Origin: Candidatus Latescibacterota bacterium
Lineage (GTDB): Bacteria > Latescibacterota > UBA2968 > UBA8231
Length of the DNA: 64,000 nucleotides
Direction: 5' to 3'
Assembly (NCBI GenBank): GCA_965215195.1
Contig: CBDCDC010000002.1
Coordinates: forward strand, 288,001-352,000
The notes under the pieces: model-generated
The model's database searches: none
The model's input: the letters and a program-made list of their open reading frames with translations, nothing else
Told to the model about the DNA's origin: nothing
Translations under genes and position numbers: made by a program
Shown here: one piece after another, positions 1-64,000 of the stretch
How the letters are laid out: each line of letters opens with the position of its first letter
Numbering within the stretch: the stretch's first letter is position 1

Positions 1-1042
1 CGATGACGCCGCTCCAAGCCAGCAGGTAGCTGTCGTGGGTGGACATGAAGGCCGCGAACATCCCGGCCATGAGCAGACCGGCTATGCCGATGGGCAGGAT
101 TTTGCCGAGCATTTCGGGCATGGCGTAGTGGGGGTCGAGCGCGGGATCGCCAAAATAGGCCAGTGCCGCAATGCCCCAAAACATCGGCACCATGGCCCGC
201 CCCATGACCGTACCCGCCGAGATCCAGAACACGCGGCGGGCCACCTTGGGGCTTTCGGCACTCAGCGGCCGCATCATTTCGGGTTGCCAGACCACGCCGA
301 CCAAGCCGACGCAAAACAAAAACAAGATCATTGAGATGCCGTAGCCGGGGTTGGCGATTGGGTCGAAGCCGATGTCGCCTTTGTGCGTCTCGACAGCTTG
401 GACCATGGTGTCCCAGCCGAGTTGCGGGTGATTGAGAATGATGTACGTGCCAAAGAAAAACCCCAGTGCCAGCAGTACGAACTGGGCGAAATCCGTCAGC
501 ACCACCGAGACCATGCCGCCCATTAAGGTGTAGAAGACGACGATGACCAACATGCCGATCATGACGTAGTTGACGTATTCCTTGTCGAGGCCGGTGAAGC
601 CGACGACGAACTTGCTGCCGAGGATGGGGAACAGCCCCATGTTGAGGGTGCCGGCGAGGGTGAGGATGATGCCGCCGAGCAGGCGCACGCCGCGCGTGTA
701 TTTGAGCTGGTAGAACTCGGGCACGGTCATCACCTGCAAGTGGCGCAGGCGGCTGACGATAAAGCCAGTGCGCCCGATGATCAGGGTGGTGATCAGGGCC
801 ATGAGGCCAAAGACGAAGGGCACGAAGCCGTACTTAAAGCCCTCCTCGGCCATGTACATGACCGTTACTAGCCCCAAGCCGGTTGAGACCATCGTGGCGA
901 CGGCCATGTGGGTTTTGAGGCCGCGGCCGGCCACGAGAAAATCCGAGATGCCCTTGATGGCACCTCGGGCCAACGTGCCGGCGACGATGGTAGCGCCGAC
1001 ATAGACGAGGACGATGGCGTAGTCGATATAGCTGAGGTGCAT
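1..1042 (-). CDS. Sodium:solute symporter (SSS) family permease, runs off the left edge
   Basis: Manual translation from ATG at 1042: MHLSYIDYAIVLVYVGATIVAG...ISDFLVAGRGL...TVPEFYQLKY, a typical SSS N-terminus. AGGAGA RBS upstream. Absent from the ORF track because it is open-ended. Confidence 0.85.
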   Translation of the reverse strand, partial: MHLSYIDYAIVLVYVGATIVAGTLARGAIKGISDFLVAGRGLKTHMAVATMVSTGLGLVTVMYMAEEGFKYGFVPFVFGLMALITTLIIGRTGFIVSRLRHLQVMTVPEFYQLKYTRGVRLLGGIILTLAGTLNMGLFPILGSKFVVGFTGLDKEYVNYVMIGMLVIVVFYTLMGGMVSVVLTDFAQFVLLALGFFFGTYIILNHPQLGWDTMVQAVETHKGDIGFDPIANPGYGISMILFLFCVGLVGVVWQPEMMRPLSAESPKVARRVFWISAGTVMGRAMVPMFWGIAALAYFGDPALDPHYAMPEMLGKILPIGIAGLLMAGMFAAFMSTHDSYLLAWSGVI

Positions 1043-1218
1043 GCGTTCTCCTGTATGCGGTGTGGCGGATGAGCAAACGCGCTAATATAATCTTTGTGCA
1101 GGGCTTGTTAAACCCTGCCCGGTATTTTTGACAGCCGCCGCACCGGGCGTTAATTAGGCGCGTGTATAGCAGGCTTGGGTGCGCTCCTGCGGAACGGCGC
1201 GACGATGGAGAATGTTCT

Positions 1219-2205
1219 ATGGCTGAGAGAAACGTCGAAGAAGCGGCAGCGGATGCACCAGTGCTGTACCTGCCCGACGGCAAGCGGTTGGTGTTCCCCG
1301 GCTGCCACGCCAAGCACGTGTCGGCGGCCGCGATCGAAACGTATGAAGGTCGCTTTGAGTATTGGCACGGCCCGACCGAGACCCTGATCGTAGCCGACGA
1401 CGACGCACACATCGTCAGTGCCGACCACGAACTACCGGCCCAATACTTGGCGCAGCTAACTCAACAGCTCGCCGACGAGTGCGGCGCACACTTTATGGCG
1501 TTTGGCACCACCAGCATCTGGCGGCTGGACGCCGAGGGCCGCTACGAGGCGATCATGCGGCCCGATCAGTGCATCTATCTGCGCCCGCAGGAGGCTTGGT
1601 TGCCAGATCGCCAAGGGCTGAAACTGGGCGTTCACACCCTGCCGGACGTGGTTTTGGAAGTGGATCACACCACGGACATTCGGCAGGGCAAGTTGCAGAC
1701 GTATGCGTCGTGGGGGTTCCCGGAGTTGTGGGTGGAGGTGCCAGAGGCGTTCACGCCGTATCGACGGGCGGGTTTGCCGGGGTTGACGATTCGCGTGTGG
1801 GAGGGGGGTGGCTATCGGGAGGTGGATGCGAGCCGAGCGTTTGCGGGCTGGACCGCGGCCGAGATTCACACCGCCCTGAACGAGCGGACGGGCTGGTCGG
1901 CGGCGACGATTGCGGCGTTGGTGCGAGTCGCCAAGGCCCTGACCAAGCAATTGGGCACGGCTGGTCCAGAGGGTACGCCGCGGCTGTGGAGGCATCGCGC
2001 CGAGGGTCGGGCGCAAGGCCATGCCGAAGGCGAACGGGCGTTATTGTGCCGCTTGGCGGCGCGGCGGTTTGGCAACGAGGTGGCCGAGAGCTTGGGGGAG
2101 CTGTTGGCAGGCATGGCGAGCGAGGATTTGGTGTCAGTGGCCGATTGGATCGTCGAATGCGCCAGCCGCGACGAGTTGCTGCGGCGGGTGCGCGAGAGCG
2201 GCTAA
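1219..2205 (+). CDS. Uma2 (DUF820)-like PD-(D/E)XK nuclease-fold protein with DUF4351-like C-terminal tail
   Basis: Motifs RPDQCIY and LPDVVLEVDHT...KLQTYASWGFPELW. Tail EGRAQGHAEGERALLCRLAARRFG...WIVECASRDELL. Start moved to the ATG after GGAG. Confidence 0.75.
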   Translation: MAERNVEEAAADAPVLYLPDGKRLVFPGCHAKHVSAAAIETYEGRFEYWHGPTETLIVADDDAHIVSADHELPAQYLAQLTQQLADECGAHFMAFGTTSIWRLDAEGRYEAIMRPDQCIYLRPQEAWLPDRQGLKLGVHTLPDVVLEVDHTTDIRQGKLQTYASWGFPELWVEVPEAFTPYRRAGLPGLTIRVWEGGGYREVDASRAFAGWTAAEIHTALNERTGWSAATIAALVRVAKALTKQLGTAGPEGTPRLWRHRAEGRAQGHAEGERALLCRLAARRFGNEVAESLGELLAGMASEDLVSVADWIVECASRDELLRRVRESG

Positions 2206-2225
2206 ACGGAGGAAAGGAGCAGAAA

Positions 2226-2630
2226 ATGACGCAATGGATGCTGTTGGTCGCGGCCCTGTCGTGGGCTGGTTGTGCGGGCGATGACGCGACGTTGGGGCCG
2301 GACGGATCGGACGGCGAGGCCACTCTAGCGCAGGTCAGCGAGGTTTTTGCGGTTAGTTGCGCCACTTCGAGCTGCCACCGCGGCGGAGAGCCCGCGGCCG
2401 GTTTGTCGCTGGAGGGCGACTTTGCCGCTCGCATCGTCGGCGTCGCCAGCGGTCAGCGGCCCGATTTCCCGCTCGTCGATCCGGGGAATCCCGACGGCTC
2501 GTACCTGCTGATAAAGGTGCGCGGCGACGACGAAATCGTCAGCCAGCAAATGCCGCCGGGCAGGACGTTGCCCGCAGAGCAGGTGGAGATAATTCGCGCG
2601 TGGATCGCCAGCGGAGCACCTGTACCGTAG
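2226..2630 (+). CDS. Lipoprotein with planctomycete-type cytochrome c domain (CX4CH)
   Basis: AAGGAG RBS, lipobox WAGC, heme-like motif CATSSCH, VDPGNPDGSYL...QMPPG...IRAWIASGA. Confidence 0.7.
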   Translation: MTQWMLLVAALSWAGCAGDDATLGPDGSDGEATLAQVSEVFAVSCATSSCHRGGEPAAGLSLEGDFAARIVGVASGQRPDFPLVDPGNPDGSYLLIKVRGDDEIVSQQMPPGRTLPAEQVEIIRAWIASGAPVP

Positions 2631-2650
2631 CACCAAATCCACCCCTCGTC

Positions 2651-2675
2651 GCAGGGGCGACCGACCCGGTCGCCC
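2651..2675 (+). repeat. REP-like palindrome
   Basis: GCAGGGGCGACC-GACCC-GGTCGCCC, an intergenic hairpin resembling GTAG-type REP sequences. Confidence 0.45.
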
Positions 2676-2737
2676 AACCTGCACCGCCCCCAGGGCATGT
2701 CCCTACGGCGTCTTCTCCTCCCAGACAAGGAGTTACC

Positions 2738-3787
2738 ATGCCCGTCTTTTCTCCATCGTCCTTAATCGAAACCAGCGCCTCCATTTTTGCCGCGGCTGGA
2801 ATGCGCCCCGGGGAGGCCCATGTGGTCGCTGAATTGCTCGTCGAGGCCAATCTCGTCGGCCACGACTCGCACGGCGTCATCCGCATCCCCCAGTACTTGG
2901 GCCAAGTCGAAGCCGGCGATATTGTGCCAGACGCCGCGGTCGAAGTCGTTCACGAGGCCCCGACGCTCGCGGTACTCGACGCGCATTGGGGCTTTGGGCA
3001 GGTGGCGATGAGTCGCGGCGTGGACCTCGGATTGGAAAAGGCGCGCGCTGTGGGCATGGCCGCTATCTCCGTCCGCCAAGCCAATCACATCGGCCGCCTC
3101 GGCAGCTACGTGGAGCGCATTGCCGCGGAAACCGCTATCGCCTTGTTGTTCGTCAACGGTGCGCCGGTCTGCCGCATGGCTCCGTGGGGCGGGCGCGAAG
3201 CTCGGCACGGCACCAATCCAATCGCCATGGCGTTTCCGTCGCGCAGCGGCCCGCCGGTCGTCCTCGACATGACCACGTCGGCTGTGGCCGAGGGCAAGGT
3301 GCGGGTGCAGCGCAATCGCGGTGCCAAGGTGCCCGACGGCTGGCTGCTCGACGCCGAAGGCCAGCCGACCAACGATCCCCACGCCCTGTACGCGGACCCG
3401 CCCGGCACCATCTTGCCCTTGGGCGGCCGCCTCGGCCACAAGGGCTACGGCCTGAATGTGGCGGTCGAGCTGTTGGCCGGCGCATTGGCTGGGGCCGGCT
3501 GCATTGGCCAAGATCGGCCCTTCCGCAACGGGGCCTTGTTGTTGGTGCTCGACGTGGAAAAGCTGGTGGGGTTAGACGCCTACTTCGCCGAGGCCGACCC
3601 GTACATCGCGTTTGTCAAGTCCGCGGCTACTGCCCCGGGCGTCGAAGCGATCTTGATGCCCGGGGAGATCGAGCGGGCGGTGGCAGAGAAGCGGAAGGGG
3701 GAAGGAATCTTCGTAGAGGACGAGACGTGGGCGCAGATTGTGGAGAGTGCGGCGCAGGTGGGGGTAGGGGTTATTGCTCCGGCCTGA
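2738..3787 (+). CDS. Ldh_2 family (malate/L-lactate/ureidoglycolate-type) oxidoreductase
   Basis: Motifs GHDSHGV, NHIGRLG, GTNPIA, LDMTTS, GHKGYGL, PGEIE. AAGGAG RBS before ATG 2738. Confidence 0.9.
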   Translation: MPVFSPSSLIETSASIFAAAGMRPGEAHVVAELLVEANLVGHDSHGVIRIPQYLGQVEAGDIVPDAAVEVVHEAPTLAVLDAHWGFGQVAMSRGVDLGLEKARAVGMAAISVRQANHIGRLGSYVERIAAETAIALLFVNGAPVCRMAPWGGREARHGTNPIAMAFPSRSGPPVVLDMTTSAVAEGKVRVQRNRGAKVPDGWLLDAEGQPTNDPHALYADPPGTILPLGGRLGHKGYGLNVAVELLAGALAGAGCIGQDRPFRNGALLLVLDVEKLVGLDAYFAEADPYIAFVKSAATAPGVEAILMPGEIERAVAEKRKGEGIFVEDETWAQIVESAAQVGVGVIAPA

Positions 3788-5150
3788 GCGGGTCCAGCAG
3801 GCGGCCCAGTTGTCCCACCAAGTAAAGCGGCAGCGAGAGCAAGGTCATTTCCACGGTCTGCCGCGTTCCGCTCACTTGGTGCCGGATGGGCTGGACGGTG
3901 GGCGGATTGAGGTCGAAGCGCACCGCGAGGCGCGTCCCTTTGGCCAAGGCGAACTGGTGCAGCGAGCGCAGGGTGCCGCTGGTGCCCGCTTTGACTTCGA
4001 CCGGCACGATCCAAGCCCCCCGGGCAATCGCGTAATCGACTTCGGCGTTGGCACTTTTCCCTTCCCGCAGCCAGTAGTTCAGACGGGGCGTCTCCCGACC
4101 CTCTTCCAAGTAGAGTAGGTGTTGACCGACGAACTGTTCGGCCAAGGCACCTTCATTGACCAGCCGGCGGTCGTCCAAGTCTTTCAGAGCCAGCCAGTCT
4201 AGGCCGCACAGCCGATTCATCAAGCCGATGTCCAAAAACAGGAGTTTGTAGGTCTTCCAATCGACATCGGCGTGGATAGGCACCCCGGAACAGGCACTGT
4301 GGAAGACGGGCGCAATGACCCGGGCCTTGGCTAGCAAGTCAATGGCGGCTCGCAGTTCGCGGGCGGTCTCCTCGCGGTGGATCTGGGTGTATTTGACTTT
4401 GCGGCCCACGGCTCGGGGAACGTAGTTGAAGACTCGTTGCAAGCGCAGCCGGACTCGAGCGGAGGCGTACTTGGCAAAATCGTCTTGGTAGGTATCGACG
4501 ATGGACTGATGCACGGGTCTCACGTCGGCAAAGCAGCGGGTAGAGCTATACGCGGCTACGGCTTCGGGCATACCACCTACCAGCAAGTATTCCCGCTGAT
4601 AGGCCGCCAAGCGGGTGTGGGCGGTATGGGGTAGGGGATGCTCAAAGGTGTAGTTTTGCAGATAGGCCAAGAGGGGCGGGTCCAGTTCGGCGAGAAATTC
4701 TTCAAAGCTCATCGGGCCTAGATGGAAGTATTGAATGCGCCCTACCGGCATGGTAAAAGCGTGTTGCGAGAGGACGAATTCGAGCAGGGAGCCAGCGGCG
4801 ATAACCGGCAGTTCGGGGTGGTCTTCCCAGAAATAGCGCAGGGCGGGCAAGGCGTGGGGGGTAGCTTGGATTTCGTCGAGGAAGAGTATGCTGCCCGATG
4901 CCAACAGTGGTTGCCCCAGCAGCCCTTCGAGTTCCCAGCGGATGCGCGTCAGGTCCAAGGTCTGAAAGACGGACTCTAGGACTGGGTGGCGTTCGAGGTT
5001 GATTTCGTTGAGGTGCAGGCGATGGGACTGGGCGAATTGCCGCACTAGAGTGGATTTGCCCACTTGGCGCGCACCGCGGATGACCAGCGGTTTTCGCGGT
5101 GGGGCGGCAAACCACTGGGCCAGAGCGCGTTCAGCCGATCTATACATCAT
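3771..5150 (-). CDS. AAA_14 ATPase with DUF4143 domain
   Basis: Walker A GARQVGKST, Walker B FLDEIQ, GGMPE, KLLFLDIGL, C-terminal EVDY...PVEVKAG. Confidence 0.9.
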   Translation of the reverse strand: MMYRSAERALAQWFAAPPRKPLVIRGARQVGKSTLVRQFAQSHRLHLNEINLERHPVLESVFQTLDLTRIRWELEGLLGQPLLASGSILFLDEIQATPHALPALRYFWEDHPELPVIAAGSLLEFVLSQHAFTMPVGRIQYFHLGPMSFEEFLAELDPPLLAYLQNYTFEHPLPHTAHTRLAAYQREYLLVGGMPEAVAAYSSTRCFADVRPVHQSIVDTYQDDFAKYASARVRLRLQRVFNYVPRAVGRKVKYTQIHREETARELRAAIDLLAKARVIAPVFHSACSGVPIHADVDWKTYKLLFLDIGLMNRLCGLDWLALKDLDDRRLVNEGALAEQFVGQHLLYLEEGRETPRLNYWLREGKSANAEVDYAIARGAWIVPVEVKAGTSGTLRSLHQFALAKGTRLAVRFDLNPPTVQPIRHQVSGTRQTVEMTLLSLPLYLVGQLGRLLDPLRPEQ

Positions 5151-5158
5151 AATAAATA

Positions 5159-5207
5159 AAAATGCTCCCTTTTTCGTACGTACAATGTATAAAAAAGGGG
5201 GCATTTT
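5159..5207. promoter_or_regulatory. Inverted repeat (putative operator) upstream of the AAA ATPase
   Basis: AAAATGCTCCCTTTTT-N17-AAAAAGGGGGCATTTT, 15/16 complementary. Confidence 0.5.
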
Positions 5208-5279
5208 ACAAGCCTCGCGAGCCGCTTGTGGGGCGGTCAGTCGGCGACGGTTTCGTCCACGGCGACGCCCATTGGTTGG

Positions 5280-5328
5280 CGGTGCATCCTCCATAGCCCT
5301 GTTGTGAGAATCACTAACGCTGCTCATA
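5280..5328 (-). pseudogene. 5' stub of an 'HNRAM'-family gene (paralogue of 11791-12168)
   Basis: MSSVSDSHNRAME resembles MSAANNPHNRAMD at 12168. Similarity is lost after about 13 codons. Confidence 0.5.
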
Positions 5329-5485
5329 TTTCTGTAATACCCATTTGATGCGATGGCCGGCCAAAGGGCGAGTAGCAAATGACGCATTCCTTTGACCGGC
5401 CAGAAGAGGTGCTTTCGTCGGTGTGGAAAGACTCCGATCATTTCACCGAGGAATTGCGATTTGCAATTCCAAGGAGCTCTAAGAC

Positions 5486-5701
5486 ATGAACCCCAAAAAG
5501 CGTCCAAACCATAGATTGTATATTGAGACTCTGCGCAAAATGACCCCTGAACAGAGGCTACTAAAGGCGTTTGAGCTTTCTTCTTTTGCTAAGCAACTTT
5601 TTATTCATGGGTTGAGAAAGAGATTCCCCGATGTTTCGGCGGTAGAGTTTGCTCAAATTCTCAAGGATCGTCTGGATAAATGTCACAACAGGAACTACTG
5701 A
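5486..5701 (+). CDS. Small helical protein, putative MenA1/Rv0078B-like antitoxin
   Basis: LRKMTPEQRL..AFELS...GLRKRFP pattern. Overlaps the downstream nucleotidyltransferase gene. Confidence 0.55.
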   Translation: MNPKKRPNHRLYIETLRKMTPEQRLLKAFELSSFAKQLFIHGLRKRFPDVSAVEFAQILKDRLDKCHNRNY

Positions 5702-6246
5702 AAGAGGTCGTCGAAACGCTTGACCAGAACGGCATTGACTATATGCTAACGGGTTCTGTGGTTTCGAGTTTGCAAGGAGAGCCGCGATCGACTCATGATA
5801 TCGATGTGGTAGTTGCCATGCAAGAAACCGACATCGAGAAGCTGATTGACGCCTTTCTTCCTCCCATCTACTATCTCGATGCAGAATCTATACGAGAAGC
5901 CATATCCCACAGGTCAATGTTCAACCTGATAAATGTAGTAGAGGGAGATAAAGTTGACTTTTGGATTTTGACCGAGCAAGCGTTCGATCAGTCGCGTTTT
6001 GCGCGCAAGTATGTAGAAGACGTGTGGGGGATGAGACTACAAATGTCCAGTCCCGAAGATACGATTCTCGCCAAATTACATTGGGCCGTGAAGGCGGGAG
6101 GAAGTGAGAAGCAGTTGACAGATGCCTTGCGTATCTTTGAAGTCCAATGCGGCAGTTTGGACTTGGATTATCTGAATAGATGGGCCATCGCTCTGGGTGT
6201 TGAGGAAATGTGGAAACGCCTGCAAGAGGAGGCCGAAATCCTCTAG
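5680..6246 (+). CDS. Nucleotidyltransferase (DUF6036/AbiEii/MenT-like), putative toxin
   Basis: YMLTGSVVSSLQGEPRSTHDIDVV (GS...DxD), SPEDTILAKL, KQLTD. Confidence 0.75.
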   Translation: MSQQELLKEVVETLDQNGIDYMLTGSVVSSLQGEPRSTHDIDVVVAMQETDIEKLIDAFLPPIYYLDAESIREAISHRSMFNLINVVEGDKVDFWILTEQAFDQSRFARKYVEDVWGMRLQMSSPEDTILAKLHWAVKAGGSEKQLTDALRIFEVQCGSLDLDYLNRWAIALGVEEMWKRLQEEAEIL

Positions 6247-6420
6247 AAAGGAGACTCTTAAGGAGGCGATTGATGGTGCCCCGTTACTTGGCCAACTGAC
6301 GTCAGGAATTGGCAGCGCTCTCGGCGTTCTTCGTGCCTCAAATCGGGACTTTCTGGATCTGTGGCACTTACGAGGTTCTTCAGAAAGGTTCTTCAGAAAT
6401 AGTCAAGAGTTGATAGTTAA

Positions 6421-9060
6421 ATGAACGAAGCCAGTGCCCGAGTCAAAATCAATCGGCTGCTTGAGGCGGCTGGGTGGCGGCTTTCTGTCGAAGGCGGCAA
6501 GCCGGCCAATGTTTGCCTTGAGTTGGGCGTTCCCATCAAGACGGCTGAGATCGACGCTTTGGGCGATAACTTTGAGAAGACGAGTAAGGGGTTTATCGAC
6601 TTTTTGCTGATTGACGAGGGGGGGGTTTCCGCTCATTGTGCTGGAGGCCAAGTCGGAGGACAAGGAGCCGCTGGTCGGCAAGGAGCAGGCGCGGCGGTAT
6701 GCGCGTTCGCAGAATTGCCGCTTTGTCATCTTGTCCAATGGCAACTTGCACTACTTCTGGGATTTGGAGCGCGGCAATCCGCATATCATTACGGCGTTTC
6801 CGACGCCGGATTCGGTGCAGGGGTACAAGCGGGTCATTCCGCAGCGTCAGCGGCTCGTGGAGGAGCGGGTCGGCGACGACTATATCGTGCTCACCCAGCG
6901 GCCCAACTATGCGGCGGAAGCCGCTTGGCAGAACGAAGACGAGCGCCCCGGCTACATCCAAGCCCACCATTTGCGCTTTTTGCGTCCCTATCAGTTGAAG
7001 GCACTCCACGCGCTTCAGCGGGCGGTGCGCGACGGCAAGGATCGCTTTTTGTTCGAGATGGCCACGGGCACGGGCAAGACCTTCACGGCCGCTGCGGTCA
7101 TCAAGCTGTTTCTCCGCTCGGGCAATGCCGGGCGCGTACTCTTTTTGGTCGATCGGCTCGAACTGGAGGACCAAGCCAGAAAAGTTTTCGTTGCGCTGCT
7201 CTCGTCCGACTTTCAGACGGTCATCTACAAGGAGAGCCGCGACGACTGGCGGCGCGCCGAAATCGTGGTCAGCACGGTGCAATCCCTGCTGTTCAACAAC
7301 AAGTACCAGTCGCTTTTCTCGCCTACGGACTTCGACTTGGTAACTGACGTTACGCAGTTTTCCAGAAAATTCTCAATTTCACCCCAATATCTTGGGTCAA
7401 CAGTCTTCGATAAACCACAAGATAGAGAGCAACTGCGTAACGTCAGTTGGTAATTTCCGACGAGGCGCATCGCTCCATTGGCGGCAATGCCCGCGCAGTG
7501 TTCGACTATTTCGTGGGGTACAAGCTCGGGTTGACGGCGACGCCCCGCGACTATCTGCGCGGGTTTGAGACGGGGAGCCGCGACCCGCGAGCCTTTGAGC
7601 GTCGGCTGCTGCGCGACACGTACCGCACCTTTGGGTGCGAGAGTGGGGCACCGACCTTCCGCTATTCGCTGTTGGATGGGGCGCGGGATGGGGTGCTCAT
7701 CAATCCGACAGTGGTCGATGCCCGCACCGATGTTACTACGCAGCTTCTGTCCGATGAGGGGTTTATTGTTTCGTACACGGACGAGGCGACTGGCGTGGAT
7801 CAGGAAGAAGCCTTTGAGAAGCGCGAGTTTGAGCGGGCGTTTTTCTCCGAGGCGACCAACGCGCTCTTTTGCCAGACGTTTTTGGAAAACGCTCTGTGCG
7901 ACCCGATCAGCGGCGAAATCGGCAAGTCCATTGTGTTTGCCGTCAGCCAGCGGCACGCGGCCCGGTTGGCGCAAATGCTCAACGAGATGGCGGACCGCCT
8001 GTTTCCCGGCCAGTACCAGTCGGACTTTGCCGTGCAGGTTACGTCGCAGGTGCAGGACGCCTATCAGTTCACCATCAATTTTGCCAATAACCATTTGCTC
8101 GGCGCGGGCAATTTCCTCGCCGAATATCGCACGAGCAAGGCCCGCGTCTGCGTAACGGTCAGCATGATGACGACCGGGTACGACTGCCCGGACATCCTCA
8201 ACCTCGGCCTGTTTCGGCCCATCTTTTCGCCGACGGACTTCATTCAGATCAAGGGGCGCGGCACTCGGCCGCACAACTTTCTCGGCGCGCTTTTGGACGA
8301 CGGCCTCAAGGACCGGGTCGCAGAGCCGGAGAAGACGGCGTTCAAGCTCTTCGACTTCTTTGGCAACTGCGAATACTTTGAGGATGAGTTCAACTACGAC
8401 GAGGTGTTGAAATTGCCCCGGTCACAGGGCGATGATCGCATTGGGGAAGGCGTCAATGAGCGGGCTATTTATTTTGGGGCCTACGAGCACTTGGGGACGG
8501 ACGCGCTCGTGGGGGTTCGGGAGGAGCGCATTGGGCTAAAGGGGATGCGGATCAACCGCATGTTCTTTGACCGCTTTGCCGAAACAGTGCGCGGGGATGA
8601 GACTGTTGCAGCGGCTGTCGAGGCCGGGCAGTGGGACCGGGTCTTCGAGTACGTCAACGGGGAGGTGTTCAACAAGCCAGAGGATTACTACACTTTGGAC
8701 AAGTTGCGCCGCGCCGCTGCGGTGGACCGCCGCCTGAGCCTACGCGAGATTTTGGAAAAGGTGTTTGACCTCATTCCGCGCTTTAAGTCGAAGGATGAGT
8801 TGTTGGAAGAGGAGTTCGCCAAGTTCGTCGCCGATCACGAGCCGGCTGAGGCCGAGGCCATCGCGGCGATCAAGGCGTACTTCAAGGCATACACCACCAG
8901 CGGCGGGACGCGGGACATCATTGACGGGCGGCACTTTCCGGATCTGGCAACCAACGCGGCCTTTTCCCTGAACGACTTTCGTGCGGTGCCGGCGGAGTAC
9001 CGCGTTCTCATTCCTGAATACGTCAAGGATTATGTATCATTGAACCAGTTCACGGCTTGA
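6421..9060 (+). pseudogene. hsdR: Type I restriction endonuclease R subunit, disrupted by a G8 frameshift and a MITE
   Basis: Pieces join into one protein: MNEASARVKIN...DFLLIDE / FPLIVLEAK...MATGTGKT...FDLV / ISDEAHRS...QIKGRGTR. Lesions at 6618-6625 and 7343-7452. Confidence 0.9.
7343..7447. mobile_element. 105-bp MITE with 17-bp terminal inverted repeats and 5-bp target duplication
   Basis: ACTGACGTTACGCAGTT (7343-7359) and AACTGCGTAACGTCAGT (7431-7447). TGGTA at 7338-7342 and 7448-7452. Removing it restores DLVISDEAH. Confidence 0.92.
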
Positions 9061-9089
9061 TCTGGGGATAATCCCACAAAGGGGAATCT

Positions 9090-9536
9090 ATGCTCGATGC
9101 CGCTACCAAACGCCGCATTGACACGGCCCGCGACATCCTCGTCGGCAAGGTGCCCGACCCCAAGAGCCAAGTGGAGCAGATTACCATTGCGCTCATCTAC
9201 AAGTTCATGGACGACATTGACGCTGCGAGCGAGGAGTTGGGCGGCGAGCGCACGTTCTTTGCCGGTGAGTTCGCTGGCTATGGCTGGGCCAAGCTGATGC
9301 GGGCCGGCTTGGGCGGCTACGAAATGTTGAACCTGTACGCGGAGGCCATTGCGCGGATGCCCGAAAACCCCGGCATTCCGCCGCTGTTCCGCAGCATTTT
9401 CAATCACGCTTATTTGCCGTACCGCGACCCGGAGACCCTGCGCGCCTTCCTCAAAATCATCGACGAGTTCACCTACGACCATTCCGAGCGGTTAGGCGAC
9501 GCGTACGAATATCTGCTCTCGGTCCTCCCTGAATAA
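9090..9536 (+). pseudogene. hsdM: Type I R-M methyltransferase, N-terminal fragment only
   Basis: HsdM_N-like sequence ending ERLGDAYEYLLSVL, then a stop. The catalytic SAM/NPPF domain is missing. Confidence 0.85.
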
Positions 9537-9539
9537 GCG

Positions 9540-9825
9540 CGTTCTGCCAAAGTTGTATGCCAATATCTTTCGTAGCAAACATTTCAATGATGCGATTCTG
9601 CGCCACATTAAAGGCGCACAACTTCCAAGAATAGGTTGGCAATCCTTTGCAAATATGAACATCCCTTTACCGCCGCTGGAGGTGCAGAAAAAGATCGTTG
9701 CGGAAATAGAGGGTGAGCAGGTGCTGGTGGCCGCTAACCGTAAGTTGATTGATCGATTTGAGAAGAAGATACGGGATGCGGTGGGGCGAGTGTGGGGCGA
9801 GAATGAAGCAAAAGGAACAGACTAA
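9540..9825 (+). pseudogene. hsdS: C-terminal fragment of type I specificity (S) domain
   Basis: GAQLPRI...IPLPPLEVQKKIVAEIE...DAVGRVWGE. Abuts the truncated hsdM, consistent with a deletion. Confidence 0.75.
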
Positions 9826-9866
9826 CCTTAAAAACTGGAACATTTCAGAACAACCGACAGGGATAA

Positions 9867-11573
9867 CTACAAATCCGCAGAAGACGATTTTCGCCTCTCA
9901 TAATCATCCAAGACCGCTGTAATTCGATCTAACAATTCTCTAAATCTTGAAAAATCAATTTTATCAGCATTTGGTATGACTACCTTTTTAGCAAAAACAG
10001 TCTTTCCGTACATATCGTCCGTATTATGTTCTTTTGAAGGATCAAACTTTTTTCCATCTATGGTAGTTTCAAGTAAATTTGGATCAAACAGATCTTCGAT
10101 ACAGGACTTGGAATCTGCACCGTTTTCTGGCGTCTTCACAAGGTAAAGGTTAGCTTGAAGATGATAGAATGGTTCGGAGGTTTTGAGTGAGATATCAGGT
10201 ACACCAATTTTTTTTGCGGTGCTGAAGACACTTTTTGCTCCGTCATCATTGTCGATCAGAAGAACCGCTGGATGGGCAAGCGGTTTAAATTTGAACGAGT
10301 TGATAGTCTTATTGTAGGTCGAGATAAAGTAGTTGAGATTGCCAGTGCCGCCGCCAAGCTGAAGTATTTCTTTAATTGAGCCTGAATCTCTAAGGAAGCG
10401 GACGGCACTTGAAAACTTGCCGTTGACAAATCTACCTAGTCGTGGATAATAATCTATCAATTTCGTGATCGCGGGACGTAAATAGATAGGGTCGGTTTTT
10501 CCTTCTGTCACGATCAATGGTTTTTCTATTGCCACAAAATACTTGTAGAACAGAAATCTTCTATACAATTTCCGAATCGCGAGCGAATCTTTCTTTTTAT
10601 CCGTTTCTGATCTTATATCAGCACTATCTTTTATGTAATGTATGTGGCTGAGAATGCCCTCGATTTTGTCTAGGCTTTCCACAGGACTCTCGATATCGGA
10701 TATGTAATAGCTTCCGGTCGAGAACAGTCGATTGCAGAGCGCACGTGCGGTCCGATAGTATTCGGCTCTGATGTTGACTTTTTTGTTGACTATCAGACCG
10801 GTCGTCTCTTGCCTCGACCCACGTAGCTGCATTCGTGTTTTGTCGTTATTTACCTTGAAACCAGCCTCTTGTATCTCTCTTACTAAAGGCGATCCGAGGT
10901 CCCAATGCTGAGGTTTTTCAGGGTTTTGTTTTGCTAAAGCTAGGGGGAAATCCTTTAGGTTCGTGGAAAAAGTGATGTCGTCGGCATAGCGCGAATAGGT
11001 ACATTTGTTTTTTTTGGCAAATCGAGCGAGGCGCACATCAAGCAGATGTCCAAGCAAGTTTGAGATGATCGGGGAACACGGACTGCCCTGCGGTAACCCG
11101 TTATTATGACACGCAATTTGCGCAATGACTGTTGCTACTTTCTCATTTAACTCAAAACGCTTATCCTTTATAAAGAGGCCTCGAATACGCCCGAAATTGA
11201 ATGAAGGGAAAAAATCTTCAAGGTCCAAGTTCAGCACATAGCGACGGTTTTTATGTACGGAAGCGTTGGTGAAAATTGAGCAGGAGTGTGTAAAACCGTG
11301 AGCGAGTGGGCGGCGTGATGGGGCACATTTCTCAACTTCGGAGACGCACCCGTAGAGTACGTTTGCTAATCGTCTCTGTAGCATTTTCAGCCGAGGTTCG
11401 GGCGCGTTAATTAGTCGCTTACCACCGTTACGTTTTGGGATTTCAAAGGAGTGGTACTTTTCTGCTTCTGGTAGAATATACAGTAGATATGAAACTGTTT
11501 TAGGTTTTACACCGAGGGTATGTGCGATATCCTTAAGTGTTTGAGCCTTCCGAATACTCTCCAAATAGTTCAT
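9867..11573 (-). CDS. Retron reverse transcriptase fused to TOPRIM domain (Ec67/type I-C-like)
   Basis: IPKRNGGKRLINAP, region X NASVH, LDLEDFFPS, LPQGSPCSP, YSRYADDITFS, region Y RQETTGLIVN. C-terminal TOPRIM IVTEGKTD...GGGTG...LIDNDDG...IEDLF...GKTVFA. Confidence 0.93.
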   Translation of the reverse strand: MNYLESIRKAQTLKDIAHTLGVKPKTVSYLLYILPEAEKYHSFEIPKRNGGKRLINAPEPRLKMLQRRLANVLYGCVSEVEKCAPSRRPLAHGFTHSCSIFTNASVHKNRRYVLNLDLEDFFPSFNFGRIRGLFIKDKRFELNEKVATVIAQIACHNNGLPQGSPCSPIISNLLGHLLDVRLARFAKKNKCTYSRYADDITFSTNLKDFPLALAKQNPEKPQHWDLGSPLVREIQEAGFKVNNDKTRMQLRGSRQETTGLIVNKKVNIRAEYYRTARALCNRLFSTGSYYISDIESPVESLDKIEGILSHIHYIKDSADIRSETDKKKDSLAIRKLYRRFLFYKYFVAIEKPLIVTEGKTDPIYLRPAITKLIDYYPRLGRFVNGKFSSAVRFLRDSGSIKEILQLGGGTGNLNYFISTYNKTINSFKFKPLAHPAVLLIDNDDGAKSVFSTAKKIGVPDISLKTSEPFYHLQANLYLVKTPENGADSKSCIEDLFDPNLLETTIDGKKFDPSKEHNTDDMYGKTVFAKKVVIPNADKIDFSRFRELLDRITAVLDDYERRKSSSADL

Positions 11574-11599
11574 TAGTCAATTGTCAATTATCAAGGAAA

Positions 11600-11741
11600 T
11601 GGCTTACAGGCACTCCTATGCGGGGAATATAGAATATAGTAGCGATAACTATATATCGCATTCAAAGATTGGATGGAGCAATAGCATCCTAACATCTTAT
11701 CTTATATCGCGATGCGCGATAACATTTCTGCCTGTAAGCCA
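11600..11741 (-). ncRNA. Retron msr-msd non-coding RNA
   Basis: 13-bp a1/a2 inverted repeat TGGCTTACAGGCA (11600-11612) / TGCCTGTAAGCCA (11729-11741). Candidate branching G at 11728. msr stems at 11705-11721 and 11671-11689, msd hairpin at 11618-11661. Lies 26 bp upstream of the RT start. Confidence 0.88.
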
Positions 11742-11790
11742 AAAATAAGATAACAGGAAAACGCTGGGAAGTCAACTAAAGAAACTCCAA

Positions 11791-12168
11791 TTAGTCGGCG
11801 ACAGTTTCGCCCCCAGCGACGCCCGTTGGTTGGCGATGCATCCACATGTAGGTTTCTTCCAACAGGTCGCGCAGTTCCTCGGCAATCTCCGGGTGCGGAT
11901 CGCCGGCGAGAGCTTTGCGCACCAACTGCTCGGCCCGACGAAACTGGTTGCTGTTAAACGCCAGCCACCCGGCGCTCCGGTGCAGCACGGACCACGTTGG
12001 CTCAGCGCGCTCGTCGCGCTCATCCAGTGCTCTAATGGCCGCCAGTTCCAGTTCCAATGCTTGGGCATAAAGCTGCACGGCCTTTGCTTTATGGCCTCGT
12101 TCTCGTTCCAGAATGGCCGTTTCCACTAAGTCCATGGCTCGGTTGTGGGGGTTGTTAGCAGCACTCAT
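11791..12168 (-). CDS. Hypothetical helical/TPR-like protein (HNRAM...RSAGWLA family)
   Basis: ORF with ELELAA...EPTWSVLHRSAGWLA...HPEIAEELRDLLE. May be C-terminally truncated. Confidence 0.6.
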   Translation of the reverse strand: MSAANNPHNRAMDLVETAILERERGHKAKAVQLYAQALELELAAIRALDERDERAEPTWSVLHRSAGWLAFNSNQFRRAEQLVRKALAGDPHPEIAEELRDLLEETYMWMHRQPTGVAGGETVAD

Positions 12169-12280
12169 AAGACGTTCCGGAAAGAGGAAAATGGCATTAC
12201 AAATCGGTTCTGCGCCAAAGTGCCTTTGATTTGAATCTGTAATCACACATTGCCGGCTCTCTGTTTTTTGCTCCACGATC

Positions 12281-13570
12281 TCACTCCGGGAAATAGACCT
12301 CTTCTTCGATATTGTTTTCAAGTCCCATGCAGGATAGTACTTGGTCTATGACATCGGAATTAAACTTCACTTGCTCTGCGAGCATGATCAATTTGTTGTA
12401 CGTAATTTTGTCGCGGCGGTAGGCTTCGATAGCCATACCCGTGAAGTTGAGCGCAAAGTTGCTGGTGTGGGGGTCTCGTCTTTCTTCTCCGATTTTCAGA
12501 AATTGCACAATTTGCCTTGCTTTTTCTTTTTGCCGGTAGAGTTGATCAAATGATTCTTCGGACAGAAACTTTGTGTTTCTCAATCTGTACAAGGCGGCTT
12601 CAAAACTAGTTCCAAAGTACGCACAGAGCTTGACGATATCGTAAAGCGTGATGATTTGTGAGGATGCCAAGCGACGGTGATGCCCAACAAGCGGATCGGG
12701 TTGCTCGGTATAGGCTAACAGTTTTTCTCTGCTGGATTCACCTTTGCCGATGTTTTTGAGAAATTGACTCACGCCTTCTTTTGGCATGAGAAACGCCGTG
12801 GCAAAAGCATTTGCACACACTTCAAATAAGTCGCGCTCGTTTGAAATTTTGCTGATGGCACTGACCTTATCTCGGTCGAGCAATATGTGACTGTATTCAT
12901 GAGCTATGGTAAATGCGACACGCGCTTTTGCCCTATCGAGCTGTGCTTGGTTGATGAAGATGCACAATTGCGCTTCTGCATTGGCCATGAAGATGCCGGA
13001 GATCTGCTCATCCAAATTGATTTCGATAACCGGTATCCCCTGCGATTCCACCAACTCGGCCATGTCGCGAATGGGATCATTCCCCAATTCGAGACGACCG
13101 CGTTCCGCCTCTGCTGCACGTTCGCCCACTTGAATGGCTTCCCAAATGCTTTTGGGTTCGCGATAGGTATATACAGGCGGTAGGTTCCGTTCTTTATCCA
13201 ACCCCAAAAGATCCTTTAGGTTGAGATATTCTCGGAAAATCTCGAATGCCTGCTGCAATGCTTCCCTACGTGCGTCGTTTTGAACCAACTCGGGATGAGT
13301 GCGAAACAGGACGGCAAGCGCGTCTTTCTCAACGCCCGTGCTGAAGTAGTTAAATTCAGTAGGCTTTTCTTCTAAGAAACTGACAATATCCCGCGCATAA
13401 AGACGCGATAGGCGCGTCAATTCGAGTGAACTGACCGTGCGTTGCCCGGACTCAATTTGAGAAATTGCCACACGGGTAAGCGCAACGCGATCGGCAACCT
13501 GCTGTTGGGTCAATCCGCTTGCTTCACGCGCACGTTTCAGCCGCTGTCCCAATTCTCGCTGCGTCAGCAT
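12281..13570 (-). CDS. XRE HTH fused to ImmA/IrrE (M78) metallopeptidase
   Basis: N-terminal HTH (LGQRLKRAREASGLTQQQVA...SQIESGQR), FTIAHEYSH, EVCANAFATAFLMP. Confidence 0.9.
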   Translation of the reverse strand: MLTQRELGQRLKRAREASGLTQQQVADRVALTRVAISQIESGQRTVSSLELTRLSRLYARDIVSFLEEKPTEFNYFSTGVEKDALAVLFRTHPELVQNDARREALQQAFEIFREYLNLKDLLGLDKERNLPPVYTYREPKSIWEAIQVGERAAEAERGRLELGNDPIRDMAELVESQGIPVIEINLDEQISGIFMANAEAQLCIFINQAQLDRAKARVAFTIAHEYSHILLDRDKVSAISKISNERDLFEVCANAFATAFLMPKEGVSQFLKNIGKGESSREKLLAYTEQPDPLVGHHRRLASSQIITLYDIVKLCAYFGTSFEAALYRLRNTKFLSEESFDQLYRQKEKARQIVQFLKIGEERRDPHTSNFALNFTGMAIEAYRRDKITYNKLIMLAEQVKFNSDVIDQVLSCMGLENNIEEEVYFPE

Positions 13571-13585
13571 CGTAAATGGACGCCC

Positions 13586-15568
13586 TCAAAACACAATGCT
13601 CGACACGGCCTTGGAAATCAGCGCCAGCGCAATCGACGACATCCCCACCAAGCCCATTCCGCACGAATAGCCGGCCAACAGAATGGGCGCGTACGCCCGC
13701 CAGCGCGCTTCGCCAAAGCGCTTTTGCAAGTGATAGCGGCCCAGCAATGCGCCGATGAAGTTGGGCAGCAGAAAGTGCGGCCACGCGCCCACGCCGCCGA
13801 TGAAGCCGTAGAACAGGGCGATCGGCCAGCGCACGAGCGCCAGCACACCCAAAATCCCGGCGCTGCCCAGCGCACCCGTGAGCACGTATTCCCAGCGAAT
13901 GATGGTCTCGATCAGCTCGTTGCCGCCCTCGGCGAGGGTTGACTTGGCCCAGAACGCCTGCATGGTGGCGTGGAAGGGCCAAAACTTTTGCACGTAGGGA
14001 TAGGCCGACGAGGGAATCGGCCCGAGCTGCCAGATAAAAGACCAGAACACAAACGAGCAGACGAACATGATTAGCAAGGTTACGCCAGCTAACTTGACGA
14101 TGCTGCCGAAGTGGGTGCGGGTCAGTTCGAGTTGCTTGAAGGCCGCGGCTTCGTAGCCCCACTGGAAGAGCGGGATCGGCGCAAACCACACGGCCGCGCC
14201 CTGATAGCCCGACAGGTAAAAGGAGCCTTCGCGCAAATAGGGGAAAGACGCCCCTTGCGGCGAGCCGGTCAGGCCGATCATGCGCGCCCCGATGTACGAG
14301 TAAATCGGCGTCCACACAAAGCCGAAGAACGCGCTGATCCACCAGGGAAATTCCGGCACCAAATACCACACCAAGACCACGAAGCCGAGCGTGCTCACCG
14401 CCCAGATGCCCAAGGCGAGGGGGATGGGGATGTCGCCGCGCCCCTCGGGTAGCCCTCCGTCGTTGCCCGCGCGCTTAACCCCGCGCAAAGTCCACAGGGT
14501 CTTGCCCACCATGGCAAAACCCATCACGGCCACCACGACCGCCCCGCCAATGGAAAAGCTGAGCCAGAAGTCAAAGGAGTTGGCGATCTGCGTGGGGATC
14601 GCCGACATGCCCGGCTCCCAGGTGTGCAGCACGTCGTAGGCGTAGAGCAGCGGATTGACGAGGACGTTGACGAGGAAGGCCGCGGCAAAGGAGCCGACCA
14701 CGATCCAAAAGGGCAGGACAAAGCCGACCATGACGTGCCCGAGGTCGGTGCCAAGGCCCATGATGCTGGCCGGCAGCATTTCCTTGAGCGAGACGGTCAG
14801 GTCGATAAACGGAATCGGCAGGATGGTCACCGTTTCGGTGAAGAAAATGCCCGAGAGCGTGGGGATGACCACGTAAAACAGCCCCCACACAAGGCCGATA
14901 AAGGCCCCGACGCTAAAGACCTCCCACCGCCAGCCTTGGCTCGGCCCCGAGCTCTCGGCGAGGGCGGTCGCGCCGCCGGCCTGCACCGCGGCCAGCGGGT
15001 ACGGCAGACGCTCAATGTCGTTGGTGATGCGGAACAGCACGTAGCCCAAAGACAGGCTGTTGACCTTTTGCATCGCGATGACGGTCAGCAGCAGGGCAAT
15101 GGGCTTGAGCCAGTCCGGGTGCAAAAAGGAGCGTCCCGCCAAGGCCGGCGAGCCGCGCGGCGGCACCACCCAATCGGGAATGTACTGGTGCAAGCCGTCG
15201 GCTTGGGGCGATTGAATCAAGTACTGGTCCCAGATCAGCCCGCCAAAAGGCCCGCCGAACAGCTCGGCCCCGGTGCCCAACTTGCCGCCCATCACGACCA
15301 AGCCGCCGGCCACCCAGTAGAGAATGATCACTTCTTGGGTGCGCAGGCGCGCAAAGGATCGCTTGGCGATTTCGATGAAGAGGATGAGCGTCACCCACTC
15401 GGCCCCGCCGGCCATGCTCTGGCCGGTCACCAACCCCAAGTAGATGGCCCCGGGCAACATGATGAAGCCGACGAAGAGGGCGGCCCACAAGGTCTTGAGG
15501 TTGAAGCCCGGTTCAAATTCGAGGTCCGCGGGAATCAGTTCGGGCGCTTTTGGGTCGTCTTTTGCCAT
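13586..15568 (-). CDS. OPT-superfamily-like polytopic membrane transporter
   Basis: 660-aa hydrophobic ORF with DIERLPYPLAAV, LPIPFIDLT, GPIPSSAYPY. Confidence 0.65.
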   Translation of the reverse strand: MAKDDPKAPELIPADLEFEPGFNLKTLWAALFVGFIMLPGAIYLGLVTGQSMAGGAEWVTLILFIEIAKRSFARLRTQEVIILYWVAGGLVVMGGKLGTGAELFGGPFGGLIWDQYLIQSPQADGLHQYIPDWVVPPRGSPALAGRSFLHPDWLKPIALLLTVIAMQKVNSLSLGYVLFRITNDIERLPYPLAAVQAGGATALAESSGPSQGWRWEVFSVGAFIGLVWGLFYVVIPTLSGIFFTETVTILPIPFIDLTVSLKEMLPASIMGLGTDLGHVMVGFVLPFWIVVGSFAAAFLVNVLVNPLLYAYDVLHTWEPGMSAIPTQIANSFDFWLSFSIGGAVVVAVMGFAMVGKTLWTLRGVKRAGNDGGLPEGRGDIPIPLALGIWAVSTLGFVVLVWYLVPEFPWWISAFFGFVWTPIYSYIGARMIGLTGSPQGASFPYLREGSFYLSGYQGAAVWFAPIPLFQWGYEAAAFKQLELTRTHFGSIVKLAGVTLLIMFVCSFVFWSFIWQLGPIPSSAYPYVQKFWPFHATMQAFWAKSTLAEGGNELIETIIRWEYVLTGALGSAGILGVLALVRWPIALFYGFIGGVGAWPHFLLPNFIGALLGRYHLQKRFGEARWRAYAPILLAGYSCGMGLVGMSSIALALISKAVSSIVF

Positions 15569-15571
15569 GCG

Positions 15572-17482
15572 CTAGTTTCCGTACAAGGGGTGCCCCTGCC
15601 CGGGGAACCAAATCATATCGACGCAAAAGGACAGGCCAATCGCGGTGAAGTACCCGAGAATGAGGCCAATAAAAAAGGGCTGGGCGCGTTGGTACAGGCC
15701 GATGCCGCCCGAGCGCATGATGGCCCATTTGGCCAGCCAAGAGACGAAGATCGAAAAGACGATGATGGTCATGGGATAGGAGCAGATGCCGACCGGCATG
15801 CCAATCGGGTGCAGGGGCCACCACGAGAAGCGGTAGCGCATAAAGGTCAACAGTCCCATGACGCCCGCGCCACTGACGAGGTGGCCCAGCCGCGTCCAAT
15901 CCGGGGCCTTGAGGTCGATTTTGCGCAGGCTTTCCACGTAGGGCACTTGCGAGCCCGTGCCGAAGATCCACCCGCCGTAGTTGTACGCGCCAAAGGAGTA
16001 GCCCATGTAGAGCGCAAAGGCCATGGAGACCACGAGGGCCACCAGCGCCGAGAGGAGGATGTAGAAGCTGAGCCAGCGGCGATTGCCGCGGATGTGGCCG
16101 GACACCTTGGCGCTGTTGGCCGCGGCGACCATGAAGAAGCCCTTGAGCTCGTGGTGCCAGCCGTAGGACAGCCCGAGGGCGATGTTGCTCTGTGCAGTGG
16201 CGTGCGGCCCGAGCGCGTACCCGACAAAGGTCTGGCCGACCAGCGGTGCGCGGCTGAAGAGCAAGCCGCCCTCCATGATAATGCGCGTGATGCCCACGTA
16301 GAGGACCAAGGTGGCCAAGATGAAGAGCGCGACCGTGGGCGGGTTCATGCCCGCGCGCCACATCCAAAAGGCGATGTAGAGCAGGGCCAGCCCGCTGCCA
16401 AAGACGATCATCCGGTAGGACATTAGCTCGTCGGTGTCGTCGATGTCGGCATCGTTGTACACGGCTTTGCGCCAGATCGCCCCGAGGTGCCCGCGCGCCA
16501 TCCACAGCATCCCAGCGACGAGGGCGATCAGTGCGCCGAAGGACTGCCAGCCGATGGCAGGGTGCCCGAGGGTGTACACGTCGCGGCCGGCAATGGTGTA
16601 GCCAAAGCGGTTGAACAGGCCCTGTTGCAGCATGGTGAGCGCGGTGAAAAACCACATGCTGAACGACACGTCGAGATTGACGAAATACGCGAAGCCGACG
16701 ATGGCCCAGTTCACGTTGGTATTGATGGCGGGAAATTCGCGGCCAATGCGGATGGGGTCGGACAGATCGCGCGGGATGGGTGGAAAGGCCGGGGTAAAGT
16801 ACGCGACCACGTTCCACATAACCATGCAGAAGGGCAGGGCAAAGCCGAACCAAAACGCCTTTTGGCGCACAAAGCTGGGCCAGTTAGAGCCTTGCGGCGG
16901 GGCGATGAGCTGTTGGGGCAATTCCATCAGGGCGAATGGCAAGCGCTCGTATTCGACCCACTGCTTGCGCAGGGCCGCGACCATGCAGTGACACAAAAAG
17001 AAGATGGCCATCACCAAGCTGGTCCACCAAAAAAGCGGCCCGATCCAAGCGCCCCAAGGGATGGATTCGCCGGCCGGCAGGCCGTTGTAGAACCACTTGA
17101 GGGCAATCGCGTCGTTGGGCACCAGCCATTCCTCAATGTACTGCACTACCTTGCTCTGCCACTGATTCTCGGGCGAGGCAAAGTACTGGGGGGCGGCGAC
17201 GACCGCGATCATGTACGTGGAGGTGCCCCAGGTGGGAATTGAGGCCCCGACCAAGGACATGGTGAAGATGAGGCCCAGCTCACTGGTGCTCAGGCCGCGC
17301 ACCTTTAGCAGGGACTTGGCCGCGGCGTTGAGAAAGACCAAGCCGGTAAAGAGAAACACCACGCTCAAGGGCAGGTAGCTGATTGCCCACTGCGAGGACT
17401 TGAGGATGAACATGCTGTACGGGGCCCCGATGTTGATCAGGACCACGAGGCCCAAGCCGATGAGAAAGGCGCGTGGAGTCAC
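15572..17482 (-). CDS. DUF6785/DUF6784-type polytopic membrane protein (OPT-like)
   Basis: LRKQWVEYERLPFAL, WWPLHPIG, C-terminal WLAKWAIMRSGGIGLYQRAQPFFIGLILG. Confidence 0.7.
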   Translation of the reverse strand: MTPRAFLIGLGLVVLINIGAPYSMFILKSSQWAISYLPLSVVFLFTGLVFLNAAAKSLLKVRGLSTSELGLIFTMSLVGASIPTWGTSTYMIAVVAAPQYFASPENQWQSKVVQYIEEWLVPNDAIALKWFYNGLPAGESIPWGAWIGPLFWWTSLVMAIFFLCHCMVAALRKQWVEYERLPFALMELPQQLIAPPQGSNWPSFVRQKAFWFGFALPFCMVMWNVVAYFTPAFPPIPRDLSDPIRIGREFPAINTNVNWAIVGFAYFVNLDVSFSMWFFTALTMLQQGLFNRFGYTIAGRDVYTLGHPAIGWQSFGALIALVAGMLWMARGHLGAIWRKAVYNDADIDDTDELMSYRMIVFGSGLALLYIAFWMWRAGMNPPTVALFILATLVLYVGITRIIMEGGLLFSRAPLVGQTFVGYALGPHATAQSNIALGLSYGWHHELKGFFMVAAANSAKVSGHIRGNRRWLSFYILLSALVALVVSMAFALYMGYSFGAYNYGGWIFGTGSQVPYVESLRKIDLKAPDWTRLGHLVSGAGVMGLLTFMRYRFSWWPLHPIGMPVGICSYPMTIIVFSIFVSWLAKWAIMRSGGIGLYQRAQPFFIGLILGYFTAIGLSFCVDMIWFPGQGHPLYGN

Positions 17483-17712
17483 GTCGGCTGACCGGAGCTA
17501 CTGGGGGCGCGGCGCACGTTTAGCATCGACAGATTGTCTGGAGCGACCAAGTGACCCTTGGCTCGCTTGACCGCGATTTCCCACCCGGTGACAGCGCTGA
17601 CGAAAACGTCATTGTGCGGGTCGGCGATTGCGGCGCGGGTAGCTTCGGCCAGTTGCTGCACATCGGATAGACACCATAAAAAGGTGTGGGTATCCAACAG
17701 TAGCCGCGCCAT
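17479..17712 (-). pseudogene. vapC: VapC PIN toxin, C-terminally truncated
   Basis: RLLLDTHTFLW...VFVSAVTGWEIAVK. Only 77 aa, and the HxDPFD half is missing. Confidence 0.75.
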
Positions 17713-17714
17713 GG

Positions 17715-17969
17715 CTAACGCTTATCTGGGAAAATTTTCGCGTTCTCAATCAGGTCCATGAGCTCTTCATCGGGCTCGTCGAAGTCTGGAGACATCCAGA
17801 TCTTTCCTTCTAGCCCCCCAAGCTGACGTTCCTCCAGCCGCTCCCGATAGGGTTCCAGCCGCAAATACGGCTCGCCGGCCTTGGCGATCACAACTTCTTC
17901 CCCGGCCCAAGCCAACTTGCCTAGGCGCGAAAGTTGCGATTTGGCCTCGTGCATGTTCACCTTCTTCAT
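17715..17969 (-). CDS. Phd/YefM antitoxin
   Basis: VNMHEAKSQLSRL...GEEVVIAKAG...GKIWMSPDFDEP. Confidence 0.88.
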   Translation of the reverse strand: MKKVNMHEAKSQLSRLGKLAWAGEEVVIAKAGEPYLRLEPYRERLEERQLGGLEGKIWMSPDFDEPDEELMDLIENAKIFPDKR

Positions 17970-17983
17970 GGTGAATCCTCCAA

Positions 17984-18005
17984 TAGCTAAGTTAAGCTAA
18001 GTCTA
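17984..18005. promoter_or_regulatory. Putative TA operator (AGCTAAGT repeats)
   Basis: TAGCTAAGTTAAGCTAAGTCTA directly upstream of the antitoxin RBS. Confidence 0.45.
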
Positions 18006-21000
18006 TTTTGCTGCCGGCGCCGCGGCAAACGCCTTTTCCACCTCGTCCCGATACCCTTGGCGGATCCCCGGCGACAGGGTGCGCCACACGAGGAATCGCT
18101 TGCGCAGCACATTGAGGAACTTGCGATTCATGCGCTGCCAAGAGGCCACGTCGCCGCTGAGGCGCTCGAGGTGGGTCTCAATTTTGTAGATGTGGTGCTC
18201 GCCGGTGGGAGTCGCTTGCAGGCGCACCTGCTGGCTAATCCCCAAATCGTAGGGTGCCAGCCAAGTGCGCATGGCAATGGCGTAGGACGGCTCCGGCCCG
18301 TCTGCGGCGATGGATAGCTCGATGTCGCGGGCGATGAAGTCGCCGATTGAGCCTTCGCCATAGGCGGCAAAGACCGACTTGAGGTACGCGTACATGCTCG
18401 GCACTTCGGCCCCGCCAACCGTGAAGGGAAAATCAAAGCGCCAGTGGTCGCCGACCGGCGGGGGGAATTGCCACTGCCGCGTCACGTCCGGGACGGCCAT
18501 GTTGGCCGCCAAGCGCGCTGGATACAAGGTCGATAAATAGACCGTGCCGATGACCACCACCGTAGCCCACACGGCCGACAGCGACGAGTAGTTGAGCGTC
18601 AGGCCGGCGAGCAGCCCGTAGTGCAGCACGAACAGATGGGCGATTTGGCCTAGGGCGTAGCCGACCACCGCGCCAAAGGTGGCAAACACTGTGGATTCGG
18701 CCAAGAACAGCAGGCCGATGTGGCTGGGGGCCAAGCCGACGACGCTGTAGATGCCAATTTCGCGCACGCGCTCGTACACGGCCCCCATCATGGTATTGAG
18801 CACGATCAAGGCGGCGATGATCACCGGCACCAAAAGCTGGCCGGCCCCGCTTATTTCGGTGGAGCCGATCGAGCTGTAGGCCACGACGCGATCGCCTTGG
18901 CCGACGAACAGGGTCAGGGCCACCCGCGACATAAAGGACTCCACGCGCTGGATAAATGCTGGGTCGTCCGCGGCCGCGGCAATGGCGATGGAGCGCAGGC
19001 GGCCGTCCATGGCGCGGACGCGCTGGTAGGGCAAGAACAGGGTGTTGACCACTTCGAGGTGGTTGAAGGTCTCGACTGCGGTGGCGGCCAAGGTGCGCGG
19101 GTCCTCGGTGCTCTCGCGGGTGATGAGGCCGGCGTCTTTGACTGTGTCCACGGGCGTTAGGCGCTCGCCATCGAGATCGACGACCTCCTTGAGGGCCGCG
19201 CTGTCGAACAGGCCAATGACTTGGTACTCCTCGCCGTAGAGCGCGATGGTGGCCGCACCCACGTCCGCGGCCCCAATGCCGACGAGCGCGGCCAAGCTGT
19301 CGGGCAAGATGACGGCCTTGTCGTCGCCGGCTGCAAAGAAGCGGCCGGCCGAGATGTGCGCGTCGAGGCCCGTTACTTGAGCTTCGGCCGGCTGTAGGCC
19401 CACCAAGCCGTGCGCGAAACTGGCCGCGCCGGTCGCCGTGGCTGCAAAGTCGATATAGGCCCGTTCGGATTCGACTGGCGACAAGTACCAGGCGCGCGGC
19501 ACGACCAAGGCGCGGTCGCCAAACGCGCTCTGCACGTAGTCCAAGATGGAATCCTGCATGCCGCGCCAAGCGCGGTCGCGAATGAGGCCGCCCTCGTATA
19601 GAGGCGGGGTGTCGCGCGGCAGGCGATAGAAGTCGAGGCTGGACTTGACCGAGGTAAAGGAATTGACGGTAAAGGTCAAAAAGGTCAGGGTCGCGGCCGT
19701 CAGCGCGGTGCGCAGGCGGCGTTTGCCCAAGTTGGAGATGCCCAACAGCACGGCCGCAAAACTCGCGGCCATGCGCCCCACATCGGTCTCGTGCAGGCCG
19801 GCGGCCGCGCCCTTGCGCCGCTGCAGGAGCGCCTTGAAGCGCGCGACGACGATCGCGATGACGAGGACGCCCAAGGCGAGGATGACAAACGCGAGGAAGA
19901 TGATGTACGGCGAGGAACTCAGCTTGAAGGCCGGATGGACGAAGCGCAGGATCAAAAACACGAGGACGAAGATCCCCACAAAGCCGGCGATTTGCCGCCG
20001 CACGTCCGGGAAGCCGAAGAAGAAGCGCTCGCAGAAGAAGGCAAAGGGCAACAGGAGCGCGAAGTAGAAAATCACCGCGCGGACCGCGTCGTTGGCCGTG
20101 GCCTTGACTTGCGGGTAGATACGGGCCTCTAGTCCGAGGGCGCGGCGCACTGCGCGCTGATAGCCGGTGTAATCAAAGGCCGCGAGTTTGTCGCCGGCCG
20201 CGAGCAGGGCCTCCCGCGCCTGATCGTGCATGGCCTGTAGCTGTTCGAGGACAATGCCGTGGCGCACCATTTGTTTGATCCGCGCCTCGTCAATGATCCA
20301 GATGTCGCGGGCCGCCTGCAATGCCGGGTAGGGGATGAGGCCTTGTTCAACCGGAAAGCCCGCGCCTTGGGCCCGCTCAATGGTCGTCCGATCGACGCCG
20401 GCCGGATCGAGCTCGGCGAACAGGGCCGAGTCCGCGTTGGTGAGCATGTAGCGCACGCCGGCGAGCGCGCTCTCGCCGCCAAAGGCACCCTCGCCAGCGA
20501 GAATTTTGACGCGGGTGCCCGGCTCGGCGAACACCACGCCGGCCTGCACCACCCGGTCCTGTACTGCGCTCTGGTTCTCGATGTAGCTGAGGGAAAAGGA
20601 GCGCGGCGGCGCGTCGTTGCTGCCGAGGACGTTGACGCGGTCCATGGCCGCTAGGTAGCGCGGATCGACCACCTCCAAGAAGCTGAGGGCGCGGCAGCGA
20701 AACAGGACCTGCAACATGCGGTTTTCCCACCAGCCGTACGGCTGGGTGCCCGGGTAGGTTTTGTCGCCCTCCTCGCCGAGATCGGGCGCAGAGACGATGC
20801 GGCCGTATTCGTCGAGTTCAAAGGCTTGGATGCGGTTGGCAAAGCGGTTGCGCACAATGTCGAACTTGAAGTACCCGCTTTCGTCCCCGTGCGTGGCCAT
20901 GAGGGTGCGTACGCCGGCCACGGAGTTGGGGCCGGGCTGGAGATAGGTGACGAGCGCGTTGGGCACCGGGGCCTTGGGCACGGCAAAATTCACGTCGCGG

Positions 21001-22595
21001 TCGAACCAGTAGATGTTGCCCTCTAAGCTGTGCCCCCAATCGCGCAGGGTCAGCTTGGTGTCGTTGAAGAAGTCCGGGTCGGAAGCGGCCTTGAGCATCA
21101 GCCCGGCTATGGTGCGGGTCTGTTCGGCGAGCTCGTTGAGCGCGACGAATTCGAGCCGGTCGAGGGGCGTATCCACGCGCTGGCGCAGTTGGTTGGGCGT
21201 GACCAAAGAGAGCGCTTCCTTGCCCACGAAGGCCGCGGCCTCGCTGTCGAGGGCCAGCCGCACGGGCATGAAGTTTTTCCACACCCGCTTCTGCGGGGCC
21301 ACGGCGTCTTGGTAGCGAGTCGAGTCGGCGAAAATTTCGCGGTTGTAGCGGGCAAAGCGCACAGCGTAGTGCGCCATCAAGTTCTTCTGATAGTCGTCGT
21401 TGCGCCAAGCCGAGTTGTAGAACGTGCCCATGGTGAAGCTGCCGACCCGGGAGCTGTGGCTGGCCAAGTCGAGGCCGACGAAGAGGCGGAAGTCAATGCG
21501 CTCGGCCGGCCGGATCTGGCGGCGGAAATGCTCGCTTTTGCGCGCGTGGCGGGAGAGGAAATCGTTGACGCCGGCCAAGCCCTGAAAGTGCCCGGGAGTG
21601 GCCAAAAAGAGCACGGTGTAGCGGGTGCCTTCGGCCACGAGCAAGCGGGCGATTTCGAGCAGCGCGGCCATGCCGGTCGCGCTCTCGGCCCCCGGGGCCA
21701 GTGCCGGGACGACCGAGATCGCGTCGTAGTGCGCTTGCAGGACGATGATTTGGTCGCCCCACTGTTGGATTTCGCGGCGCTGACCCGGCGGCATGTCCGC
21801 GGCCAAGCCCGGAAGGACGGCGAATACATTGCGCGCTTGGACCTGCTCCCAGTCCATGCGCGCTTGGAGATGCACTTGGGCGTCGCCGCTGCGCGCTTGC
21901 TGCCGCAGGATTTCCGCGCCTGCTGCTTCCACCCAAAAGCGCGGGATGTCCACGGGCACTTGGAGGAACTTATCGGCCGCCTCGCTGCGCGTGACCCGGC
22001 CATCGTCGTACAGCAAGATGGCTTGCGCGCCCAAGGCCCGCGCTTGGACGTGGGCCTTGCCCGAGCCAAACCCCATCAGCGCGATGCTGCCGGCTAGCCG
22101 CTTCCCATCCATTTCGGCTAAGCTGCCGCGCCCCAAGTCTATGAGGTGGCCGGAGATGCCGCCCGGCCGCAGGGACGGGGAGCGCACGTGGTTGGGCCAC
22201 AAGCCGTAGATGGGAATGGCTTCGTCTGAGCCAGCCAAGCGTAGCTGACCGCCGCGATCTAGGGGGACCGAAACGGAAAAAAATTCGCTGGTGACGTGGA
22301 GGCCGAGGCGGCCGAATTCCCCTTCGATATAGCGGGCTGCGTTCTCGGCCCCGGCATAGCCGGTGACGCGGGACGAGTCCGCGGTGAGGATGCGGAGGTG
22401 GCGCTCTAGATCGGCGGCGTTTATTTGCGCGACAGCTTCGCGCAGCGAGGGCGCTTGGTCGGTGGGCGGAGATTCGCGCAGGGGCACCCAGCCAATGGCC
22501 CGTTCAATCCAGCGCGAAATGGTAGCTGGATCAAAGGCCGTGACCGATAGCAGAAAGAAGGCCGCAATGGCGAATAGGAGGAACTTGGTCAGCAT
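18003..22595 (-). CDS. Large membrane protein: M28 peptidase-like domain plus FtsX/MacB-type permease
   Basis: SRVTGYAG, QAHYD, PGAESATG.AALLEIAR near the N-terminus. NLGKRRLRTALT and VYERVREIGIYSVVGLAP...FLAES (FtsX) near the C-terminus. Confidence 0.8.
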   Translation of the reverse strand: MLTKFLLFAIAAFFLLSVTAFDPATISRWIERAIGWVPLRESPPTDQAPSLREAVAQINAADLERHLRILTADSSRVTGYAGAENAARYIEGEFGRLGLHVTSEFFSVSVPLDRGGQLRLAGSDEAIPIYGLWPNHVRSPSLRPGGISGHLIDLGRGSLAEMDGKRLAGSIALMGFGSGKAHVQARALGAQAILLYDDGRVTRSEAADKFLQVPVDIPRFWVEAAGAEILRQQARSGDAQVHLQARMDWEQVQARNVFAVLPGLAADMPPGQRREIQQWGDQIIVLQAHYDAISVVPALAPGAESATGMAALLEIARLLVAEGTRYTVLFLATPGHFQGLAGVNDFLSRHARKSEHFRRQIRPAERIDFRLFVGLDLASHSSRVGSFTMGTFYNSAWRNDDYQKNLMAHYAVRFARYNREIFADSTRYQDAVAPQKRVWKNFMPVRLALDSEAAAFVGKEALSLVTPNQLRQRVDTPLDRLEFVALNELAEQTRTIAGLMLKAASDPDFFNDTKLTLRDWGHSLEGNIYWFDRDVNFAVPKAPVPNALVTYLQPGPNSVAGVRTLMATHGDESGYFKFDIVRNRFANRIQAFELDEYGRIVSAPDLGEEGDKTYPGTQPYGWWENRMLQVLFRCRALSFLEVVDPRYLAAMDRVNVLGSNDAPPRSFSLSYIENQSAVQDRVVQAGVVFAEPGTRVKILAGEGAFGGESALAGVRYMLTNADSALFAELDPAGVDRTTIERAQGAGFPVEQGLIPYPALQAARDIWIIDEARIKQMVRHGIVLEQLQAMHDQAREALLAAGDKLAAFDYTGYQRAVRRALGLEARIYPQVKATANDAVRAVIFYFALLLPFAFFCERFFFGFPDVRRQIAGFVGIFVLVFLILRFVHPAFKLSSSPYIIFLAFVILALGVLVIAIVVARFKALLQRRKGAAAGLHETDVGRMAASFAAVLLGISNLGKRRLRTALTAATLTFLTFTVNSFTSVKSSLDFYRLPRDTPPLYEGGLIRDRAWRGMQDSILDYVQSAFGDRALVVPRAWYLSPVESERAYIDFAATATGAASFAHGLVGLQPAEAQVTGLDAHISAGRFFAAGDDKAVILPDSLAALVGIGAADVGAATIALYGEEYQVIGLFDSAALKEVVDLDGERLTPVDTVKDAGLITRESTEDPRTLAATAVETFNHLEVVNTLFLPYQRVRAMDGRLRSIAIAAAADDPAFIQRVESFMSRVALTLFVGQGDRVVAYSSIGSTEISGAGQLLVPVIIAALIVLNTMMGAVYERVREIGIYSVVGLAPSHIGLLFLAESTVFATFGAVVGYALGQIAHLFVLHYGLLAGLTLNYSSLSAVWATVVVIGTVYLSTLYPARLAANMAVPDVTRQWQFPPPVGDHWRFDFPFTVGGAEVPSMYAYLKSVFAAYGEGSIGDFIARDIELSIAADGPEPSYAIAMRTWLAPYDLGISQQVRLQATPTGEHHIYKIETHLERLSGDVASWQRMNRKFLNVLRKRFLVWRTLSPGIRQGYRDEVEKAFAAAPAAK

Positions 22596-22620
22596 TGAAC
22601 GGAGGCTGGCACCAGACAGC

Positions 22621-22647
22621 AAAAGAGGCAGGCCGCAGCCTGCCTCT
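22621..22647 (-). terminator. Rho-independent terminator
   Basis: Stem AGAGGCAGGC-CGCA-GCCTGCCTCT followed by TTTT on the minus strand, after the gene ending at 22673. Confidence 0.65.
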
Positions 22648-22672
22648 AGGCTATCCGACTGGGCTGGTTTGG

Positions 22673-23437
22673 CTAGTTAGCGGCCAGTTTGTCGATGTTT
22701 TTGACCTTCTGAATGTCGCGCTTGAAGCGGAAGTGGAGGTCGATGGTCTCCACAGGTTCGTTGCGGAAGTCGTAGCGCAGCCCGAACTCGGGAATCTCAA
22801 CGGTGATCTCGGCTACGTCGTCGTGAATTTTGGAGAAGGCCACGTAGCCTTCGACCACTTGCCCGGAGAAGCAGAACTCGTCGTCTGGGTACTTGGAATA
22901 GTTGTAAAGGTCGCTGCGCTCGTCGAAGCGCAATTTGCCCAAGCCATTGAAAGCTATGGGGAAGCGCCGGAAGTACTCCTCCACGTCATAACTCCCCCAA
23001 GGATAATAGTGCCGCCCATTCGCCGACTCCACGGTCACCATGAGCGGGTCGAACTTAACTTTGGGGTATTCGTAGTTTTTGACCGTGATCTTGAAAATGG
23101 ACAAGCGCTGCGGCGACTTGCCCGTGCGCGGATCGATCCAATTGCCATAGGTGAACGGGTTGGACGGCAGCTCGTCGGCTGGGCCGCCGGCGTTGGTGGA
23201 CTCGGCCGGGTACTGGCGGTTGAGCTCCTCGTCGGTCATGGGCCGCACGGACACTTCGAGGCGGTTTTGCACGAAGGTGACCGTGCCGTCGTCGAGGATT
23301 TTCATGCTCGACCCTTGAACGTCGGTCTGCTGCTGGGCCGCCTCAAAGGGCTGAAACTGCCCGGGGACTAGGTAGTGGCCGCAGCCCCACAAGAGGGCCG
23401 CAGCGGCGAGGATGGAAACTTTTTTGTACGCGTACAT
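22673..23437 (-). CDS. Hypothetical lipoprotein
   Basis: GAGGAG RBS, MYAYKKVSILAAAALLWGC lipobox. Confidence 0.75.
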   Translation of the reverse strand: MYAYKKVSILAAAALLWGCGHYLVPGQFQPFEAAQQQTDVQGSSMKILDDGTVTFVQNRLEVSVRPMTDEELNRQYPAESTNAGGPADELPSNPFTYGNWIDPRTGKSPQRLSIFKITVKNYEYPKVKFDPLMVTVESANGRHYYPWGSYDVEEYFRRFPIAFNGLGKLRFDERSDLYNYSKYPDDEFCFSGQVVEGYVAFSKIHDDVAEITVEIPEFGLRYDFRNEPVETIDLHFRFKRDIQKVKNIDKLAAN

Positions 23438-23459
23438 GGAACACTCCTCTCTAACAAGC

Positions 23460-24761
23460 TCATAGCTCGACTGGGTTGGCGGCCTGTCGCCGCCGGGAGA
23501 CAAACTTCCCCAACTGCCCTTCTTCCACCGCGACGACCGCGGCGTATTTCTCGCGCAATTGCGCGATGTAGCGGTCGAACAGGGGCGCGGCTTGGGCGTC
23601 GCGCAAATCGCGCCCGACTTGCGCTTGCAACTTGCGCCCGAATGCGCCCGAGCGGGCGTAGCGTTGCGCATTGGCCTCGTAAAAGGCGCGCACCTGCGCG
23701 GGGTCGCTTTGGATGTGCGCGAAAATTTTCCGCTCCCACAAGGCTTGGATCAGCTTCTGTTCGCGCACCTTGGCGCGGCGCGGCTCCAACTCGGCGTACA
23801 GGCCGTACTTGCGCGCTTCCTGCGGCAAAATCTGGTCCGCGACAAAGGCCCGCGTCACCTTAAATCCGAGGGCGCTGACATCGGCCGGCCGCGGCTCGGC
23901 CTCTGCCCCGAGCCGGACGAGGGCCTGCTGGTAGTCGGCCGCGCTCCAGTCGCCTGTGGCACTGCGGATCAACCGCACCTCCGGCCGCGCCGCGCCCGCG
24001 GCGAGCTGCCGCAACCCGGCGGTGTCCACCTGCACCGCGTACTGGCTGGTCAATTTCTCTAGATAGGCCAAGTTCGCCTGTTGCTTCTTGTGCCGGCTCA
24101 GGGCCGCTTCCACGAGCGGGCGGCGCTCGGCCAACGAGACCGTGCGCTCGGCCGCAATGGCGATCACCCAATAGTGCCCGTCGGTTTCCACCAATTCAAC
24201 GGCCCCCACTTCCCGTAGGAACAAGGCGGCCATGCGCACGTCGCCCGCGTTGAGCGCGTTGAGCCACCCGCTTTCGCTCCACTCCCCGTCCAACTCCGCC
24301 CCATCCTGAGCCTTTCTGAGCACCTTTAGCGCCGCGGCCCGCTCGCGCACGGGCAAGCGACGCAGGCGAATTTCGCGGCCCGCGCCCGACTCGGCGAAGA
24401 ATTCCGCCAGCTCAGTTTCCGCATAAGCCAACTGCTCGCCCATCTCGCGCACGAGCAATTGCTCGACTAGCTCCTTGCGCTCCCAAGCCGCCATGGCAGC
24501 GGCGACCGCTTGGTCTAGCCCTTGGGCGCGGGCTTCGAGCAGTAGGAGCTCTTTGTCGATGAGGGCCTGAAATTGGCGTCGCCAATCCGCGAGGGGCTGG
24601 GCCTCGCTGCCAGCGGGCAATTTTTCCAAGGCCGCGGCAAAATCCCGCTCCCGGATCTGGACCTCACCCACCCGGGCCAAGACCGCCGACGCGCTTTCTG
24701 GCGGCGCGTCCGCACAAGACCAGACCCCTAGGCTGAGGAAGGTGGCGATTAGAAGCTCCAT
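23460..24761 (-). CDS. SurA/PrsA-like foldase lipoprotein (degenerate rotamase)
   Basis: VWSC lipobox, VLARVGEVQI, LIDKELLLLEARAQGLD, VRAFYEAN. Confidence 0.7.
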   Translation of the reverse strand: MELLIATFLSLGVWSCADAPPESASAVLARVGEVQIRERDFAAALEKLPAGSEAQPLADWRRQFQALIDKELLLLEARAQGLDQAVAAAMAAWERKELVEQLLVREMGEQLAYAETELAEFFAESGAGREIRLRRLPVRERAAALKVLRKAQDGAELDGEWSESGWLNALNAGDVRMAALFLREVGAVELVETDGHYWVIAIAAERTVSLAERRPLVEAALSRHKKQQANLAYLEKLTSQYAVQVDTAGLRQLAAGAARPEVRLIRSATGDWSAADYQQALVRLGAEAEPRPADVSALGFKVTRAFVADQILPQEARKYGLYAELEPRRAKVREQKLIQALWERKIFAHIQSDPAQVRAFYEANAQRYARSGAFGRKLQAQVGRDLRDAQAAPLFDRYIAQLREKYAAVVAVEEGQLGKFVSRRRQAANPVEL

Positions 24762-27361
24762 CCTCTTCTTTCGGCTGGCCGACCCCCCAAGCGCTCCTCC
24801 TCTTGCCCGACGTAGAGCTCGATGAAGGCAATGGTATTGCTCACGTCTTGGTCGGTGAGGTTGGCAAAGTTGATGTCGTTGACCTGAAAGCCCACGTTGG
24901 ACGTGACGCTGTACCCTAGGTACTGCACCCGGTTGGTGTACTGCACGGTGAACACCTTGCCGATGAAGTCGTCGATGTACTCGGGCGGCAGCGGGTCTGG
25001 GATCGCCTCGGCATTGCGGAAAATTATGGCCTCCACCCCGACCTCAACGCGGCTTCGCGTCAGCACCGGGAACACGGCCGACAGGGAAAAAATTTCGCTT
25101 AATTCGTTGATCTCGAGCAGGACGGTGCGCGGTTGGGTGCGCTTGCGCCACATGTTTTTCCAGCGCGGGATCAAGGTGACGTTGCGCCCAATGGAAAACG
25201 GATAGTCCGCCTTGTTGATCACGCCTAAGAACGCGCTGTCGCGGAGGCGCTCGGCCGCTTGGTCGCGCTGCTTGAAGTGATCGAGGCGGAACTTGTTGGT
25301 AAAGGTCAGGTTGCCGCGGGTGTACTTGTAGCCGACGAAGCTCTGATTGACGATGGTGTTTTCGGTGATTAGGGGGTCGTCAAAAGGCTGCAAGCCGCCA
25401 ATGGAGCCGGGGCGCTGCACCCATTGCAGCAGGTTGTCGGCGATGTCGTCTTCGACGAACTTGAGCATGTGGAAGACCTCGAACTTGCCCGTCCTAGCGA
25501 CATTGCGCACTGCGCTGAGCAACGCGTACGCGGCTGTTGACCGCTCTTCGCCGGCGATCAGCCACTCGCGGTTGCGACCTACGGTGATATTGATGCCCGG
25601 ATAAATCTCAAGGCCTCCGTACGCGTTCCAGCCGCGATGGCCCTTGCGGTAGGGATAGTCGGCCTCGTCGTCGTTTTCAAAGCGATCCACCACGGTGTTG
25701 TGGTTCATATCGACGCCGAAGAGGAAGTCGGGCGGGTCGATGTAGTGGCGCAGGAACGGCTCTTCGTAGTCCGGGGTGAGGTTGGAGTTTTCGTTGAAGT
25801 CCGAGAGCAGGTCGTTGTTTTCGTCGAGCCCGGGGAAGACGGCGTTGTCGCCTGCATCGCCAAAGCGCGGCCAATCCACGAGCTGGTCTTGATCGTCGTT
25901 GTCGTCGATGTACTCGAACCAGTTCTGCCGCTGATTTTCGTAATCCACGACATCGTTTTGGTCGGTGATGTACCCGCGCGTGGTGTACCCGTAGTCCATG
26001 CTGAACACTTCGCCGTAGCCAAAGTAGCGGCCCGTGCGGCGCGTGGCGTTGACAAACCAAGCATCGGCCGTGCGGTCGCTCTTTTTGAGGTTGCTCAGTT
26101 TCTGGATGTTGATGTTGGGATAGCGCTGAAACTGGGTATTGCGCGCAAATTCGCCGCGCACCTCCACCCCCCAGACATCCTCGACGACCAGATCTACGCT
26201 GGCAATTTGGTTGGCCGAGGGCAGCCCATAGTCAAAGCGGACGACGCGCTGGTTGGTGTTGTCGCGCACATTGCCTTCGGCGCGGGTGATCGGCAAAAAG
26301 ATGGGCTGGCCGTTGATATTCGTCTGCAAGTTGGAGGTTATCTCCACTCGGTAGTCATTGGAGAGCACCATGGCAAAGCTGACCTTTTGCACCACCAGCG
26401 GGTCGGGCACTCGGTAGCGGAGGAGGATCGGGGCCTCTTCGAGGGCTTCGAGAAAGCCCTCGCGCTGGCGGCCCCCCTCAATGGTGGGATTAACGGAAGT
26501 CTCTTGGCCATCGACGATCATCTGCGCCGAGAAGAACAGGGCACCGGAGCCATCGCCGGGCGAGTCGTCGGCAATGCGGATGACGATTTCGGTGACGTTG
26601 CCCGAATTCTGGCTGCTGGTCAGCAAGCCGGCGCGCGAGTTTTCCGAGAAATTGCTGCTCGCCGAGCCGAAGTTCGTATTGACATACGTGGCCCCTAAGC
26701 TCATGAAGTCGCCGATTTGGGTAGCACCGCGCAGGCCGATGAAGTTGGTGAAGTCCGTGTCTTGCACCCGGTTGGAACCCTGTACTGCCCGCACGGGCTG
26801 ATTGACGCGCGACAGCAGGACCGTGGTCTCGTACTTGTCAGACGCAAAGTCCCATTGGACGCCGTTGAAGCGCGAGCGGCTGAAGGTCAGCGGGGTCAGG
26901 GTCGTGCGGATCTGATCGCCGATGGTCAGAGCGGAGTAGTACTGGCCCTTGGAGTCTGCGGCTACGACTAGGTTTTGGAAATAAGCGTTGAATTTGGCGT
27001 CTTTGAAGACCGTGCTGCCGAAGGCGAGCGGCTGCTGCTGACGCCACTCGTAGATGCGCCAGCCACGGGTGACCCAGTTGCCGAAAATGTCGTACTGGCC
27101 CGTGCCCTCTAGGTGCGTGGAGACGTAGCGCTGATACGGTTCCTTGGCGTAGTTGGTGTACTTGTAGCCTCCCCAGTGGTAGATGTAGTAGAGATCTTGG
27201 GGCACGTACCACTTGCGCAGGGTTGGGATCAGGGGGTCGAAGCCCTCGATCCTAACCTGCGATGTAGCGCCGCGCTCGCGCCCCGGGGTCGCCGCTTGGA
27301 CGCTGGACGCCGCAACGGCTAGGACCAGCAGGGCAACCCCCCAGAACATAACTTTGTGCAT
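24749..27361 (-). CDS. Large secreted protein, probable outer-membrane protein with Asp-rich Ca-binding-like loops
   Basis: Signal peptide, DDNDDQD / GLDENNDLLSDFNEN / DMNHN motifs, amphipathic beta-strand-like C-terminal third, terminal Phe. Confidence 0.6.
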   Translation of the reverse strand: MHKVMFWGVALLVLAVAASSVQAATPGRERGATSQVRIEGFDPLIPTLRKWYVPQDLYYIYHWGGYKYTNYAKEPYQRYVSTHLEGTGQYDIFGNWVTRGWRIYEWRQQQPLAFGSTVFKDAKFNAYFQNLVVAADSKGQYYSALTIGDQIRTTLTPLTFSRSRFNGVQWDFASDKYETTVLLSRVNQPVRAVQGSNRVQDTDFTNFIGLRGATQIGDFMSLGATYVNTNFGSASSNFSENSRAGLLTSSQNSGNVTEIVIRIADDSPGDGSGALFFSAQMIVDGQETSVNPTIEGGRQREGFLEALEEAPILLRYRVPDPLVVQKVSFAMVLSNDYRVEITSNLQTNINGQPIFLPITRAEGNVRDNTNQRVVRFDYGLPSANQIASVDLVVEDVWGVEVRGEFARNTQFQRYPNINIQKLSNLKKSDRTADAWFVNATRRTGRYFGYGEVFSMDYGYTTRGYITDQNDVVDYENQRQNWFEYIDDNDDQDQLVDWPRFGDAGDNAVFPGLDENNDLLSDFNENSNLTPDYEEPFLRHYIDPPDFLFGVDMNHNTVVDRFENDDEADYPYRKGHRGWNAYGGLEIYPGINITVGRNREWLIAGEERSTAAYALLSAVRNVARTGKFEVFHMLKFVEDDIADNLLQWVQRPGSIGGLQPFDDPLITENTIVNQSFVGYKYTRGNLTFTNKFRLDHFKQRDQAAERLRDSAFLGVINKADYPFSIGRNVTLIPRWKNMWRKRTQPRTVLLEINELSEIFSLSAVFPVLTRSRVEVGVEAIIFRNAEAIPDPLPPEYIDDFIGKVFTVQYTNRVQYLGYSVTSNVGFQVNDINFANLTDQDVSNTIAFIELYVGQEEERLGGRPAERRGWSF

Positions 27362-27431
27362 AACAACTCTCCCTTAAAAGCGTTTTTAGTGGTCGGTGGT
27401 CAGCGCGGTGCGGGGACTGGCCACTAATCCA

Positions 27432-29213
27432 TCAGTACACTACGGCAATGCTCCGCATCTGCGTGGCGATGCCGGCGTCGGTAGCGGCCTTGAGGCGCAG
27501 CAAGTACATACCCGGGGGCACGGTGCCGGCGGCGTCGCGGCCGTCCCAGCTAACTTGGTTGGGACCAGAGCGATCGCGGGCTTGGTAGAGGCGATGCACC
27601 GGCCGGCCGCTCAAGTCGTACACGACGACCTCAACTTCGACCTCGTGGGTCGCCTTGAGCAGGATGTAGTCGAGGGTGATCTGGTCGTTGATGCCGTCGC
27701 CATTGGGCGTGATTACCGCGGACGAGAACGCGACGCCGGTAAAAAGATCGTCGTCGATGCGGGCACTGACGACGAGCGTGTTGTCGGCGACTTGAGCGGC
27801 CGCGTCGCCAAAAGCAACTCGCTGCGGAAACGCATCGGACTGGCTGTCGGCGACCTCGCCGCGAAATTCCGTGCCCGAGACGGTCACCAAGCTGGCGAAG
27901 CGCACGGCGACTTCTTGGCCGCTGCGGGTGATGCGCTCGTCCGGGAAGCTCACCTGTAGGCGGCCCAAAGCGGACGCCGCGGTGAAGTTGTCGAGCTCGA
28001 CGCCATCGACGCGCACCCCCGTGGTGCGGGCGGCAAACGGAGTGTGGATGATCACGGTGTCAAAGCCGCGGTGGCCGCTCGAGACGACCGAGCGCAGGTA
28101 ATAAGTAAATTCGTTCTCCTGCCCGAGGATGGCCGTGGCCGGACTGATTTCGGCGATGACCGAGTCGGCCAGCGCCGGCACCGTGTAGTTGAAGACCACT
28201 GAGTCGATGACGGCTTTGTCGAGCAAGCTGCTCGACAGGAGCTTGAATTGGAACTGGAGATAGCGCCGGTTGTCCGGCGAATTGAGCGGGGATGCGAGGG
28301 GTTCGGCGTAGGGCGGGGACCACGCACTCCAGTCGCGGTCGTTTTCGCGGACCACGCCGGCGTATGAAGGGTCGAGCGTGCGGTCGAAATCCGCGAGGGC
28401 CACTTCGGCCAATTCCCCGGGAATGCCCGTTTGGCGGAAGTAGAGCGAGTCCGTGGCGACAAAGCCGGTCTTGGTGCTGAACTGGGCTTGGGCGCTGCCG
28501 TCGATGCGGCTGTACACATCGACTGGCCCGAAGTTGGCCGCTTCACCGAGATCAATCACTTGCGATATGTACTGGGCAAAGGGCGTGACGCCGACGCCAA
28601 AAACTTCGAGGTCGCCCATCTGGAAGCCGCGTTCGCCCGTGCTGCGCAGCCTAAAAAAGCGCACCTGCGTCGGCGGGAAGCTCAGGTCTAGCTCGGGCAG
28701 GCCGTGCGAGCGGTCTTGTTCGATGAGCGCGTACACGGGGTTGCCGCCGACAAAGTTGAGCGAATCGCCGTCGTTGACGTAAAACTCGTACCCGCGCAGG
28801 GAGCGCTCGTCGTCGTTGAGGACGCCGCGCAACAGGCGGATGCGATGCAGGACGAAAATCGCGCCCATATCGACTTTGAGTTCGGCGCCGTTGGGATTGG
28901 TGTACACGCGCCAGCCCGTGGTGTACTTGCCGTCGATGAGTTCGTTGAGTATCTGGTTGGAGCGCGCCGCGGCCGTGAGCACCGAGGTGGTCGCGCTGCC
29001 GCCGAGCTCCTTGATGCGCGGCAGAATGTTTTCTTCGGGGTCGGCCTCCAGTGGCGAGAGCGTCCCCGCGTCGGTGACTTCGAGTGCGTTGAACACGAGC
29101 GAGTTGCTCTCCCACTCCAGCCCATCGCCGCCTATTTTGAGCCGTTCTGCGGCCGCGGCCGGAGTGCTGCATCCCATCGCTAGAAAGGCTAATGCGAGTG
29201 CGGCACGGGTCAT
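27432..29213 (-). CDS. Secreted discoidin-like + FlgD-Ig protein (paralogue A1)
   Basis: Signal/lipobox, WSAWSPPY...SPDNRRYLQ, ITPNGDGIND, YDLSGR...WDGRD...PGMY, ends IAVVY. Confidence 0.75.
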   Translation of the reverse strand: MTRAALALAFLAMGCSTPAAAAERLKIGGDGLEWESNSLVFNALEVTDAGTLSPLEADPEENILPRIKELGGSATTSVLTAAARSNQILNELIDGKYTTGWRVYTNPNGAELKVDMGAIFVLHRIRLLRGVLNDDERSLRGYEFYVNDGDSLNFVGGNPVYALIEQDRSHGLPELDLSFPPTQVRFFRLRSTGERGFQMGDLEVFGVGVTPFAQYISQVIDLGEAANFGPVDVYSRIDGSAQAQFSTKTGFVATDSLYFRQTGIPGELAEVALADFDRTLDPSYAGVVRENDRDWSAWSPPYAEPLASPLNSPDNRRYLQFQFKLLSSSLLDKAVIDSVVFNYTVPALADSVIAEISPATAILGQENEFTYYLRSVVSSGHRGFDTVIIHTPFAARTTGVRVDGVELDNFTAASALGRLQVSFPDERITRSGQEVAVRFASLVTVSGTEFRGEVADSQSDAFPQRVAFGDAAAQVADNTLVVSARIDDDLFTGVAFSSAVITPNGDGINDQITLDYILLKATHEVEVEVVVYDLSGRPVHRLYQARDRSGPNQVSWDGRDAAGTVPPGMYLLRLKAATDAGIATQMRSIAVVY

Positions 29214-29253
29214 GGCTGTTCCTTTTTGCTATAAGGTGGCAACGCACGCCTCC

Positions 29254-31623
29254 TCAGTAGGCCACCGGCACGATCCGCTGCACCGTCTCGGTCTGGGAGT
29301 CGCCGGCAATTTCGATTTGCACTAGATAGGTCCCCGGCCGCACGAGCGCACCGGTGCCGTCGCGGCCGTTCCAAGTGAAGCGATAGCGCCGTGCGAGGCC
29401 ATCGCCGCTGTCGAGGACGCGCACTTGGCGGCCGGCCAAGTCGTAGATGTGGACCCGGATGGGCCGCGGCGTCACCAGCTTGAGCGCGTCGAATTCAATG
29501 GCCAGCTCGTCGCCGACCCCGTCGCCATTGGGCGTTAGCACGTGCGTCGACAGGACGACGTTGGCCAGCAGGAGGTCATTGACCGGCAGTTGCACCGAGA
29601 CGGATTCGCTCGGCACATCCGCTTTGGCGTCGCCTTGGTCGACGAGCTGGCGCACGTCGGTGCCGAGGTTGCTGTTGCCGAGGAAGAGGTCGAAGCGCGT
29701 CTGGTTTTGGTAAATGGTACTGCTGAACGACAGCTCGATTAGCTGGGAGCGGCGGATTGTGGCCGGTAGATCGACGACAAACCCCTCGGCGACCGCGGTG
29801 ATTGCGGCCTCCACCGGCTCGTCAGCCAACTTCAGGCCAGTGAAATCAACGGGCACGGACGCGGTCATGGTCAGGCGGTTAAAGCCCTGCGAGCGCCCGC
29901 CAAATATCGGCAGGACGAAGTACGTAAAGTCCTTTTTGACGCCCGGTTCAACTTGGCTGGGGAAGACCTCGGCGCGGGTTTCGAGGGCAATGGGATTCTC
30001 CGCGTTTAAGTGCAGGGCATTGAGCGCCGGCACTGCGTTGGGATCGTCCGAAATCAGGCGCAGGTCGAGCTGGACATAGCGGCGCGGCGAGGGCGAACTA
30101 AAGAGCGCGCCCGAAGTTACGTACGGATCGCTCCAGACGCTCCAGTGCGGGCCGACGGAAATCGCGACGTGGGTCGGCCCGCGCAGGCTCTTGGGCGTCT
30201 TGTTCCACTTCCGCTCGGTGATCTCTTTACCCTTCTTGTCGAAGTAGTGAATGTTCTCTACTACTTCATCGCCGGTGCGGCTACGCAGCTCGATGCGCGT
30301 GCCGGGCGGTACGTCGGCGTCCCACTCGACCGAGGTCAGGGCCTTGGCGGCACCAAGGTCGAGGATCGGCGAGGTTAGCTGCAACTCGGCTGGAAAGCCC
30401 GCGCCGTAGATCTGGAACTCGCTAATCAGGGCGAAGAGGCGGTAGGTGCCGTGGGTGCCGCTGCGCTCGCCGCCGTGGCGGGAGGAAGGAAAATAGTGCT
30501 TGATGTAGCGAATTTTTTGCAAGTCGAATTGGTGGTCGAAGTTGCGGATAGTCGTCTCGTTCAGGGGGCTGTCGTCGACAAAGGCGATCTCGTGAAAATT
30601 CAGGGTGCCGTCCGGGGCGATTGAGCCGTCGGAAGCGAGGAGCTGATACCAGAAGAAGTTGGCGTAGCGGCTGCGAATCCGCGACGGGGCCCCGGCCGGT
30701 TCGCCGATGATGCGGATCTGGTCAATCCAGTAATGGGCCCCTAGGTCGAAAATGATGCGATTGAAGATGTCGAAGCCGGTTTGGGTCTGGTGGTAGGTCT
30801 GCATGCCCCAGTTGGTGACGATGTCGCCGTCAACCATGTTCTCGCCGCCGGAGAGCACGGCCTGCAAGTCGGTGATGAGTTCGATGCTGCCGCCGCGCTC
30901 AATGATCCCGAGGGAGATGTTGTCGCCGATGGTGGAGACCGCAATCTCGGCCAAGCCGGCGCCCGCGACGAATTTGGACAGCTCAATGCGAATGATGCGG
31001 ACTAGGCCCGAAGATTCCTTGAACTCGCGGACGGTGCCCTCGACAAAGCCGCCGCCAATGTCGTCCGAGCCGGCCGCGCTCAAGCCCAAGGTGCGCTGGC
31101 GGGGGTCGAGCACGAGCTCGTGGCTCTCGTTAAAGCCAATTCCCTTGGAGAGGCCGTAGCCCAAGGTGCCTTCCACGGGCACGAGGGCGTTGGTAAAGAA
31201 CTGCTCGCCGCTCGACAGCAGGACGTTGAAAAACTCAAAGGGCGGCGCGGCCTCGTCGAAGGAAATGACGATCTCGGAGGCCGTCACCAAGCGGCCCAAG
31301 TCGAGTTCGATATAGGCGTTTTCAATGCCGTCGGCCGGGTCGGGCGACCAGCTAGTGGCCGGGTCGCCATCCATGATGCGGCCAGCGTCGCGGGCGTTGC
31401 TGCCGACGCTGCGGATGCCGCCGCCAAAGTGCTCGGCATTGCGCACCGCGTCGATGTTTTTGCGGACGGGCACGGGCTGGATGCGGCCGGTCGCTTGTAG
31501 TTCCACCGCACCGACTGGGTGCGTCCACTCTTGCCAAGCCGAGCGGGAGTCAAACGAGACCCGCTCGCCCAAGGCGAAAGTGCCCAACGCCATAACGAGA
31601 CATAGTGCGCGAGTGATTGTCAT
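29254..31623 (-). CDS. Secreted discoidin-like + FlgD-Ig protein (paralogue B1)
   Basis: MDGDPATSW, IELDLGR, WSVWSDPY...SPSPRRYVQ, LTPNGDGVGD, ends VPVAY. Confidence 0.75.
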   Translation of the reverse strand: MTITRALCLVMALGTFALGERVSFDSRSAWQEWTHPVGAVELQATGRIQPVPVRKNIDAVRNAEHFGGGIRSVGSNARDAGRIMDGDPATSWSPDPADGIENAYIELDLGRLVTASEIVISFDEAAPPFEFFNVLLSSGEQFFTNALVPVEGTLGYGLSKGIGFNESHELVLDPRQRTLGLSAAGSDDIGGGFVEGTVREFKESSGLVRIIRIELSKFVAGAGLAEIAVSTIGDNISLGIIERGGSIELITDLQAVLSGGENMVDGDIVTNWGMQTYHQTQTGFDIFNRIIFDLGAHYWIDQIRIIGEPAGAPSRIRSRYANFFWYQLLASDGSIAPDGTLNFHEIAFVDDSPLNETTIRNFDHQFDLQKIRYIKHYFPSSRHGGERSGTHGTYRLFALISEFQIYGAGFPAELQLTSPILDLGAAKALTSVEWDADVPPGTRIELRSRTGDEVVENIHYFDKKGKEITERKWNKTPKSLRGPTHVAISVGPHWSVWSDPYVTSGALFSSPSPRRYVQLDLRLISDDPNAVPALNALHLNAENPIALETRAEVFPSQVEPGVKKDFTYFVLPIFGGRSQGFNRLTMTASVPVDFTGLKLADEPVEAAITAVAEGFVVDLPATIRRSQLIELSFSSTIYQNQTRFDLFLGNSNLGTDVRQLVDQGDAKADVPSESVSVQLPVNDLLLANVVLSTHVLTPNGDGVGDELAIEFDALKLVTPRPIRVHIYDLAGRQVRVLDSGDGLARRYRFTWNGRDGTGALVRPGTYLVQIEIAGDSQTETVQRIVPVAY

Positions 31624-31660
31624 AGCCGTGCTCCCTTAGCCCGGGCCGCGGGCCGCGCGC

Positions 31661-33460
31661 TCAGTACGCCAACCCCACCAGCAGCGACCGCTCCTCAGAG
31701 CCAGTATCCGTATCAATGGAAAGCCGCAGGATGTAGAGCCCGGGCGGCGCAATGGTGCCGCTCTCGTCCAAGCCGTCCCAAGTCACGCGCTGCGGCCCGT
31801 TGAGCGCGCCGCTTTTTTGCAAGTGCCGCAGCGGGCGGCCGGCGAGGTCGTACACGATTAGATCGGCGGGCACCTGCGAGAGGGCACGCAGCAAGATATA
31901 GGACACCTGCAGCTGGTCGTTGACCCCGTCGCCGTTGGGGCTGAAGACCGGCGGGTCAGCCTGCAACTCGAGGACGAGCTCTTGGCGCAACGCGCCTTGG
32001 ATGGACAGGCGGTCGGCCTCGGCCTCGGGGGTGGCGTCTCCGGCCACCACGTCTTGGCCGAGTTCGCCGGTCTGGCTGTCGAAAACTTTAGCGAAAAAAG
32101 TGGTGCCATAGACGGTCACCATGGCCTCGAAGCGGATGCGCAAAAGCTGGCCCGACTCGGTCACGCGGTCGTCGGTCAATTGGATGGCCAGCCTGCTCTC
32201 GTCTTGCGCGTCCTCTTCGCTAAAGGACACGGGCGCTCCGTCTAGCTCGACGCTGTTGACCACCGCCTTAAAGGGCGTGCGAATCTCCACGCGGTCGAAT
32301 CCGTCGTTGGCCGGGCCGAAAGTCGAGCGAATGTAGTAGGAGAAGGTGTTGCTCTCGCCGAGGGGGACCGTCGCCGGCGTGACTTCGGCCGTCAGCTCTT
32401 CGGCCAGCGTCGGGACCGAATAGTCAAAGGAGAGCGAATCGACAAGGGCCGACTGGCGCGCGTCCTCGGACGAGAACAACAGGCGGAACTGGACGTAGCG
32501 GCGGTTGCCCGGGGATAGAAGATCGCCAAAGAAATCCTCATAAGGGGCCGACCAAGGGCTCCACTCGTCGATGTTGTCGATAATCGCGCCCTTGTTGGAC
32601 GAGGTCAGATCGTCGTACTCTTCGGCCGCCTCGGGCGAGCCGATCGGCAAGATGGGCTCTTCCTGCCGGTCCTCGCCCTCAAAGACCTCGGTTTTGCGAT
32701 AGTAAATTTTGGGGTCGGGCACCGTGCCCGTGCGCGTCTGCAATACCACGTTGGTCAAGGGGTCGAAGCGGGTCTGCAAGCGAAGTTGGCCGAAGTTGGC
32801 CGCCTCGCCGAGGTCAATGACTTGGGACAGATAGCTGCCGGTGGGCGCGAAGCCATCGCCAAAGACCTCGACTTCCTCGATGATGAACTCTTGGCCCGAG
32901 CGGCTAATTAGGCGGATGAAGCGCACGAACTGGAGGGGGATGTGCGCGTCGATATTCGATTCGCTCTGTTCGAGGTTTGCGCTGACTTGGTTGATGAAGG
33001 CGATCGGCCGGTCCTCGCGCAGTTGCGCGGGGTCGCCGTCGTGAACAAAAAGCTCATAGGCGCGGAGGAAGATGTCGGGGTTGCCCTGAAAGCGAATGCG
33101 GTTGATCGGCAGGATCGCGCCCAAGTCGATGAACATGGAGGTGCCGTCGGGGCGTCGCTCGCGGGTGACGCGCCAGAAGGTCTCGGCATTGCCGTCGGTG
33201 AGCAGGCCGGTCAGATCCTCGCGCGACTGTGGCGAGGAGATGTTGCCACCCCGCCGCTTCAGAGTGAGGATTTCGACGGCATTGGTGGTCGAGTCCACCA
33301 CGGCCGGGAGCAGGCCGGAAGCGGCGGTGGTGAGTCCGGTCAACTCGCCGACGTCGTCCCAGGCAAAGCCAGAGCCTCCCGCGGTCCACACTTCTACGGC
33401 ACCGGCCGCCCTAGCGCCCAACGCAATGCAGATCAACAACTTAAATCGCCATTTGAACAT
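31661..33460 (-). CDS. Secreted discoidin-like + FlgD-Ig protein (paralogue A2)
   Basis: LTDGNAETFW, IDLGA, WSPWSAPY...SPGNRRYVQ, FSPNGDGVND, ends VGLAY. Confidence 0.75.
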   Translation of the reverse strand: MFKWRFKLLICIALGARAAGAVEVWTAGGSGFAWDDVGELTGLTTAASGLLPAVVDSTTNAVEILTLKRRGGNISSPQSREDLTGLLTDGNAETFWRVTRERRPDGTSMFIDLGAILPINRIRFQGNPDIFLRAYELFVHDGDPAQLREDRPIAFINQVSANLEQSESNIDAHIPLQFVRFIRLISRSGQEFIIEEVEVFGDGFAPTGSYLSQVIDLGEAANFGQLRLQTRFDPLTNVVLQTRTGTVPDPKIYYRKTEVFEGEDRQEEPILPIGSPEAAEEYDDLTSSNKGAIIDNIDEWSPWSAPYEDFFGDLLSPGNRRYVQFRLLFSSEDARQSALVDSLSFDYSVPTLAEELTAEVTPATVPLGESNTFSYYIRSTFGPANDGFDRVEIRTPFKAVVNSVELDGAPVSFSEEDAQDESRLAIQLTDDRVTESGQLLRIRFEAMVTVYGTTFFAKVFDSQTGELGQDVVAGDATPEAEADRLSIQGALRQELVLELQADPPVFSPNGDGVNDQLQVSYILLRALSQVPADLIVYDLAGRPLRHLQKSGALNGPQRVTWDGLDESGTIAPPGLYILRLSIDTDTGSEERSLLVGLAY

Positions 33461-33489
33461 AGCGCGTGTCGCCTCTCGCCCCCATAGAC

Positions 33490-33524
33490 AAAATAAGGGG
33501 AGGGGAATCCATTCCCCCTCCCCT
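33490..33524 (-). terminator. Rho-independent terminator/attenuator hairpin
   Basis: AGGGGAGGGGAAT-CC-ATTCCCCCTCCCCT, followed by TTATTT on the minus strand, downstream of the gene ending at 33562. Confidence 0.6.
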
Positions 33525-33561
33525 CGTGAACGTACTTAAGACGAAGACTGCGAAAGTCGGT

Positions 33562-34479
33562 TTAGAGATCTTCGCCTACCAGCGACTTGATTTGGCCCCA
33601 AGAGCTTCCCTCAATCGCTGTGTCTGTGTCCACCTCTTCAATCGCCGTCAGGAAAATGTCGGGCATGCCGCCGCTGTTCATAAACTGCTCGGCCATGCTG
33701 TACTGGGCCTGCCAGAAGAAACCGTTCTCGCAGCACTCCTCCGAGAGCGGATCGTTGCCGTTGGCGTTGAGCCCTTCGTCGGCGTCGTCAACCGAGATCG
33801 ACATGCCAATGGTCTGCTCGGCCGCGAGCGTCCACACCGTGCTGGCGTCTGGGCCGCCGCTGATCGAGATCGGGTCCATGAGCTCGGCGCTGAACTCGTA
33901 GTAGTACTCTTGGCCTTGGTTGACGTGACCGGCCTCCACGAAGTCCGTGTGGGTCCACCAGAAGTTCAGGGCGTCCTGCTCGAAATTGGCCAATGCGCCG
34001 TTGTACATCTGGACGCGCGAAAACTGTTCGGAGAAGCTCAGGCACATCTGGTAGGCCGGCTGCAAGTCTTGGTCGTTGGGTGCCGAGTACGGGCCGCCGC
34101 CTTGATTGTCGGGATCGAAATGCACTTCGCAATTGTCGTCGCGGAAAGTGCAGGCGGGGTTCTTATCGACGATCAGGAAGTCGTCGTGGACGTGAATCAT
34201 GGCGTGAACGCGGTTGTTGGCATCGCTCCAGCCAATGATGAGGTCGATAAACAGGTCATCAGCGTCGTCGGCGCCGCCGGTCAGCGGATTCATGTCTTCA
34301 ATGGTGACCTCAAAGCTGCGATCGACCCAAGCCCAGTCGGCGTTGTCGCCATCGATGGTGGGCAGGGCGTTGCCGGGGATACCCACGGCGAAAAAGAGCG
34401 GTACTTCAGCCGGCTCCTGCGCGAAAGCAGCACCAGCGACGAGCAAAACGCCTAGAGTCAAAGCTAGGACTTTGCGCAT
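33562..34479 (-). CDS. Secreted CBM9/DOMON-like acidic protein with C-terminal SWGQIK motif
   Basis: GAGGAG RBS, signal peptide MRKVLALTLGVLLVAGAAFA, PTIDGDNADW, DDNCEVHFDPD, YYYEF, IGMSISVDDAD, TAIEGSSWGQIKSL. Confidence 0.7.
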   Translation of the reverse strand: MRKVLALTLGVLLVAGAAFAQEPAEVPLFFAVGIPGNALPTIDGDNADWAWVDRSFEVTIEDMNPLTGGADDADDLFIDLIIGWSDANNRVHAMIHVHDDFLIVDKNPACTFRDDNCEVHFDPDNQGGGPYSAPNDQDLQPAYQMCLSFSEQFSRVQMYNGALANFEQDALNFWWTHTDFVEAGHVNQGQEYYYEFSAELMDPISISGGPDASTVWTLAAEQTIGMSISVDDADEGLNANGNDPLSEECCENGFFWQAQYSMAEQFMNSGGMPDIFLTAIEEVDTDTAIEGSSWGQIKSLVGEDL

Positions 34480-34514
34480 TGTTAAATCCTCCTCGATAGT
34501 TATTATATTGATAA
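34405..34514 (-). repeat. 110-bp inverted repeat, copy 1 (native RBS, ATG and signal peptide)
   Basis: 106/110 identical to the reverse complement of 36445-36554. Confidence 0.92.
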
Positions 34515-35002
34515 ATAAAAAAAGGTCCGCCACAGGGCTTTAGCGGGCGGAATTGCGAGGTTGCTCAAAGGTGTAGCGGTTGGTACTTCGTGCCTCCTTT
34601 CCTCGGGGATTTTTAGGGTCATTTTTCTCATAATAGTCGGGTAAACAAATAAATATGAGCTTGCTTGTCAAGATTTTTTAGCAATGGTCTTTAATACACG
34701 CCAGTAATCGCCGTAACGGGCTGCTACCAACCCTGCGCCGCGCAACAAGTTCACCGGCACCTTGGAACAGCCGACCACGAGAGCAGTAGGATTAATGCCC
34801 ATGCCTTCTTGTGAAGATAGTGTAGAAGCAGGGCTTTCTTTTTTGGAAAAAGCCCGTTGTGTCGCTGAACTCTACACGCCGGCTGCCGTTTCCTTCGCGG
34901 CAATCAAGTGTACGCTGCCGCGGCGTCCTGTGTCGGTAGTGCCTCGAGCGTTTTGCCATTAGGTCAAGCTCCCTAGCTCTTAGTCGTCTCCCAACTGGCG
35001 GG

Positions 35003-36025
35003 CTACTGCGTCCTTGTTGGGCGGGTGATCTCGGTCGGGACAAAGGGAACGTGCAACAAGGCGGCGGCTTGCTGTTGGGCGTCCTCGCCTCGGCGGTCAT
35101 AGCGGGTGGTCGTCGTGGGGCTAGCATGGCCTGCGTTGCGCTGCACAACGGCCAAGTCCGCCCCTGCTGCCAGCATCTCGCTAACGTAGGTGCGCCGTAG
35201 ATCGTGCGGGCTGCACTCTTTGATGTTGGCCTGTTTGCAGCGGGCTTTGAGGCGGTTCATCAAAGCCTGTGACGTCATCGACGAACCAGCGGCAATCGTG
35301 CCGCCCTTGGTAACCGGGCATAGGATGGGGCCTGGCATACAGCCGCGTAGCTTCAGCCATGCGGCAAGCGCGGCTTGGCCGCCGCTAGTAAAAAAAACCT
35401 TCCGCTCCTTGTTGCCTTTGCCGATAACTCGCAACGCGCCCGAATCGGCGTCGTACTCGGCTACAGTCACGGCTACCGCTTCGGAACGGCGCAAGCCAGC
35501 CCCGAACATCAGGGCAAAAGCGGCCGCGTCTCGCGCACCCCCGGTCAAACCGTCGGCACATGCGGCGAACAAGGCGCGAAGCTCCTCCGGCAAAAGAGCG
35601 CGGCCGGCGGGCAATCTTGCGCCCTTAACGTTGGGCACGTCGGCGGCGCGGATGTAAGTGTCAGTGTCAAGCAAGCCCAAACGCCAAGCGGCCTTAAGTA
35701 CACCCCGAACCGCTGATAACATCTTGTTGACCGAATTGGGCGCGTACTCGGCGGCCAACATGGAGCGTAGCGCGGCAAGGTGTTCGTAGTGCATGGCGGC
35801 CCAAGGCCACGTTTCGCGGGTAGCTTCCATGCCCAACTGTGCGCTTAATCGCCGTGCTACGGTGTCGAGGGCAGATGCCATACCAACTCGGCTGGGGCCT
35901 TCCGAAAGAGACGCCAAGTAAATTTGAACCGGGCGGGGGTCGGCGGGCGTTGAGGGTAAGGTCTTCGTCGAGCTTAGCGGAGAAGTATCCAGCGCGGCGT
36001 CGAGGGCGAGGGCTAAAGCGGTCAC
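35003..36025 (-). CDS. Tyrosine recombinase/integrase
   Basis: Catalytic set GLRRSE, GKGNKER, HDLRR, AGHAS, TTTRYD. SAM-like N-domain. AGGAGA RBS before GTG 36025. Confidence 0.92.
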   Translation of the reverse strand: MTALALALDAALDTSPLSSTKTLPSTPADPRPVQIYLASLSEGPSRVGMASALDTVARRLSAQLGMEATRETWPWAAMHYEHLAALRSMLAAEYAPNSVNKMLSAVRGVLKAAWRLGLLDTDTYIRAADVPNVKGARLPAGRALLPEELRALFAACADGLTGGARDAAAFALMFGAGLRRSEAVAVTVAEYDADSGALRVIGKGNKERKVFFTSGGQAALAAWLKLRGCMPGPILCPVTKGGTIAAGSSMTSQALMNRLKARCKQANIKECSPHDLRRTYVSEMLAAGADLAVVQRNAGHASPTTTTRYDRRGEDAQQQAAALLHVPFVPTEITRPTRTQ

Positions 36026-36444
36026 TAGTCGTTCTCCTGTGGTGGTGTAGATGAAAGCCTCGGCTAGCACTTCGACAAGCTCAGTGCCAGCCGGGGCGGT
36101 GGAGCGATTAATTTTGCACCTTCAGCAGGATAGTCCTCAACAAGCCCACCATGCCGAATTGAATGCCGACGAGCCAACGGAAGGCTGCTGCATGATCGTT
36201 TCTCCTGAGTGGATGGGCCGGGGCGAGAGACAAAGCTCCGGCCGTGGTGGCTATTCGAGAAAAGCGCGTCCACGGTGCCGGCTAGCCGGGAGGCGTCGGC
36301 GTACCGGTTGGCCCTAGCTGCCACGCCTGCCGCATCCCTTCCGAAGCGTAGCGTTGACTCGGAGGCTATCGGCGATTCTCGGTGCGGCAACACTCGCGGG
36401 GCTTTTTTGTGCTGCCCTCTCCAGCGCAATCAACGTTCTGATAA

Positions 36445-36554
36445 TTATCAATATAATAACTATCGAGGAGGATTTAACAACGCGCAAAGTCCTAGCTTTG
36501 ACTCTAGGCGCGTAGCTCGTCGCTGGTGCTGCTTTCGCGCAGGAGCCGGCTGAA
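36445..36554 (+). repeat. 110-bp inverted repeat, copy 2 (ATG changed to ACG)
   Basis: TTATCAATATAATAACTATCGAGGAGGATTTAACAACGCGCAAAGTCC...GGAGCCGGCTGAA, mirror of 34405-34514. Confidence 0.92.
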
Positions 36555-36576
36555 CCATGGGTTAAATAACTCTAGG

Positions 36577-37050
36577 AGCAAACGCGATGGATTTAATATG
36601 GAAGTACTTACTTGCTGGACGAGTTTTCGCAGTCTGGATAAGTGTGTTATTTGTGTTGTCGATACTTGTTCTCTCAAACGGTTGTACTCCCGAGGAGAAT
36701 GTAGTTCTACCGGGGTCGTCGGCATATCGGCTGGAGTTCAGTTCGATGGATACGATGCGATTCAGTACAGGCGGTGAGGAGGACTGGGTCATCGCCGATA
36801 TTCGCTCGGCTATACGAGACCAAGCTGGCGATTTTGTCTTCGTTGATTACAACAGAAGGGAGGTATGGAAGACAGACCAATCTGGGGTTCGAATTGGCCC
36901 TATTGGAAGGAATGGAGGTGGTCCGAAAGAATATAGGAAGCCACTTTGTATCTCTATAGATCCCGAGGGCAACTACGGTATTTTCGACCGGCATGGTGAT
37001 CGACCTCAGGTTTACAGTCCTGACAATGAACACTTGAAGACGATCCCCTA
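36577..37050 (+). pseudogene. 6-bladed beta-propeller lipoprotein, truncated by an IS4 end
   Basis: Span includes the AGGAG RBS region, ATG at 36587. LSNGC lipobox, IGRNGGGPKEYRKP repeat. The ORF stops at the IS end (37048). Confidence 0.65.
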
Positions 37051-38112
37051 AGTACACGACAGTAAAATGGGTTCATATTGTCGGTTGATTTTAGGTTGGT
37101 CTCGTGCTTGGTGTATGATCTGTGTGAGTTGGTCTACTCCTCGTCGAAAGAGGCTTATAGCTCTTCGTCCATGTTTTTTTATTGGGATGGGTTTTCTTTG
37201 ATGGAGTTGCTGTCCTACTAGCAGGGCCCACAGCAGCGTCCATGCCAGCAGTCCCAGCAGTAACTGTATGCGTTGAGGATGGGTCATGTGGGTATCTTCG
37301 AGATGAAATCCTCTCGATTTCAAACAAGCAAACGTCGTCTCAATCGCCCAGCGCTGTCCATAGAGCGCCAGTACCTGTTGGAGGTCGGTTCGGTTGGTAA
37401 TCAGCAGGATGCGTTCGCCGCGGGCGGGGCGGTGGCACACCAGATTCAGCGTCAGGCCGCTATAGAGGGTCGTCTGTGGATAGTATCGGGTGGAGCCTCG
37501 GGGCATCCGTTCATTAAAGGTGGCCGCATAGCGCCGCCGACCATCGTCGAGCGTAAGCGAGGTATGGCCGCTCAGGCGGATGACAAAATCGACCGGCTGC
37601 TCCAACAAAAAGGCAAACCACTCTCGACCGATAAACTCGCGGTCGGCGACTAAACAACAGACGCTGGCATCCAGATAGGTCCATACTTGGGTCAGCAGGT
37701 GTTTCCGTGCGTCGGTATGGGAGTTGCCCGGCTTTTGTAACGACTGATAGGCCAACGGAATAGACACCCCTTGGTAGACTAAGCCGACACATAACAGATT
37801 CAGATCGGTGCGACCCAACTGCCAATGGGTTCGATCCATGACCAATACCTGGGGCTGGCCGGGGCCCACGAGCTTGGAGACGATCAACTCGGTAAACACC
37901 GCCGGGGAGAATGCGCTGCTGAAAAAACGCTGGAGGCGGCGATAGTGACTATCTATTTGCGCCATGCCGGGCAGACTACACGCCAGTTTTCTCAGATTGA
38001 CCGAACGCACTTGCATCAGCGCACACACCAAGCCACTAATCAGGTCAATACGGTGGCGCGTGAGGGATACGGACCCTTGCATGAGGGCTTGCTTTAGCCT
38101 ATGAATAAGCAT
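37048..38112 (-). mobile_element. IS4-family transposase; right end CTAAGTACACGACA present, left end apparently lost
   Basis: SHYRRLQRFF, MDRTHW, VADREFIG, YGQRWAIETTFACLKSRGFHLEDTH, C-terminal LSCT*. Confidence 0.88.
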
Positions 38113-38165
38113 GGTACAGTTCCTGTATTTAAGATTTAGATGCAATCTGGACGATTACAAATAAA

Positions 38166-39323
38166 GGAACCTCTGATCAAGTCAGCTTTTGTAGCTAAAC
38201 AGAAGCATCGGAGTGTTATATTTACTTACGAATGGGAAAAGGGCACTCTTTCAGGGATGGTTTCTACCCGTTCCTCGTCCCGATCACAGATCGGGACGGA
38301 CTGCTCCCTACCTCGCGGCCAAGGCGCTACGCGCCAGATAGAAATTAGCCAGGGCAAACAAGGTAAAGACTTGGGCGGCGTTTTTGGCTAACCCTCGGTA
38401 GCGCACCTTGCGATAGCCCCACAGGTGTTTGATGACCCCAAAGGGATGTTCGACCCGGGCTCGGACGCGGTTGCTCTTTTGGTTAAACGAGTGATCGGCA
38501 CAGGTCAGTTTCCGGCTGCGGCTGGCTTTGCGAAGCACCCGCCACTCAATACCATCCGATTCGGCGGCGTCTTTGCGTTCGGCACTCGCATAGGCTTTGT
38601 CGCCATAGATCACCTGTTCTTCGCCGTGTAAACAGTCGTCCATCACTTCCGAATCATGCACCGAGGCTGGGGTCACCACGACGCTATGCACACGCCCCTG
38701 CCGATCACTGCCCACATGCGCTTTGAGGCCAAAATACCACGTCGTCCCTTTCTTCGTATGCGCCATCTCCGGGTCTCGTGCTTGGTCCCGGTTCTTCGTC
38801 GAAGCCGGCGCGTGAAGGATCGTCGCGTCCACCATCGTGCCTTCGCTGAGTAGCATACCCCGCTCCGACAAATACGGCGCGGTGCATCGAAACAGGGCTT
38901 CCGTCAAACGATGCTTTTCTAAGAAGTGGCGGAACTTGCAGATCGTCGTCTCATCCGGAATGCTATCCAACGTCACACCCGCAAAGCGGCGCATCGATTC
39001 GACATCATACAGACTGTCCTCCATCGCCGGATCACTCAAGCCATACCATTGCTGCATGAAATAGATGCGTACCATCACCTCGGCGGGGATCGGACGACGG
39101 CCCTTCCCCGGTTTGGGATACTTCCTCAGAATGGGTTGGAGCAGGTACTCCCACGGTAACAGGTCATTCATCTCCGACAGAAAGCGTTCTTTGCGGGTGG
39201 TTTTCTTCTTGTAAGTGTAGGCTTCATCGGAAAAACTGAGTTGAGGCATCGCAATATGTCTCCTTTTTCCTTATAGTATGGCCGCCCAAGGAAAAACTCG
39301 CAAGAGACTTAATCAGAGATTCC
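38166..39323 (-). mobile_element. IS5-family insertion sequence (transposase 38308-39249)
   Basis: TIRs GGAACCTCTGATCAAGTC / GACTTAATCAGAGATTCC (16/18). Motifs QQWYGLSD, PDETTI, VDATI, GDKAY, RARVEHPF. No target duplication seen. Confidence 0.9.
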
Positions 39324-39850
39324 CTGAATATAAAATCCATTTGAGCGAAGCCGAAGAAAAGCTTACTATGGCAACGATAAGAGGCGAGTTTGAGCATGGC
39401 CAACTCGCGGTTAACCATGTATTTGATCGCCAAAAAAGAAAAATAAGACTTGATGGTTTAATCGATAAAGATGGAGCGATCATCGTAATTGTGGAGCCAG
39501 GCTATTGTAGTTCCTGGTATGAGGAAACTTTGGGCTTCTGGAATGATGTGAAAGTGGATGCGGCGGATATCGAGATTAAGCCTGTCTTCGTAGCCATCAA
39601 CCCCCCCAAATTTTCCATGCGTGAACTGCAATTGTTCAGAAAAACATATCTCTCTAACAACGAAATATATACACTACCGCTGGCGAGTGCGCCAGACAGA
39701 ATCAAGCTCTTAACCAAACACAAAATCGCAAAAATCCTGATATTGTTTGTTGTCAATTATTCGTTCGTAGTTGAAGCATTTTCACTTAATAAATTTGATA
39801 AGCAAGATCACGAATCTTTCCTTGAAATGGTGGAGATGTATTTTCAGCTA
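39324..39850 (+). pseudogene. AT-rich fragment of an unknown gene between IS ends
   Basis: Open frame of ORF 39278-39865, whose start lies in IS5 and whose end lies in an IS4 end. Confidence 0.4.
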
Positions 39851-40025
39851 AGTACACGACAGTAAAATGGGTTCATATTGTCGGGCGTATTTAGGTTGCT
39901 CGCGTGCTTGGTGTATGATCTGGGTGAGTTGGTCTAATCCTCGTCGAAAGAGGCTTATGGCTCTGCGTCCATGTTTTTTTATGGGGCTGGGTTTTCTTTG
40001 ATGCACCTGCTGGCCGACCAGCAGG
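39848..40025 (-). mobile_element. Second, diverged IS4 right-end fragment
   Basis: Near-copy of about 37048-37225 (CTAAGTACACGACAGTAAAATGGG...) with scattered substitutions. Confidence 0.85.
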
Positions 40026-40030
40026 CCGTC

Positions 40031-40448
40031 GTGGCCGTGATGGGTTTTGCCATGGTGGGCAAGACCCTGTGGACTTTGCGCGGGGTTAAGTACGCGGGCG
40101 ACGACGGAGGGCTACCCGAGGGGCGCGGCGACCTCCTCATCCCCCTCGCCTTGGGCATCTGGGCGGTGAGCACGCTCGGCTTCGTGGTCTTGGTGTGGTA
40201 TTTGGTGCCGGAATTTCCCTGGTGGGTCAGCGCGTTCTTCGGCTTTGTGTGGACGCCGATTTACTCGAAGCTGTTTCAAAACTAGCGTCGGGTCGCATCA
40301 AGGATCGTCAAGTGCCTTCGCATGGAGCGTTTTTCATAGGGCGAGACGCTTTTGAGCCGACGCTTTTTCTTCACACAAGGAACCGAATCCGGAGTTTTGG
40401 GACCACTTCTCGTACATCGGGGGGCGCATGATCTGACCGGCTCGCCGC
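40031..40448 (+). pseudogene. Inverted near-identical fragment of the OPT-like gene (about 14257-14534), interrupted by a MITE
   Basis: Encodes VAVMGFAMVGKTLWTLRGVK...FGFVWTPIYS|YIG. About 7 substitutions and a 4-bp deletion relative to the intact gene. Confidence 0.9.
40267..40409. mobile_element. 143-bp MITE with imperfect TIRs
   Basis: GAAGCTGTTTCAAAACT ... AGTTTTGGGACCACTTC, inserted in TTACTC|GTACATC of the OPT fragment with a TC duplication. Confidence 0.75.
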
Positions 40449-40681
40449 GGGCCTCCCTCTGGTCAAAGAGCAGCTACGCAAGGCGCGGCAACGGGCCGGA
40501 CTAGCTCCCCCAACTCGCGGGCCTCGCGCCGACGGGTCAACCTACGACCTCGCCGATTTTTTTAGTCCCCTTTTCTCCCCCAACAGACCACCACCAACAC
40601 AATCCTTGCCGTCCCGCGGGCGCGGATTACCATAAGGGACGCGGCAAGGGGCACGGACCAAAGTTACCACGCAGAGAGGCT

Positions 40682-40792
40682 CTGCGGTCCTGCCACTGAT
40701 TTTTTGCCTGCGAAGACAGAAATAGCCTGCTGCGTCCGCTCTTGGTCCTCATAGTCCTGCGGTCCTGCCACTGATTTTTTGCCTGCGAAGAC
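40682..40792. repeat. Two perfect 36-bp direct repeats with a 39-bp spacer
   Basis: CTGCGGTCCTGCCACTGATTTTTTGCCTGCGAAGAC at 40682-40717 and 40757-40792. Confidence 0.9.
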
Positions 40793-40793
40793 C

Positions 40794-43130
40794 CTAGTAG
40801 GCTACGGAAATGAGCGCTTGCGCTTTCTCGTCGCCCGCGTCGCCCGCGACGAGAACTTCGAGCACGTACAAGCCCGGGGCCACGCGCTCGCCGCGGCTGT
40901 CGCGGCCATCCCAGATGATTTCTTGTGGGCCGGCGCGGCTGTCTTGGCTGCGGTCGTACAGCGGGCGACCGGCGAGGTCGTACAGGCGCAGGCGCAGGGG
41001 GCGCGGTGCCAGCACATTGACTAGCGAGACCTCCAGCGTCAGTTCGTCGTTGATCCCGTCGCCGTTGGGGGTAATTGCCTTGGACGAGAGGGATATATTG
41101 GCGAGTAGGTCCCGAGAGACCGGCAGGCTGACGATGTTGGTGTTGCTCTCGATTTGGTCGGTGGCGTCGCCCGGGTCCACCCGCTGGCGCACACTCTCGT
41201 CTTGGCGGCTGTCCTGCAAAAAGACGTCGAAGCGCGTCGATTGCCGGAATACGGAAGATTCAAATTTTAGCTCGATGAGCTGGTCGGTGCGGATGCGGTT
41301 GGGCAGATGGACTAGGAAACCGCTTGCAGTGGTATCTATCTGCGCGTCGAGCGCGGCCCCGTTGCGCGAGACGCCCACAAAATGCACGGGCGCGGCCGAC
41401 TCCACGGCGAGGCGGTCAAAGCCAATAGCGTTTTCCGGCCGCAAGTAATAAGTAAATTCCGTCAGCATGCCCGGCAGGGCCTGCTGCGGAGCAATCTCGC
41501 CCAGTACTCGGGCGGCGAGAGGTTGGGTAAAATTGACGGCCAAGTGGCCGAGGGAAGCGCCCACCGCGGGCGAATTAGAGATCATGCGCACGTCGAATTC
41601 GAGGTAGCGGCGCGGCGAGGGCGAGAGAAATGCCTCGCCCGAGAAGCTGTAAATGCGGCTCCACGCGCTCCAATCGCCGCCTGCGGCGAGGGTGGTGTCA
41701 ATGGGGCCTTTGAAACTGGGAATGAGCCTGTTGTACTTCCGCTCGGTGACGATCTTGCCGTTTTTGTCGCGGTACGTGTACGTCTCAATGACCTCATTGC
41801 CAGTGCGGGTGCGGAGTTCGATGCGCGTACCGGGCGGTTCGTCGCCGCTCCACTCGATGGAGTTGAGGTTCTTGCCTGCGCCCAAGTCGATTAGGGGCGA
41901 GCGGAAGCCGACCTCCGATGGGAAACCCTCGCCAAAAATCTGGATCTCGTCCGTGGTGCCGCCGGCCCCGCAGCCCGGGATCTTGCTTGTACCGCCCACC
42001 TCTCCGAGCCGCTGAAGGGAGAAGCAACTAGTGTCCCAGTACTTCCAGAAGATGCGGACGAAGCGCGTCGGCACTAGGTCGAAGTGATGATCGACTAGGC
42101 CCTTGGAGGTCTGACTCCCAGGCGAGGCCCCTGAAAAGTGCTTGGTCCACAGGCGGGTGCCATCGGGCGACAGCGAGCCGTCCGAGGTCATAAACTCGTA
42201 GAAGCGAAAGTCCCAGCGCCGGGGTGAGACGTAGTGGCGGGTAGTAATGCCGCCGCCAAACCCGGAGCGCACCACCACGCCGCCGATAATCCGCGTTTGA
42301 TCGACCCAGTAAACCGCGCCCAAGTCGAGGATCATGTGGGCGAGGATGTCGGTGAGGCCCCTAGAGGCCGTGCCAGCACGCCAGCGCTCGTACAAGTCGC
42401 CGTCGAACAAAGCCCGCGCCTTGCCCAAAGGCTGCTGGTCGTTACTGGCGAGATTGATGTTGATATCGACCGACCCGCCGCGCTCCAACAGCCCGAGGGC
42501 GATATTGTCGCCGATGGTCTCGACCTCGACCTCGGCGAGGCGGGCAGCGGGCACTAGGAGCAGCGGCTCAAAGCGGATGAATTGAATCGGCTCTTCGTCG
42601 ATTTTTTCTATTTGGTACGTCACCCGATGGTGGCTGTTTTCCTTGAAGCGCTCTTTGACGCGATAGACCAAAGAGCCTTCAATAGGTGCGGCGATAAAGT
42701 CGGTCTCGGGCTCGCCGGTCGAGAGCAAGAGGTCGAACAGCGCAAAGGGCGGTGCCTCTGCATCGAAGACCAAAGTAACGCTGTGAGCCGAGACCGCGCG
42801 GCCCAAGTCGATCTCGATAAACCAGTCTTCGGGATCGTCCTCTGGGTCGGGGGCCCAGCCGGTCGCCGGGTTGCCGTCGATGACGAAGCGGGCAGCGGCG
42901 CGATTGGACCCGGCGTTGCGGATGCCGCCGCCGAATTCGTCCAAATCGCGCACGGCGTCGGTTCCTTTCTCAATCCGGGTTGGCTGGATCACGCCCGACG
43001 GCGTCAATTCCACCGCGCCCAAGGGCAGATTCCATTGCCGCCAGTCGCGCGCCGAGTCGTAGCGCAACTGATCGGCCGCTAGCGGATAGCTGCTCAAGAC
43101 TAAGGCGGCGAGGGCCATGCGAAAATTCAT
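40794..43130 (-). CDS. Secreted discoidin-like + FlgD-Ig protein (paralogue B2)
   Basis: Clear paralogue of 29254-31623 (FGGGIR, IDLGR, IGDNIALG, SPSPRRY, ITPNGDGIND), ends ISVAY. Confidence 0.78.
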   Translation of the reverse strand: MNFRMALAALVLSSYPLAADQLRYDSARDWRQWNLPLGAVELTPSGVIQPTRIEKGTDAVRDLDEFGGGIRNAGSNRAAARFVIDGNPATGWAPDPEDDPEDWFIEIDLGRAVSAHSVTLVFDAEAPPFALFDLLLSTGEPETDFIAAPIEGSLVYRVKERFKENSHHRVTYQIEKIDEEPIQFIRFEPLLLVPAARLAEVEVETIGDNIALGLLERGGSVDININLASNDQQPLGKARALFDGDLYERWRAGTASRGLTDILAHMILDLGAVYWVDQTRIIGGVVVRSGFGGGITTRHYVSPRRWDFRFYEFMTSDGSLSPDGTRLWTKHFSGASPGSQTSKGLVDHHFDLVPTRFVRIFWKYWDTSCFSLQRLGEVGGTSKIPGCGAGGTTDEIQIFGEGFPSEVGFRSPLIDLGAGKNLNSIEWSGDEPPGTRIELRTRTGNEVIETYTYRDKNGKIVTERKYNRLIPSFKGPIDTTLAAGGDWSAWSRIYSFSGEAFLSPSPRRYLEFDVRMISNSPAVGASLGHLAVNFTQPLAARVLGEIAPQQALPGMLTEFTYYLRPENAIGFDRLAVESAAPVHFVGVSRNGAALDAQIDTTASGFLVHLPNRIRTDQLIELKFESSVFRQSTRFDVFLQDSRQDESVRQRVDPGDATDQIESNTNIVSLPVSRDLLANISLSSKAITPNGDGINDELTLEVSLVNVLAPRPLRLRLYDLAGRPLYDRSQDSRAGPQEIIWDGRDSRGERVAPGLYVLEVLVAGDAGDEKAQALISVAY

Positions 43131-43305
43131 AGAAGCCTTCCTTTGCGCATGTATTGCAGGTAGGGAATAACGAGCGTTATTCCCTAAAAATACCCGCGCC
43201 GCGAAACAAGGCAAATGGGCTGGCCGCGGGTTGAAGCGGAACTCCCGCTCTGTTTGTATCTTACCTTACCAACAACCCAAACCAAGTCTTTTCTGGAGAT
43301 TTTCT

Positions 43306-44217
43306 ATGATCGGTCGAATTGCCCTCTGTGCGCTGATCGCCCTGCCGGTTGGTGCCCAGCACGAGAAAGTCGAGCGGATCGTCAGCCTGCCCACGGGTTG
43401 GCCCACCGCCATGGTCCTAGTGCCGGCCGGGTCTTTTCCCCGGGGCATGGAAGGCGAAGCCTTTGACGAGCAGCCCGTGCGCAAAATTTACCTCGACGCG
43501 TACCTGATCGACAAATACGAAGTCACAGTAGCGCAATGGGGAGAGTACCAACGCGACACAGGTGCGCTGATCCCGGAGTGGACCTTACAGAATACGGCTG
43601 CGCGGCAAAACCACCCCATTACGCTGGTGACGTGGCACGACGCTGCGGCCTTTTGCGGGTGGGCTGGCAAGCGACTGCCCACGGAAGCCGAGTGGGAGCG
43701 CGCCGCCCGCTGCGACGACGGCCGCAAGTATCCTTGGGGCGACGGACTCGACGCCTTTCGCGCCAATTACTTCCAGAGCGACGACCCGTTTGAGCGCGGC
43801 TTCGGGGCCATCCTCAGCACCAACCCGGTCGGCTTTTTCGATGGTTCCAATAGGGACGGCTACCAAACGCGAGACGGCTCTAGTCCCTTTGGGGCCTACG
43901 ACATGGTGGGCAATGTCTTTGAGTGGACCAACGACTGGTACCATCCGAACTACTATGCCGTTGGACCAGACGTCAATCCCCAAGGCCCGGACGAGGGCGT
44001 CGTCAAGGCCGTGCGCGGCGGCTCGTACGCGGTTGACGCCAGCCACGTGCGGCCCACGTACCGAGCGCGGGACGCACCTGACTTCAAAGGCCCGGACGTG
44101 GGGTTTCGCTGCTCGGCCAGCGCCGACCTAGACGCGGGCACCATGCTGCGCCGCGAGACCTGGGGCGTGGTAAAGAGTGCCTCGCTACGCTGGCCCAAAG
44201 GAGGGGACGATGAATAA
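43306..44217 (+). CDS. FGE-sulfatase (SUMF1) domain secreted protein with TWGVVK tail
   Basis: YEVT, RLPTEAEWERAAR, YDMVGNVFEWTNDWY, RGGS, GFRC, C-terminal ETWGVVKS. Confidence 0.88.
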   Translation: MIGRIALCALIALPVGAQHEKVERIVSLPTGWPTAMVLVPAGSFPRGMEGEAFDEQPVRKIYLDAYLIDKYEVTVAQWGEYQRDTGALIPEWTLQNTAARQNHPITLVTWHDAAAFCGWAGKRLPTEAEWERAARCDDGRKYPWGDGLDAFRANYFQSDDPFERGFGAILSTNPVGFFDGSNRDGYQTRDGSSPFGAYDMVGNVFEWTNDWYHPNYYAVGPDVNPQGPDEGVVKAVRGGSYAVDASHVRPTYRARDAPDFKGPDVGFRCSASADLDAGTMLRRETWGVVKSASLRWPKGGDDE

Positions 44218-45811
44218 GTTGAGAGTAGTAGTCGCGCTGGCTTTGCTCGCCAGTGCCGCGAGCGCACCGGCACAGGAAGGCGACTTGCGGCAGCGCTTTG
44301 GCCTCCAGCCGCTGCCGCCAGTGCCCTATCCCGAGAACAATTCCTACAATCCCGACCGCGTCGAACTGGGCCGCCTGCTGTTCTTCGACCCCATTCTCAG
44401 CGGCGAGAAGGACACGGCCTGCGGCACCTGTCACCTGCCGACCTTTGGCCTGGCCGATGGCCTACCGCTCGCGGTGGGCGTCGGGGGCCGGGGCTTGGGG
44501 CCGGGGCGGGTGCCTGGGGTTTCGGCGATTACCGGAGATACCATCATTACCGAGCCGCGGCACACCATGACGCTCTTTAACGTCGGCTACAATGGCGACG
44601 AGTCCGGGCTGCCCTCGCCCAAGGGCTTCATGCTGTGGGACGGCAAGGATCGCGGCTTGGAGGCCCAAGCGCTGCGGCCGCTCATCGTGCGCGTGGAGCT
44701 GCGCGGCGACGCCTATGAGCGCGAGATGGCCGTTGACAGCGTGTTGGCGCGGCTGCGGGGGATTCCCGAGTACGTGGCCCTGTTCGAGCAAGCCTTTCCG
44801 GCCGAAGCCGACTCCGTGGCCCGACAACTGCCGCGCCTCGGCTGCGTGCACGACCCGACGCCCTTGCAGTCGGTCATTACGCGCTCGACCTTTGGCCGGG
44901 CCATTGCCGCGTTTGAGCGCGAGCAGAATACGGTCAACACCCCCTACGACGCTTACGTGGCCGGCGACGACGAGGCCCTGACGTCAGCGCAAAAGCGCGG
45001 GCTTGAACTCTTCCACACCGAGGCGCGCTGCGCCAACTGCCACAGCGGCCCGCTGTTTACGGATTCGACCTTTCGCGTCCAAGGGGTTGAGCAGATTGGG
45101 CCGGGCCGGGCGTCAGCTACGACCAATACCGGCACTCCGCGTCCCACCGGCAAAGACGAGGGCCGCTTTCTCAACTCGGGCAACCGCAGCGACATCGGTG
45201 CTTTCCGCGTGGTGGGCTTGCGCCAAGTCGCGCAGACGGCCCCCTACATGCACGACGGCGCGTTGGCCACGCTGGAGGATGTCATCGAGTTCTACGATCG
45301 CGGCGGCGGCGACGAAGCCACCATTGACCGCGAGAACATCGACCCCGAACTGGTGCCGCTGGGCCTGAGTGCCGAGCAAAAGCAAGACCTGCTGGCCTTC
45401 ATGCACGCCCTGACCGATTCGACGATAGCGGTTCACGTGCCCGCACGAGTGCCCAGCGGGTTGCGGCCAGCCGGCCTCGAATTGGCGGCCGCGGCCGGGC
45501 TCGTGGTCCCGGTTCCCGCGCCGGCGGCCCGACCTGTGACCGTGCGGGTGTTCAATTTTCCCAACCCCTTCAACGCCTCAACCTCGATCTCAGTGGCACT
45601 GCCGGCGGCCGGTGAAGTCGATATCGAGGTGTACAATATCTTGGGGCAGACCGTGCGGCGGCTCTTTAGGGGATACCGGCCAGCCGGCGTCTATCAGCTA
45701 GCGTGGGATGGACGCGACGAGAGCGGGCGAGCGGCCGCCAGCGGAGTATATCTCGTCTCGGCGCAGATGGGGGGCGAGCGCCACCTAGCGCGGATGACCC
45801 TCGTGCGCTAA
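44210..45811 (+). CDS. Di-heme cytochrome c peroxidase/MauG family protein with FlgD/T9SS-A-like C-terminal domain
   Basis: LGRLLFFDP, CGTCH, CANCH, TAPYMHDG. Tail FPNPFN...YNILGQ...WDGRD...SGVY...MTLVR. Confidence 0.88.
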   Translation: MNKLRVVVALALLASAASAPAQEGDLRQRFGLQPLPPVPYPENNSYNPDRVELGRLLFFDPILSGEKDTACGTCHLPTFGLADGLPLAVGVGGRGLGPGRVPGVSAITGDTIITEPRHTMTLFNVGYNGDESGLPSPKGFMLWDGKDRGLEAQALRPLIVRVELRGDAYEREMAVDSVLARLRGIPEYVALFEQAFPAEADSVARQLPRLGCVHDPTPLQSVITRSTFGRAIAAFEREQNTVNTPYDAYVAGDDEALTSAQKRGLELFHTEARCANCHSGPLFTDSTFRVQGVEQIGPGRASATTNTGTPRPTGKDEGRFLNSGNRSDIGAFRVVGLRQVAQTAPYMHDGALATLEDVIEFYDRGGGDEATIDRENIDPELVPLGLSAEQKQDLLAFMHALTDSTIAVHVPARVPSGLRPAGLELAAAAGLVVPVPAPAARPVTVRVFNFPNPFNASTSISVALPAAGEVDIEVYNILGQTVRRLFRGYRPAGVYQLAWDGRDESGRAAASGVYLVSAQMGGERHLARMTLVR

Positions 45812-45812
45812 A

Positions 45813-47277
45813 GTGCAGCGGCAGATTCTTACCCCTGCGTACGCGGGGGCGCTCGCCGCCCTGCTGCTGTGGGGATGCGGCCGCGAGCCTGATTCTCCCG
45901 CCGATCCGCCTCCGCGCCGGCAAGGTCGGACGGCGGTCCGATTCGCCGATGTCACCGCGGCCGCCGGCATCCACTTTAAGCATACCAGCGGTCTTTCCGG
46001 GCGGAAGTACGGGGTGGAAGCCCTCGGCTCGGGAGCGGCCTTTTTCGATTACAACGGCGACGGGCACATGGACCTCTACGTGGTCAACGGGGCCGACCTG
46101 CCCGGCCATTCATCGCCCCAGCCGCCCGGCAATGCGCTCTACCGCAACCGAGCAGACGGGCGCTTCGTCGAAACCGAGGCCGGGGTTGCCGATAGCGGCT
46201 ATGGCATGGGCTGTAGCGCGGGGGATTACGACAACGACGGGGACGCCGATCTCTTCGTGGCCAATTTTGGCCCCAACGCGCTCTATCGCAACGAAGGCGA
46301 TCGCTTCACCGACGCCGCAGCTATCCCAGGCAACGACAGTAGTTGGTCAACCGGCTCGGCCTTTGTCGATTGCGACTTAGACGGCGATCTAGACCTCTAC
46401 GTCGCCAATTATCTCGATTACCAGTTTGAAACCGATCCCCTCGACGAAAACGGTCGCCTGAAGAAAGATAGACGCCACTACGCCCCCACTGAATACCCCG
46501 GCCAGCGCGATTTCCTCTATCGCAATGAGGCCAACGGTCGCTTCGTCGATGTCACCGCAGAAGCCGGGCTTTTAAGCCGCAAAGGGCGCGAGTTGGGCGT
46601 CGTCTTTTTCGACTGGGATGGCGATGGCGATCCCGACCTGTTCCAAGCCAACGACGCCACGCCCAATTTCCTCTACCGCAACGACGGGGACGGCTCGTTC
46701 AGGGAAATCGGCTTGGCGGCTGGCGCGGCCTACAACGAGGCGGGCAAGCCCGAAGGAGGCATGGGCACCGACATTGCCGATACCGACGGCGACGGCCACT
46801 TGGAGATTGTGGTGACCAATTTTCAGTGGGAGAGCAATACCCTCTACCAAAGCACGGGGGGCGGCTTATGGCGCGATCGCTCCACCGCTTCGGGGCTGGG
46901 GGGCCCTAGCTTCGACCGCTTGGCTTTCGGGGTTAATTTCTTCGATTTTGACCGCGATGGCGACCCGGATCTCTACGTGGCCAACGGCCATATCGACGAC
47001 AACATCGCCGATTTCGATCCCGAGGTTTCGCATGGCCAGCGCGACCAGCTTTTCCTCAACGACGGCCAAGGGCGCTTCGCCGAAATCTCCGAGCAAGCCG
47101 GTCCTTTTTTTCAGCGCACCATGGTGGGGCGCGGTGCGGCTACGGCCGACTACGACAACGACGGCGACGGCGATCTCTTCGTAGTCAACAGCAATCAGCC
47201 CGCCGTGCTGCTGCGCAACGATACGGCGTCGGAAAACCACTATCTCGCCCTGCGCTTGATCGGCACCCATAGCAACC
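45813..47277 (+). pseudogene. CRTAC1/FG-GAP lipoprotein truncated before its ASPIC/UnbV domain
   Basis: Many DxDxDGxxD repeats. Similarity to the paralogues stops at LRLIGTHSN, where a DUF6784 fragment begins. Confidence 0.78.
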
Positions 47278-47476
47278 CATCACCTTTGGCTGGTTGTCCA
47301 TCCTGCTGGCTTGGTTGTGCAAGGCGGCGATTCTGCGCTATGGGGGGGTGCGGCTCTACCGGACGATGAGGCCCTTCTTTTTGGGCCTAGCGCTGGGCGA
47401 GTTTTCCGCTTCTGCACTCTGGGTTTTTATTGACGGAGCATTCGGGGTAGAGGGCAATATGATTTTCGTATTTTGA
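47276..47476 (+). pseudogene. C-terminal fragment of a second DUF6785/DUF6784 gene
   Basis: WLSILLAWLCKAAILRYGGVRLYRTMRPFFLGLALGEF, homologous to the C-terminus of 15572-17482. Confidence 0.75.
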
Positions 47477-47534
47477 GGGCTATGTGGTAAGGGCGTCCTA
47501 CGTACCCACAGAAGGGGTCGCGTAGTAAATTCTG

Positions 47535-47704
47535 AGAAGCGGTCTGCATCACCGCGCCTTTAGGCGCGACAAACCCCCGGCGGACCGCGTTGAGTAGCGG
47601 TCCAGCGGCCCTCGGAGGGAGTGGTTGTCGCGGGCGAGACGCCCTCGCTCCTCGATTGCTTGCTGCACACAAGGGACGGTTCGCGGAATTTTCAGACCGC
47701 TTCT
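47535..47704. mobile_element. 170-bp MITE-like element
   Basis: 12-bp TIR AGAAGCGGTCTG / CAGACCGCTTCT. Ends resemble those of the 40267 MITE. Confidence 0.6.
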
Positions 47705-47733
47705 TCTAGAAGGGGCGCGAAAAGGAAATCCAA

Positions 47734-48213
47734 ATGCAGTACTTGCGCTCGCTCAAGTTGCTCTTGGTCGTGGCGGTCGTCGGCGCGGTGCTCGCCTTTT
47801 TTGAACGGCAGCGCACGGCCGAGTACGGGCACCTTTTGGAACGGACGCATGCGCGGGGGCAGCCGCAGCTCAAGGGCACGTCCTTGCAGGAGCTGGCGCA
47901 GGTGTTGCTGGAGCTGTACCCAGAGGGTGCCGAAGCCAATCTGCTGATGGGGACGGCCCTAGCCGAGGAGGGGCAGTTGGCCGAGGCCCGGGCGCATCTA
48001 GAGCAAGCTATGCAAGTGGACCGGCGCAACTTGCAGCTACTCTTTTTGTACGCACGACTCTTGCTGGATATGGGAGAGGATGTGGAGAAAGTGCAAGCGG
48101 TAGTGGAAGAGTTGAGCCGGTACTTTCCGCGCTCGCGGGAAAAGGTGGAGCAGTACTTCGCGGAGGCTTCAAAGGGAAAGATGCGGTTTGGCGGGGATGA
48201 TCTTTATCATTGA
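47734..48213 (+). CDS. Membrane-anchored TPR protein
   Basis: N-terminal TM segment, ANLLMGTALAEEGQLAEARAHLEQA. Confidence 0.7.
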   Translation: MQYLRSLKLLLVVAVVGAVLAFFERQRTAEYGHLLERTHARGQPQLKGTSLQELAQVLLELYPEGAEANLLMGTALAEEGQLAEARAHLEQAMQVDRRNLQLLFLYARLLLDMGEDVEKVQAVVEELSRYFPRSREKVEQYFAEASKGKMRFGGDDLYH

Positions 48214-48225
48214 AACCGCGCCCGC

Positions 48226-49860
48226 TCAAGCCCCGTTGTGCAGGCGATTCTCGTAGATGTGAATCTGGTCGGCGTACTGCTCGTTGAGTTTGGCCAGCAA
48301 CGCATCAAAGCGCTCATGGGTCAGGTCTTGCAGCAGGTGGGATCGCACCCGGCCCCAGACCTCGTCGAAGCTCTGCTGGCGAGCGGGAATCTTGTTGAGC
48401 ACCTTGAAAACCGTAAACCCCTGCGCGGTCTTGACCGGGCCGACGATCTGGCCGACCTCAGCGTCTCTGGCCTCCCACCCCAAATTGCCGTACTTGTCGG
48501 GGCGCAAAAGCTGGATGCGCCCTTCGGCGCGGCGGATGCGGGTGCTGCGCCGGGAGTAGCGGCGGGCCAGCTCGCCGAGGTCGCCGCCGCGTTCGATGGC
48601 GGCCAACAGCGAGTCGGCTTGGGTGCGGGTATCGACGAGGATTTCGAGGATCGAGATCCGCTGCTCGCGCACGTAGAGGTTCTTGTGCGCCTCGTAGTAC
48701 GCGCGAATGGCCTCTTTGGATGGGTCGAGCGTTTCGAGCACTTTGACTTGGCGAATGCGCTCGACTAGGGCTTGGCGGCGCGTGTTTTCAATGCCCTTGG
48801 CCACGCGCTCGGCCTCGTGGATGCCTATTTCGCGGGCGTGGCGGGGCAACAAGACCTTGAGGGCATAGAGGCGACGGGCAAAGCGGCGCAAGTCGTCCAA
48901 TTCGCGGATCTCGGCCGGATTGCGCTCGCTGGTCATGGCCGCCATAAAGTTACTCAGCGTCCACGGCTCGTCGTCGAGCTCGAGCAGCACAAGCTGGGTC
49001 TCCCCCTTTTTGAACGTGGGCATTTCTTGGCCGGCTTCGCTGAGCCGGGCCAAGAGCAGCTCAAAGGTCTTGCGCCGTTCCTCAATGTCGGCGCGCTCGG
49101 CCAGCCCCTCGAGGAATTCAAAAGTGGCGATGGCGTGCTTTTGCTCCTGCATGGCCTCAACCACGGCCGGGGCCATACTCTCGAAGGACACGTCGCGCTC
49201 GTCGGTGACCACAAAGACCGAGAAGCCGTCTGGCTCCTGCACGGGACCAACGATCTCGCCGAGGTCGGCCCCAAAGAGCTGGCGGCGCAGAATGTAGTTT
49301 TTGAAGTCGAGGCGGCTCTTGTAGCCGAGGTCGCCGCCCTGCTGGGCGGTGTTGCCGTCGTCCGAGAGTTCGCTCGCGACCGCGGCAAAACTGTCCGGGC
49401 CGCGCAGGCGGGTGAGCACGTGGTCAATGGCGGCTGGCCCGCTGGCGAGGATGCGGCTGACGCGGCGCTGCTGGCCGAGGTGGTGCTGCTCAAAGTACTG
49501 GCGGGCCTCGTCGCGGCCTATGTCCTCGGCCACCGCGACTACGCCGCGACGGTACATTTCGGCGAGGATGAGCTCCTGTTCCCGCTGCGCGACTTTGCTT
49601 GTGACTTGGAAGTCGTTTTCGAGGCCTTCTTGGCGGGCCGCTAACAGCAAAACCTCAATGTCGATGAGCCGCTCGAGCGCTTGGCGCTGGAGGTCGCGCG
49701 GGGCGTTCTTGGGAAAGAGCCGCAAAGCAGCGCGCTCAACGCGCTCGCGCGTGATGCTGACGTCGCCGACGCGGGCGAGTACATCTGGGTTGGGCGGGGG
49801 TTCGGGGGAGGTGCAGGCGGGGAGTGCGGCAGTGAGCAACGAAAGAAAAAGACGCGGCAA
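48226..49860 (-). CDS. Peptidyl-prolyl isomerase (PpiC/SurA-like) lipoprotein
   Basis: LPAC lipobox, FAAVASELSDD...GGDLGY, two rotamase-like domains. Confidence 0.82.
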   Translation of the reverse strand: MPRLFLSLLTAALPACTSPEPPPNPDVLARVGDVSITRERVERAALRLFPKNAPRDLQRQALERLIDIEVLLLAARQEGLENDFQVTSKVAQREQELILAEMYRRGVVAVAEDIGRDEARQYFEQHHLGQQRRVSRILASGPAAIDHVLTRLRGPDSFAAVASELSDDGNTAQQGGDLGYKSRLDFKNYILRRQLFGADLGEIVGPVQEPDGFSVFVVTDERDVSFESMAPAVVEAMQEQKHAIATFEFLEGLAERADIEERRKTFELLLARLSEAGQEMPTFKKGETQLVLLELDDEPWTLSNFMAAMTSERNPAEIRELDDLRRFARRLYALKVLLPRHAREIGIHEAERVAKGIENTRRQALVERIRQVKVLETLDPSKEAIRAYYEAHKNLYVREQRISILEILVDTRTQADSLLAAIERGGDLGELARRYSRRSTRIRRAEGRIQLLRPDKYGNLGWEARDAEVGQIVGPVKTAQGFTVFKVLNKIPARQQSFDEVWGRVRSHLLQDLTHERFDALLAKLNEQYADQIHIYENRLHNGA

Positions 49861-50046
49861 AAAGGCCTCCTATTGAGATTTTTATCTATTCCAATAAATA
49901 TATTAGTGCCGTGTAAATTTGCTAAGTGCTAATTATGTGAGTGATGTTACCCTTGCGCGTCTAGCAAGTAGGGAATACCGATCGTTCACCCGGGCGCAAC
50001 GGCAGTTATGTTACTGTGGATGGGAAGCAATTCTGTAGCAACCAAA

Positions 50047-53000
50047 ATGATCCCAAGCAGACTTTCAACGTGCATCTTCGTCTTAGTGTGCGGCTGCACT
50101 GCGAGCGATCCACCGCCTGCGCCTGCCGTGCGCTTTGTCGATGCGACGGCTGAAGCCGGGATCGACTTTGTGCATACCAGCGGTCGCTCCGGGCGCAAAT
50201 ACGGGGTGGAGACCATTGGTTCGGGAGCGGCGTTTTTCGATTTCAATTGCGACGGGTGGATGGATTTGTACGTGGTCAATGGGGCGGATTTGCCCGGGTA
50301 CGCCTCGGCCGTGCCGCCAAAGAACGCGCTGTATCGCAACGATGGCGGGCACTTTGCCGAGGTCGGCGCACGTCTCGGGGTGGCGGACGCCGGCTACGGC
50401 ATGGGCGCGTCGGCCGGCGACTACGACAACGACGGCGACGCCGACCTCTTTGCGGCCAACTTTGGCCGCAACCGGCTCTATCGCAACGAAGGATCGGCCC
50501 TAACTTGGGCCTTTGCGGATGTGACGGCCGCGGCCGGGATCGGAGCAGACGAGCAGTGGTCAACTGGCTCGTCGTTTGTCGATTACGACCTCGATGGCGA
50601 CTTAGACCTGTACGTGGCGAATTACTTGCACTACGAATTTGAGCGCGGCGAACTGAGCGCGGGCGGAACGCTGCGCTGGCCGCGGCGGCACTTGGCGCCC
50701 ACCGAATATCCGGGGCAGCCGAACGCGCTCTGGCGCAACGATGGCGGCCGCTTTGTGGATGCGACGGCCGCGGCCGGGCTGCTCACGCGCGCAGGCCGCG
50801 AGCTGGGCGCGGTGTTTTTCGACTGCGACCTCGATGGCGATCCCGATTTGTTTCAGGGCAATGACGCCACCGCGAATTTTCTCTGGCGCAACGACGACGG
50901 CCGCTTTGCCGAAGTGGGACTCGTGGCCGGGGTGGCGTACAATGCCGCAGGCAAGCCCGAAGGGACGATGGGCGTGGACGTGGCCGATGGCGATGGCGAT
51001 GGCCTTCTCGACTTGGCGATGACCAATTTCCAGTGGGAGAGCAACACCCTGTACCACAACGCGGGCGGCGGGATGTTTGCCGACGAATCGCTGGCCGCGG
51101 GCATAGCCGCCACCAGCTTGGATAAGCTGGCCTTTGGCATCAGCTTCCTCGACGCCGACAACGACGGCGACCCAGATCTCTACGTGGCCAATGGCCACAT
51201 CGACGAAGACATCGAGCGGTTTGATCCGCAGGCCGCGTACGGCCAGAGCGACCAGTTGTACCTCAACGATGGCCAAGGCCGCTTTGCCGACGCGAGTGCG
51301 GCGGCCGGCGTGGCCGCGCCGACGCGGGATTTGGTCGGGCGCGGCTCGGCCGTGGCCGATTACGACAACGACGGCGACTTGGATATTTTCTTGCTCAACA
51401 CCGGGCAACGCGCCCTGCTTTGGCGCAACGACACCCAAGCGGGGCACTACTTGGCGCTGGCGCTAGAGGGGCGAGCGAGCAACCGCGATGGCTACGGCGC
51501 CCGCGTGATGGTGCGCGTGGGCGGCCGGACGCTGGTGGCGGAAAAGCGCAGTGCGGCGAGCTATTTGTCGCAAAACGACGCGCGGATGTTTTTTGGGTTG
51601 GGGGCCAGCGAGGAGGCCGAGCAAGTGGAAATCGCGTGGCCGTCGGGCCTGCGCCAAGTTTTAACGGGTGTGCGCGCCGGGCAGGTGCTGCGGGTCGTCG
51701 AGCCGGAGGCGAGCGCAGCGCAAGAGGCGGTTGGCGCAACCCTCGCGCAGGCTGAGCCCCAAGGCCGCGAGGCCGAGGATCTGGAGCAATTTTGGCGGCA
51801 AGCACCCTTAGTCCTGCCGGAAAAAACGCGCGCTCCTCTGCCGGAGGTGGCTCCCCTGTCCGAGCTACGCGCCGCGGCCCGCGGCCAGCCGCAGGGGGTC
51901 GACGTCCACATTGAGCTGGCTGCCGGGCTTGTACGCGAGCGTGCGTACGACGAGGCAGAAGCCGCTTACCGCCGCGCCTTGCAAATTGACGCGGGCGCGG
52001 CCCAAGCCTACGTGGGCTTGGGGAAACTCTACGCCGATCGCGGGGCGCTAGGACAGGCAATCGCCGCCCTGAGACAAGCGATCGCGCTCGACAGCACCTT
52101 GGCCGAGCCGCACTACGCGCTGGGCAACATCCACCTGCGCCAACAGCGGTTGGCCGCGGCCGTGCCGCTCTACGAGCGCGCCATCGCGCTGTCGCCGCGC
52201 TATCTCCAAGCCTATTTCAACTTGGCCGGCTTGCACGCCCGGCAGACCGATTACGGCCCGGCCATCGCCGTATTGCGCCGGGGCCTCGCGGCCTTGCCCG
52301 AGGAAGTGGAGCTGATGCTGCAATTGGCGCGGATCTATTTTGTCCAAGCGCAATACGAAGACGCACTCGCCCAGCTCGCCAGCGTGGTGCAAGCGCAGCC
52401 CGCACGCGTTGAAGCACGCGATCTGACGGCCCAGATCTGGATGGCGCGCGAGGACGCGGATGCCGCCCGCGCCGCTTTGCAGCAGGGACTGGAACACGCC
52501 CCGGACAGCGCCGCGCTCTTGGGGCGGCTGGGCATCCTGCTCTTGCAGGAGGGCGCGGACGCCGAGGCCGTACCCCTTTTGCAGCGGGCCTTAGCCGCGG
52601 ACCCGGACCGTGCGGAAGTGTACTATCACTTGGGCCAGGCCTTGTTGCGGCGCGGCGAGCCCGTGCGCGGCCGCCAGCTCCTCGACTATTTCCACTCCTT
52701 GCAGCAGGAGCACCAAACGTTGCTGGCCCACAAGACGGCCGTGGTGCTCAACCCCAACGACGCGGACGCGTACTACAAATTAGGTGCGGTCTATGCGCGG
52801 ATTGGCCGCTACGAGGCCGCCCGCCAAGCGTACCAAGCGGCCTTGGCCGTGGCGCCAGACCATCTCGACGCCCGCAACAACTTGGGCAACATCTACCTGC
52901 GCCGCCGCGCATTGGGGCTGGCCATGGCCGCGTACCAAGAGGTCTTGCGCCGCAATCCCCACTACGCCCGCGCCCACTACAACTTGGGCAACGCATATCT

Positions 53001-53127
53001 GTTGGCCGGCGAGGAGGCGCGCGCCGCGGCGGCGTTTGCCCGAGCGGTCGCAGCCGACCCCGAACACCGCAAGGCGCAGCAGATGCTCGCCGAGCTGCGC
53101 AAGCGCGAGGCCCAAGATGGGCGCTGA
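50047..53127 (+). CDS. CRTAC1 (FG-GAP + ASPIC/UnbV) protein fused to TPR repeats
   Basis: FG-GAP repeats, SNRDGYGARV...SYLSQND..FFGLG...WPSG, C-terminal TPRs. Confidence 0.88.
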   Translation: MIPSRLSTCIFVLVCGCTASDPPPAPAVRFVDATAEAGIDFVHTSGRSGRKYGVETIGSGAAFFDFNCDGWMDLYVVNGADLPGYASAVPPKNALYRNDGGHFAEVGARLGVADAGYGMGASAGDYDNDGDADLFAANFGRNRLYRNEGSALTWAFADVTAAAGIGADEQWSTGSSFVDYDLDGDLDLYVANYLHYEFERGELSAGGTLRWPRRHLAPTEYPGQPNALWRNDGGRFVDATAAAGLLTRAGRELGAVFFDCDLDGDPDLFQGNDATANFLWRNDDGRFAEVGLVAGVAYNAAGKPEGTMGVDVADGDGDGLLDLAMTNFQWESNTLYHNAGGGMFADESLAAGIAATSLDKLAFGISFLDADNDGDPDLYVANGHIDEDIERFDPQAAYGQSDQLYLNDGQGRFADASAAAGVAAPTRDLVGRGSAVADYDNDGDLDIFLLNTGQRALLWRNDTQAGHYLALALEGRASNRDGYGARVMVRVGGRTLVAEKRSAASYLSQNDARMFFGLGASEEAEQVEIAWPSGLRQVLTGVRAGQVLRVVEPEASAAQEAVGATLAQAEPQGREAEDLEQFWRQAPLVLPEKTRAPLPEVAPLSELRAAARGQPQGVDVHIELAAGLVRERAYDEAEAAYRRALQIDAGAAQAYVGLGKLYADRGALGQAIAALRQAIALDSTLAEPHYALGNIHLRQQRLAAAVPLYERAIALSPRYLQAYFNLAGLHARQTDYGPAIAVLRRGLAALPEEVELMLQLARIYFVQAQYEDALAQLASVVQAQPARVEARDLTAQIWMAREDADAARAALQQGLEHAPDSAALLGRLGILLLQEGADAEAVPLLQRALAADPDRAEVYYHLGQALLRRGEPVRGRQLLDYFHSLQQEHQTLLAHKTAVVLNPNDADAYYKLGAVYARIGRYEAARQAYQAALAVAPDHLDARNNLGNIYLRRRALGLAMAAYQEVLRRNPHYARAHYNLGNAYLLAGEEARAAAAFARAVAADPEHRKAQQMLAELRKREAQDGR

Positions 53128-55567
53128 GCGGCGGCTACAGCTCGGGGTGGGGCTGGTGGCCGCGGCCGTCATTGGCTATGAAATCGGCCTCGTGCGGCTG
53201 TTTTCCTTTTTGCAGCACTATCACTACACGTTTCTCGTGGTCTCAGGGGCGGTCTGCGGCTTGGGGCTGGGAGCCGCGCTGAGTGCGGTGCTGCGCGTAC
53301 GGGAAGAGCGGCTGCACGGGCACTTGGGGAATTGGGCGGGCGGTTGCGGCGTCAGCATGCTCTGCGGTGCGTATGCCGTAGCCCAATTCCCCGGCATGCC
53401 GCTCCCGCTGCTGGTCGGCATCGCCGGCCTCCCCTTCATTGCTGCCGGCGCATTTCTCGCCTTGGCTTTCCGGGCGCGTTATCAACAGAGCCAAGTGCTC
53501 TACTTCTGGGACTTGGTCGGCGCGGCACTGGGCATACTCTACGTGGTGCCGGCCCTCGAATGGCTGGGCGGCGTCGGTGCCCTAGTGGGCGCGGGCGTCT
53601 TTGCCATGGTCGGCGCGGCTTTCTTTTTGCAGCGCCGGATATGGAGCGGCCCAATTATTTTAGCGACCGGGCTCGCCGTTTACAGCACCCAACAACGCGA
53701 ACTCATCGATCTCAGTGCCCTAGCTGCGGCCGGCGACAAGCCCATGTTCCGCGCCTTGGGCGCGGTGCAAAACCGCGGGGAAGTGAAGGCCACGCGCTGG
53801 AGCGCGTACGCGCGCACTGACTTGGTCGATCGCACGGGCGACACCGGCCTGAACTTGTACGTAGATGGCGGAGCTGGCTCGTACATGTTTCGCTTTCCCG
53901 GGGATTACCGGCGGCTGTTTTTCGTGCGCCGCGAGGCCGCGTTTTTCCCCTATTACTTTTCGCCCCGCGAGCGCGCCCTGATCATCGGGCCGGGTGGCGG
54001 TGCCGACGTGCTCTACGCGCTGATGACTGGCTGGCGGCAGATCGAAGCCGTAGAGATCAACCCGGAGATCGCCGCGCTGGTCCGCTCATACGGAGAGTAC
54101 AACGGCCACTTGTACGACTTGGAAGGCGTGGACCTGCACATCGGCGATGGCCGCAACTATCTGGAGCGTTCCCGAGCGCGCTACGATCTAATCGCCCTGC
54201 CCTTGGTGTATGCCGAGGCGGCCGATTTGGTGGGGTACGCGCTCTGCGAGAACTATCTGTTCACCCGCGAGGCGTTTGCCGCCTATCTCGACCACCTCGC
54301 CGAGGGCGGCCGGCTGGCCCTCGTAGTCCACAATCACGCGCTGATGTTGCGCGTGGTCGCCACCTTGGGCTCCCTGTGGCAAGAGCGCGGCCACGACCCG
54401 AGCGCGGTCCTCGACCACCTCGTCGTCGTCAATGGCTCTCTCGGCGATCCAACGCGGCAAGAGGCTCACCGCCCGCTGCTGCTGGTGCAACAGCAGCCCT
54501 ATACGGCCGAGCAATTGGCGCGTCTACACGCGGTCATGGAGGAGCTGGGTTTAGACGCGTATTTCTCGCCCGGCCGGCGCGAGCGGCCCGCGCTGGCGGC
54601 CTTGCGCGGATCTACCTTGACGGATTTTGTCGCTGCATCCGCGCTCGACATCTCGCCGACGACCGACGATCGGCCCTTTTTTTACGACGCTACTCGCGGG
54701 CTGGATTCCAAGCTAACCCGCCTGTTGGGCGGCGCGTTGTTGGCGTGCGCGCTGGTGATGTTGGCCCCGCTTGGGGTAGCGAATATGCGCCAGCCGAGCG
54801 CGTCTGGACCGCGGCCCCTGTTGTGGGCGCTGTTCGCGGCCGGGTTGGGCGCGGGCTTTATGATGGTAGAGATCCATCTCTTGCAGCGCTTTGGCCTGTT
54901 CTTAGGCTATCCGACCCTGACGCTGGCAGTCGCGCTCTTCGGGCTGTTGCTGGGCACGGGGGCCGGGAGTCTCGCCGGCGGATGGTGCCGCCCGCTCGCG
55001 CACCCGCGGGGGTTGGGGTTGGTCGGCGCGGTCGTCGGCCTTGTCTGTTATCTCTATGGGTTCTTGCTCAACGGCGCGCTCGCTGGGGCGTTGGCGTGGT
55101 CCCTGCCGGCGCGGGTAGGGCTGACATTGGCCCTCGTCGCGCCGCTCGGAATGTTGCTGGGGACCTGCTTCCCGGCCTGTCTGCGCTTGGGCGGTACACA
55201 ACGCGCCGGACTCGTCCCTTGGCTGTGGGCCGTCAATGGTTTCTTCTCGGTGCTCGGATCGGTCGGGGCCGTGGCTTTGGGCATGGAGTGGGGAGCGAGC
55301 GCATCGTTGGCGGTCGGCGCGGCCGCGTATGGGGCGGTGGGTAGCGCGCTCTTCTTGGGCAGTCGCCGAATTTCTTCGGGTGCGGAGGTGGTCCGCCCAG
55401 CCGGCGCGGGCCGCTGGGCGGCGGGTGTCCTGCTCTTGGTGGCGCTGCTGTGGTATGCGGCCTTTAGCTTTATCGGTGTGCGCTATTGGGGCGCAACCCC
55501 TTCGGCTGCTCATCCGCGCCCGCCGGTTGCAGCCGAGGTGTGGCCAGACGCGCTGCGAGCTTTTTGA
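53117..55567 (+). CDS. Membrane protein with spermidine-synthase-like SAM-dependent domain
   Basis: LIIGPGGGAD, VEINP, GDGRNYL, ENYLFTREAF, TDDRPFF, flanked by TM blocks. Confidence 0.82.
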   Translation: MGAERRLQLGVGLVAAAVIGYEIGLVRLFSFLQHYHYTFLVVSGAVCGLGLGAALSAVLRVREERLHGHLGNWAGGCGVSMLCGAYAVAQFPGMPLPLLVGIAGLPFIAAGAFLALAFRARYQQSQVLYFWDLVGAALGILYVVPALEWLGGVGALVGAGVFAMVGAAFFLQRRIWSGPIILATGLAVYSTQQRELIDLSALAAAGDKPMFRALGAVQNRGEVKATRWSAYARTDLVDRTGDTGLNLYVDGGAGSYMFRFPGDYRRLFFVRREAAFFPYYFSPRERALIIGPGGGADVLYALMTGWRQIEAVEINPEIAALVRSYGEYNGHLYDLEGVDLHIGDGRNYLERSRARYDLIALPLVYAEAADLVGYALCENYLFTREAFAAYLDHLAEGGRLALVVHNHALMLRVVATLGSLWQERGHDPSAVLDHLVVVNGSLGDPTRQEAHRPLLLVQQQPYTAEQLARLHAVMEELGLDAYFSPGRRERPALAALRGSTLTDFVAASALDISPTTDDRPFFYDATRGLDSKLTRLLGGALLACALVMLAPLGVANMRQPSASGPRPLLWALFAAGLGAGFMMVEIHLLQRFGLFLGYPTLTLAVALFGLLLGTGAGSLAGGWCRPLAHPRGLGLVGAVVGLVCYLYGFLLNGALAGALAWSLPARVGLTLALVAPLGMLLGTCFPACLRLGGTQRAGLVPWLWAVNGFFSVLGSVGAVALGMEWGASASLAVGAAAYGAVGSALFLGSRRISSGAEVVRPAGAGRWAAGVLLLVALLWYAAFSFIGVRYWGATPSAAHPRPPVAAEVWPDALRAF

Positions 55568-55680
55568 TGCTCAAGTGAACGGAAGGGGTTTGAATCAACG
55601 GACTCATCCGACTTGGTAGCAGCAATTGACGCAGCACCGTTATATTCTTAGTGTCGCTCCAGTCGATATAGGAGAAAAAA

Positions 55681-55914
55681 ATGAGGTGCCTAATCTGTCA
55701 CGGAGAGGATATTCAGACTAAGCAAGTTCGAGAAGAGATTAAGGTAGATAAGAATATCATATACATTCCTATCCAAACGCCAGTTTGCCATACATGTGGG
55801 GAAAGATACTACAATCGCCGCACCGTGCGTTACTTGGAGGAAATGGAGCATAAGCTCCAATCAAGTAAGATACACCTCCAAGAAGTAGGAAAAGTGTTGG
55901 AACTGATGGTGTGA
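55681..55914 (+). CDS. YgiT-type zinc-finger protein (orphan antitoxin-like)
   Basis: MRCLICHG...VCHTCGERYY, AGGAG RBS. Confidence 0.8.
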   Translation: MRCLICHGEDIQTKQVREEIKVDKNIIYIPIQTPVCHTCGERYYNRRTVRYLEEMEHKLQSSKIHLQEVGKVLELMV

Positions 55915-56007
55915 ATCAAGTAAGTGCTGTTGTCGGTAACGATAGCCGATTTTCGGATCACTTACTGCTATCCCTCTCATTTATCCACCCCCTTCAGGAG
56001 CGTCCCC

Positions 56008-56673
56008 ATGAACGCACCCGCCGATTCCTATCCCCTTCGCTTTGCCGTCGATTATCCCGACCGGCCCCTCAATCGCCTCACGACCTTCTTCCGGCTGCTT
56101 ACTGTCATTCCCATTTTTATTGTCTTGGCCTGTATTGACGCCAGTTTTATTATGCAGTACTTCTCCGATCCCTTTTTCGGATGGGACCAAGACAAAGGCT
56201 GGAATTGGGGAGCTTCCAGCGGCCTTGGCCTACTCTTTGTCCCGATCCTACTCATGCTGCTCTTCCGTCGTAAGTATCCCCGCTGGTGGTTCGACTGGAA
56301 CCTTGAACTCCTGCGCTTCTCCTCCCGAGCCTCAGCCTACTTAGGGCTGCTGCGCGACGAATATCCCTCCACCGACGAGGAACAGGCTGTCCACCTCGAC
56401 ATCGACTATCCAGATGCCCAGCAAGATCTCAACCGCTGGTTGCCCCTAGTCAAGTGGTTTTTGGCCATTCCCCACTACATCGTCCTATTCTTACTCGGAG
56501 TCGTGGTTTTGCTTTGCCTTATCGGGGCTTGGTTCGCCATCCTCTTTACCGGGCACTACCCTCGCGCCTTGTTCGACCTAATCGTCGGTTTCAATCGCTG
56601 GTGGCTGCGCGTTATCGCATACGCTTTTATTTTAGTCACCGACCAGTACCCGCCCTTCCGGCTGTCTGACTAG
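56008..56673 (+). CDS. DUF4389 membrane protein
   Basis: Duplicated LNR...KWFLAIPH / YPR.LFD / DQYPPF motifs. Confidence 0.85.
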   Translation: MNAPADSYPLRFAVDYPDRPLNRLTTFFRLLTVIPIFIVLACIDASFIMQYFSDPFFGWDQDKGWNWGASSGLGLLFVPILLMLLFRRKYPRWWFDWNLELLRFSSRASAYLGLLRDEYPSTDEEQAVHLDIDYPDAQQDLNRWLPLVKWFLAIPHYIVLFLLGVVVLLCLIGAWFAILFTGHYPRALFDLIVGFNRWWLRVIAYAFILVTDQYPPFRLSD

Positions 56674-56681
56674 GGCTGCTT

Positions 56682-57040
56682 ATGACCGCCTTTCCCAACT
56701 TGCGCCTCGCCGCTCCGCCCTCCAATCGGGATGCTTGGGAAGCTCAACGCCCTGCTCTCTTGGAGGCCATGCAGCAGATTATGGGGCCTTTGCCCGGGCC
56801 AGAAAGGCGCGATCCGCTCGACATCCAAGTCCAAGAGGAAACAGACTGCGGCTCTTACACCCGCCGCCTCATTACCTACGTCTCCGAGCCGGACTGTCGG
56901 GTGCCGGCGAGGCCCTGCAAGTGGTCCATCCCGACTGCGGCCACGACTTTCCCGACGCCATCCGCCAGCGGGCTTACCGCTTTATCGCCGAGGCATTGGG
57001 CCGTTTGGGATCTTTTGACGTCGAAGAGGCCACAGGTTAG
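56682..57040 (+). pseudogene. Alpha/beta hydrolase with large internal deletion
   Basis: N-terminus ...ITYVSEPDCRVPA jumps at GCCGGC (about 56903) to C-terminal HPDCGHDFPDAIRQRAYRFI in another frame. Confidence 0.65.
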
Positions 57041-57128
57041 CTTCAATGGCAATCGAGACGTGTTGAATGCGATGCTTAAACACAACACAGCGTAGAGTTC
57101 ATCGTCGATCCCTCCAAGAGGATGAGGC

Positions 57129-57623
57129 ATGAGCGATAATTACCACAGCTATCAGTTGCTATTGAAAGACGCGGCTCTGCTTTACGAGAAGCACGACGTC
57201 GGATGCCCGGATCCTAGGGACCGTTCTGCAAAGGAGCTATGCTATCGGTTGAGCACAGCTACTAGGATCGAAGTTAGAACCGAATCTGGTCGTATCTGGT
57301 TTGGAGTCTATTGCTCCGAAGAGGCATACGACGAACTCAAAAAAGCACTGGAGGGAGTGAGTGGTGTTAGAACAAACAGGTGGTATCCTTGGTATCGGCA
57401 CACTAACGCGGCTCCGAATAACCCAGACCATTTTAAGCTGCTTGCAAACGATAAAGATCGGCAGGAGTACGCGAAAAAAATAGCACAAGAAATCGCAGAA
57501 CACTTGAAGGAGCTTTTGGAAGTTCTTGAAGATATGGCTCTGGTTAATGCAATCAAAGAAGGAGAAAAAACAGAGCTTGTCTCCGAAGAACAGATATTTG
57601 AGATATTAGAAAGGATATCTTGA
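57129..57623 (+). pseudogene. Chimeric ORF: fragments of unknown/PD-(D/E)XK-like gene fused to an antitoxin C-terminus
   Basis: C-terminal LEDMALVNAIKEGEKTELVSEEQIFEILE resembles RelE-partner antitoxins. The upstream part is unrelated. Confidence 0.45.
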
Positions 57624-57626
57624 ATT

Positions 57627-57889
57627 TTGAAAGTCTTATTCAGAAGCAGTTTTGGAAGAGACCTCAGACACATCCGAAATCGATCTATTGGAGAGCGCGT
57701 CAAGGCAGCGATAGAGCAAGTCAAGGAAGCAAACGATCTTACAGAGATAAGTGATGTCCGAAAACTCCGCGGCGGCAACCATTACCGAGTGCGGATCGGC
57801 TACTATAGGCTTGGATTTCAATTCAATGAGGGCACCGTAACTTTCGTATGATGTTTGCCGCGCCGAGATTTTACCAACACTTTCCCTAG
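57627..57889 (+). pseudogene. relE: RelE/ParE toxin with premature stop and frameshift
   Basis: SFGRDL...RKLRGGNHYRVRIGYYRLG...FV*CLPRRD, then YQHFP* in a shifted frame. Confidence 0.75.
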
Positions 57890-57905
57890 CCACTTCACCT
57901 ACCTA

Positions 57906-59534
57906 ATGCTCAAGTTTCTTCTGCTTCTGTTGCTCGCATCCGTCCCTCTCTACGCCAACCCCCGCTTCCACGACGCCACCCAAGAAGCGGGCATCGGCTT
58001 CGTCCACGTCAATGGGGCCAACGGCCAGAAGTTCGTCATTGAAACGGTCGGTCCCGGCGGCGGCTTTTTCGACTACGATGGCGACGGTCGCCTCGACATC
58101 TATCTAATCAACGGTGCCGCTGTGCCTGAGACCGAATACGATCCTGCGCCGCAAAATGCGCTCTACCGCAACAGAGGCGACGGCACCTTCGCCGATGTAA
58201 CCGCGCACGCTGGAGTTGGCGACACGGGCTACGGCATGGGCTGCGCGGTCGGCGACACGGACAACGACGGCGACCTCGATCTGTACGCGACCAACTTTGG
58301 TGCCAATGTGTTGTATCGGAACGAGGGCCATGGAACGTTTGCGGATGTGACGGGCGCGGCCCAAGTCGGCGACGAAGGCTGGGGAGCGAGTGCTGCGTTT
58401 GCCGACATCGACCGCGATGGCTTCGTGGATTTGTACGTGGCCAACTACCACAACTTCTCCTATGCCAATCACCGCGTCTGCGCCGAGGGCGGCAGCGGCT
58501 TGCAACTCTATTGCGGCCCGGAGGCCTTTGACGGGGTTCCCGATGTGCTCTACCGCAACCAAGGCGACGGCACCTTTGCCGACATCACCACCGCGGCCGG
58601 GCTAGACAGTGCCGAGGGCAAGGAGCTAGGCGTGGTCTTCGGCGACGTGGATCTAGACGGCGACCCCGACCTGTACTTGGCCAACGACAAGACCTTGAAC
58701 TTCTTGTACCTCAACGACGGCAGCGGCCACTTTGCGGAAGAGGGGCTTCTGGCCGGAGTCGCGTACAACGAGGACGGCGATGTCGAAGCGGGCATGGGCG
58801 TTGACATGGGCGACTACGACAACGACGGCGACCCCGACCTTTTTGTCACCAACTTTCAATGGGAGACCAACACCCTGTACAAGAACCTCGGCGACGGCAC
58901 CTTTGTCGATGAGACCTTCCTATCCGGGTTGGGCAAGGGCAGCATTGCCTACTTGGCGTGGGGTACGCGCTTTTTCGATGCCGACAACGACGGCGACCGC
59001 GATCTTTTTATCGCCAATGGCCACTTGGAAAGCGATGTCGAGCAATACGAGAACGCGACCTTCCCCCAGCGCAATCAGCTCTTTCTCAACACCGGCGACG
59101 GTCGCTTTGAGGAATGCGCAGCCGATGGCGGTGCTCTGTCCTTGAAACGGGTCAGTCGCGGCGCGGCCTTTGGCGACTACGACGACGATGGCGATATCGA
59201 CGTGCTGGTGGCCAATGTCGCGGCCCAGCCAACCTTGATGCGCAACGACGGCGCGGGCGGCCATTGGGTGCGCCTGCGGCTGGAGGGCCGCGACAGCAAC
59301 CGCGCTGGCATCGGCGCTCGCGTCGACGTCGCAAGCGGCGGGCAAGTGCAGACGGACGAAGTGCGCTCAGGGGCTAGCTTCCTCTCGCAGAGCGACCTGC
59401 GGCTGCACTTCGGGCTGGGAACGGCCACCCGCATTGAGCGCGTAGTCGTCTATTGGCCGAGCGGCCGGGTTGAGGAATACGCAGACTTAGGCATAAACCA
59501 AGAGCATCTGCTCGTCGAAGGAGCAGCGCGATGA
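57906..59534 (+). CDS. CRTAC1 family protein (FG-GAP + ASPIC/UnbV)
   Basis: Signal peptide, FG-GAP repeats, SNRAGIGARV...SFLSQSDLRLHFGLG...WPSG. Confidence 0.88.
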   Translation: MLKFLLLLLLASVPLYANPRFHDATQEAGIGFVHVNGANGQKFVIETVGPGGGFFDYDGDGRLDIYLINGAAVPETEYDPAPQNALYRNRGDGTFADVTAHAGVGDTGYGMGCAVGDTDNDGDLDLYATNFGANVLYRNEGHGTFADVTGAAQVGDEGWGASAAFADIDRDGFVDLYVANYHNFSYANHRVCAEGGSGLQLYCGPEAFDGVPDVLYRNQGDGTFADITTAAGLDSAEGKELGVVFGDVDLDGDPDLYLANDKTLNFLYLNDGSGHFAEEGLLAGVAYNEDGDVEAGMGVDMGDYDNDGDPDLFVTNFQWETNTLYKNLGDGTFVDETFLSGLGKGSIAYLAWGTRFFDADNDGDRDLFIANGHLESDVEQYENATFPQRNQLFLNTGDGRFEECAADGGALSLKRVSRGAAFGDYDDDGDIDVLVANVAAQPTLMRNDGAGGHWVRLRLEGRDSNRAGIGARVDVASGGQVQTDEVRSGASFLSQSDLRLHFGLGTATRIERVVVYWPSGRVEEYADLGINQEHLLVEGAAR

Positions 59535-60892
59535 GGGTGCTGCTGATTTGCCTCGCGCTGTGCGCCTGCGCCGAGGAAAGCCCGCGCCCCGGCGCGGCCA
59601 TGGACGCCGAAATGCACTTTGTGCGCGGCACCGCGCTCGCCTCCGAGGGCCGCCACACCGAGGCCATTGACGCGTACCAACGGGCCGCTTCGCTCGCGCC
59701 CGGGTCCGCCAAGATCCACTACAACCTCGGCAACGCGTACGCGCACCAGCTCAATTACCCCGGTGCGATGGCGGCCTATCAGCGGGTATTGGCGCTGGAC
59801 TCGACGCACGTGTCGGCGCGGCACAACCTCGCGGCCATGTACGTCAAACAGCTCAACTACGCCCAAGCCATTGACGAACACCGCCGGGTGCTCTCGTTAG
59901 ACCCAGGCCATCTGACGACCTACTACGACCTCGGCTACATCTACTTCTTGCGCGGCGAGTACGGGGAGGTGGAAACCCTGCTGCAAGCGGGCTTAGACCG
60001 CGACTCAACCAATGCCTCCTTCTACCGGCTCTTGGGCCGGACGCGCCTCAAGGAACTCGACTTCGAGCGGGCCGGGGCCGCCCTGACGCACGCGATCGCG
60101 CTGGACAGCACGTACGCGGCCGCGTACGTCGATCTGGCGCAGGTGGAGCTCAAGCGGCGTGCGTACGCGGCCGCTGAACGCGCCGCCCGCCGCGCCATGG
60201 CGCTCGACCCTTCGGCCAAAGAGGCGTACTTCGCGCTGGCCAATGCCCTCAAGCGACTCGGCCGGCGCGAGGAGAGCAGCCAAGTGCTGGAGCAGTTTCG
60301 CGCTCTCGACGATCAGCTCGACAAAATCGACGACCAGTTGCGGATGCTGGGCAATGCGCCCGACGACCACGAGGCGCGGGCGCAGTTGGGCCTGTTGTAC
60401 ACCGAACAGGGCCGCTTGGCCGAAGCGGCCGAAGCGTATCGGCTGGCCGTGCGTCTCGCGCCGGACAGCCTGCGCTACCGCAACAACCTAGGCAACCTCT
60501 ACCTGCGCTTGGGCCAATTAGCCGAGGCCGTCGCCGAGTATCGCGCCGCGCTGGCCTTGGACCCAGCATACGCCAAGGCCCACTACAATTTAGGGCAGGC
60601 GTATATGCGCTTGCAGCGCTTTGACGAGGCCATGGCGAGCCTGCGCGAGGCGCACAAGCGGACCCCGGCAGATGTGGACGTCAACTACTTCTTGGGCTTG
60701 CTCTATGCCCGCGAGGGCGATTTTGCGCGGGCCGCAGAGGTGTTGGCGACCGCCGTGGCCGGGCGACCGGAATTTTTGGATGCGCGGCAGAAATTGGCCA
60801 TCGCCTATCTAAAAGCCGGGGACGTGGAAAAGAGCAAGCAGGAGCTAACAACCATTAAAAAGATGAAGGAAGAACGTGAAGCAAACGAGTAG
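59531..60892 (+). CDS. TPR lipoprotein
   Basis: LCAC lipobox, repeated HYNLG/NNLG TPR motifs. Confidence 0.85.
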   Translation: MRVLLICLALCACAEESPRPGAAMDAEMHFVRGTALASEGRHTEAIDAYQRAASLAPGSAKIHYNLGNAYAHQLNYPGAMAAYQRVLALDSTHVSARHNLAAMYVKQLNYAQAIDEHRRVLSLDPGHLTTYYDLGYIYFLRGEYGEVETLLQAGLDRDSTNASFYRLLGRTRLKELDFERAGAALTHAIALDSTYAAAYVDLAQVELKRRAYAAAERAARRAMALDPSAKEAYFALANALKRLGRREESSQVLEQFRALDDQLDKIDDQLRMLGNAPDDHEARAQLGLLYTEQGRLAEAAEAYRLAVRLAPDSLRYRNNLGNLYLRLGQLAEAVAEYRAALALDPAYAKAHYNLGQAYMRLQRFDEAMASLREAHKRTPADVDVNYFLGLLYAREGDFARAAEVLATAVAGRPEFLDARQKLAIAYLKAGDVEKSKQELTTIKKMKEEREANE

Positions 60893-60937
60893 GTACTGGA
60901 CGTTGTGGGTGAGAAGGGCTAGCGGAGGTCGTGCAAC

Positions 60938-62509
60938 GTGAATGAGCGTTGGCTGGCAACGGCACTTTTCGCGGTGCTGATCGGCCTAAGCGGCTGCGCC
61001 GAGGACGACCCGCCCGGGCCCACTGAAGACGCCGTCTTGGCGGAGGTGGGGCAAACGGCGCTTCGGGTGGCGGACTACCGCCAGTACATCGCGCGGGTGG
61101 CGCCGGAATTGCGGGCCGAGTACGGGGCCGAGCGGCTCTTGGAGGCCATCGTCGAGCAAACCCTGCTCGTGCAGGAAGCCGAGCGGCGCGGGTTGGGCGA
61201 GAGCGCGGAGTTTTTGCAATGGCAGGCGCAGGCGCAGGCGCGGCTGGTGCAGCAGGCCCTGTACGAGCGCGCCGGGATCGTCCAGCCCGAGGTCGCCGAG
61301 GAGGAACTGCGGGCCTATTTCCAGCGCAGCCCGTACAACCGCCGCGTGCGCTTCAGCCTGCTGATGGTGCGCGACCAAGGGCAGCTAGCGGGGATTTTGG
61401 CCGCACTGGCCGCGGGAGCGGACTTTGAGGAGCTGTCGCTGCAGCACTCGCAGGACTCGCGGATTCTGGAGCGCCGCGCCGACATGGGCTACCACCGCTG
61501 GGGCGATACCATGGCCTCGCACGCTGCCCTGACCGAAAGGGCTTTTTCCATGCAGATCGGAGCGATCTCCGAGCCGATGCAGGTGGCCGACGGGTACTTT
61601 CTCATCAAGCTCACGGACGCGCATCCGGTCAGCTTTGAGCAGGAGCGGGAGACCATTGAGCGCTTGGTGCTGCGGGAAAAATTAGGACGGCAGCTTTTGG
61701 CTTATTACGACACCCTGCACGTGCGCTACAATGTGCGCTACGAGCCGGATGGGCTGGCAGGGGGCCGGTCGCCCGAGGCGGTCGTGGCTGCGTACGACGG
61801 CGGGGTGCTCACGGTCGCGCAGGCCCGCCAACTCCTAAAGGGCCAAGGTGCCGGCGAAAAGGTGCTGCGGCGCGAGCTCGGGCGGCGCGTGTTGGTTCCG
61901 CTCGAAACCGCACGGCTCGCGCTGGCGGCCGACCCGGACCTACAGCGCGCACTGGAGCGACTGCGGCAGACGCAGCTTGCGCGGCGCTTGCAGGACGCCC
62001 TGCAAGCGCAGGTGCCGCCGCCCAATTCCAACGGCCTGAGCCTGTTTTACGAAGAGCACAAGCACCGCTACCTTGCGCCGGCCGAGGTGGAGGTGCGCCG
62101 GCTTCTCGCCCGCGACGAGGCCGAGGGCAGCGCCATTGTCGAGCAGATGCGCGCCGGCCGCGATACGACCGCGCTAGTGGACCGCTTCGTCAGCGTGATT
62201 TACGGCAGCGGAGCCTTAGCGGGCGACAATCCGGTCAGCCGCGCCCTGCGCGCCGACGAAGGGACCGTGCACGGCCCCTTTGCTACGGATAATGGTTATA
62301 TTGTCTTACAGGTGTTGCGCCGCCGGCCGGCCCGGCTGCCGCCGCTAAGCGAAATCCGCGAGCAGGTGGAGGCGGATTGGGCGGCGGCCCAGATCCAAGC
62401 GGCGGTCCAAGAGTTGGCCGCGTCTCTGCGCCAGCGCCGCGCCCACGAAATCCGCTTCAGCCCAGACGCTGTGGCGTTAGCCCTTTTGGCCACTTCCCAT
62501 GGCGAATAG
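60938..62509 (+). CDS. Peptidyl-prolyl isomerase (PpiC/SurA-like) lipoprotein
   Basis: LSGC lipobox, GADFEELSLQHSQD...DMGY, GPFATDNGY. Confidence 0.8.
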   Translation: MNERWLATALFAVLIGLSGCAEDDPPGPTEDAVLAEVGQTALRVADYRQYIARVAPELRAEYGAERLLEAIVEQTLLVQEAERRGLGESAEFLQWQAQAQARLVQQALYERAGIVQPEVAEEELRAYFQRSPYNRRVRFSLLMVRDQGQLAGILAALAAGADFEELSLQHSQDSRILERRADMGYHRWGDTMASHAALTERAFSMQIGAISEPMQVADGYFLIKLTDAHPVSFEQERETIERLVLREKLGRQLLAYYDTLHVRYNVRYEPDGLAGGRSPEAVVAAYDGGVLTVAQARQLLKGQGAGEKVLRRELGRRVLVPLETARLALAADPDLQRALERLRQTQLARRLQDALQAQVPPPNSNGLSLFYEEHKHRYLAPAEVEVRRLLARDEAEGSAIVEQMRAGRDTTALVDRFVSVIYGSGALAGDNPVSRALRADEGTVHGPFATDNGYIVLQVLRRRPARLPPLSEIREQVEADWAAAQIQAAVQELAASLRQRRAHEIRFSPDAVALALLATSHGE

Positions 62510-63551
62510 TTCCATCGTCCTGCAACCGGCCTATATCGTCGATCGCCGGCAGGACTATATCTGGTTTGTGGGCCTGCCCTTTGCCGCGGTCTGCTTTGCG
62601 CTGGTGTCCGGGCACTACCTGCCGGGGGCCGCGCTGGCGGCCATCGCCTTGTGGGTGACCATTCCCCACCACTTCGTCACTTGGCTGCGCGTCTATGGCT
62701 CGCCGGCCGAGTTTGCCCGCTTCAAGGAGCGGTTCATTCTCGGGCCGGTGGTGCTGATCGCCTTTGCCTACGGCCTGATCCAGTGGGCGCCGTTGAGCTT
62801 GGTGTTGATCGTGACCTTGTGGGATCACCAGCACAGCTTGATGCAGCAATACGGCTTTGCGCGCGTGTACGACTTCAAGGCCAAGGCCGGCGCACCGGCC
62901 ACCGCCAAGTTCGACTTGGCCTTCAATTGGATCTTCTTTGGCAACATGCTGGTGGTGTCGCCGCTGTTTTCCGCGGTCTGGGTGCGCATGTTGCACGAGT
63001 GGCACTTGCCCATCGGCGCGGAGGCCGTAAAGACGGTCCACCTCGTCTCGTGGACCATGGCCATTGGTTACAGCCTGATCTACTTGGGTCATATTGCCTA
63101 TTGCGTCCGGCGCGGCTTGGCGCTCAACCCCCTCAAGTACGCCTTTTTGCTGTCGAGCTATTTCCTGTGGTACTTCACTAGTTTTACCACGGCCTATCTG
63201 CTCGTCTTTGCGGTGGCGCACCGGATCATGCACGGGATCCAATACATCGTCATGGTGTATTTCTACAACCGCCACAAGGTCGAGCGCACCGGCGGCGACT
63301 CGGCCCTGTTGCGCTACGTGGCGAGCAAGGGCGGCGTCAAGTTCTTTCTCCTGCTGTGCGCGGCCTACGCCGTCGTCTTTCACGCGCTGAGCGAGGGCTT
63401 GGTGCGCGACTTTGGCTTTGGCTTAGTCGGCTTTAACACCAATTTCGACCTCTTCAGCTATTCGCTGCTCAGTTCCTTTGCCCTGATCCACTACTACTAC
63501 GACGCATTTATATGGAAAGTGCGGAAAAAGGATGTGCAGGAGGGACTTTAA
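62499..63551 (+). CDS. His-rich polytopic membrane protein of unknown function
   Basis: PHHFVTWLRVY, WDHQHSLMQQYGF, HGIQY, HYYYDAFIWK. Confidence 0.65.
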   Translation: MANSSIVLQPAYIVDRRQDYIWFVGLPFAAVCFALVSGHYLPGAALAAIALWVTIPHHFVTWLRVYGSPAEFARFKERFILGPVVLIAFAYGLIQWAPLSLVLIVTLWDHQHSLMQQYGFARVYDFKAKAGAPATAKFDLAFNWIFFGNMLVVSPLFSAVWVRMLHEWHLPIGAEAVKTVHLVSWTMAIGYSLIYLGHIAYCVRRGLALNPLKYAFLLSSYFLWYFTSFTTAYLLVFAVAHRIMHGIQYIVMVYFYNRHKVERTGGDSALLRYVASKGGVKFFLLLCAAYAVVFHALSEGLVRDFGFGLVGFNTNFDLFSYSLLSSFALIHYYYDAFIWKVRKKDVQEGL

Positions 63552-63566
63552 TCAAGAGATGGAGCC

Positions 63567-64000
63567 ATGATCGAATTAGCCATCGTCCTCGCCGTTGCCG
63601 CGCTCGCCGTTGTCGCGGCCATGGTCCGCCAAACTACAGCCGATGCGTGCTACGACCTCTCCGACGGAGAGCGCCATCCGCACAAGTGGGGCTACACGGA
63701 CACCCGCTTTGAGTTCGACGGCCCGAAAACCGTGCGGGTTACGGGCAGCCGCTATCCACTGGCCGGTTTCACCATGCCGCACTTCATCCCCTTTGTCGAG
63801 GAGATGCTCCAAGTCCCGATTGACCCCAACGAGATGGCCGTCGAAAAAGAGATCCACGTGGTGCCGCCCTCGCGGGCCGACGCAAGCCTCGTGGCCGCTT
63901 GGCAAGACGCGCTCGGGGCAGAGCGGGTGTCGCTCGACGACGCGGAGCGCCTAATCCACAGCCACGGCCAGCTCAGCGTCGACGAGGTCTATCGCCTGCT
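63567..64000 (+). CDS. FAD-binding oxidoreductase, alkyldihydroxyacetone-phosphate synthase-like; runs off the right edge
   Basis: Manual translation MIELAIVL...HKWGYTDTRFEF...VTGSRYPLAG..MPHFIPF...ERLIHSHGQLSVDEVY resembles the AGPS N-terminus. Confidence 0.6.
   Translation, partial: MIELAIVLAVAALAVVAAMVRQTTADACYDLSDGERHPHKWGYTDTRFEFDGPKTVRVTGSRYPLAGFTMPHFIPFVEEMLQVPIDPNEMAVEKEIHVVPPSRADASLVAAWQDALGAERVSLDDAERLIHSHGQLSVDEVYRL

Follow-up and report, generated by a model that had tools for sequence, protein, structure and literature searches.

Two recurrent cell-envelope modules, a surface-protein/barrel cassette and a putative OPT-type permease module, meet at a lineage-specific junction in Latescibacterota

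Several described systems resemble parts of the locus analysed here. As far as the excerpts of PMC9143113 and PMC12618676 show, type IX secretion system (T9SS) cargo whose C-terminal domain (CTD) is of type B is served by a cognate PorP/SprF-like shuttle or anchor, as in SprB-SprF and PG1035-PorP. As appears to be so in our locus, the cargo genes of these pairs encode Ig-like C-terminal sorting domains and adjoin an outer-membrane barrel gene, many pairs occur per genome, and the cargo is adhesin- or lectin-like and free of enzymes. The Sus-type PULs of Bacteroidota also share an overall plan with it, namely dozens of paralogous loci, surface binding proteins combined with a barrel, often an inner-membrane permease, and FG-GAP/ASPIC proteins that recur near the cassettes. 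On the inner-membrane side, comparison can be made with the Type VII ABC transporters (MacB, LolCDE, FtsEX and YtrF) and the OPT family (PF03169). For Latescibacterota, a widespread and uncultured phylum, the excerpts of PMC4454575 picture substrates entering via non-specific porins and ordinary inner-membrane transporters. The first-pass annotation knew of no characterised system with the architecture described below, and we likewise found no published description of it in the literature.

The locus is a 21-kb region of an uncultured Latescibacterota genome, lying in the stretch of 64,000 nucleotides that was analysed as a whole (the window). It comprises ten co-oriented envelope genes, all on the minus strand, which are separated by short spacers or overlap, from a 13-nt overlap (B/S) up to a spacer of 101 nt (C/F599), as had been read from the sequence at first pass. 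The features are as follows.

13586-15568, minus strand: O, a 660-aa polytopic membrane protein, OPT-like, a putative distant paralogue of D
15572-17482, minus strand: D, a polytopic membrane protein with DUF6785 and DUF6784 Pfam matches, probably of OPT-type fold
17479-17712, minus strand: truncated PIN-type toxin ORF of 77 aa (PIN 18.3 bits), overlapping the start of D
17715-17969, minus strand: antitoxin, Phd/YefM-VapB-like (sub-threshold PhdYeFM_antitox, DUF2281 and VapB matches)
18003-22622, minus strand: M, a giant inner-membrane protein with Peptidase_M28 and FtsX matches (likely ATG at 22595)
22624-22647, minus strand: terminator-like hairpin L/M, a 10-bp stem followed by a T-run
22673-23437, minus strand: L, a 254-aa lipoprotein of unknown fold
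23460-24761, minus strand: S, a SurA-like periplasmic lipoprotein/chaperone of 433 aa
24749-27361, minus strand: B, an outer-membrane beta-barrel of 870 aa whose family is undescribed
27432-29213, minus strand: F593, the discoidin-type paralogue adjoining barrel B
29254-31623, minus strand: F789, a longer paralogue within the same discoidin-type family
31661-33460, minus strand: F599, a discoidin-type surface protein with a T9SS-like C-terminal domain
33495-33525, minus strand: terminator-like hairpin C/F599, a 13-bp G/C stem followed by a T-run
33562-34479, minus strand: C, a secreted CBM9-like protein of 305 aa, the first gene of the cassette

The earlier family labels hold for F5/8-type-C together with FlgD_ig/CHU_C in all three F proteins, for M28 plus FtsX in M, and for DUF6785 in D, where DUF6784 is matched as well. 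The proposal that the proteins together cover surface, outer membrane, periplasm and inner membrane is supported. The reported lack of a TonB-dependent receptor also stands: no TonB-dependent or Sus part is found among the ten proteins, and, unlike SusC/SusD, none of them matches Plug, TonB_dep_Rec or SusD.

The gene arrangement is not fortuitous, because the same order recurs in other genera. The order C-F-F-F-B-S-L-M-D-O is complete in five of ten fetched orthologous loci, spanning four genera, and one further locus retains the full order with a decayed F. Both modules are also highly repeated within the genome, which contains 53 copies of B, 124 of F, 43 of D and 6 of M, in addition to 20 L, 12 C and 9 S paralogues. 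F lies within 3 kb of 48 of the 53 barrels and L within 10 kb of 18 of them, and a barrel lies within 10 kb of 97 of the 124 F genes. D is found within 5 kb of 16 of 38 barrel cassettes, about three times the chance value: random placement gave 5.4 +/- 2.0 and, in 2000 trials, never more than 13.

The junction between M and the cassette is maintained across four genera at M identities of 63-95%. Among the M loci whose flanks are long, and with 10 kb as the test distance, 19 of 20 close orthologues have a barrel adjacent to M, compared to 0 of 30 loci below 60% identity. D and/or O accompany M in 71 of 77 fetched M loci, a count taken per fetched locus; a narrower search span misses D where the toxin-antitoxin insertion intervenes. 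Another of the paralogous M modules in this genome likewise follows an L-S pair and lies 14 kb from a B-F-B group. Elsewhere, the cassette occurs without M-D-O (G150, G104 and G134), M-D-O occurs without the cassette (L052, L053 and L055), and in families f2-f4 B is present in 0/56 and D in 56/56. Two recurrent modules that are mostly found apart meet here in a lineage-specific junction, and M stands next to an F-B cassette only in this orthologous lineage.

Two hairpins had been noted near 33490 and 22621; both exist, at the borders C/F599 and L/M, each followed by a T-run. The hairpin at 22624-22647 has a z of -2.98, and 0 of 200 shuffles fold equally well. An equivalent of the C/F599 hairpin is present in all eight orthologous loci with a readable spacer, and among the six orthologous loci with the L/M spacer, the corresponding hairpin is clear in four and weaker in a fifth, with none evident in the sixth. 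These conserved terminator-like hairpins divide the region into C, F-F-F-B-S-L and M-D-O. The RNA evidence consists of Logan contigs, which give cover and not strand, ends or levels, and whose uncovered parts are uninformative. Every part of the locus is covered by such RNA-library contigs, which match at 90-95% identity and stem from four studies; contigs of three runs begin or end at 33466-33556, around the C/F599 hairpin, and a contig covering M ends at 22602. Contig depth in three runs, a weak measure, was 148-784 over C compared to about 16-25 over the F/B genes (X2, X7).

The first-pass annotation saw in these ten genes one dedicated trans-envelope machine, in which the hairpins would tune subunit ratios within one transcript. 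Co-orientation and short spacers, the order conserved in several genera, the hairpins conserved at two gene borders, and the higher contig depth over C than over the downstream genes all agree with such a complex. However, each module occurs mostly without the other, as in the cassette-only and M-D-O-only cases given above, the hairpins lie between units, and a toxin-antitoxin insertion is tolerated between M and D, so that a single ten-gene machine seems quite improbable.

The F proteins begin with a hydrophobic N-terminus, and F599 and F593 share 36% identity. F5_F8_type_C and FlgD_ig score 30.9 and 30.6 bits in F789, and 28.8 and 32.6 bits in F593, respectively, whereas the matches of F599 to these models and to CHU_C are all below cut-off. 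The type B model CHU_C, with a cut-off of 27 bits, scores 28.1 on the tail of F789, 27.2 on that of F593 and 22.4 on that of F599. The AF2 model of F593 (pLDDT 88.7) is all-beta, with a pair of jelly rolls, one Ig-like domain and a sandwich at the C-terminus. Structural similarity search using Foldseek matched it to lectin/adhesin-type folds, ectodomains and the PorU tail, with no enzyme fold among the matches. The CBM9_1 model of Pfam matches C with 24.0 bits, against a cut-off of 23.4.

The reported lack of por/spr genes applies to the locus itself but not to the genome, which encodes SprA (499.4 bits, cut-off 200) and PorU (628.6 bits, cut-off 420) elsewhere, with a PorV-like gene adjoining PorU (147.6 bits, below the cut-off of 250); of 168 genomes from this phylum, 163 have SprA. 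The F tails score below cut-off with the type A model TIGR04183 (20.7 and 17.5 bits, cut-off 23) and with TIGR04131 (19.8 bits, cut-off 35). They also match positions about 1000-1090 of the PorU model, which correspond to PorU's own tail, as do over 50 further tails encoded in the genome, some of them outside cassettes. Since the genome encodes SprA, PorU and a PorV-like protein, the F proteins are, judging from these sequence matches, most likely T9SS cargo and not clients of a private path.

Such a private path had been raised at first pass for the FlgD-tailed proteins. In it, B would serve the three F proteins as a dedicated translocon and S would be their chaperone, with M-D-O energising or feeding export. 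The tight B-F linkage and the chaperone-like gene inside the cassette would suit it, as would the lack of any genome match to the models of the GldL/GldM motor (TIGR03517, TIGR03513 and PF12081), for which the control genomes were themselves silent or matched only below cut-off, and which we do not read as absence. Nevertheless, the genome has the T9SS genes named above, the PorU-like tails extend beyond the cassettes, families f2-f4 have SprA and no B, and OPT-type proteins are importers in known cases. With SprA so widespread and the F tails resembling that of PorU, we consider a private secretion path very improbable.

B gives no Pfam or NCBIfam match even at E <= 10. Its AF2 model (pLDDT 78.4, pTM 0.78) has about 26-28 long strands, as counted by eye on the DSSP string. 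Fold searches with Foldseek against the PDB and with VIA-align wide found only generic barrels, including SlpA, MtrB, LptD and DcaP (Z 14.4), and the attempt to assign B to a known barrel family by fold failed. An Atlas search with B gave 30 unnamed clusters, and the nearest family with a name was DUF6029, at 0.89 only; the B family comprises 1172 cluster representatives among 1.84 billion proteins. B has neither a plug nor a TonB box, and matches no transporter family. Compared to PorP/SprF, B is distinguished by its 870 aa, its strand number and the absence of a match to PF11751 at E <= 10; a genome-wide search with PF11751 also found nothing, with the controls silent too. Moreover, unlike the PorP/SprF pairs, the cassette combines three paralogues of the probable cargo with C, L and S, its F-B binding is putative, its copy number is far higher (53 barrels), and it belongs to Latescibacterota and not to Bacteroidota. 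Complex prediction for B (residues 24-870) with the F593 tail (residues 488-593) gave a score of 0.00, which counts neither for nor against binding.

The earlier PPIase label of the 433-aa S was not borne out: no PPIase domain was detected, and only weak SurA_N/EpsD-like matches were found, to EpsD (E 0.0011), SurA_N_2 (E 0.011) and Cbf2 (E 0.03). Longer S paralogues do have rotamase domains. Read by eye, the N-terminus of S is lipobox-like and that of L contains LLWGC; L has no family match and no PDB match.

M consists of a PA/M28-like periplasmic head, an FtsX/MacB-type permease module and a 160-aa C-terminal domain. Its Pfam matches are Peptidase_M28 (36.6 bits) and FtsX (PF02687, 42.6 bits, cut-off 25.5), and its PDB matches include YtrF (E 2.2e-6), MacB, LolC, Nicalin and M28 aminopeptidases. 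When M is aligned with 2ek8 and 6hc6, presuming the usual numbering of the M28 metal ligands, Gly-His stands in place of the catalytic Glu-Glu pair; His-x-Asp is retained, and the position of the bridging Asp is occupied by Glu. The residues at the active-site positions are invariant among four M paralogues. M does not conform to the M28 metallopeptidase motif, and its head appears to have lost the catalytic glutamates. Like the Type VII ABC transporters, M has the MacB-like succession of a single helix, a large outer domain and then three helices. It differs from them in an extra N-terminal PA/M28-like head of ~800 aa, in three more helices, in its pairing with putative OPT-type permeases, and in the absence of a neighbouring ABC ATPase, in line with the first-pass reading: the 34 large ORFs scanned in the window yielded no ABC_tran domain, and neither did 62 ORFs flanking seven other M loci. 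An FtsX-type partner is not among the known features of OPT proteins, and no such pairing was found in the literature.

D matches DUF6785 with 373 bits and DUF6784 with 88.6 bits, whereas O has no Pfam match. Profile comparison by hhalign aligned O and D collinearly over 515 columns (probability 85.7%, E 5.4e-6), a relation visible only by this means, as BLASTP gave nothing significant (E 0.31). Like the OPT family, O and D are large polytopic proteins of similar size, and the C-termini of two O paralogues match PF03169 with 27.0 bits (cut-off 25.8) and 18.2 bits, the match being limited to the last 100 positions; by contrast, O and D of the window have no PF03169 match at E <= 10 and no PDB relative by sequence. 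Searching the PDB with O gave nothing but spurious armadillo-repeat rows, in which 0 stretches matched, and searching it with D gave nothing useful. As leads only, the Atlas clusters closest to O bear the name peptide transporter, and 33% and 15% of their members have OPT; the clusters closest to DUF6785 proteins carry OPT in part. We infer that O and D are collinear, distantly related homologues of OPT type.

We see about an even chance that the two modules are joined in a PUL-like route of capture and uptake without TonB or Sus parts. In this route, the three paralogous lectin-like F proteins would be exported by Sec, would cross the outer membrane via the genome's T9SS by means of their C-terminal Ig-like domains, and would then be retained at the surface on or beside the 870-aa barrel B, with the SurA-like chaperone S, the lipoprotein L and the abundant CBM9-like C as putative helpers. 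A glycan or glycopeptide ligand might be bound at the surface and pass the outer membrane, perhaps via B. The inner-membrane unit would be M-D-O, with two OPT-type permeases and the ATPase-less FtsX-type M, whose M28-like head would lack the catalytic glutamates; D and O would import the ligand with the proton gradient, provided that the two modules are coupled.

The first-pass notion of a non-Sus PUL analogue is favoured by the paralogy (53 B, 124 F and 43 D) and by the excess of D at cassettes, but not by the enzyme content: no glycoside hydrolase, lyase or peptidase is found among 94 extra ORFs of 20 annotated F-B loci. The F-B loci differ in this from Sus-type PULs, and also in that their binding proteins are probably T9SS-type cargo and not lipoproteins. 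With no enzymes in the F-B loci, a PUL-like logic therefore needs enzymes encoded elsewhere. In two genomes of barrel-less families, D is found among PhyH, sulfatase, heparinase-like, M60, M55, M81 and GGT genes, a catabolic setting that we counted for uptake. Counted against uptake were the hairpins between units, the M loci below 60% identity without a barrel, the equal expansion of D in families f2-f4, which have no B, the GldL/GldM models without a genome match (as above, not read as absence), the missing plug and TonB box of B, and the OPT-model scores of O and D.

Surface display alone would cast F-B as variable adhesin or coat modules, T9SS cargo on a cognate anchor barrel that serves attachment to hosts or particles, and M-D-O as an unlinked neighbour. 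Cassettes without enzymes, F folds that match adhesins and ectodomains, the hairpins between units, and the adjacency of barrel and M in just one orthologous lineage would fit this, as would the type B CTD adhesins anchored on neighbouring PorP/SprF barrels in the excerpts of PMC9143113 and PMC12618676. However, display alone sits less well with the threefold enrichment of D beside cassettes, the junction preserved across four genera, a second M module that again follows an L-S pair near barrels, and a 26-28-strand barrel far bigger than an anchor requires; we hold it to be rather unlikely. Even as mere adhesins, the cassettes would give these host- and particle-associated bacteria a variable surface repertoire of very large size.

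The preferred capture-and-uptake reading bears on a large share of the genome, as ~12% of its 6.1 Mb consists of cassettes built on an unannotated barrel family, accompanied by 43 copies of an uncharacterised permease family. Were the cassettes capture and uptake devices, they would represent a new solution to selective outer-membrane import, the T9SS would gain a nutritional docking role outside Bacteroidota, and a function could be assigned to DUF6785/6784 and to ATPase-less M28/FtsX proteins. A still broader claim, which we regard as unlikely, is that of a third architecture of selective nutrient capture in diderms, one independent of TonB. Lectin triplets delivered by the T9SS would dock on B, a 26-28-strand barrel dedicated to them that would also be the uptake channel; B would feed OPT-fold permeases driven by protons, with an ATPase-less FtsX-type mechanotransmitter bearing a pseudo-peptidase head as an aid in some loci. 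If so, the ~50 cassettes per genome would be the phylum's functional equivalent of Sus-type PULs.

The region is flanked by a retron, an integrase and transposases. The possibility that the whole 21 kb is a mobile island was rejected, the gene order being ancestral across genera. The inserted toxin-antitoxin pair noted at first pass is real and consists of the antitoxin and the 77-aa PIN ORF between M and D; the match of the latter covers only positions 2-47 of the 120 profile positions. The antitoxin is found in only part of the orthologous loci of the same genus, and at 17475-17527 the RNA contigs from related strains have 219-327 other letters.

The locus comprises ten co-oriented envelope genes, all on the minus strand and tightly packed, in line with the first-pass annotation. 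In transcription order, including the toxin-antitoxin (TA) genes, it reads:

33562-34479, minus strand: C, CBM9-like protein (CBM9_1, 24 bits)
31661-33460, minus strand: F599, discoidin-type protein, F5/8-type-C (N-terminal) and FlgD_ig/CHU_C (C-terminal)
29254-31623, minus strand: F789, paralogue with the same N- and C-terminal domains
27432-29213, minus strand: F593, paralogue with the same N- and C-terminal domains
24749-27361, minus strand: B, 870-aa barrel without family
23460-24761, minus strand: S, SurA-like protein, 433 aa
22673-23437, minus strand: L, lipoprotein, starting at the Met preceding a lipobox-like LLWGC
18003-22622, minus strand: M, M28-like/FtsX giant protein, likely ATG at 22595 (Peptidase_M28 36.6 bits, FtsX 42.6 bits)
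17715-17969, minus strand: antitoxin, between M and D
17479-17712, minus strand: PIN remnant, 77 aa
15572-17482, minus strand: D, permease (DUF6785 373 bits, DUF6784 88.6 bits)
13586-15568, minus strand: O, OPT-like permease, last gene in transcription order

The 433-aa S had been taken for a PPIase, but it lacks a rotamase domain and has only weak SurA-like N-terminal matches; its longer paralogues possess rotamase domains. ABC_tran is absent from the 34 large window ORFs scanned. The TA pair is carried by only part of the same-genus loci and is therefore an insertion, as had been supposed. The PIN toxin ORF covers profile positions 2-47 of 120, and RNA-library contigs of related strains have 219 and 327 other letters at window 17475-17527, which gives the window's copy the look of a deletion derivative now abutting the start of D.

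We searched the genome holding the window (6.13 Mb, two contigs) by tblastn with the ten proteins (E <= 1e-10, hits spanning at least half of the query, the higher-scoring hit kept where two overlapped), which revealed 124 copies of the F family, 53 of B, 43 of D, 20 of L, 12 of C, 9 of S, 6 of M and 5 of O. Joined at a 6-kb rule, the family copies form 74 clusters totalling 752,793 bases. Genome-wide, F is found within 3 kb of 48 of the 53 B copies, and B within 10 kb of 97 of the 124 F copies, most frequently in the order (C)(L) F F F B (S)(D). Given these copy numbers and the F-B linkage, the locus belongs to a very large family of cassettes and is not a unique system. Related loci occur in Latescibacterota records, some in MAGs labelled Gemmatimonadetes or Planctomycetota. 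The 94 extra ORFs of twenty further F-B loci include FG-GAP/ASPIC (8), rotamase-type SurA-like (4), DUF4159 (2), FGE-sulfatase-fold (2) and TPR proteins, with no glycoside hydrolase, lyase or peptidase among them. Further members of the same repertoire lie at window 40794-62509, together with an FGE-sulfatase-fold protein, three FG-GAP/ASPIC, two rotamase-bearing SurA-like and TPR proteins:

40794-43214: additional F-type protein
44177-45811: di-haem cytochrome c peroxidase with a FlgD_ig tail

Elsewhere in the genome (C1:165000-185000), three distant B paralogues in a row (25-30% identity, 906-1049 aa) adjoin an F gene, a 1080-aa TPR protein, DUF4159 and a MotA/ExbB-type proton channel, a context that hints at a motor cooperating with some barrel-family members.

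The F593 model rests on 37 aligned paralogues and orthologues and is all-beta (pLDDT 88.7), with predicted jelly rolls at ~23-206 and 212-344, an Ig-like domain at ~351-485 and a C-terminal sandwich at 491-593. Foldseek matched it to the galactose oxidase lectin domain, MAM-Ig-FN ectodomains, adhesins and the PorU tail, and no enzyme fold was among the matches. The model of B (33 sequences) is a large barrel (pLDDT 78.4, pTM 0.78) of ~26-28 long strands by manual count of the DSSP string, with an additional beta domain at ~258-360, a conserved Asp/Asn-rich loop at ~460-574 and a strongly conserved yet unmodelled N-terminal stretch (residues 24-99). Foldseek and VIA-align retrieved generic barrels only. 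A profile search of 1.84 billion representatives yielded 1172 relatives of B at E <= 0.001, of which 423 reach E <= 1e-30; all 120 homologues listed are "hypothetical" without Pfam, and the 30 matching Atlas clusters are unnamed.

The statement that por/spr genes are absent is true of the locus but not of the genome, which encodes SprA (499 bits, cut-off 200), PorU (628.6 bits, cut-off 420) and an adjoining PorV-like gene (147.6 bits, below cut-off). In addition, 50 further C-termini match the tail region of the PorU model. The GldL/GldM models and PF11751 (PorP_SprF) found no match in the genome, with uninformative and silent controls, respectively. Across the phylum, 163 of 168 genomes encode SprA; in three of its families (f2-f4) SprA occurs in 56/56 genomes and B in 0/56, which makes B an accessory of particular lineages rather than part of the T9SS core.

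The head of M aligns with PA-domain M28 aminopeptidases (2ek8, 6hc6) and Nicalin. It retains His-x-Asp, has Glu at the bridging Asp position and Gly-His in place of the Glu-Glu pair, and the residues at these active-site positions are invariant across four paralogues. The FtsX part matches YtrF, MacB and LolC. BLASTP found no likeness between O and D, and their profiles are collinear over 515 columns (probability 85.7%, E 5.4e-6). PF03169 (OPT) matches the C-termini of two O paralogues (27.0 and 18.2 bits), and the clusters neighbouring O in the Atlas bear the name "peptide transporter", with OPT annotated on 33% and 15% of their members. DUF6785 occurs in 154/168 genomes of the phylum, and a first look gives roughly 20-88 candidates for each genome of families f1-f4. 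In two closed genomes from families without barrels, ten D loci contain seven PhyH dioxygenases along with sulfatase, heparinase-like, M60, M55, M81, GGT, amidohydrolase, solute-binding and SSF genes, catabolic neighbours that would fit D as an importer. PhyH-family genes adjoin DUF6785 genes strikingly often (7/71 ORFs in these loci, L150-L159 of G052 and G080), and also do so in the window's own genome (L137) and in L097.

Altogether, the most likely mechanism has three parts, for which we infer T9SS export, F-B contact, an open barrel, a ligand and coupling of the modules. The F proteins would be T9SS cargo shown on or beside the barrel of their own cassette, by analogy with the way PorP/SprF shuttles carry type B CTD cargo (PMC9143113, PMC12618676). 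B might also be a passage for what the F proteins bind, and the ligand would cross the inner membrane via D, here also via O with M as partner. A 2015 genome analysis of the phylum assumes non-specific porins (PMC4454575).

The main rival explanation is that the cassettes (C to L) serve display only and the transporter (M-D-O) is an unrelated neighbour. Among 80 named loci fetched with an M alignment, 77 hold M, and D and/or O accompanies it in 71 of these, arranged as M-D-O, O-D-M, D-M or M-O; of the six exceptions, five lie at contig ends or on short contigs. The 62 ORFs flanking seven diverse M loci are unrelated genes of housekeeping or catabolism, and none encodes an ABC ATPase. The M homologue of a Planctomycetota-labelled MAG (L091, 6656-14990) is a 2777-aa ORF with ~1100 extra N-terminal residues including Big_5 Ig-like domains. 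Among ten fetched orthologous B loci, the complete C-F-F-F-B-S-L-M-D-O order is kept in six from four genera (G131, G132, G161, G111, G116, and G102 with one F decayed); G134, G104 and G150 have the cassette without M-D-O, and G030 (another family, short contig) differs. Where an M locus has 8 kb or more of upstream and 6 kb or more of downstream sequence, a barrel accompanies M in 19/20 cases above 75% identity to the window copy, in 2/3 at 60-75% and in 0/30 below 60%. In the window's genome, a D gene is found no more than 5 kb from 16 of 38 barrel-containing cassettes, compared to 5.4 +/- 2.0 (maximum 13) expected from 2000 random placements of the 43 D genes.

Both hairpins noticed initially are present, and both look like intrinsic terminators:

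33495-33525: 13-bp G/C stem plus T-run in the C/F599 spacer
22624-22647: 10-bp stem (z = -2.98) plus T-run in the L/M spacer

The former has an equivalent in 8/8 orthologous loci with a readable spacer; the latter is clear in four of the six loci having the spacer (G131, G102, G111, G116), whereas G132 has a weaker one and G161 no evident one. No part of the locus is left uncovered by RNA-library contigs (four libraries, four studies; 90-95% identity to the window). One links B, F593 and F789 (25482-31590), one crosses M and ends at 22602, and those over C begin at 33534-33627. These breaks and the depths (148-784 for C versus ~16-25 for F/B in X2 and X7 of the same runs) are weak evidence, and DNA carry-over is possible; they nonetheless fit a division into three units, C / F-F-F-B-S-L / M-(TA)-D-O.

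In line with the first-pass annotation, full-text searches outside subscription journals found no description of a system of this kind. They returned no mention of DUF6785, nor of Latescibacter* with T9SS or type IX secretion, of FtsX, OPT family and M28 combined, or of three or more out of Latescibacter*, discoidin, FlgD and outer membrane together. By title or abstract opening, papers on Latescibacter* polysaccharide utilization contain nothing on the cassette/M-D-O system. Several points are new here: the scale on which the cassettes recur within one near-closed genome, the counts of T9SS and DUF6785 across the phylum, the statistical association of D with cassettes, the conservation of the terminators, and a conserved junction that physically joins both modules.

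Mobile elements flank the locus on both sides. Directly downstream of O is a retron Ec67-family reverse transcriptase/endonuclease with an HTH-M78 (spr1629-like) protein, probably a defence islet because of the low G+C of the stretch (0.45-0.52). Beyond C, a low-G+C recombinase/transposase stretch (35003-39249) separates it from the further envelope-gene block:

9867-11573 and 12281-13570, minus strand: retron Ec67-family protein (713 bits, cut-off 450) and HTH/M78 protein
35003-36070: tyrosine recombinase
37048-38145 and 38308-39249: two DDE transposases
40028-40273, plus strand (genome C2:328028-328273): 82-residue fragment, 91% identical to O residues 345-426

This fragment adjoins the transposases ~25 kb from the intact O and looks like a relic of duplication or rearrangement.
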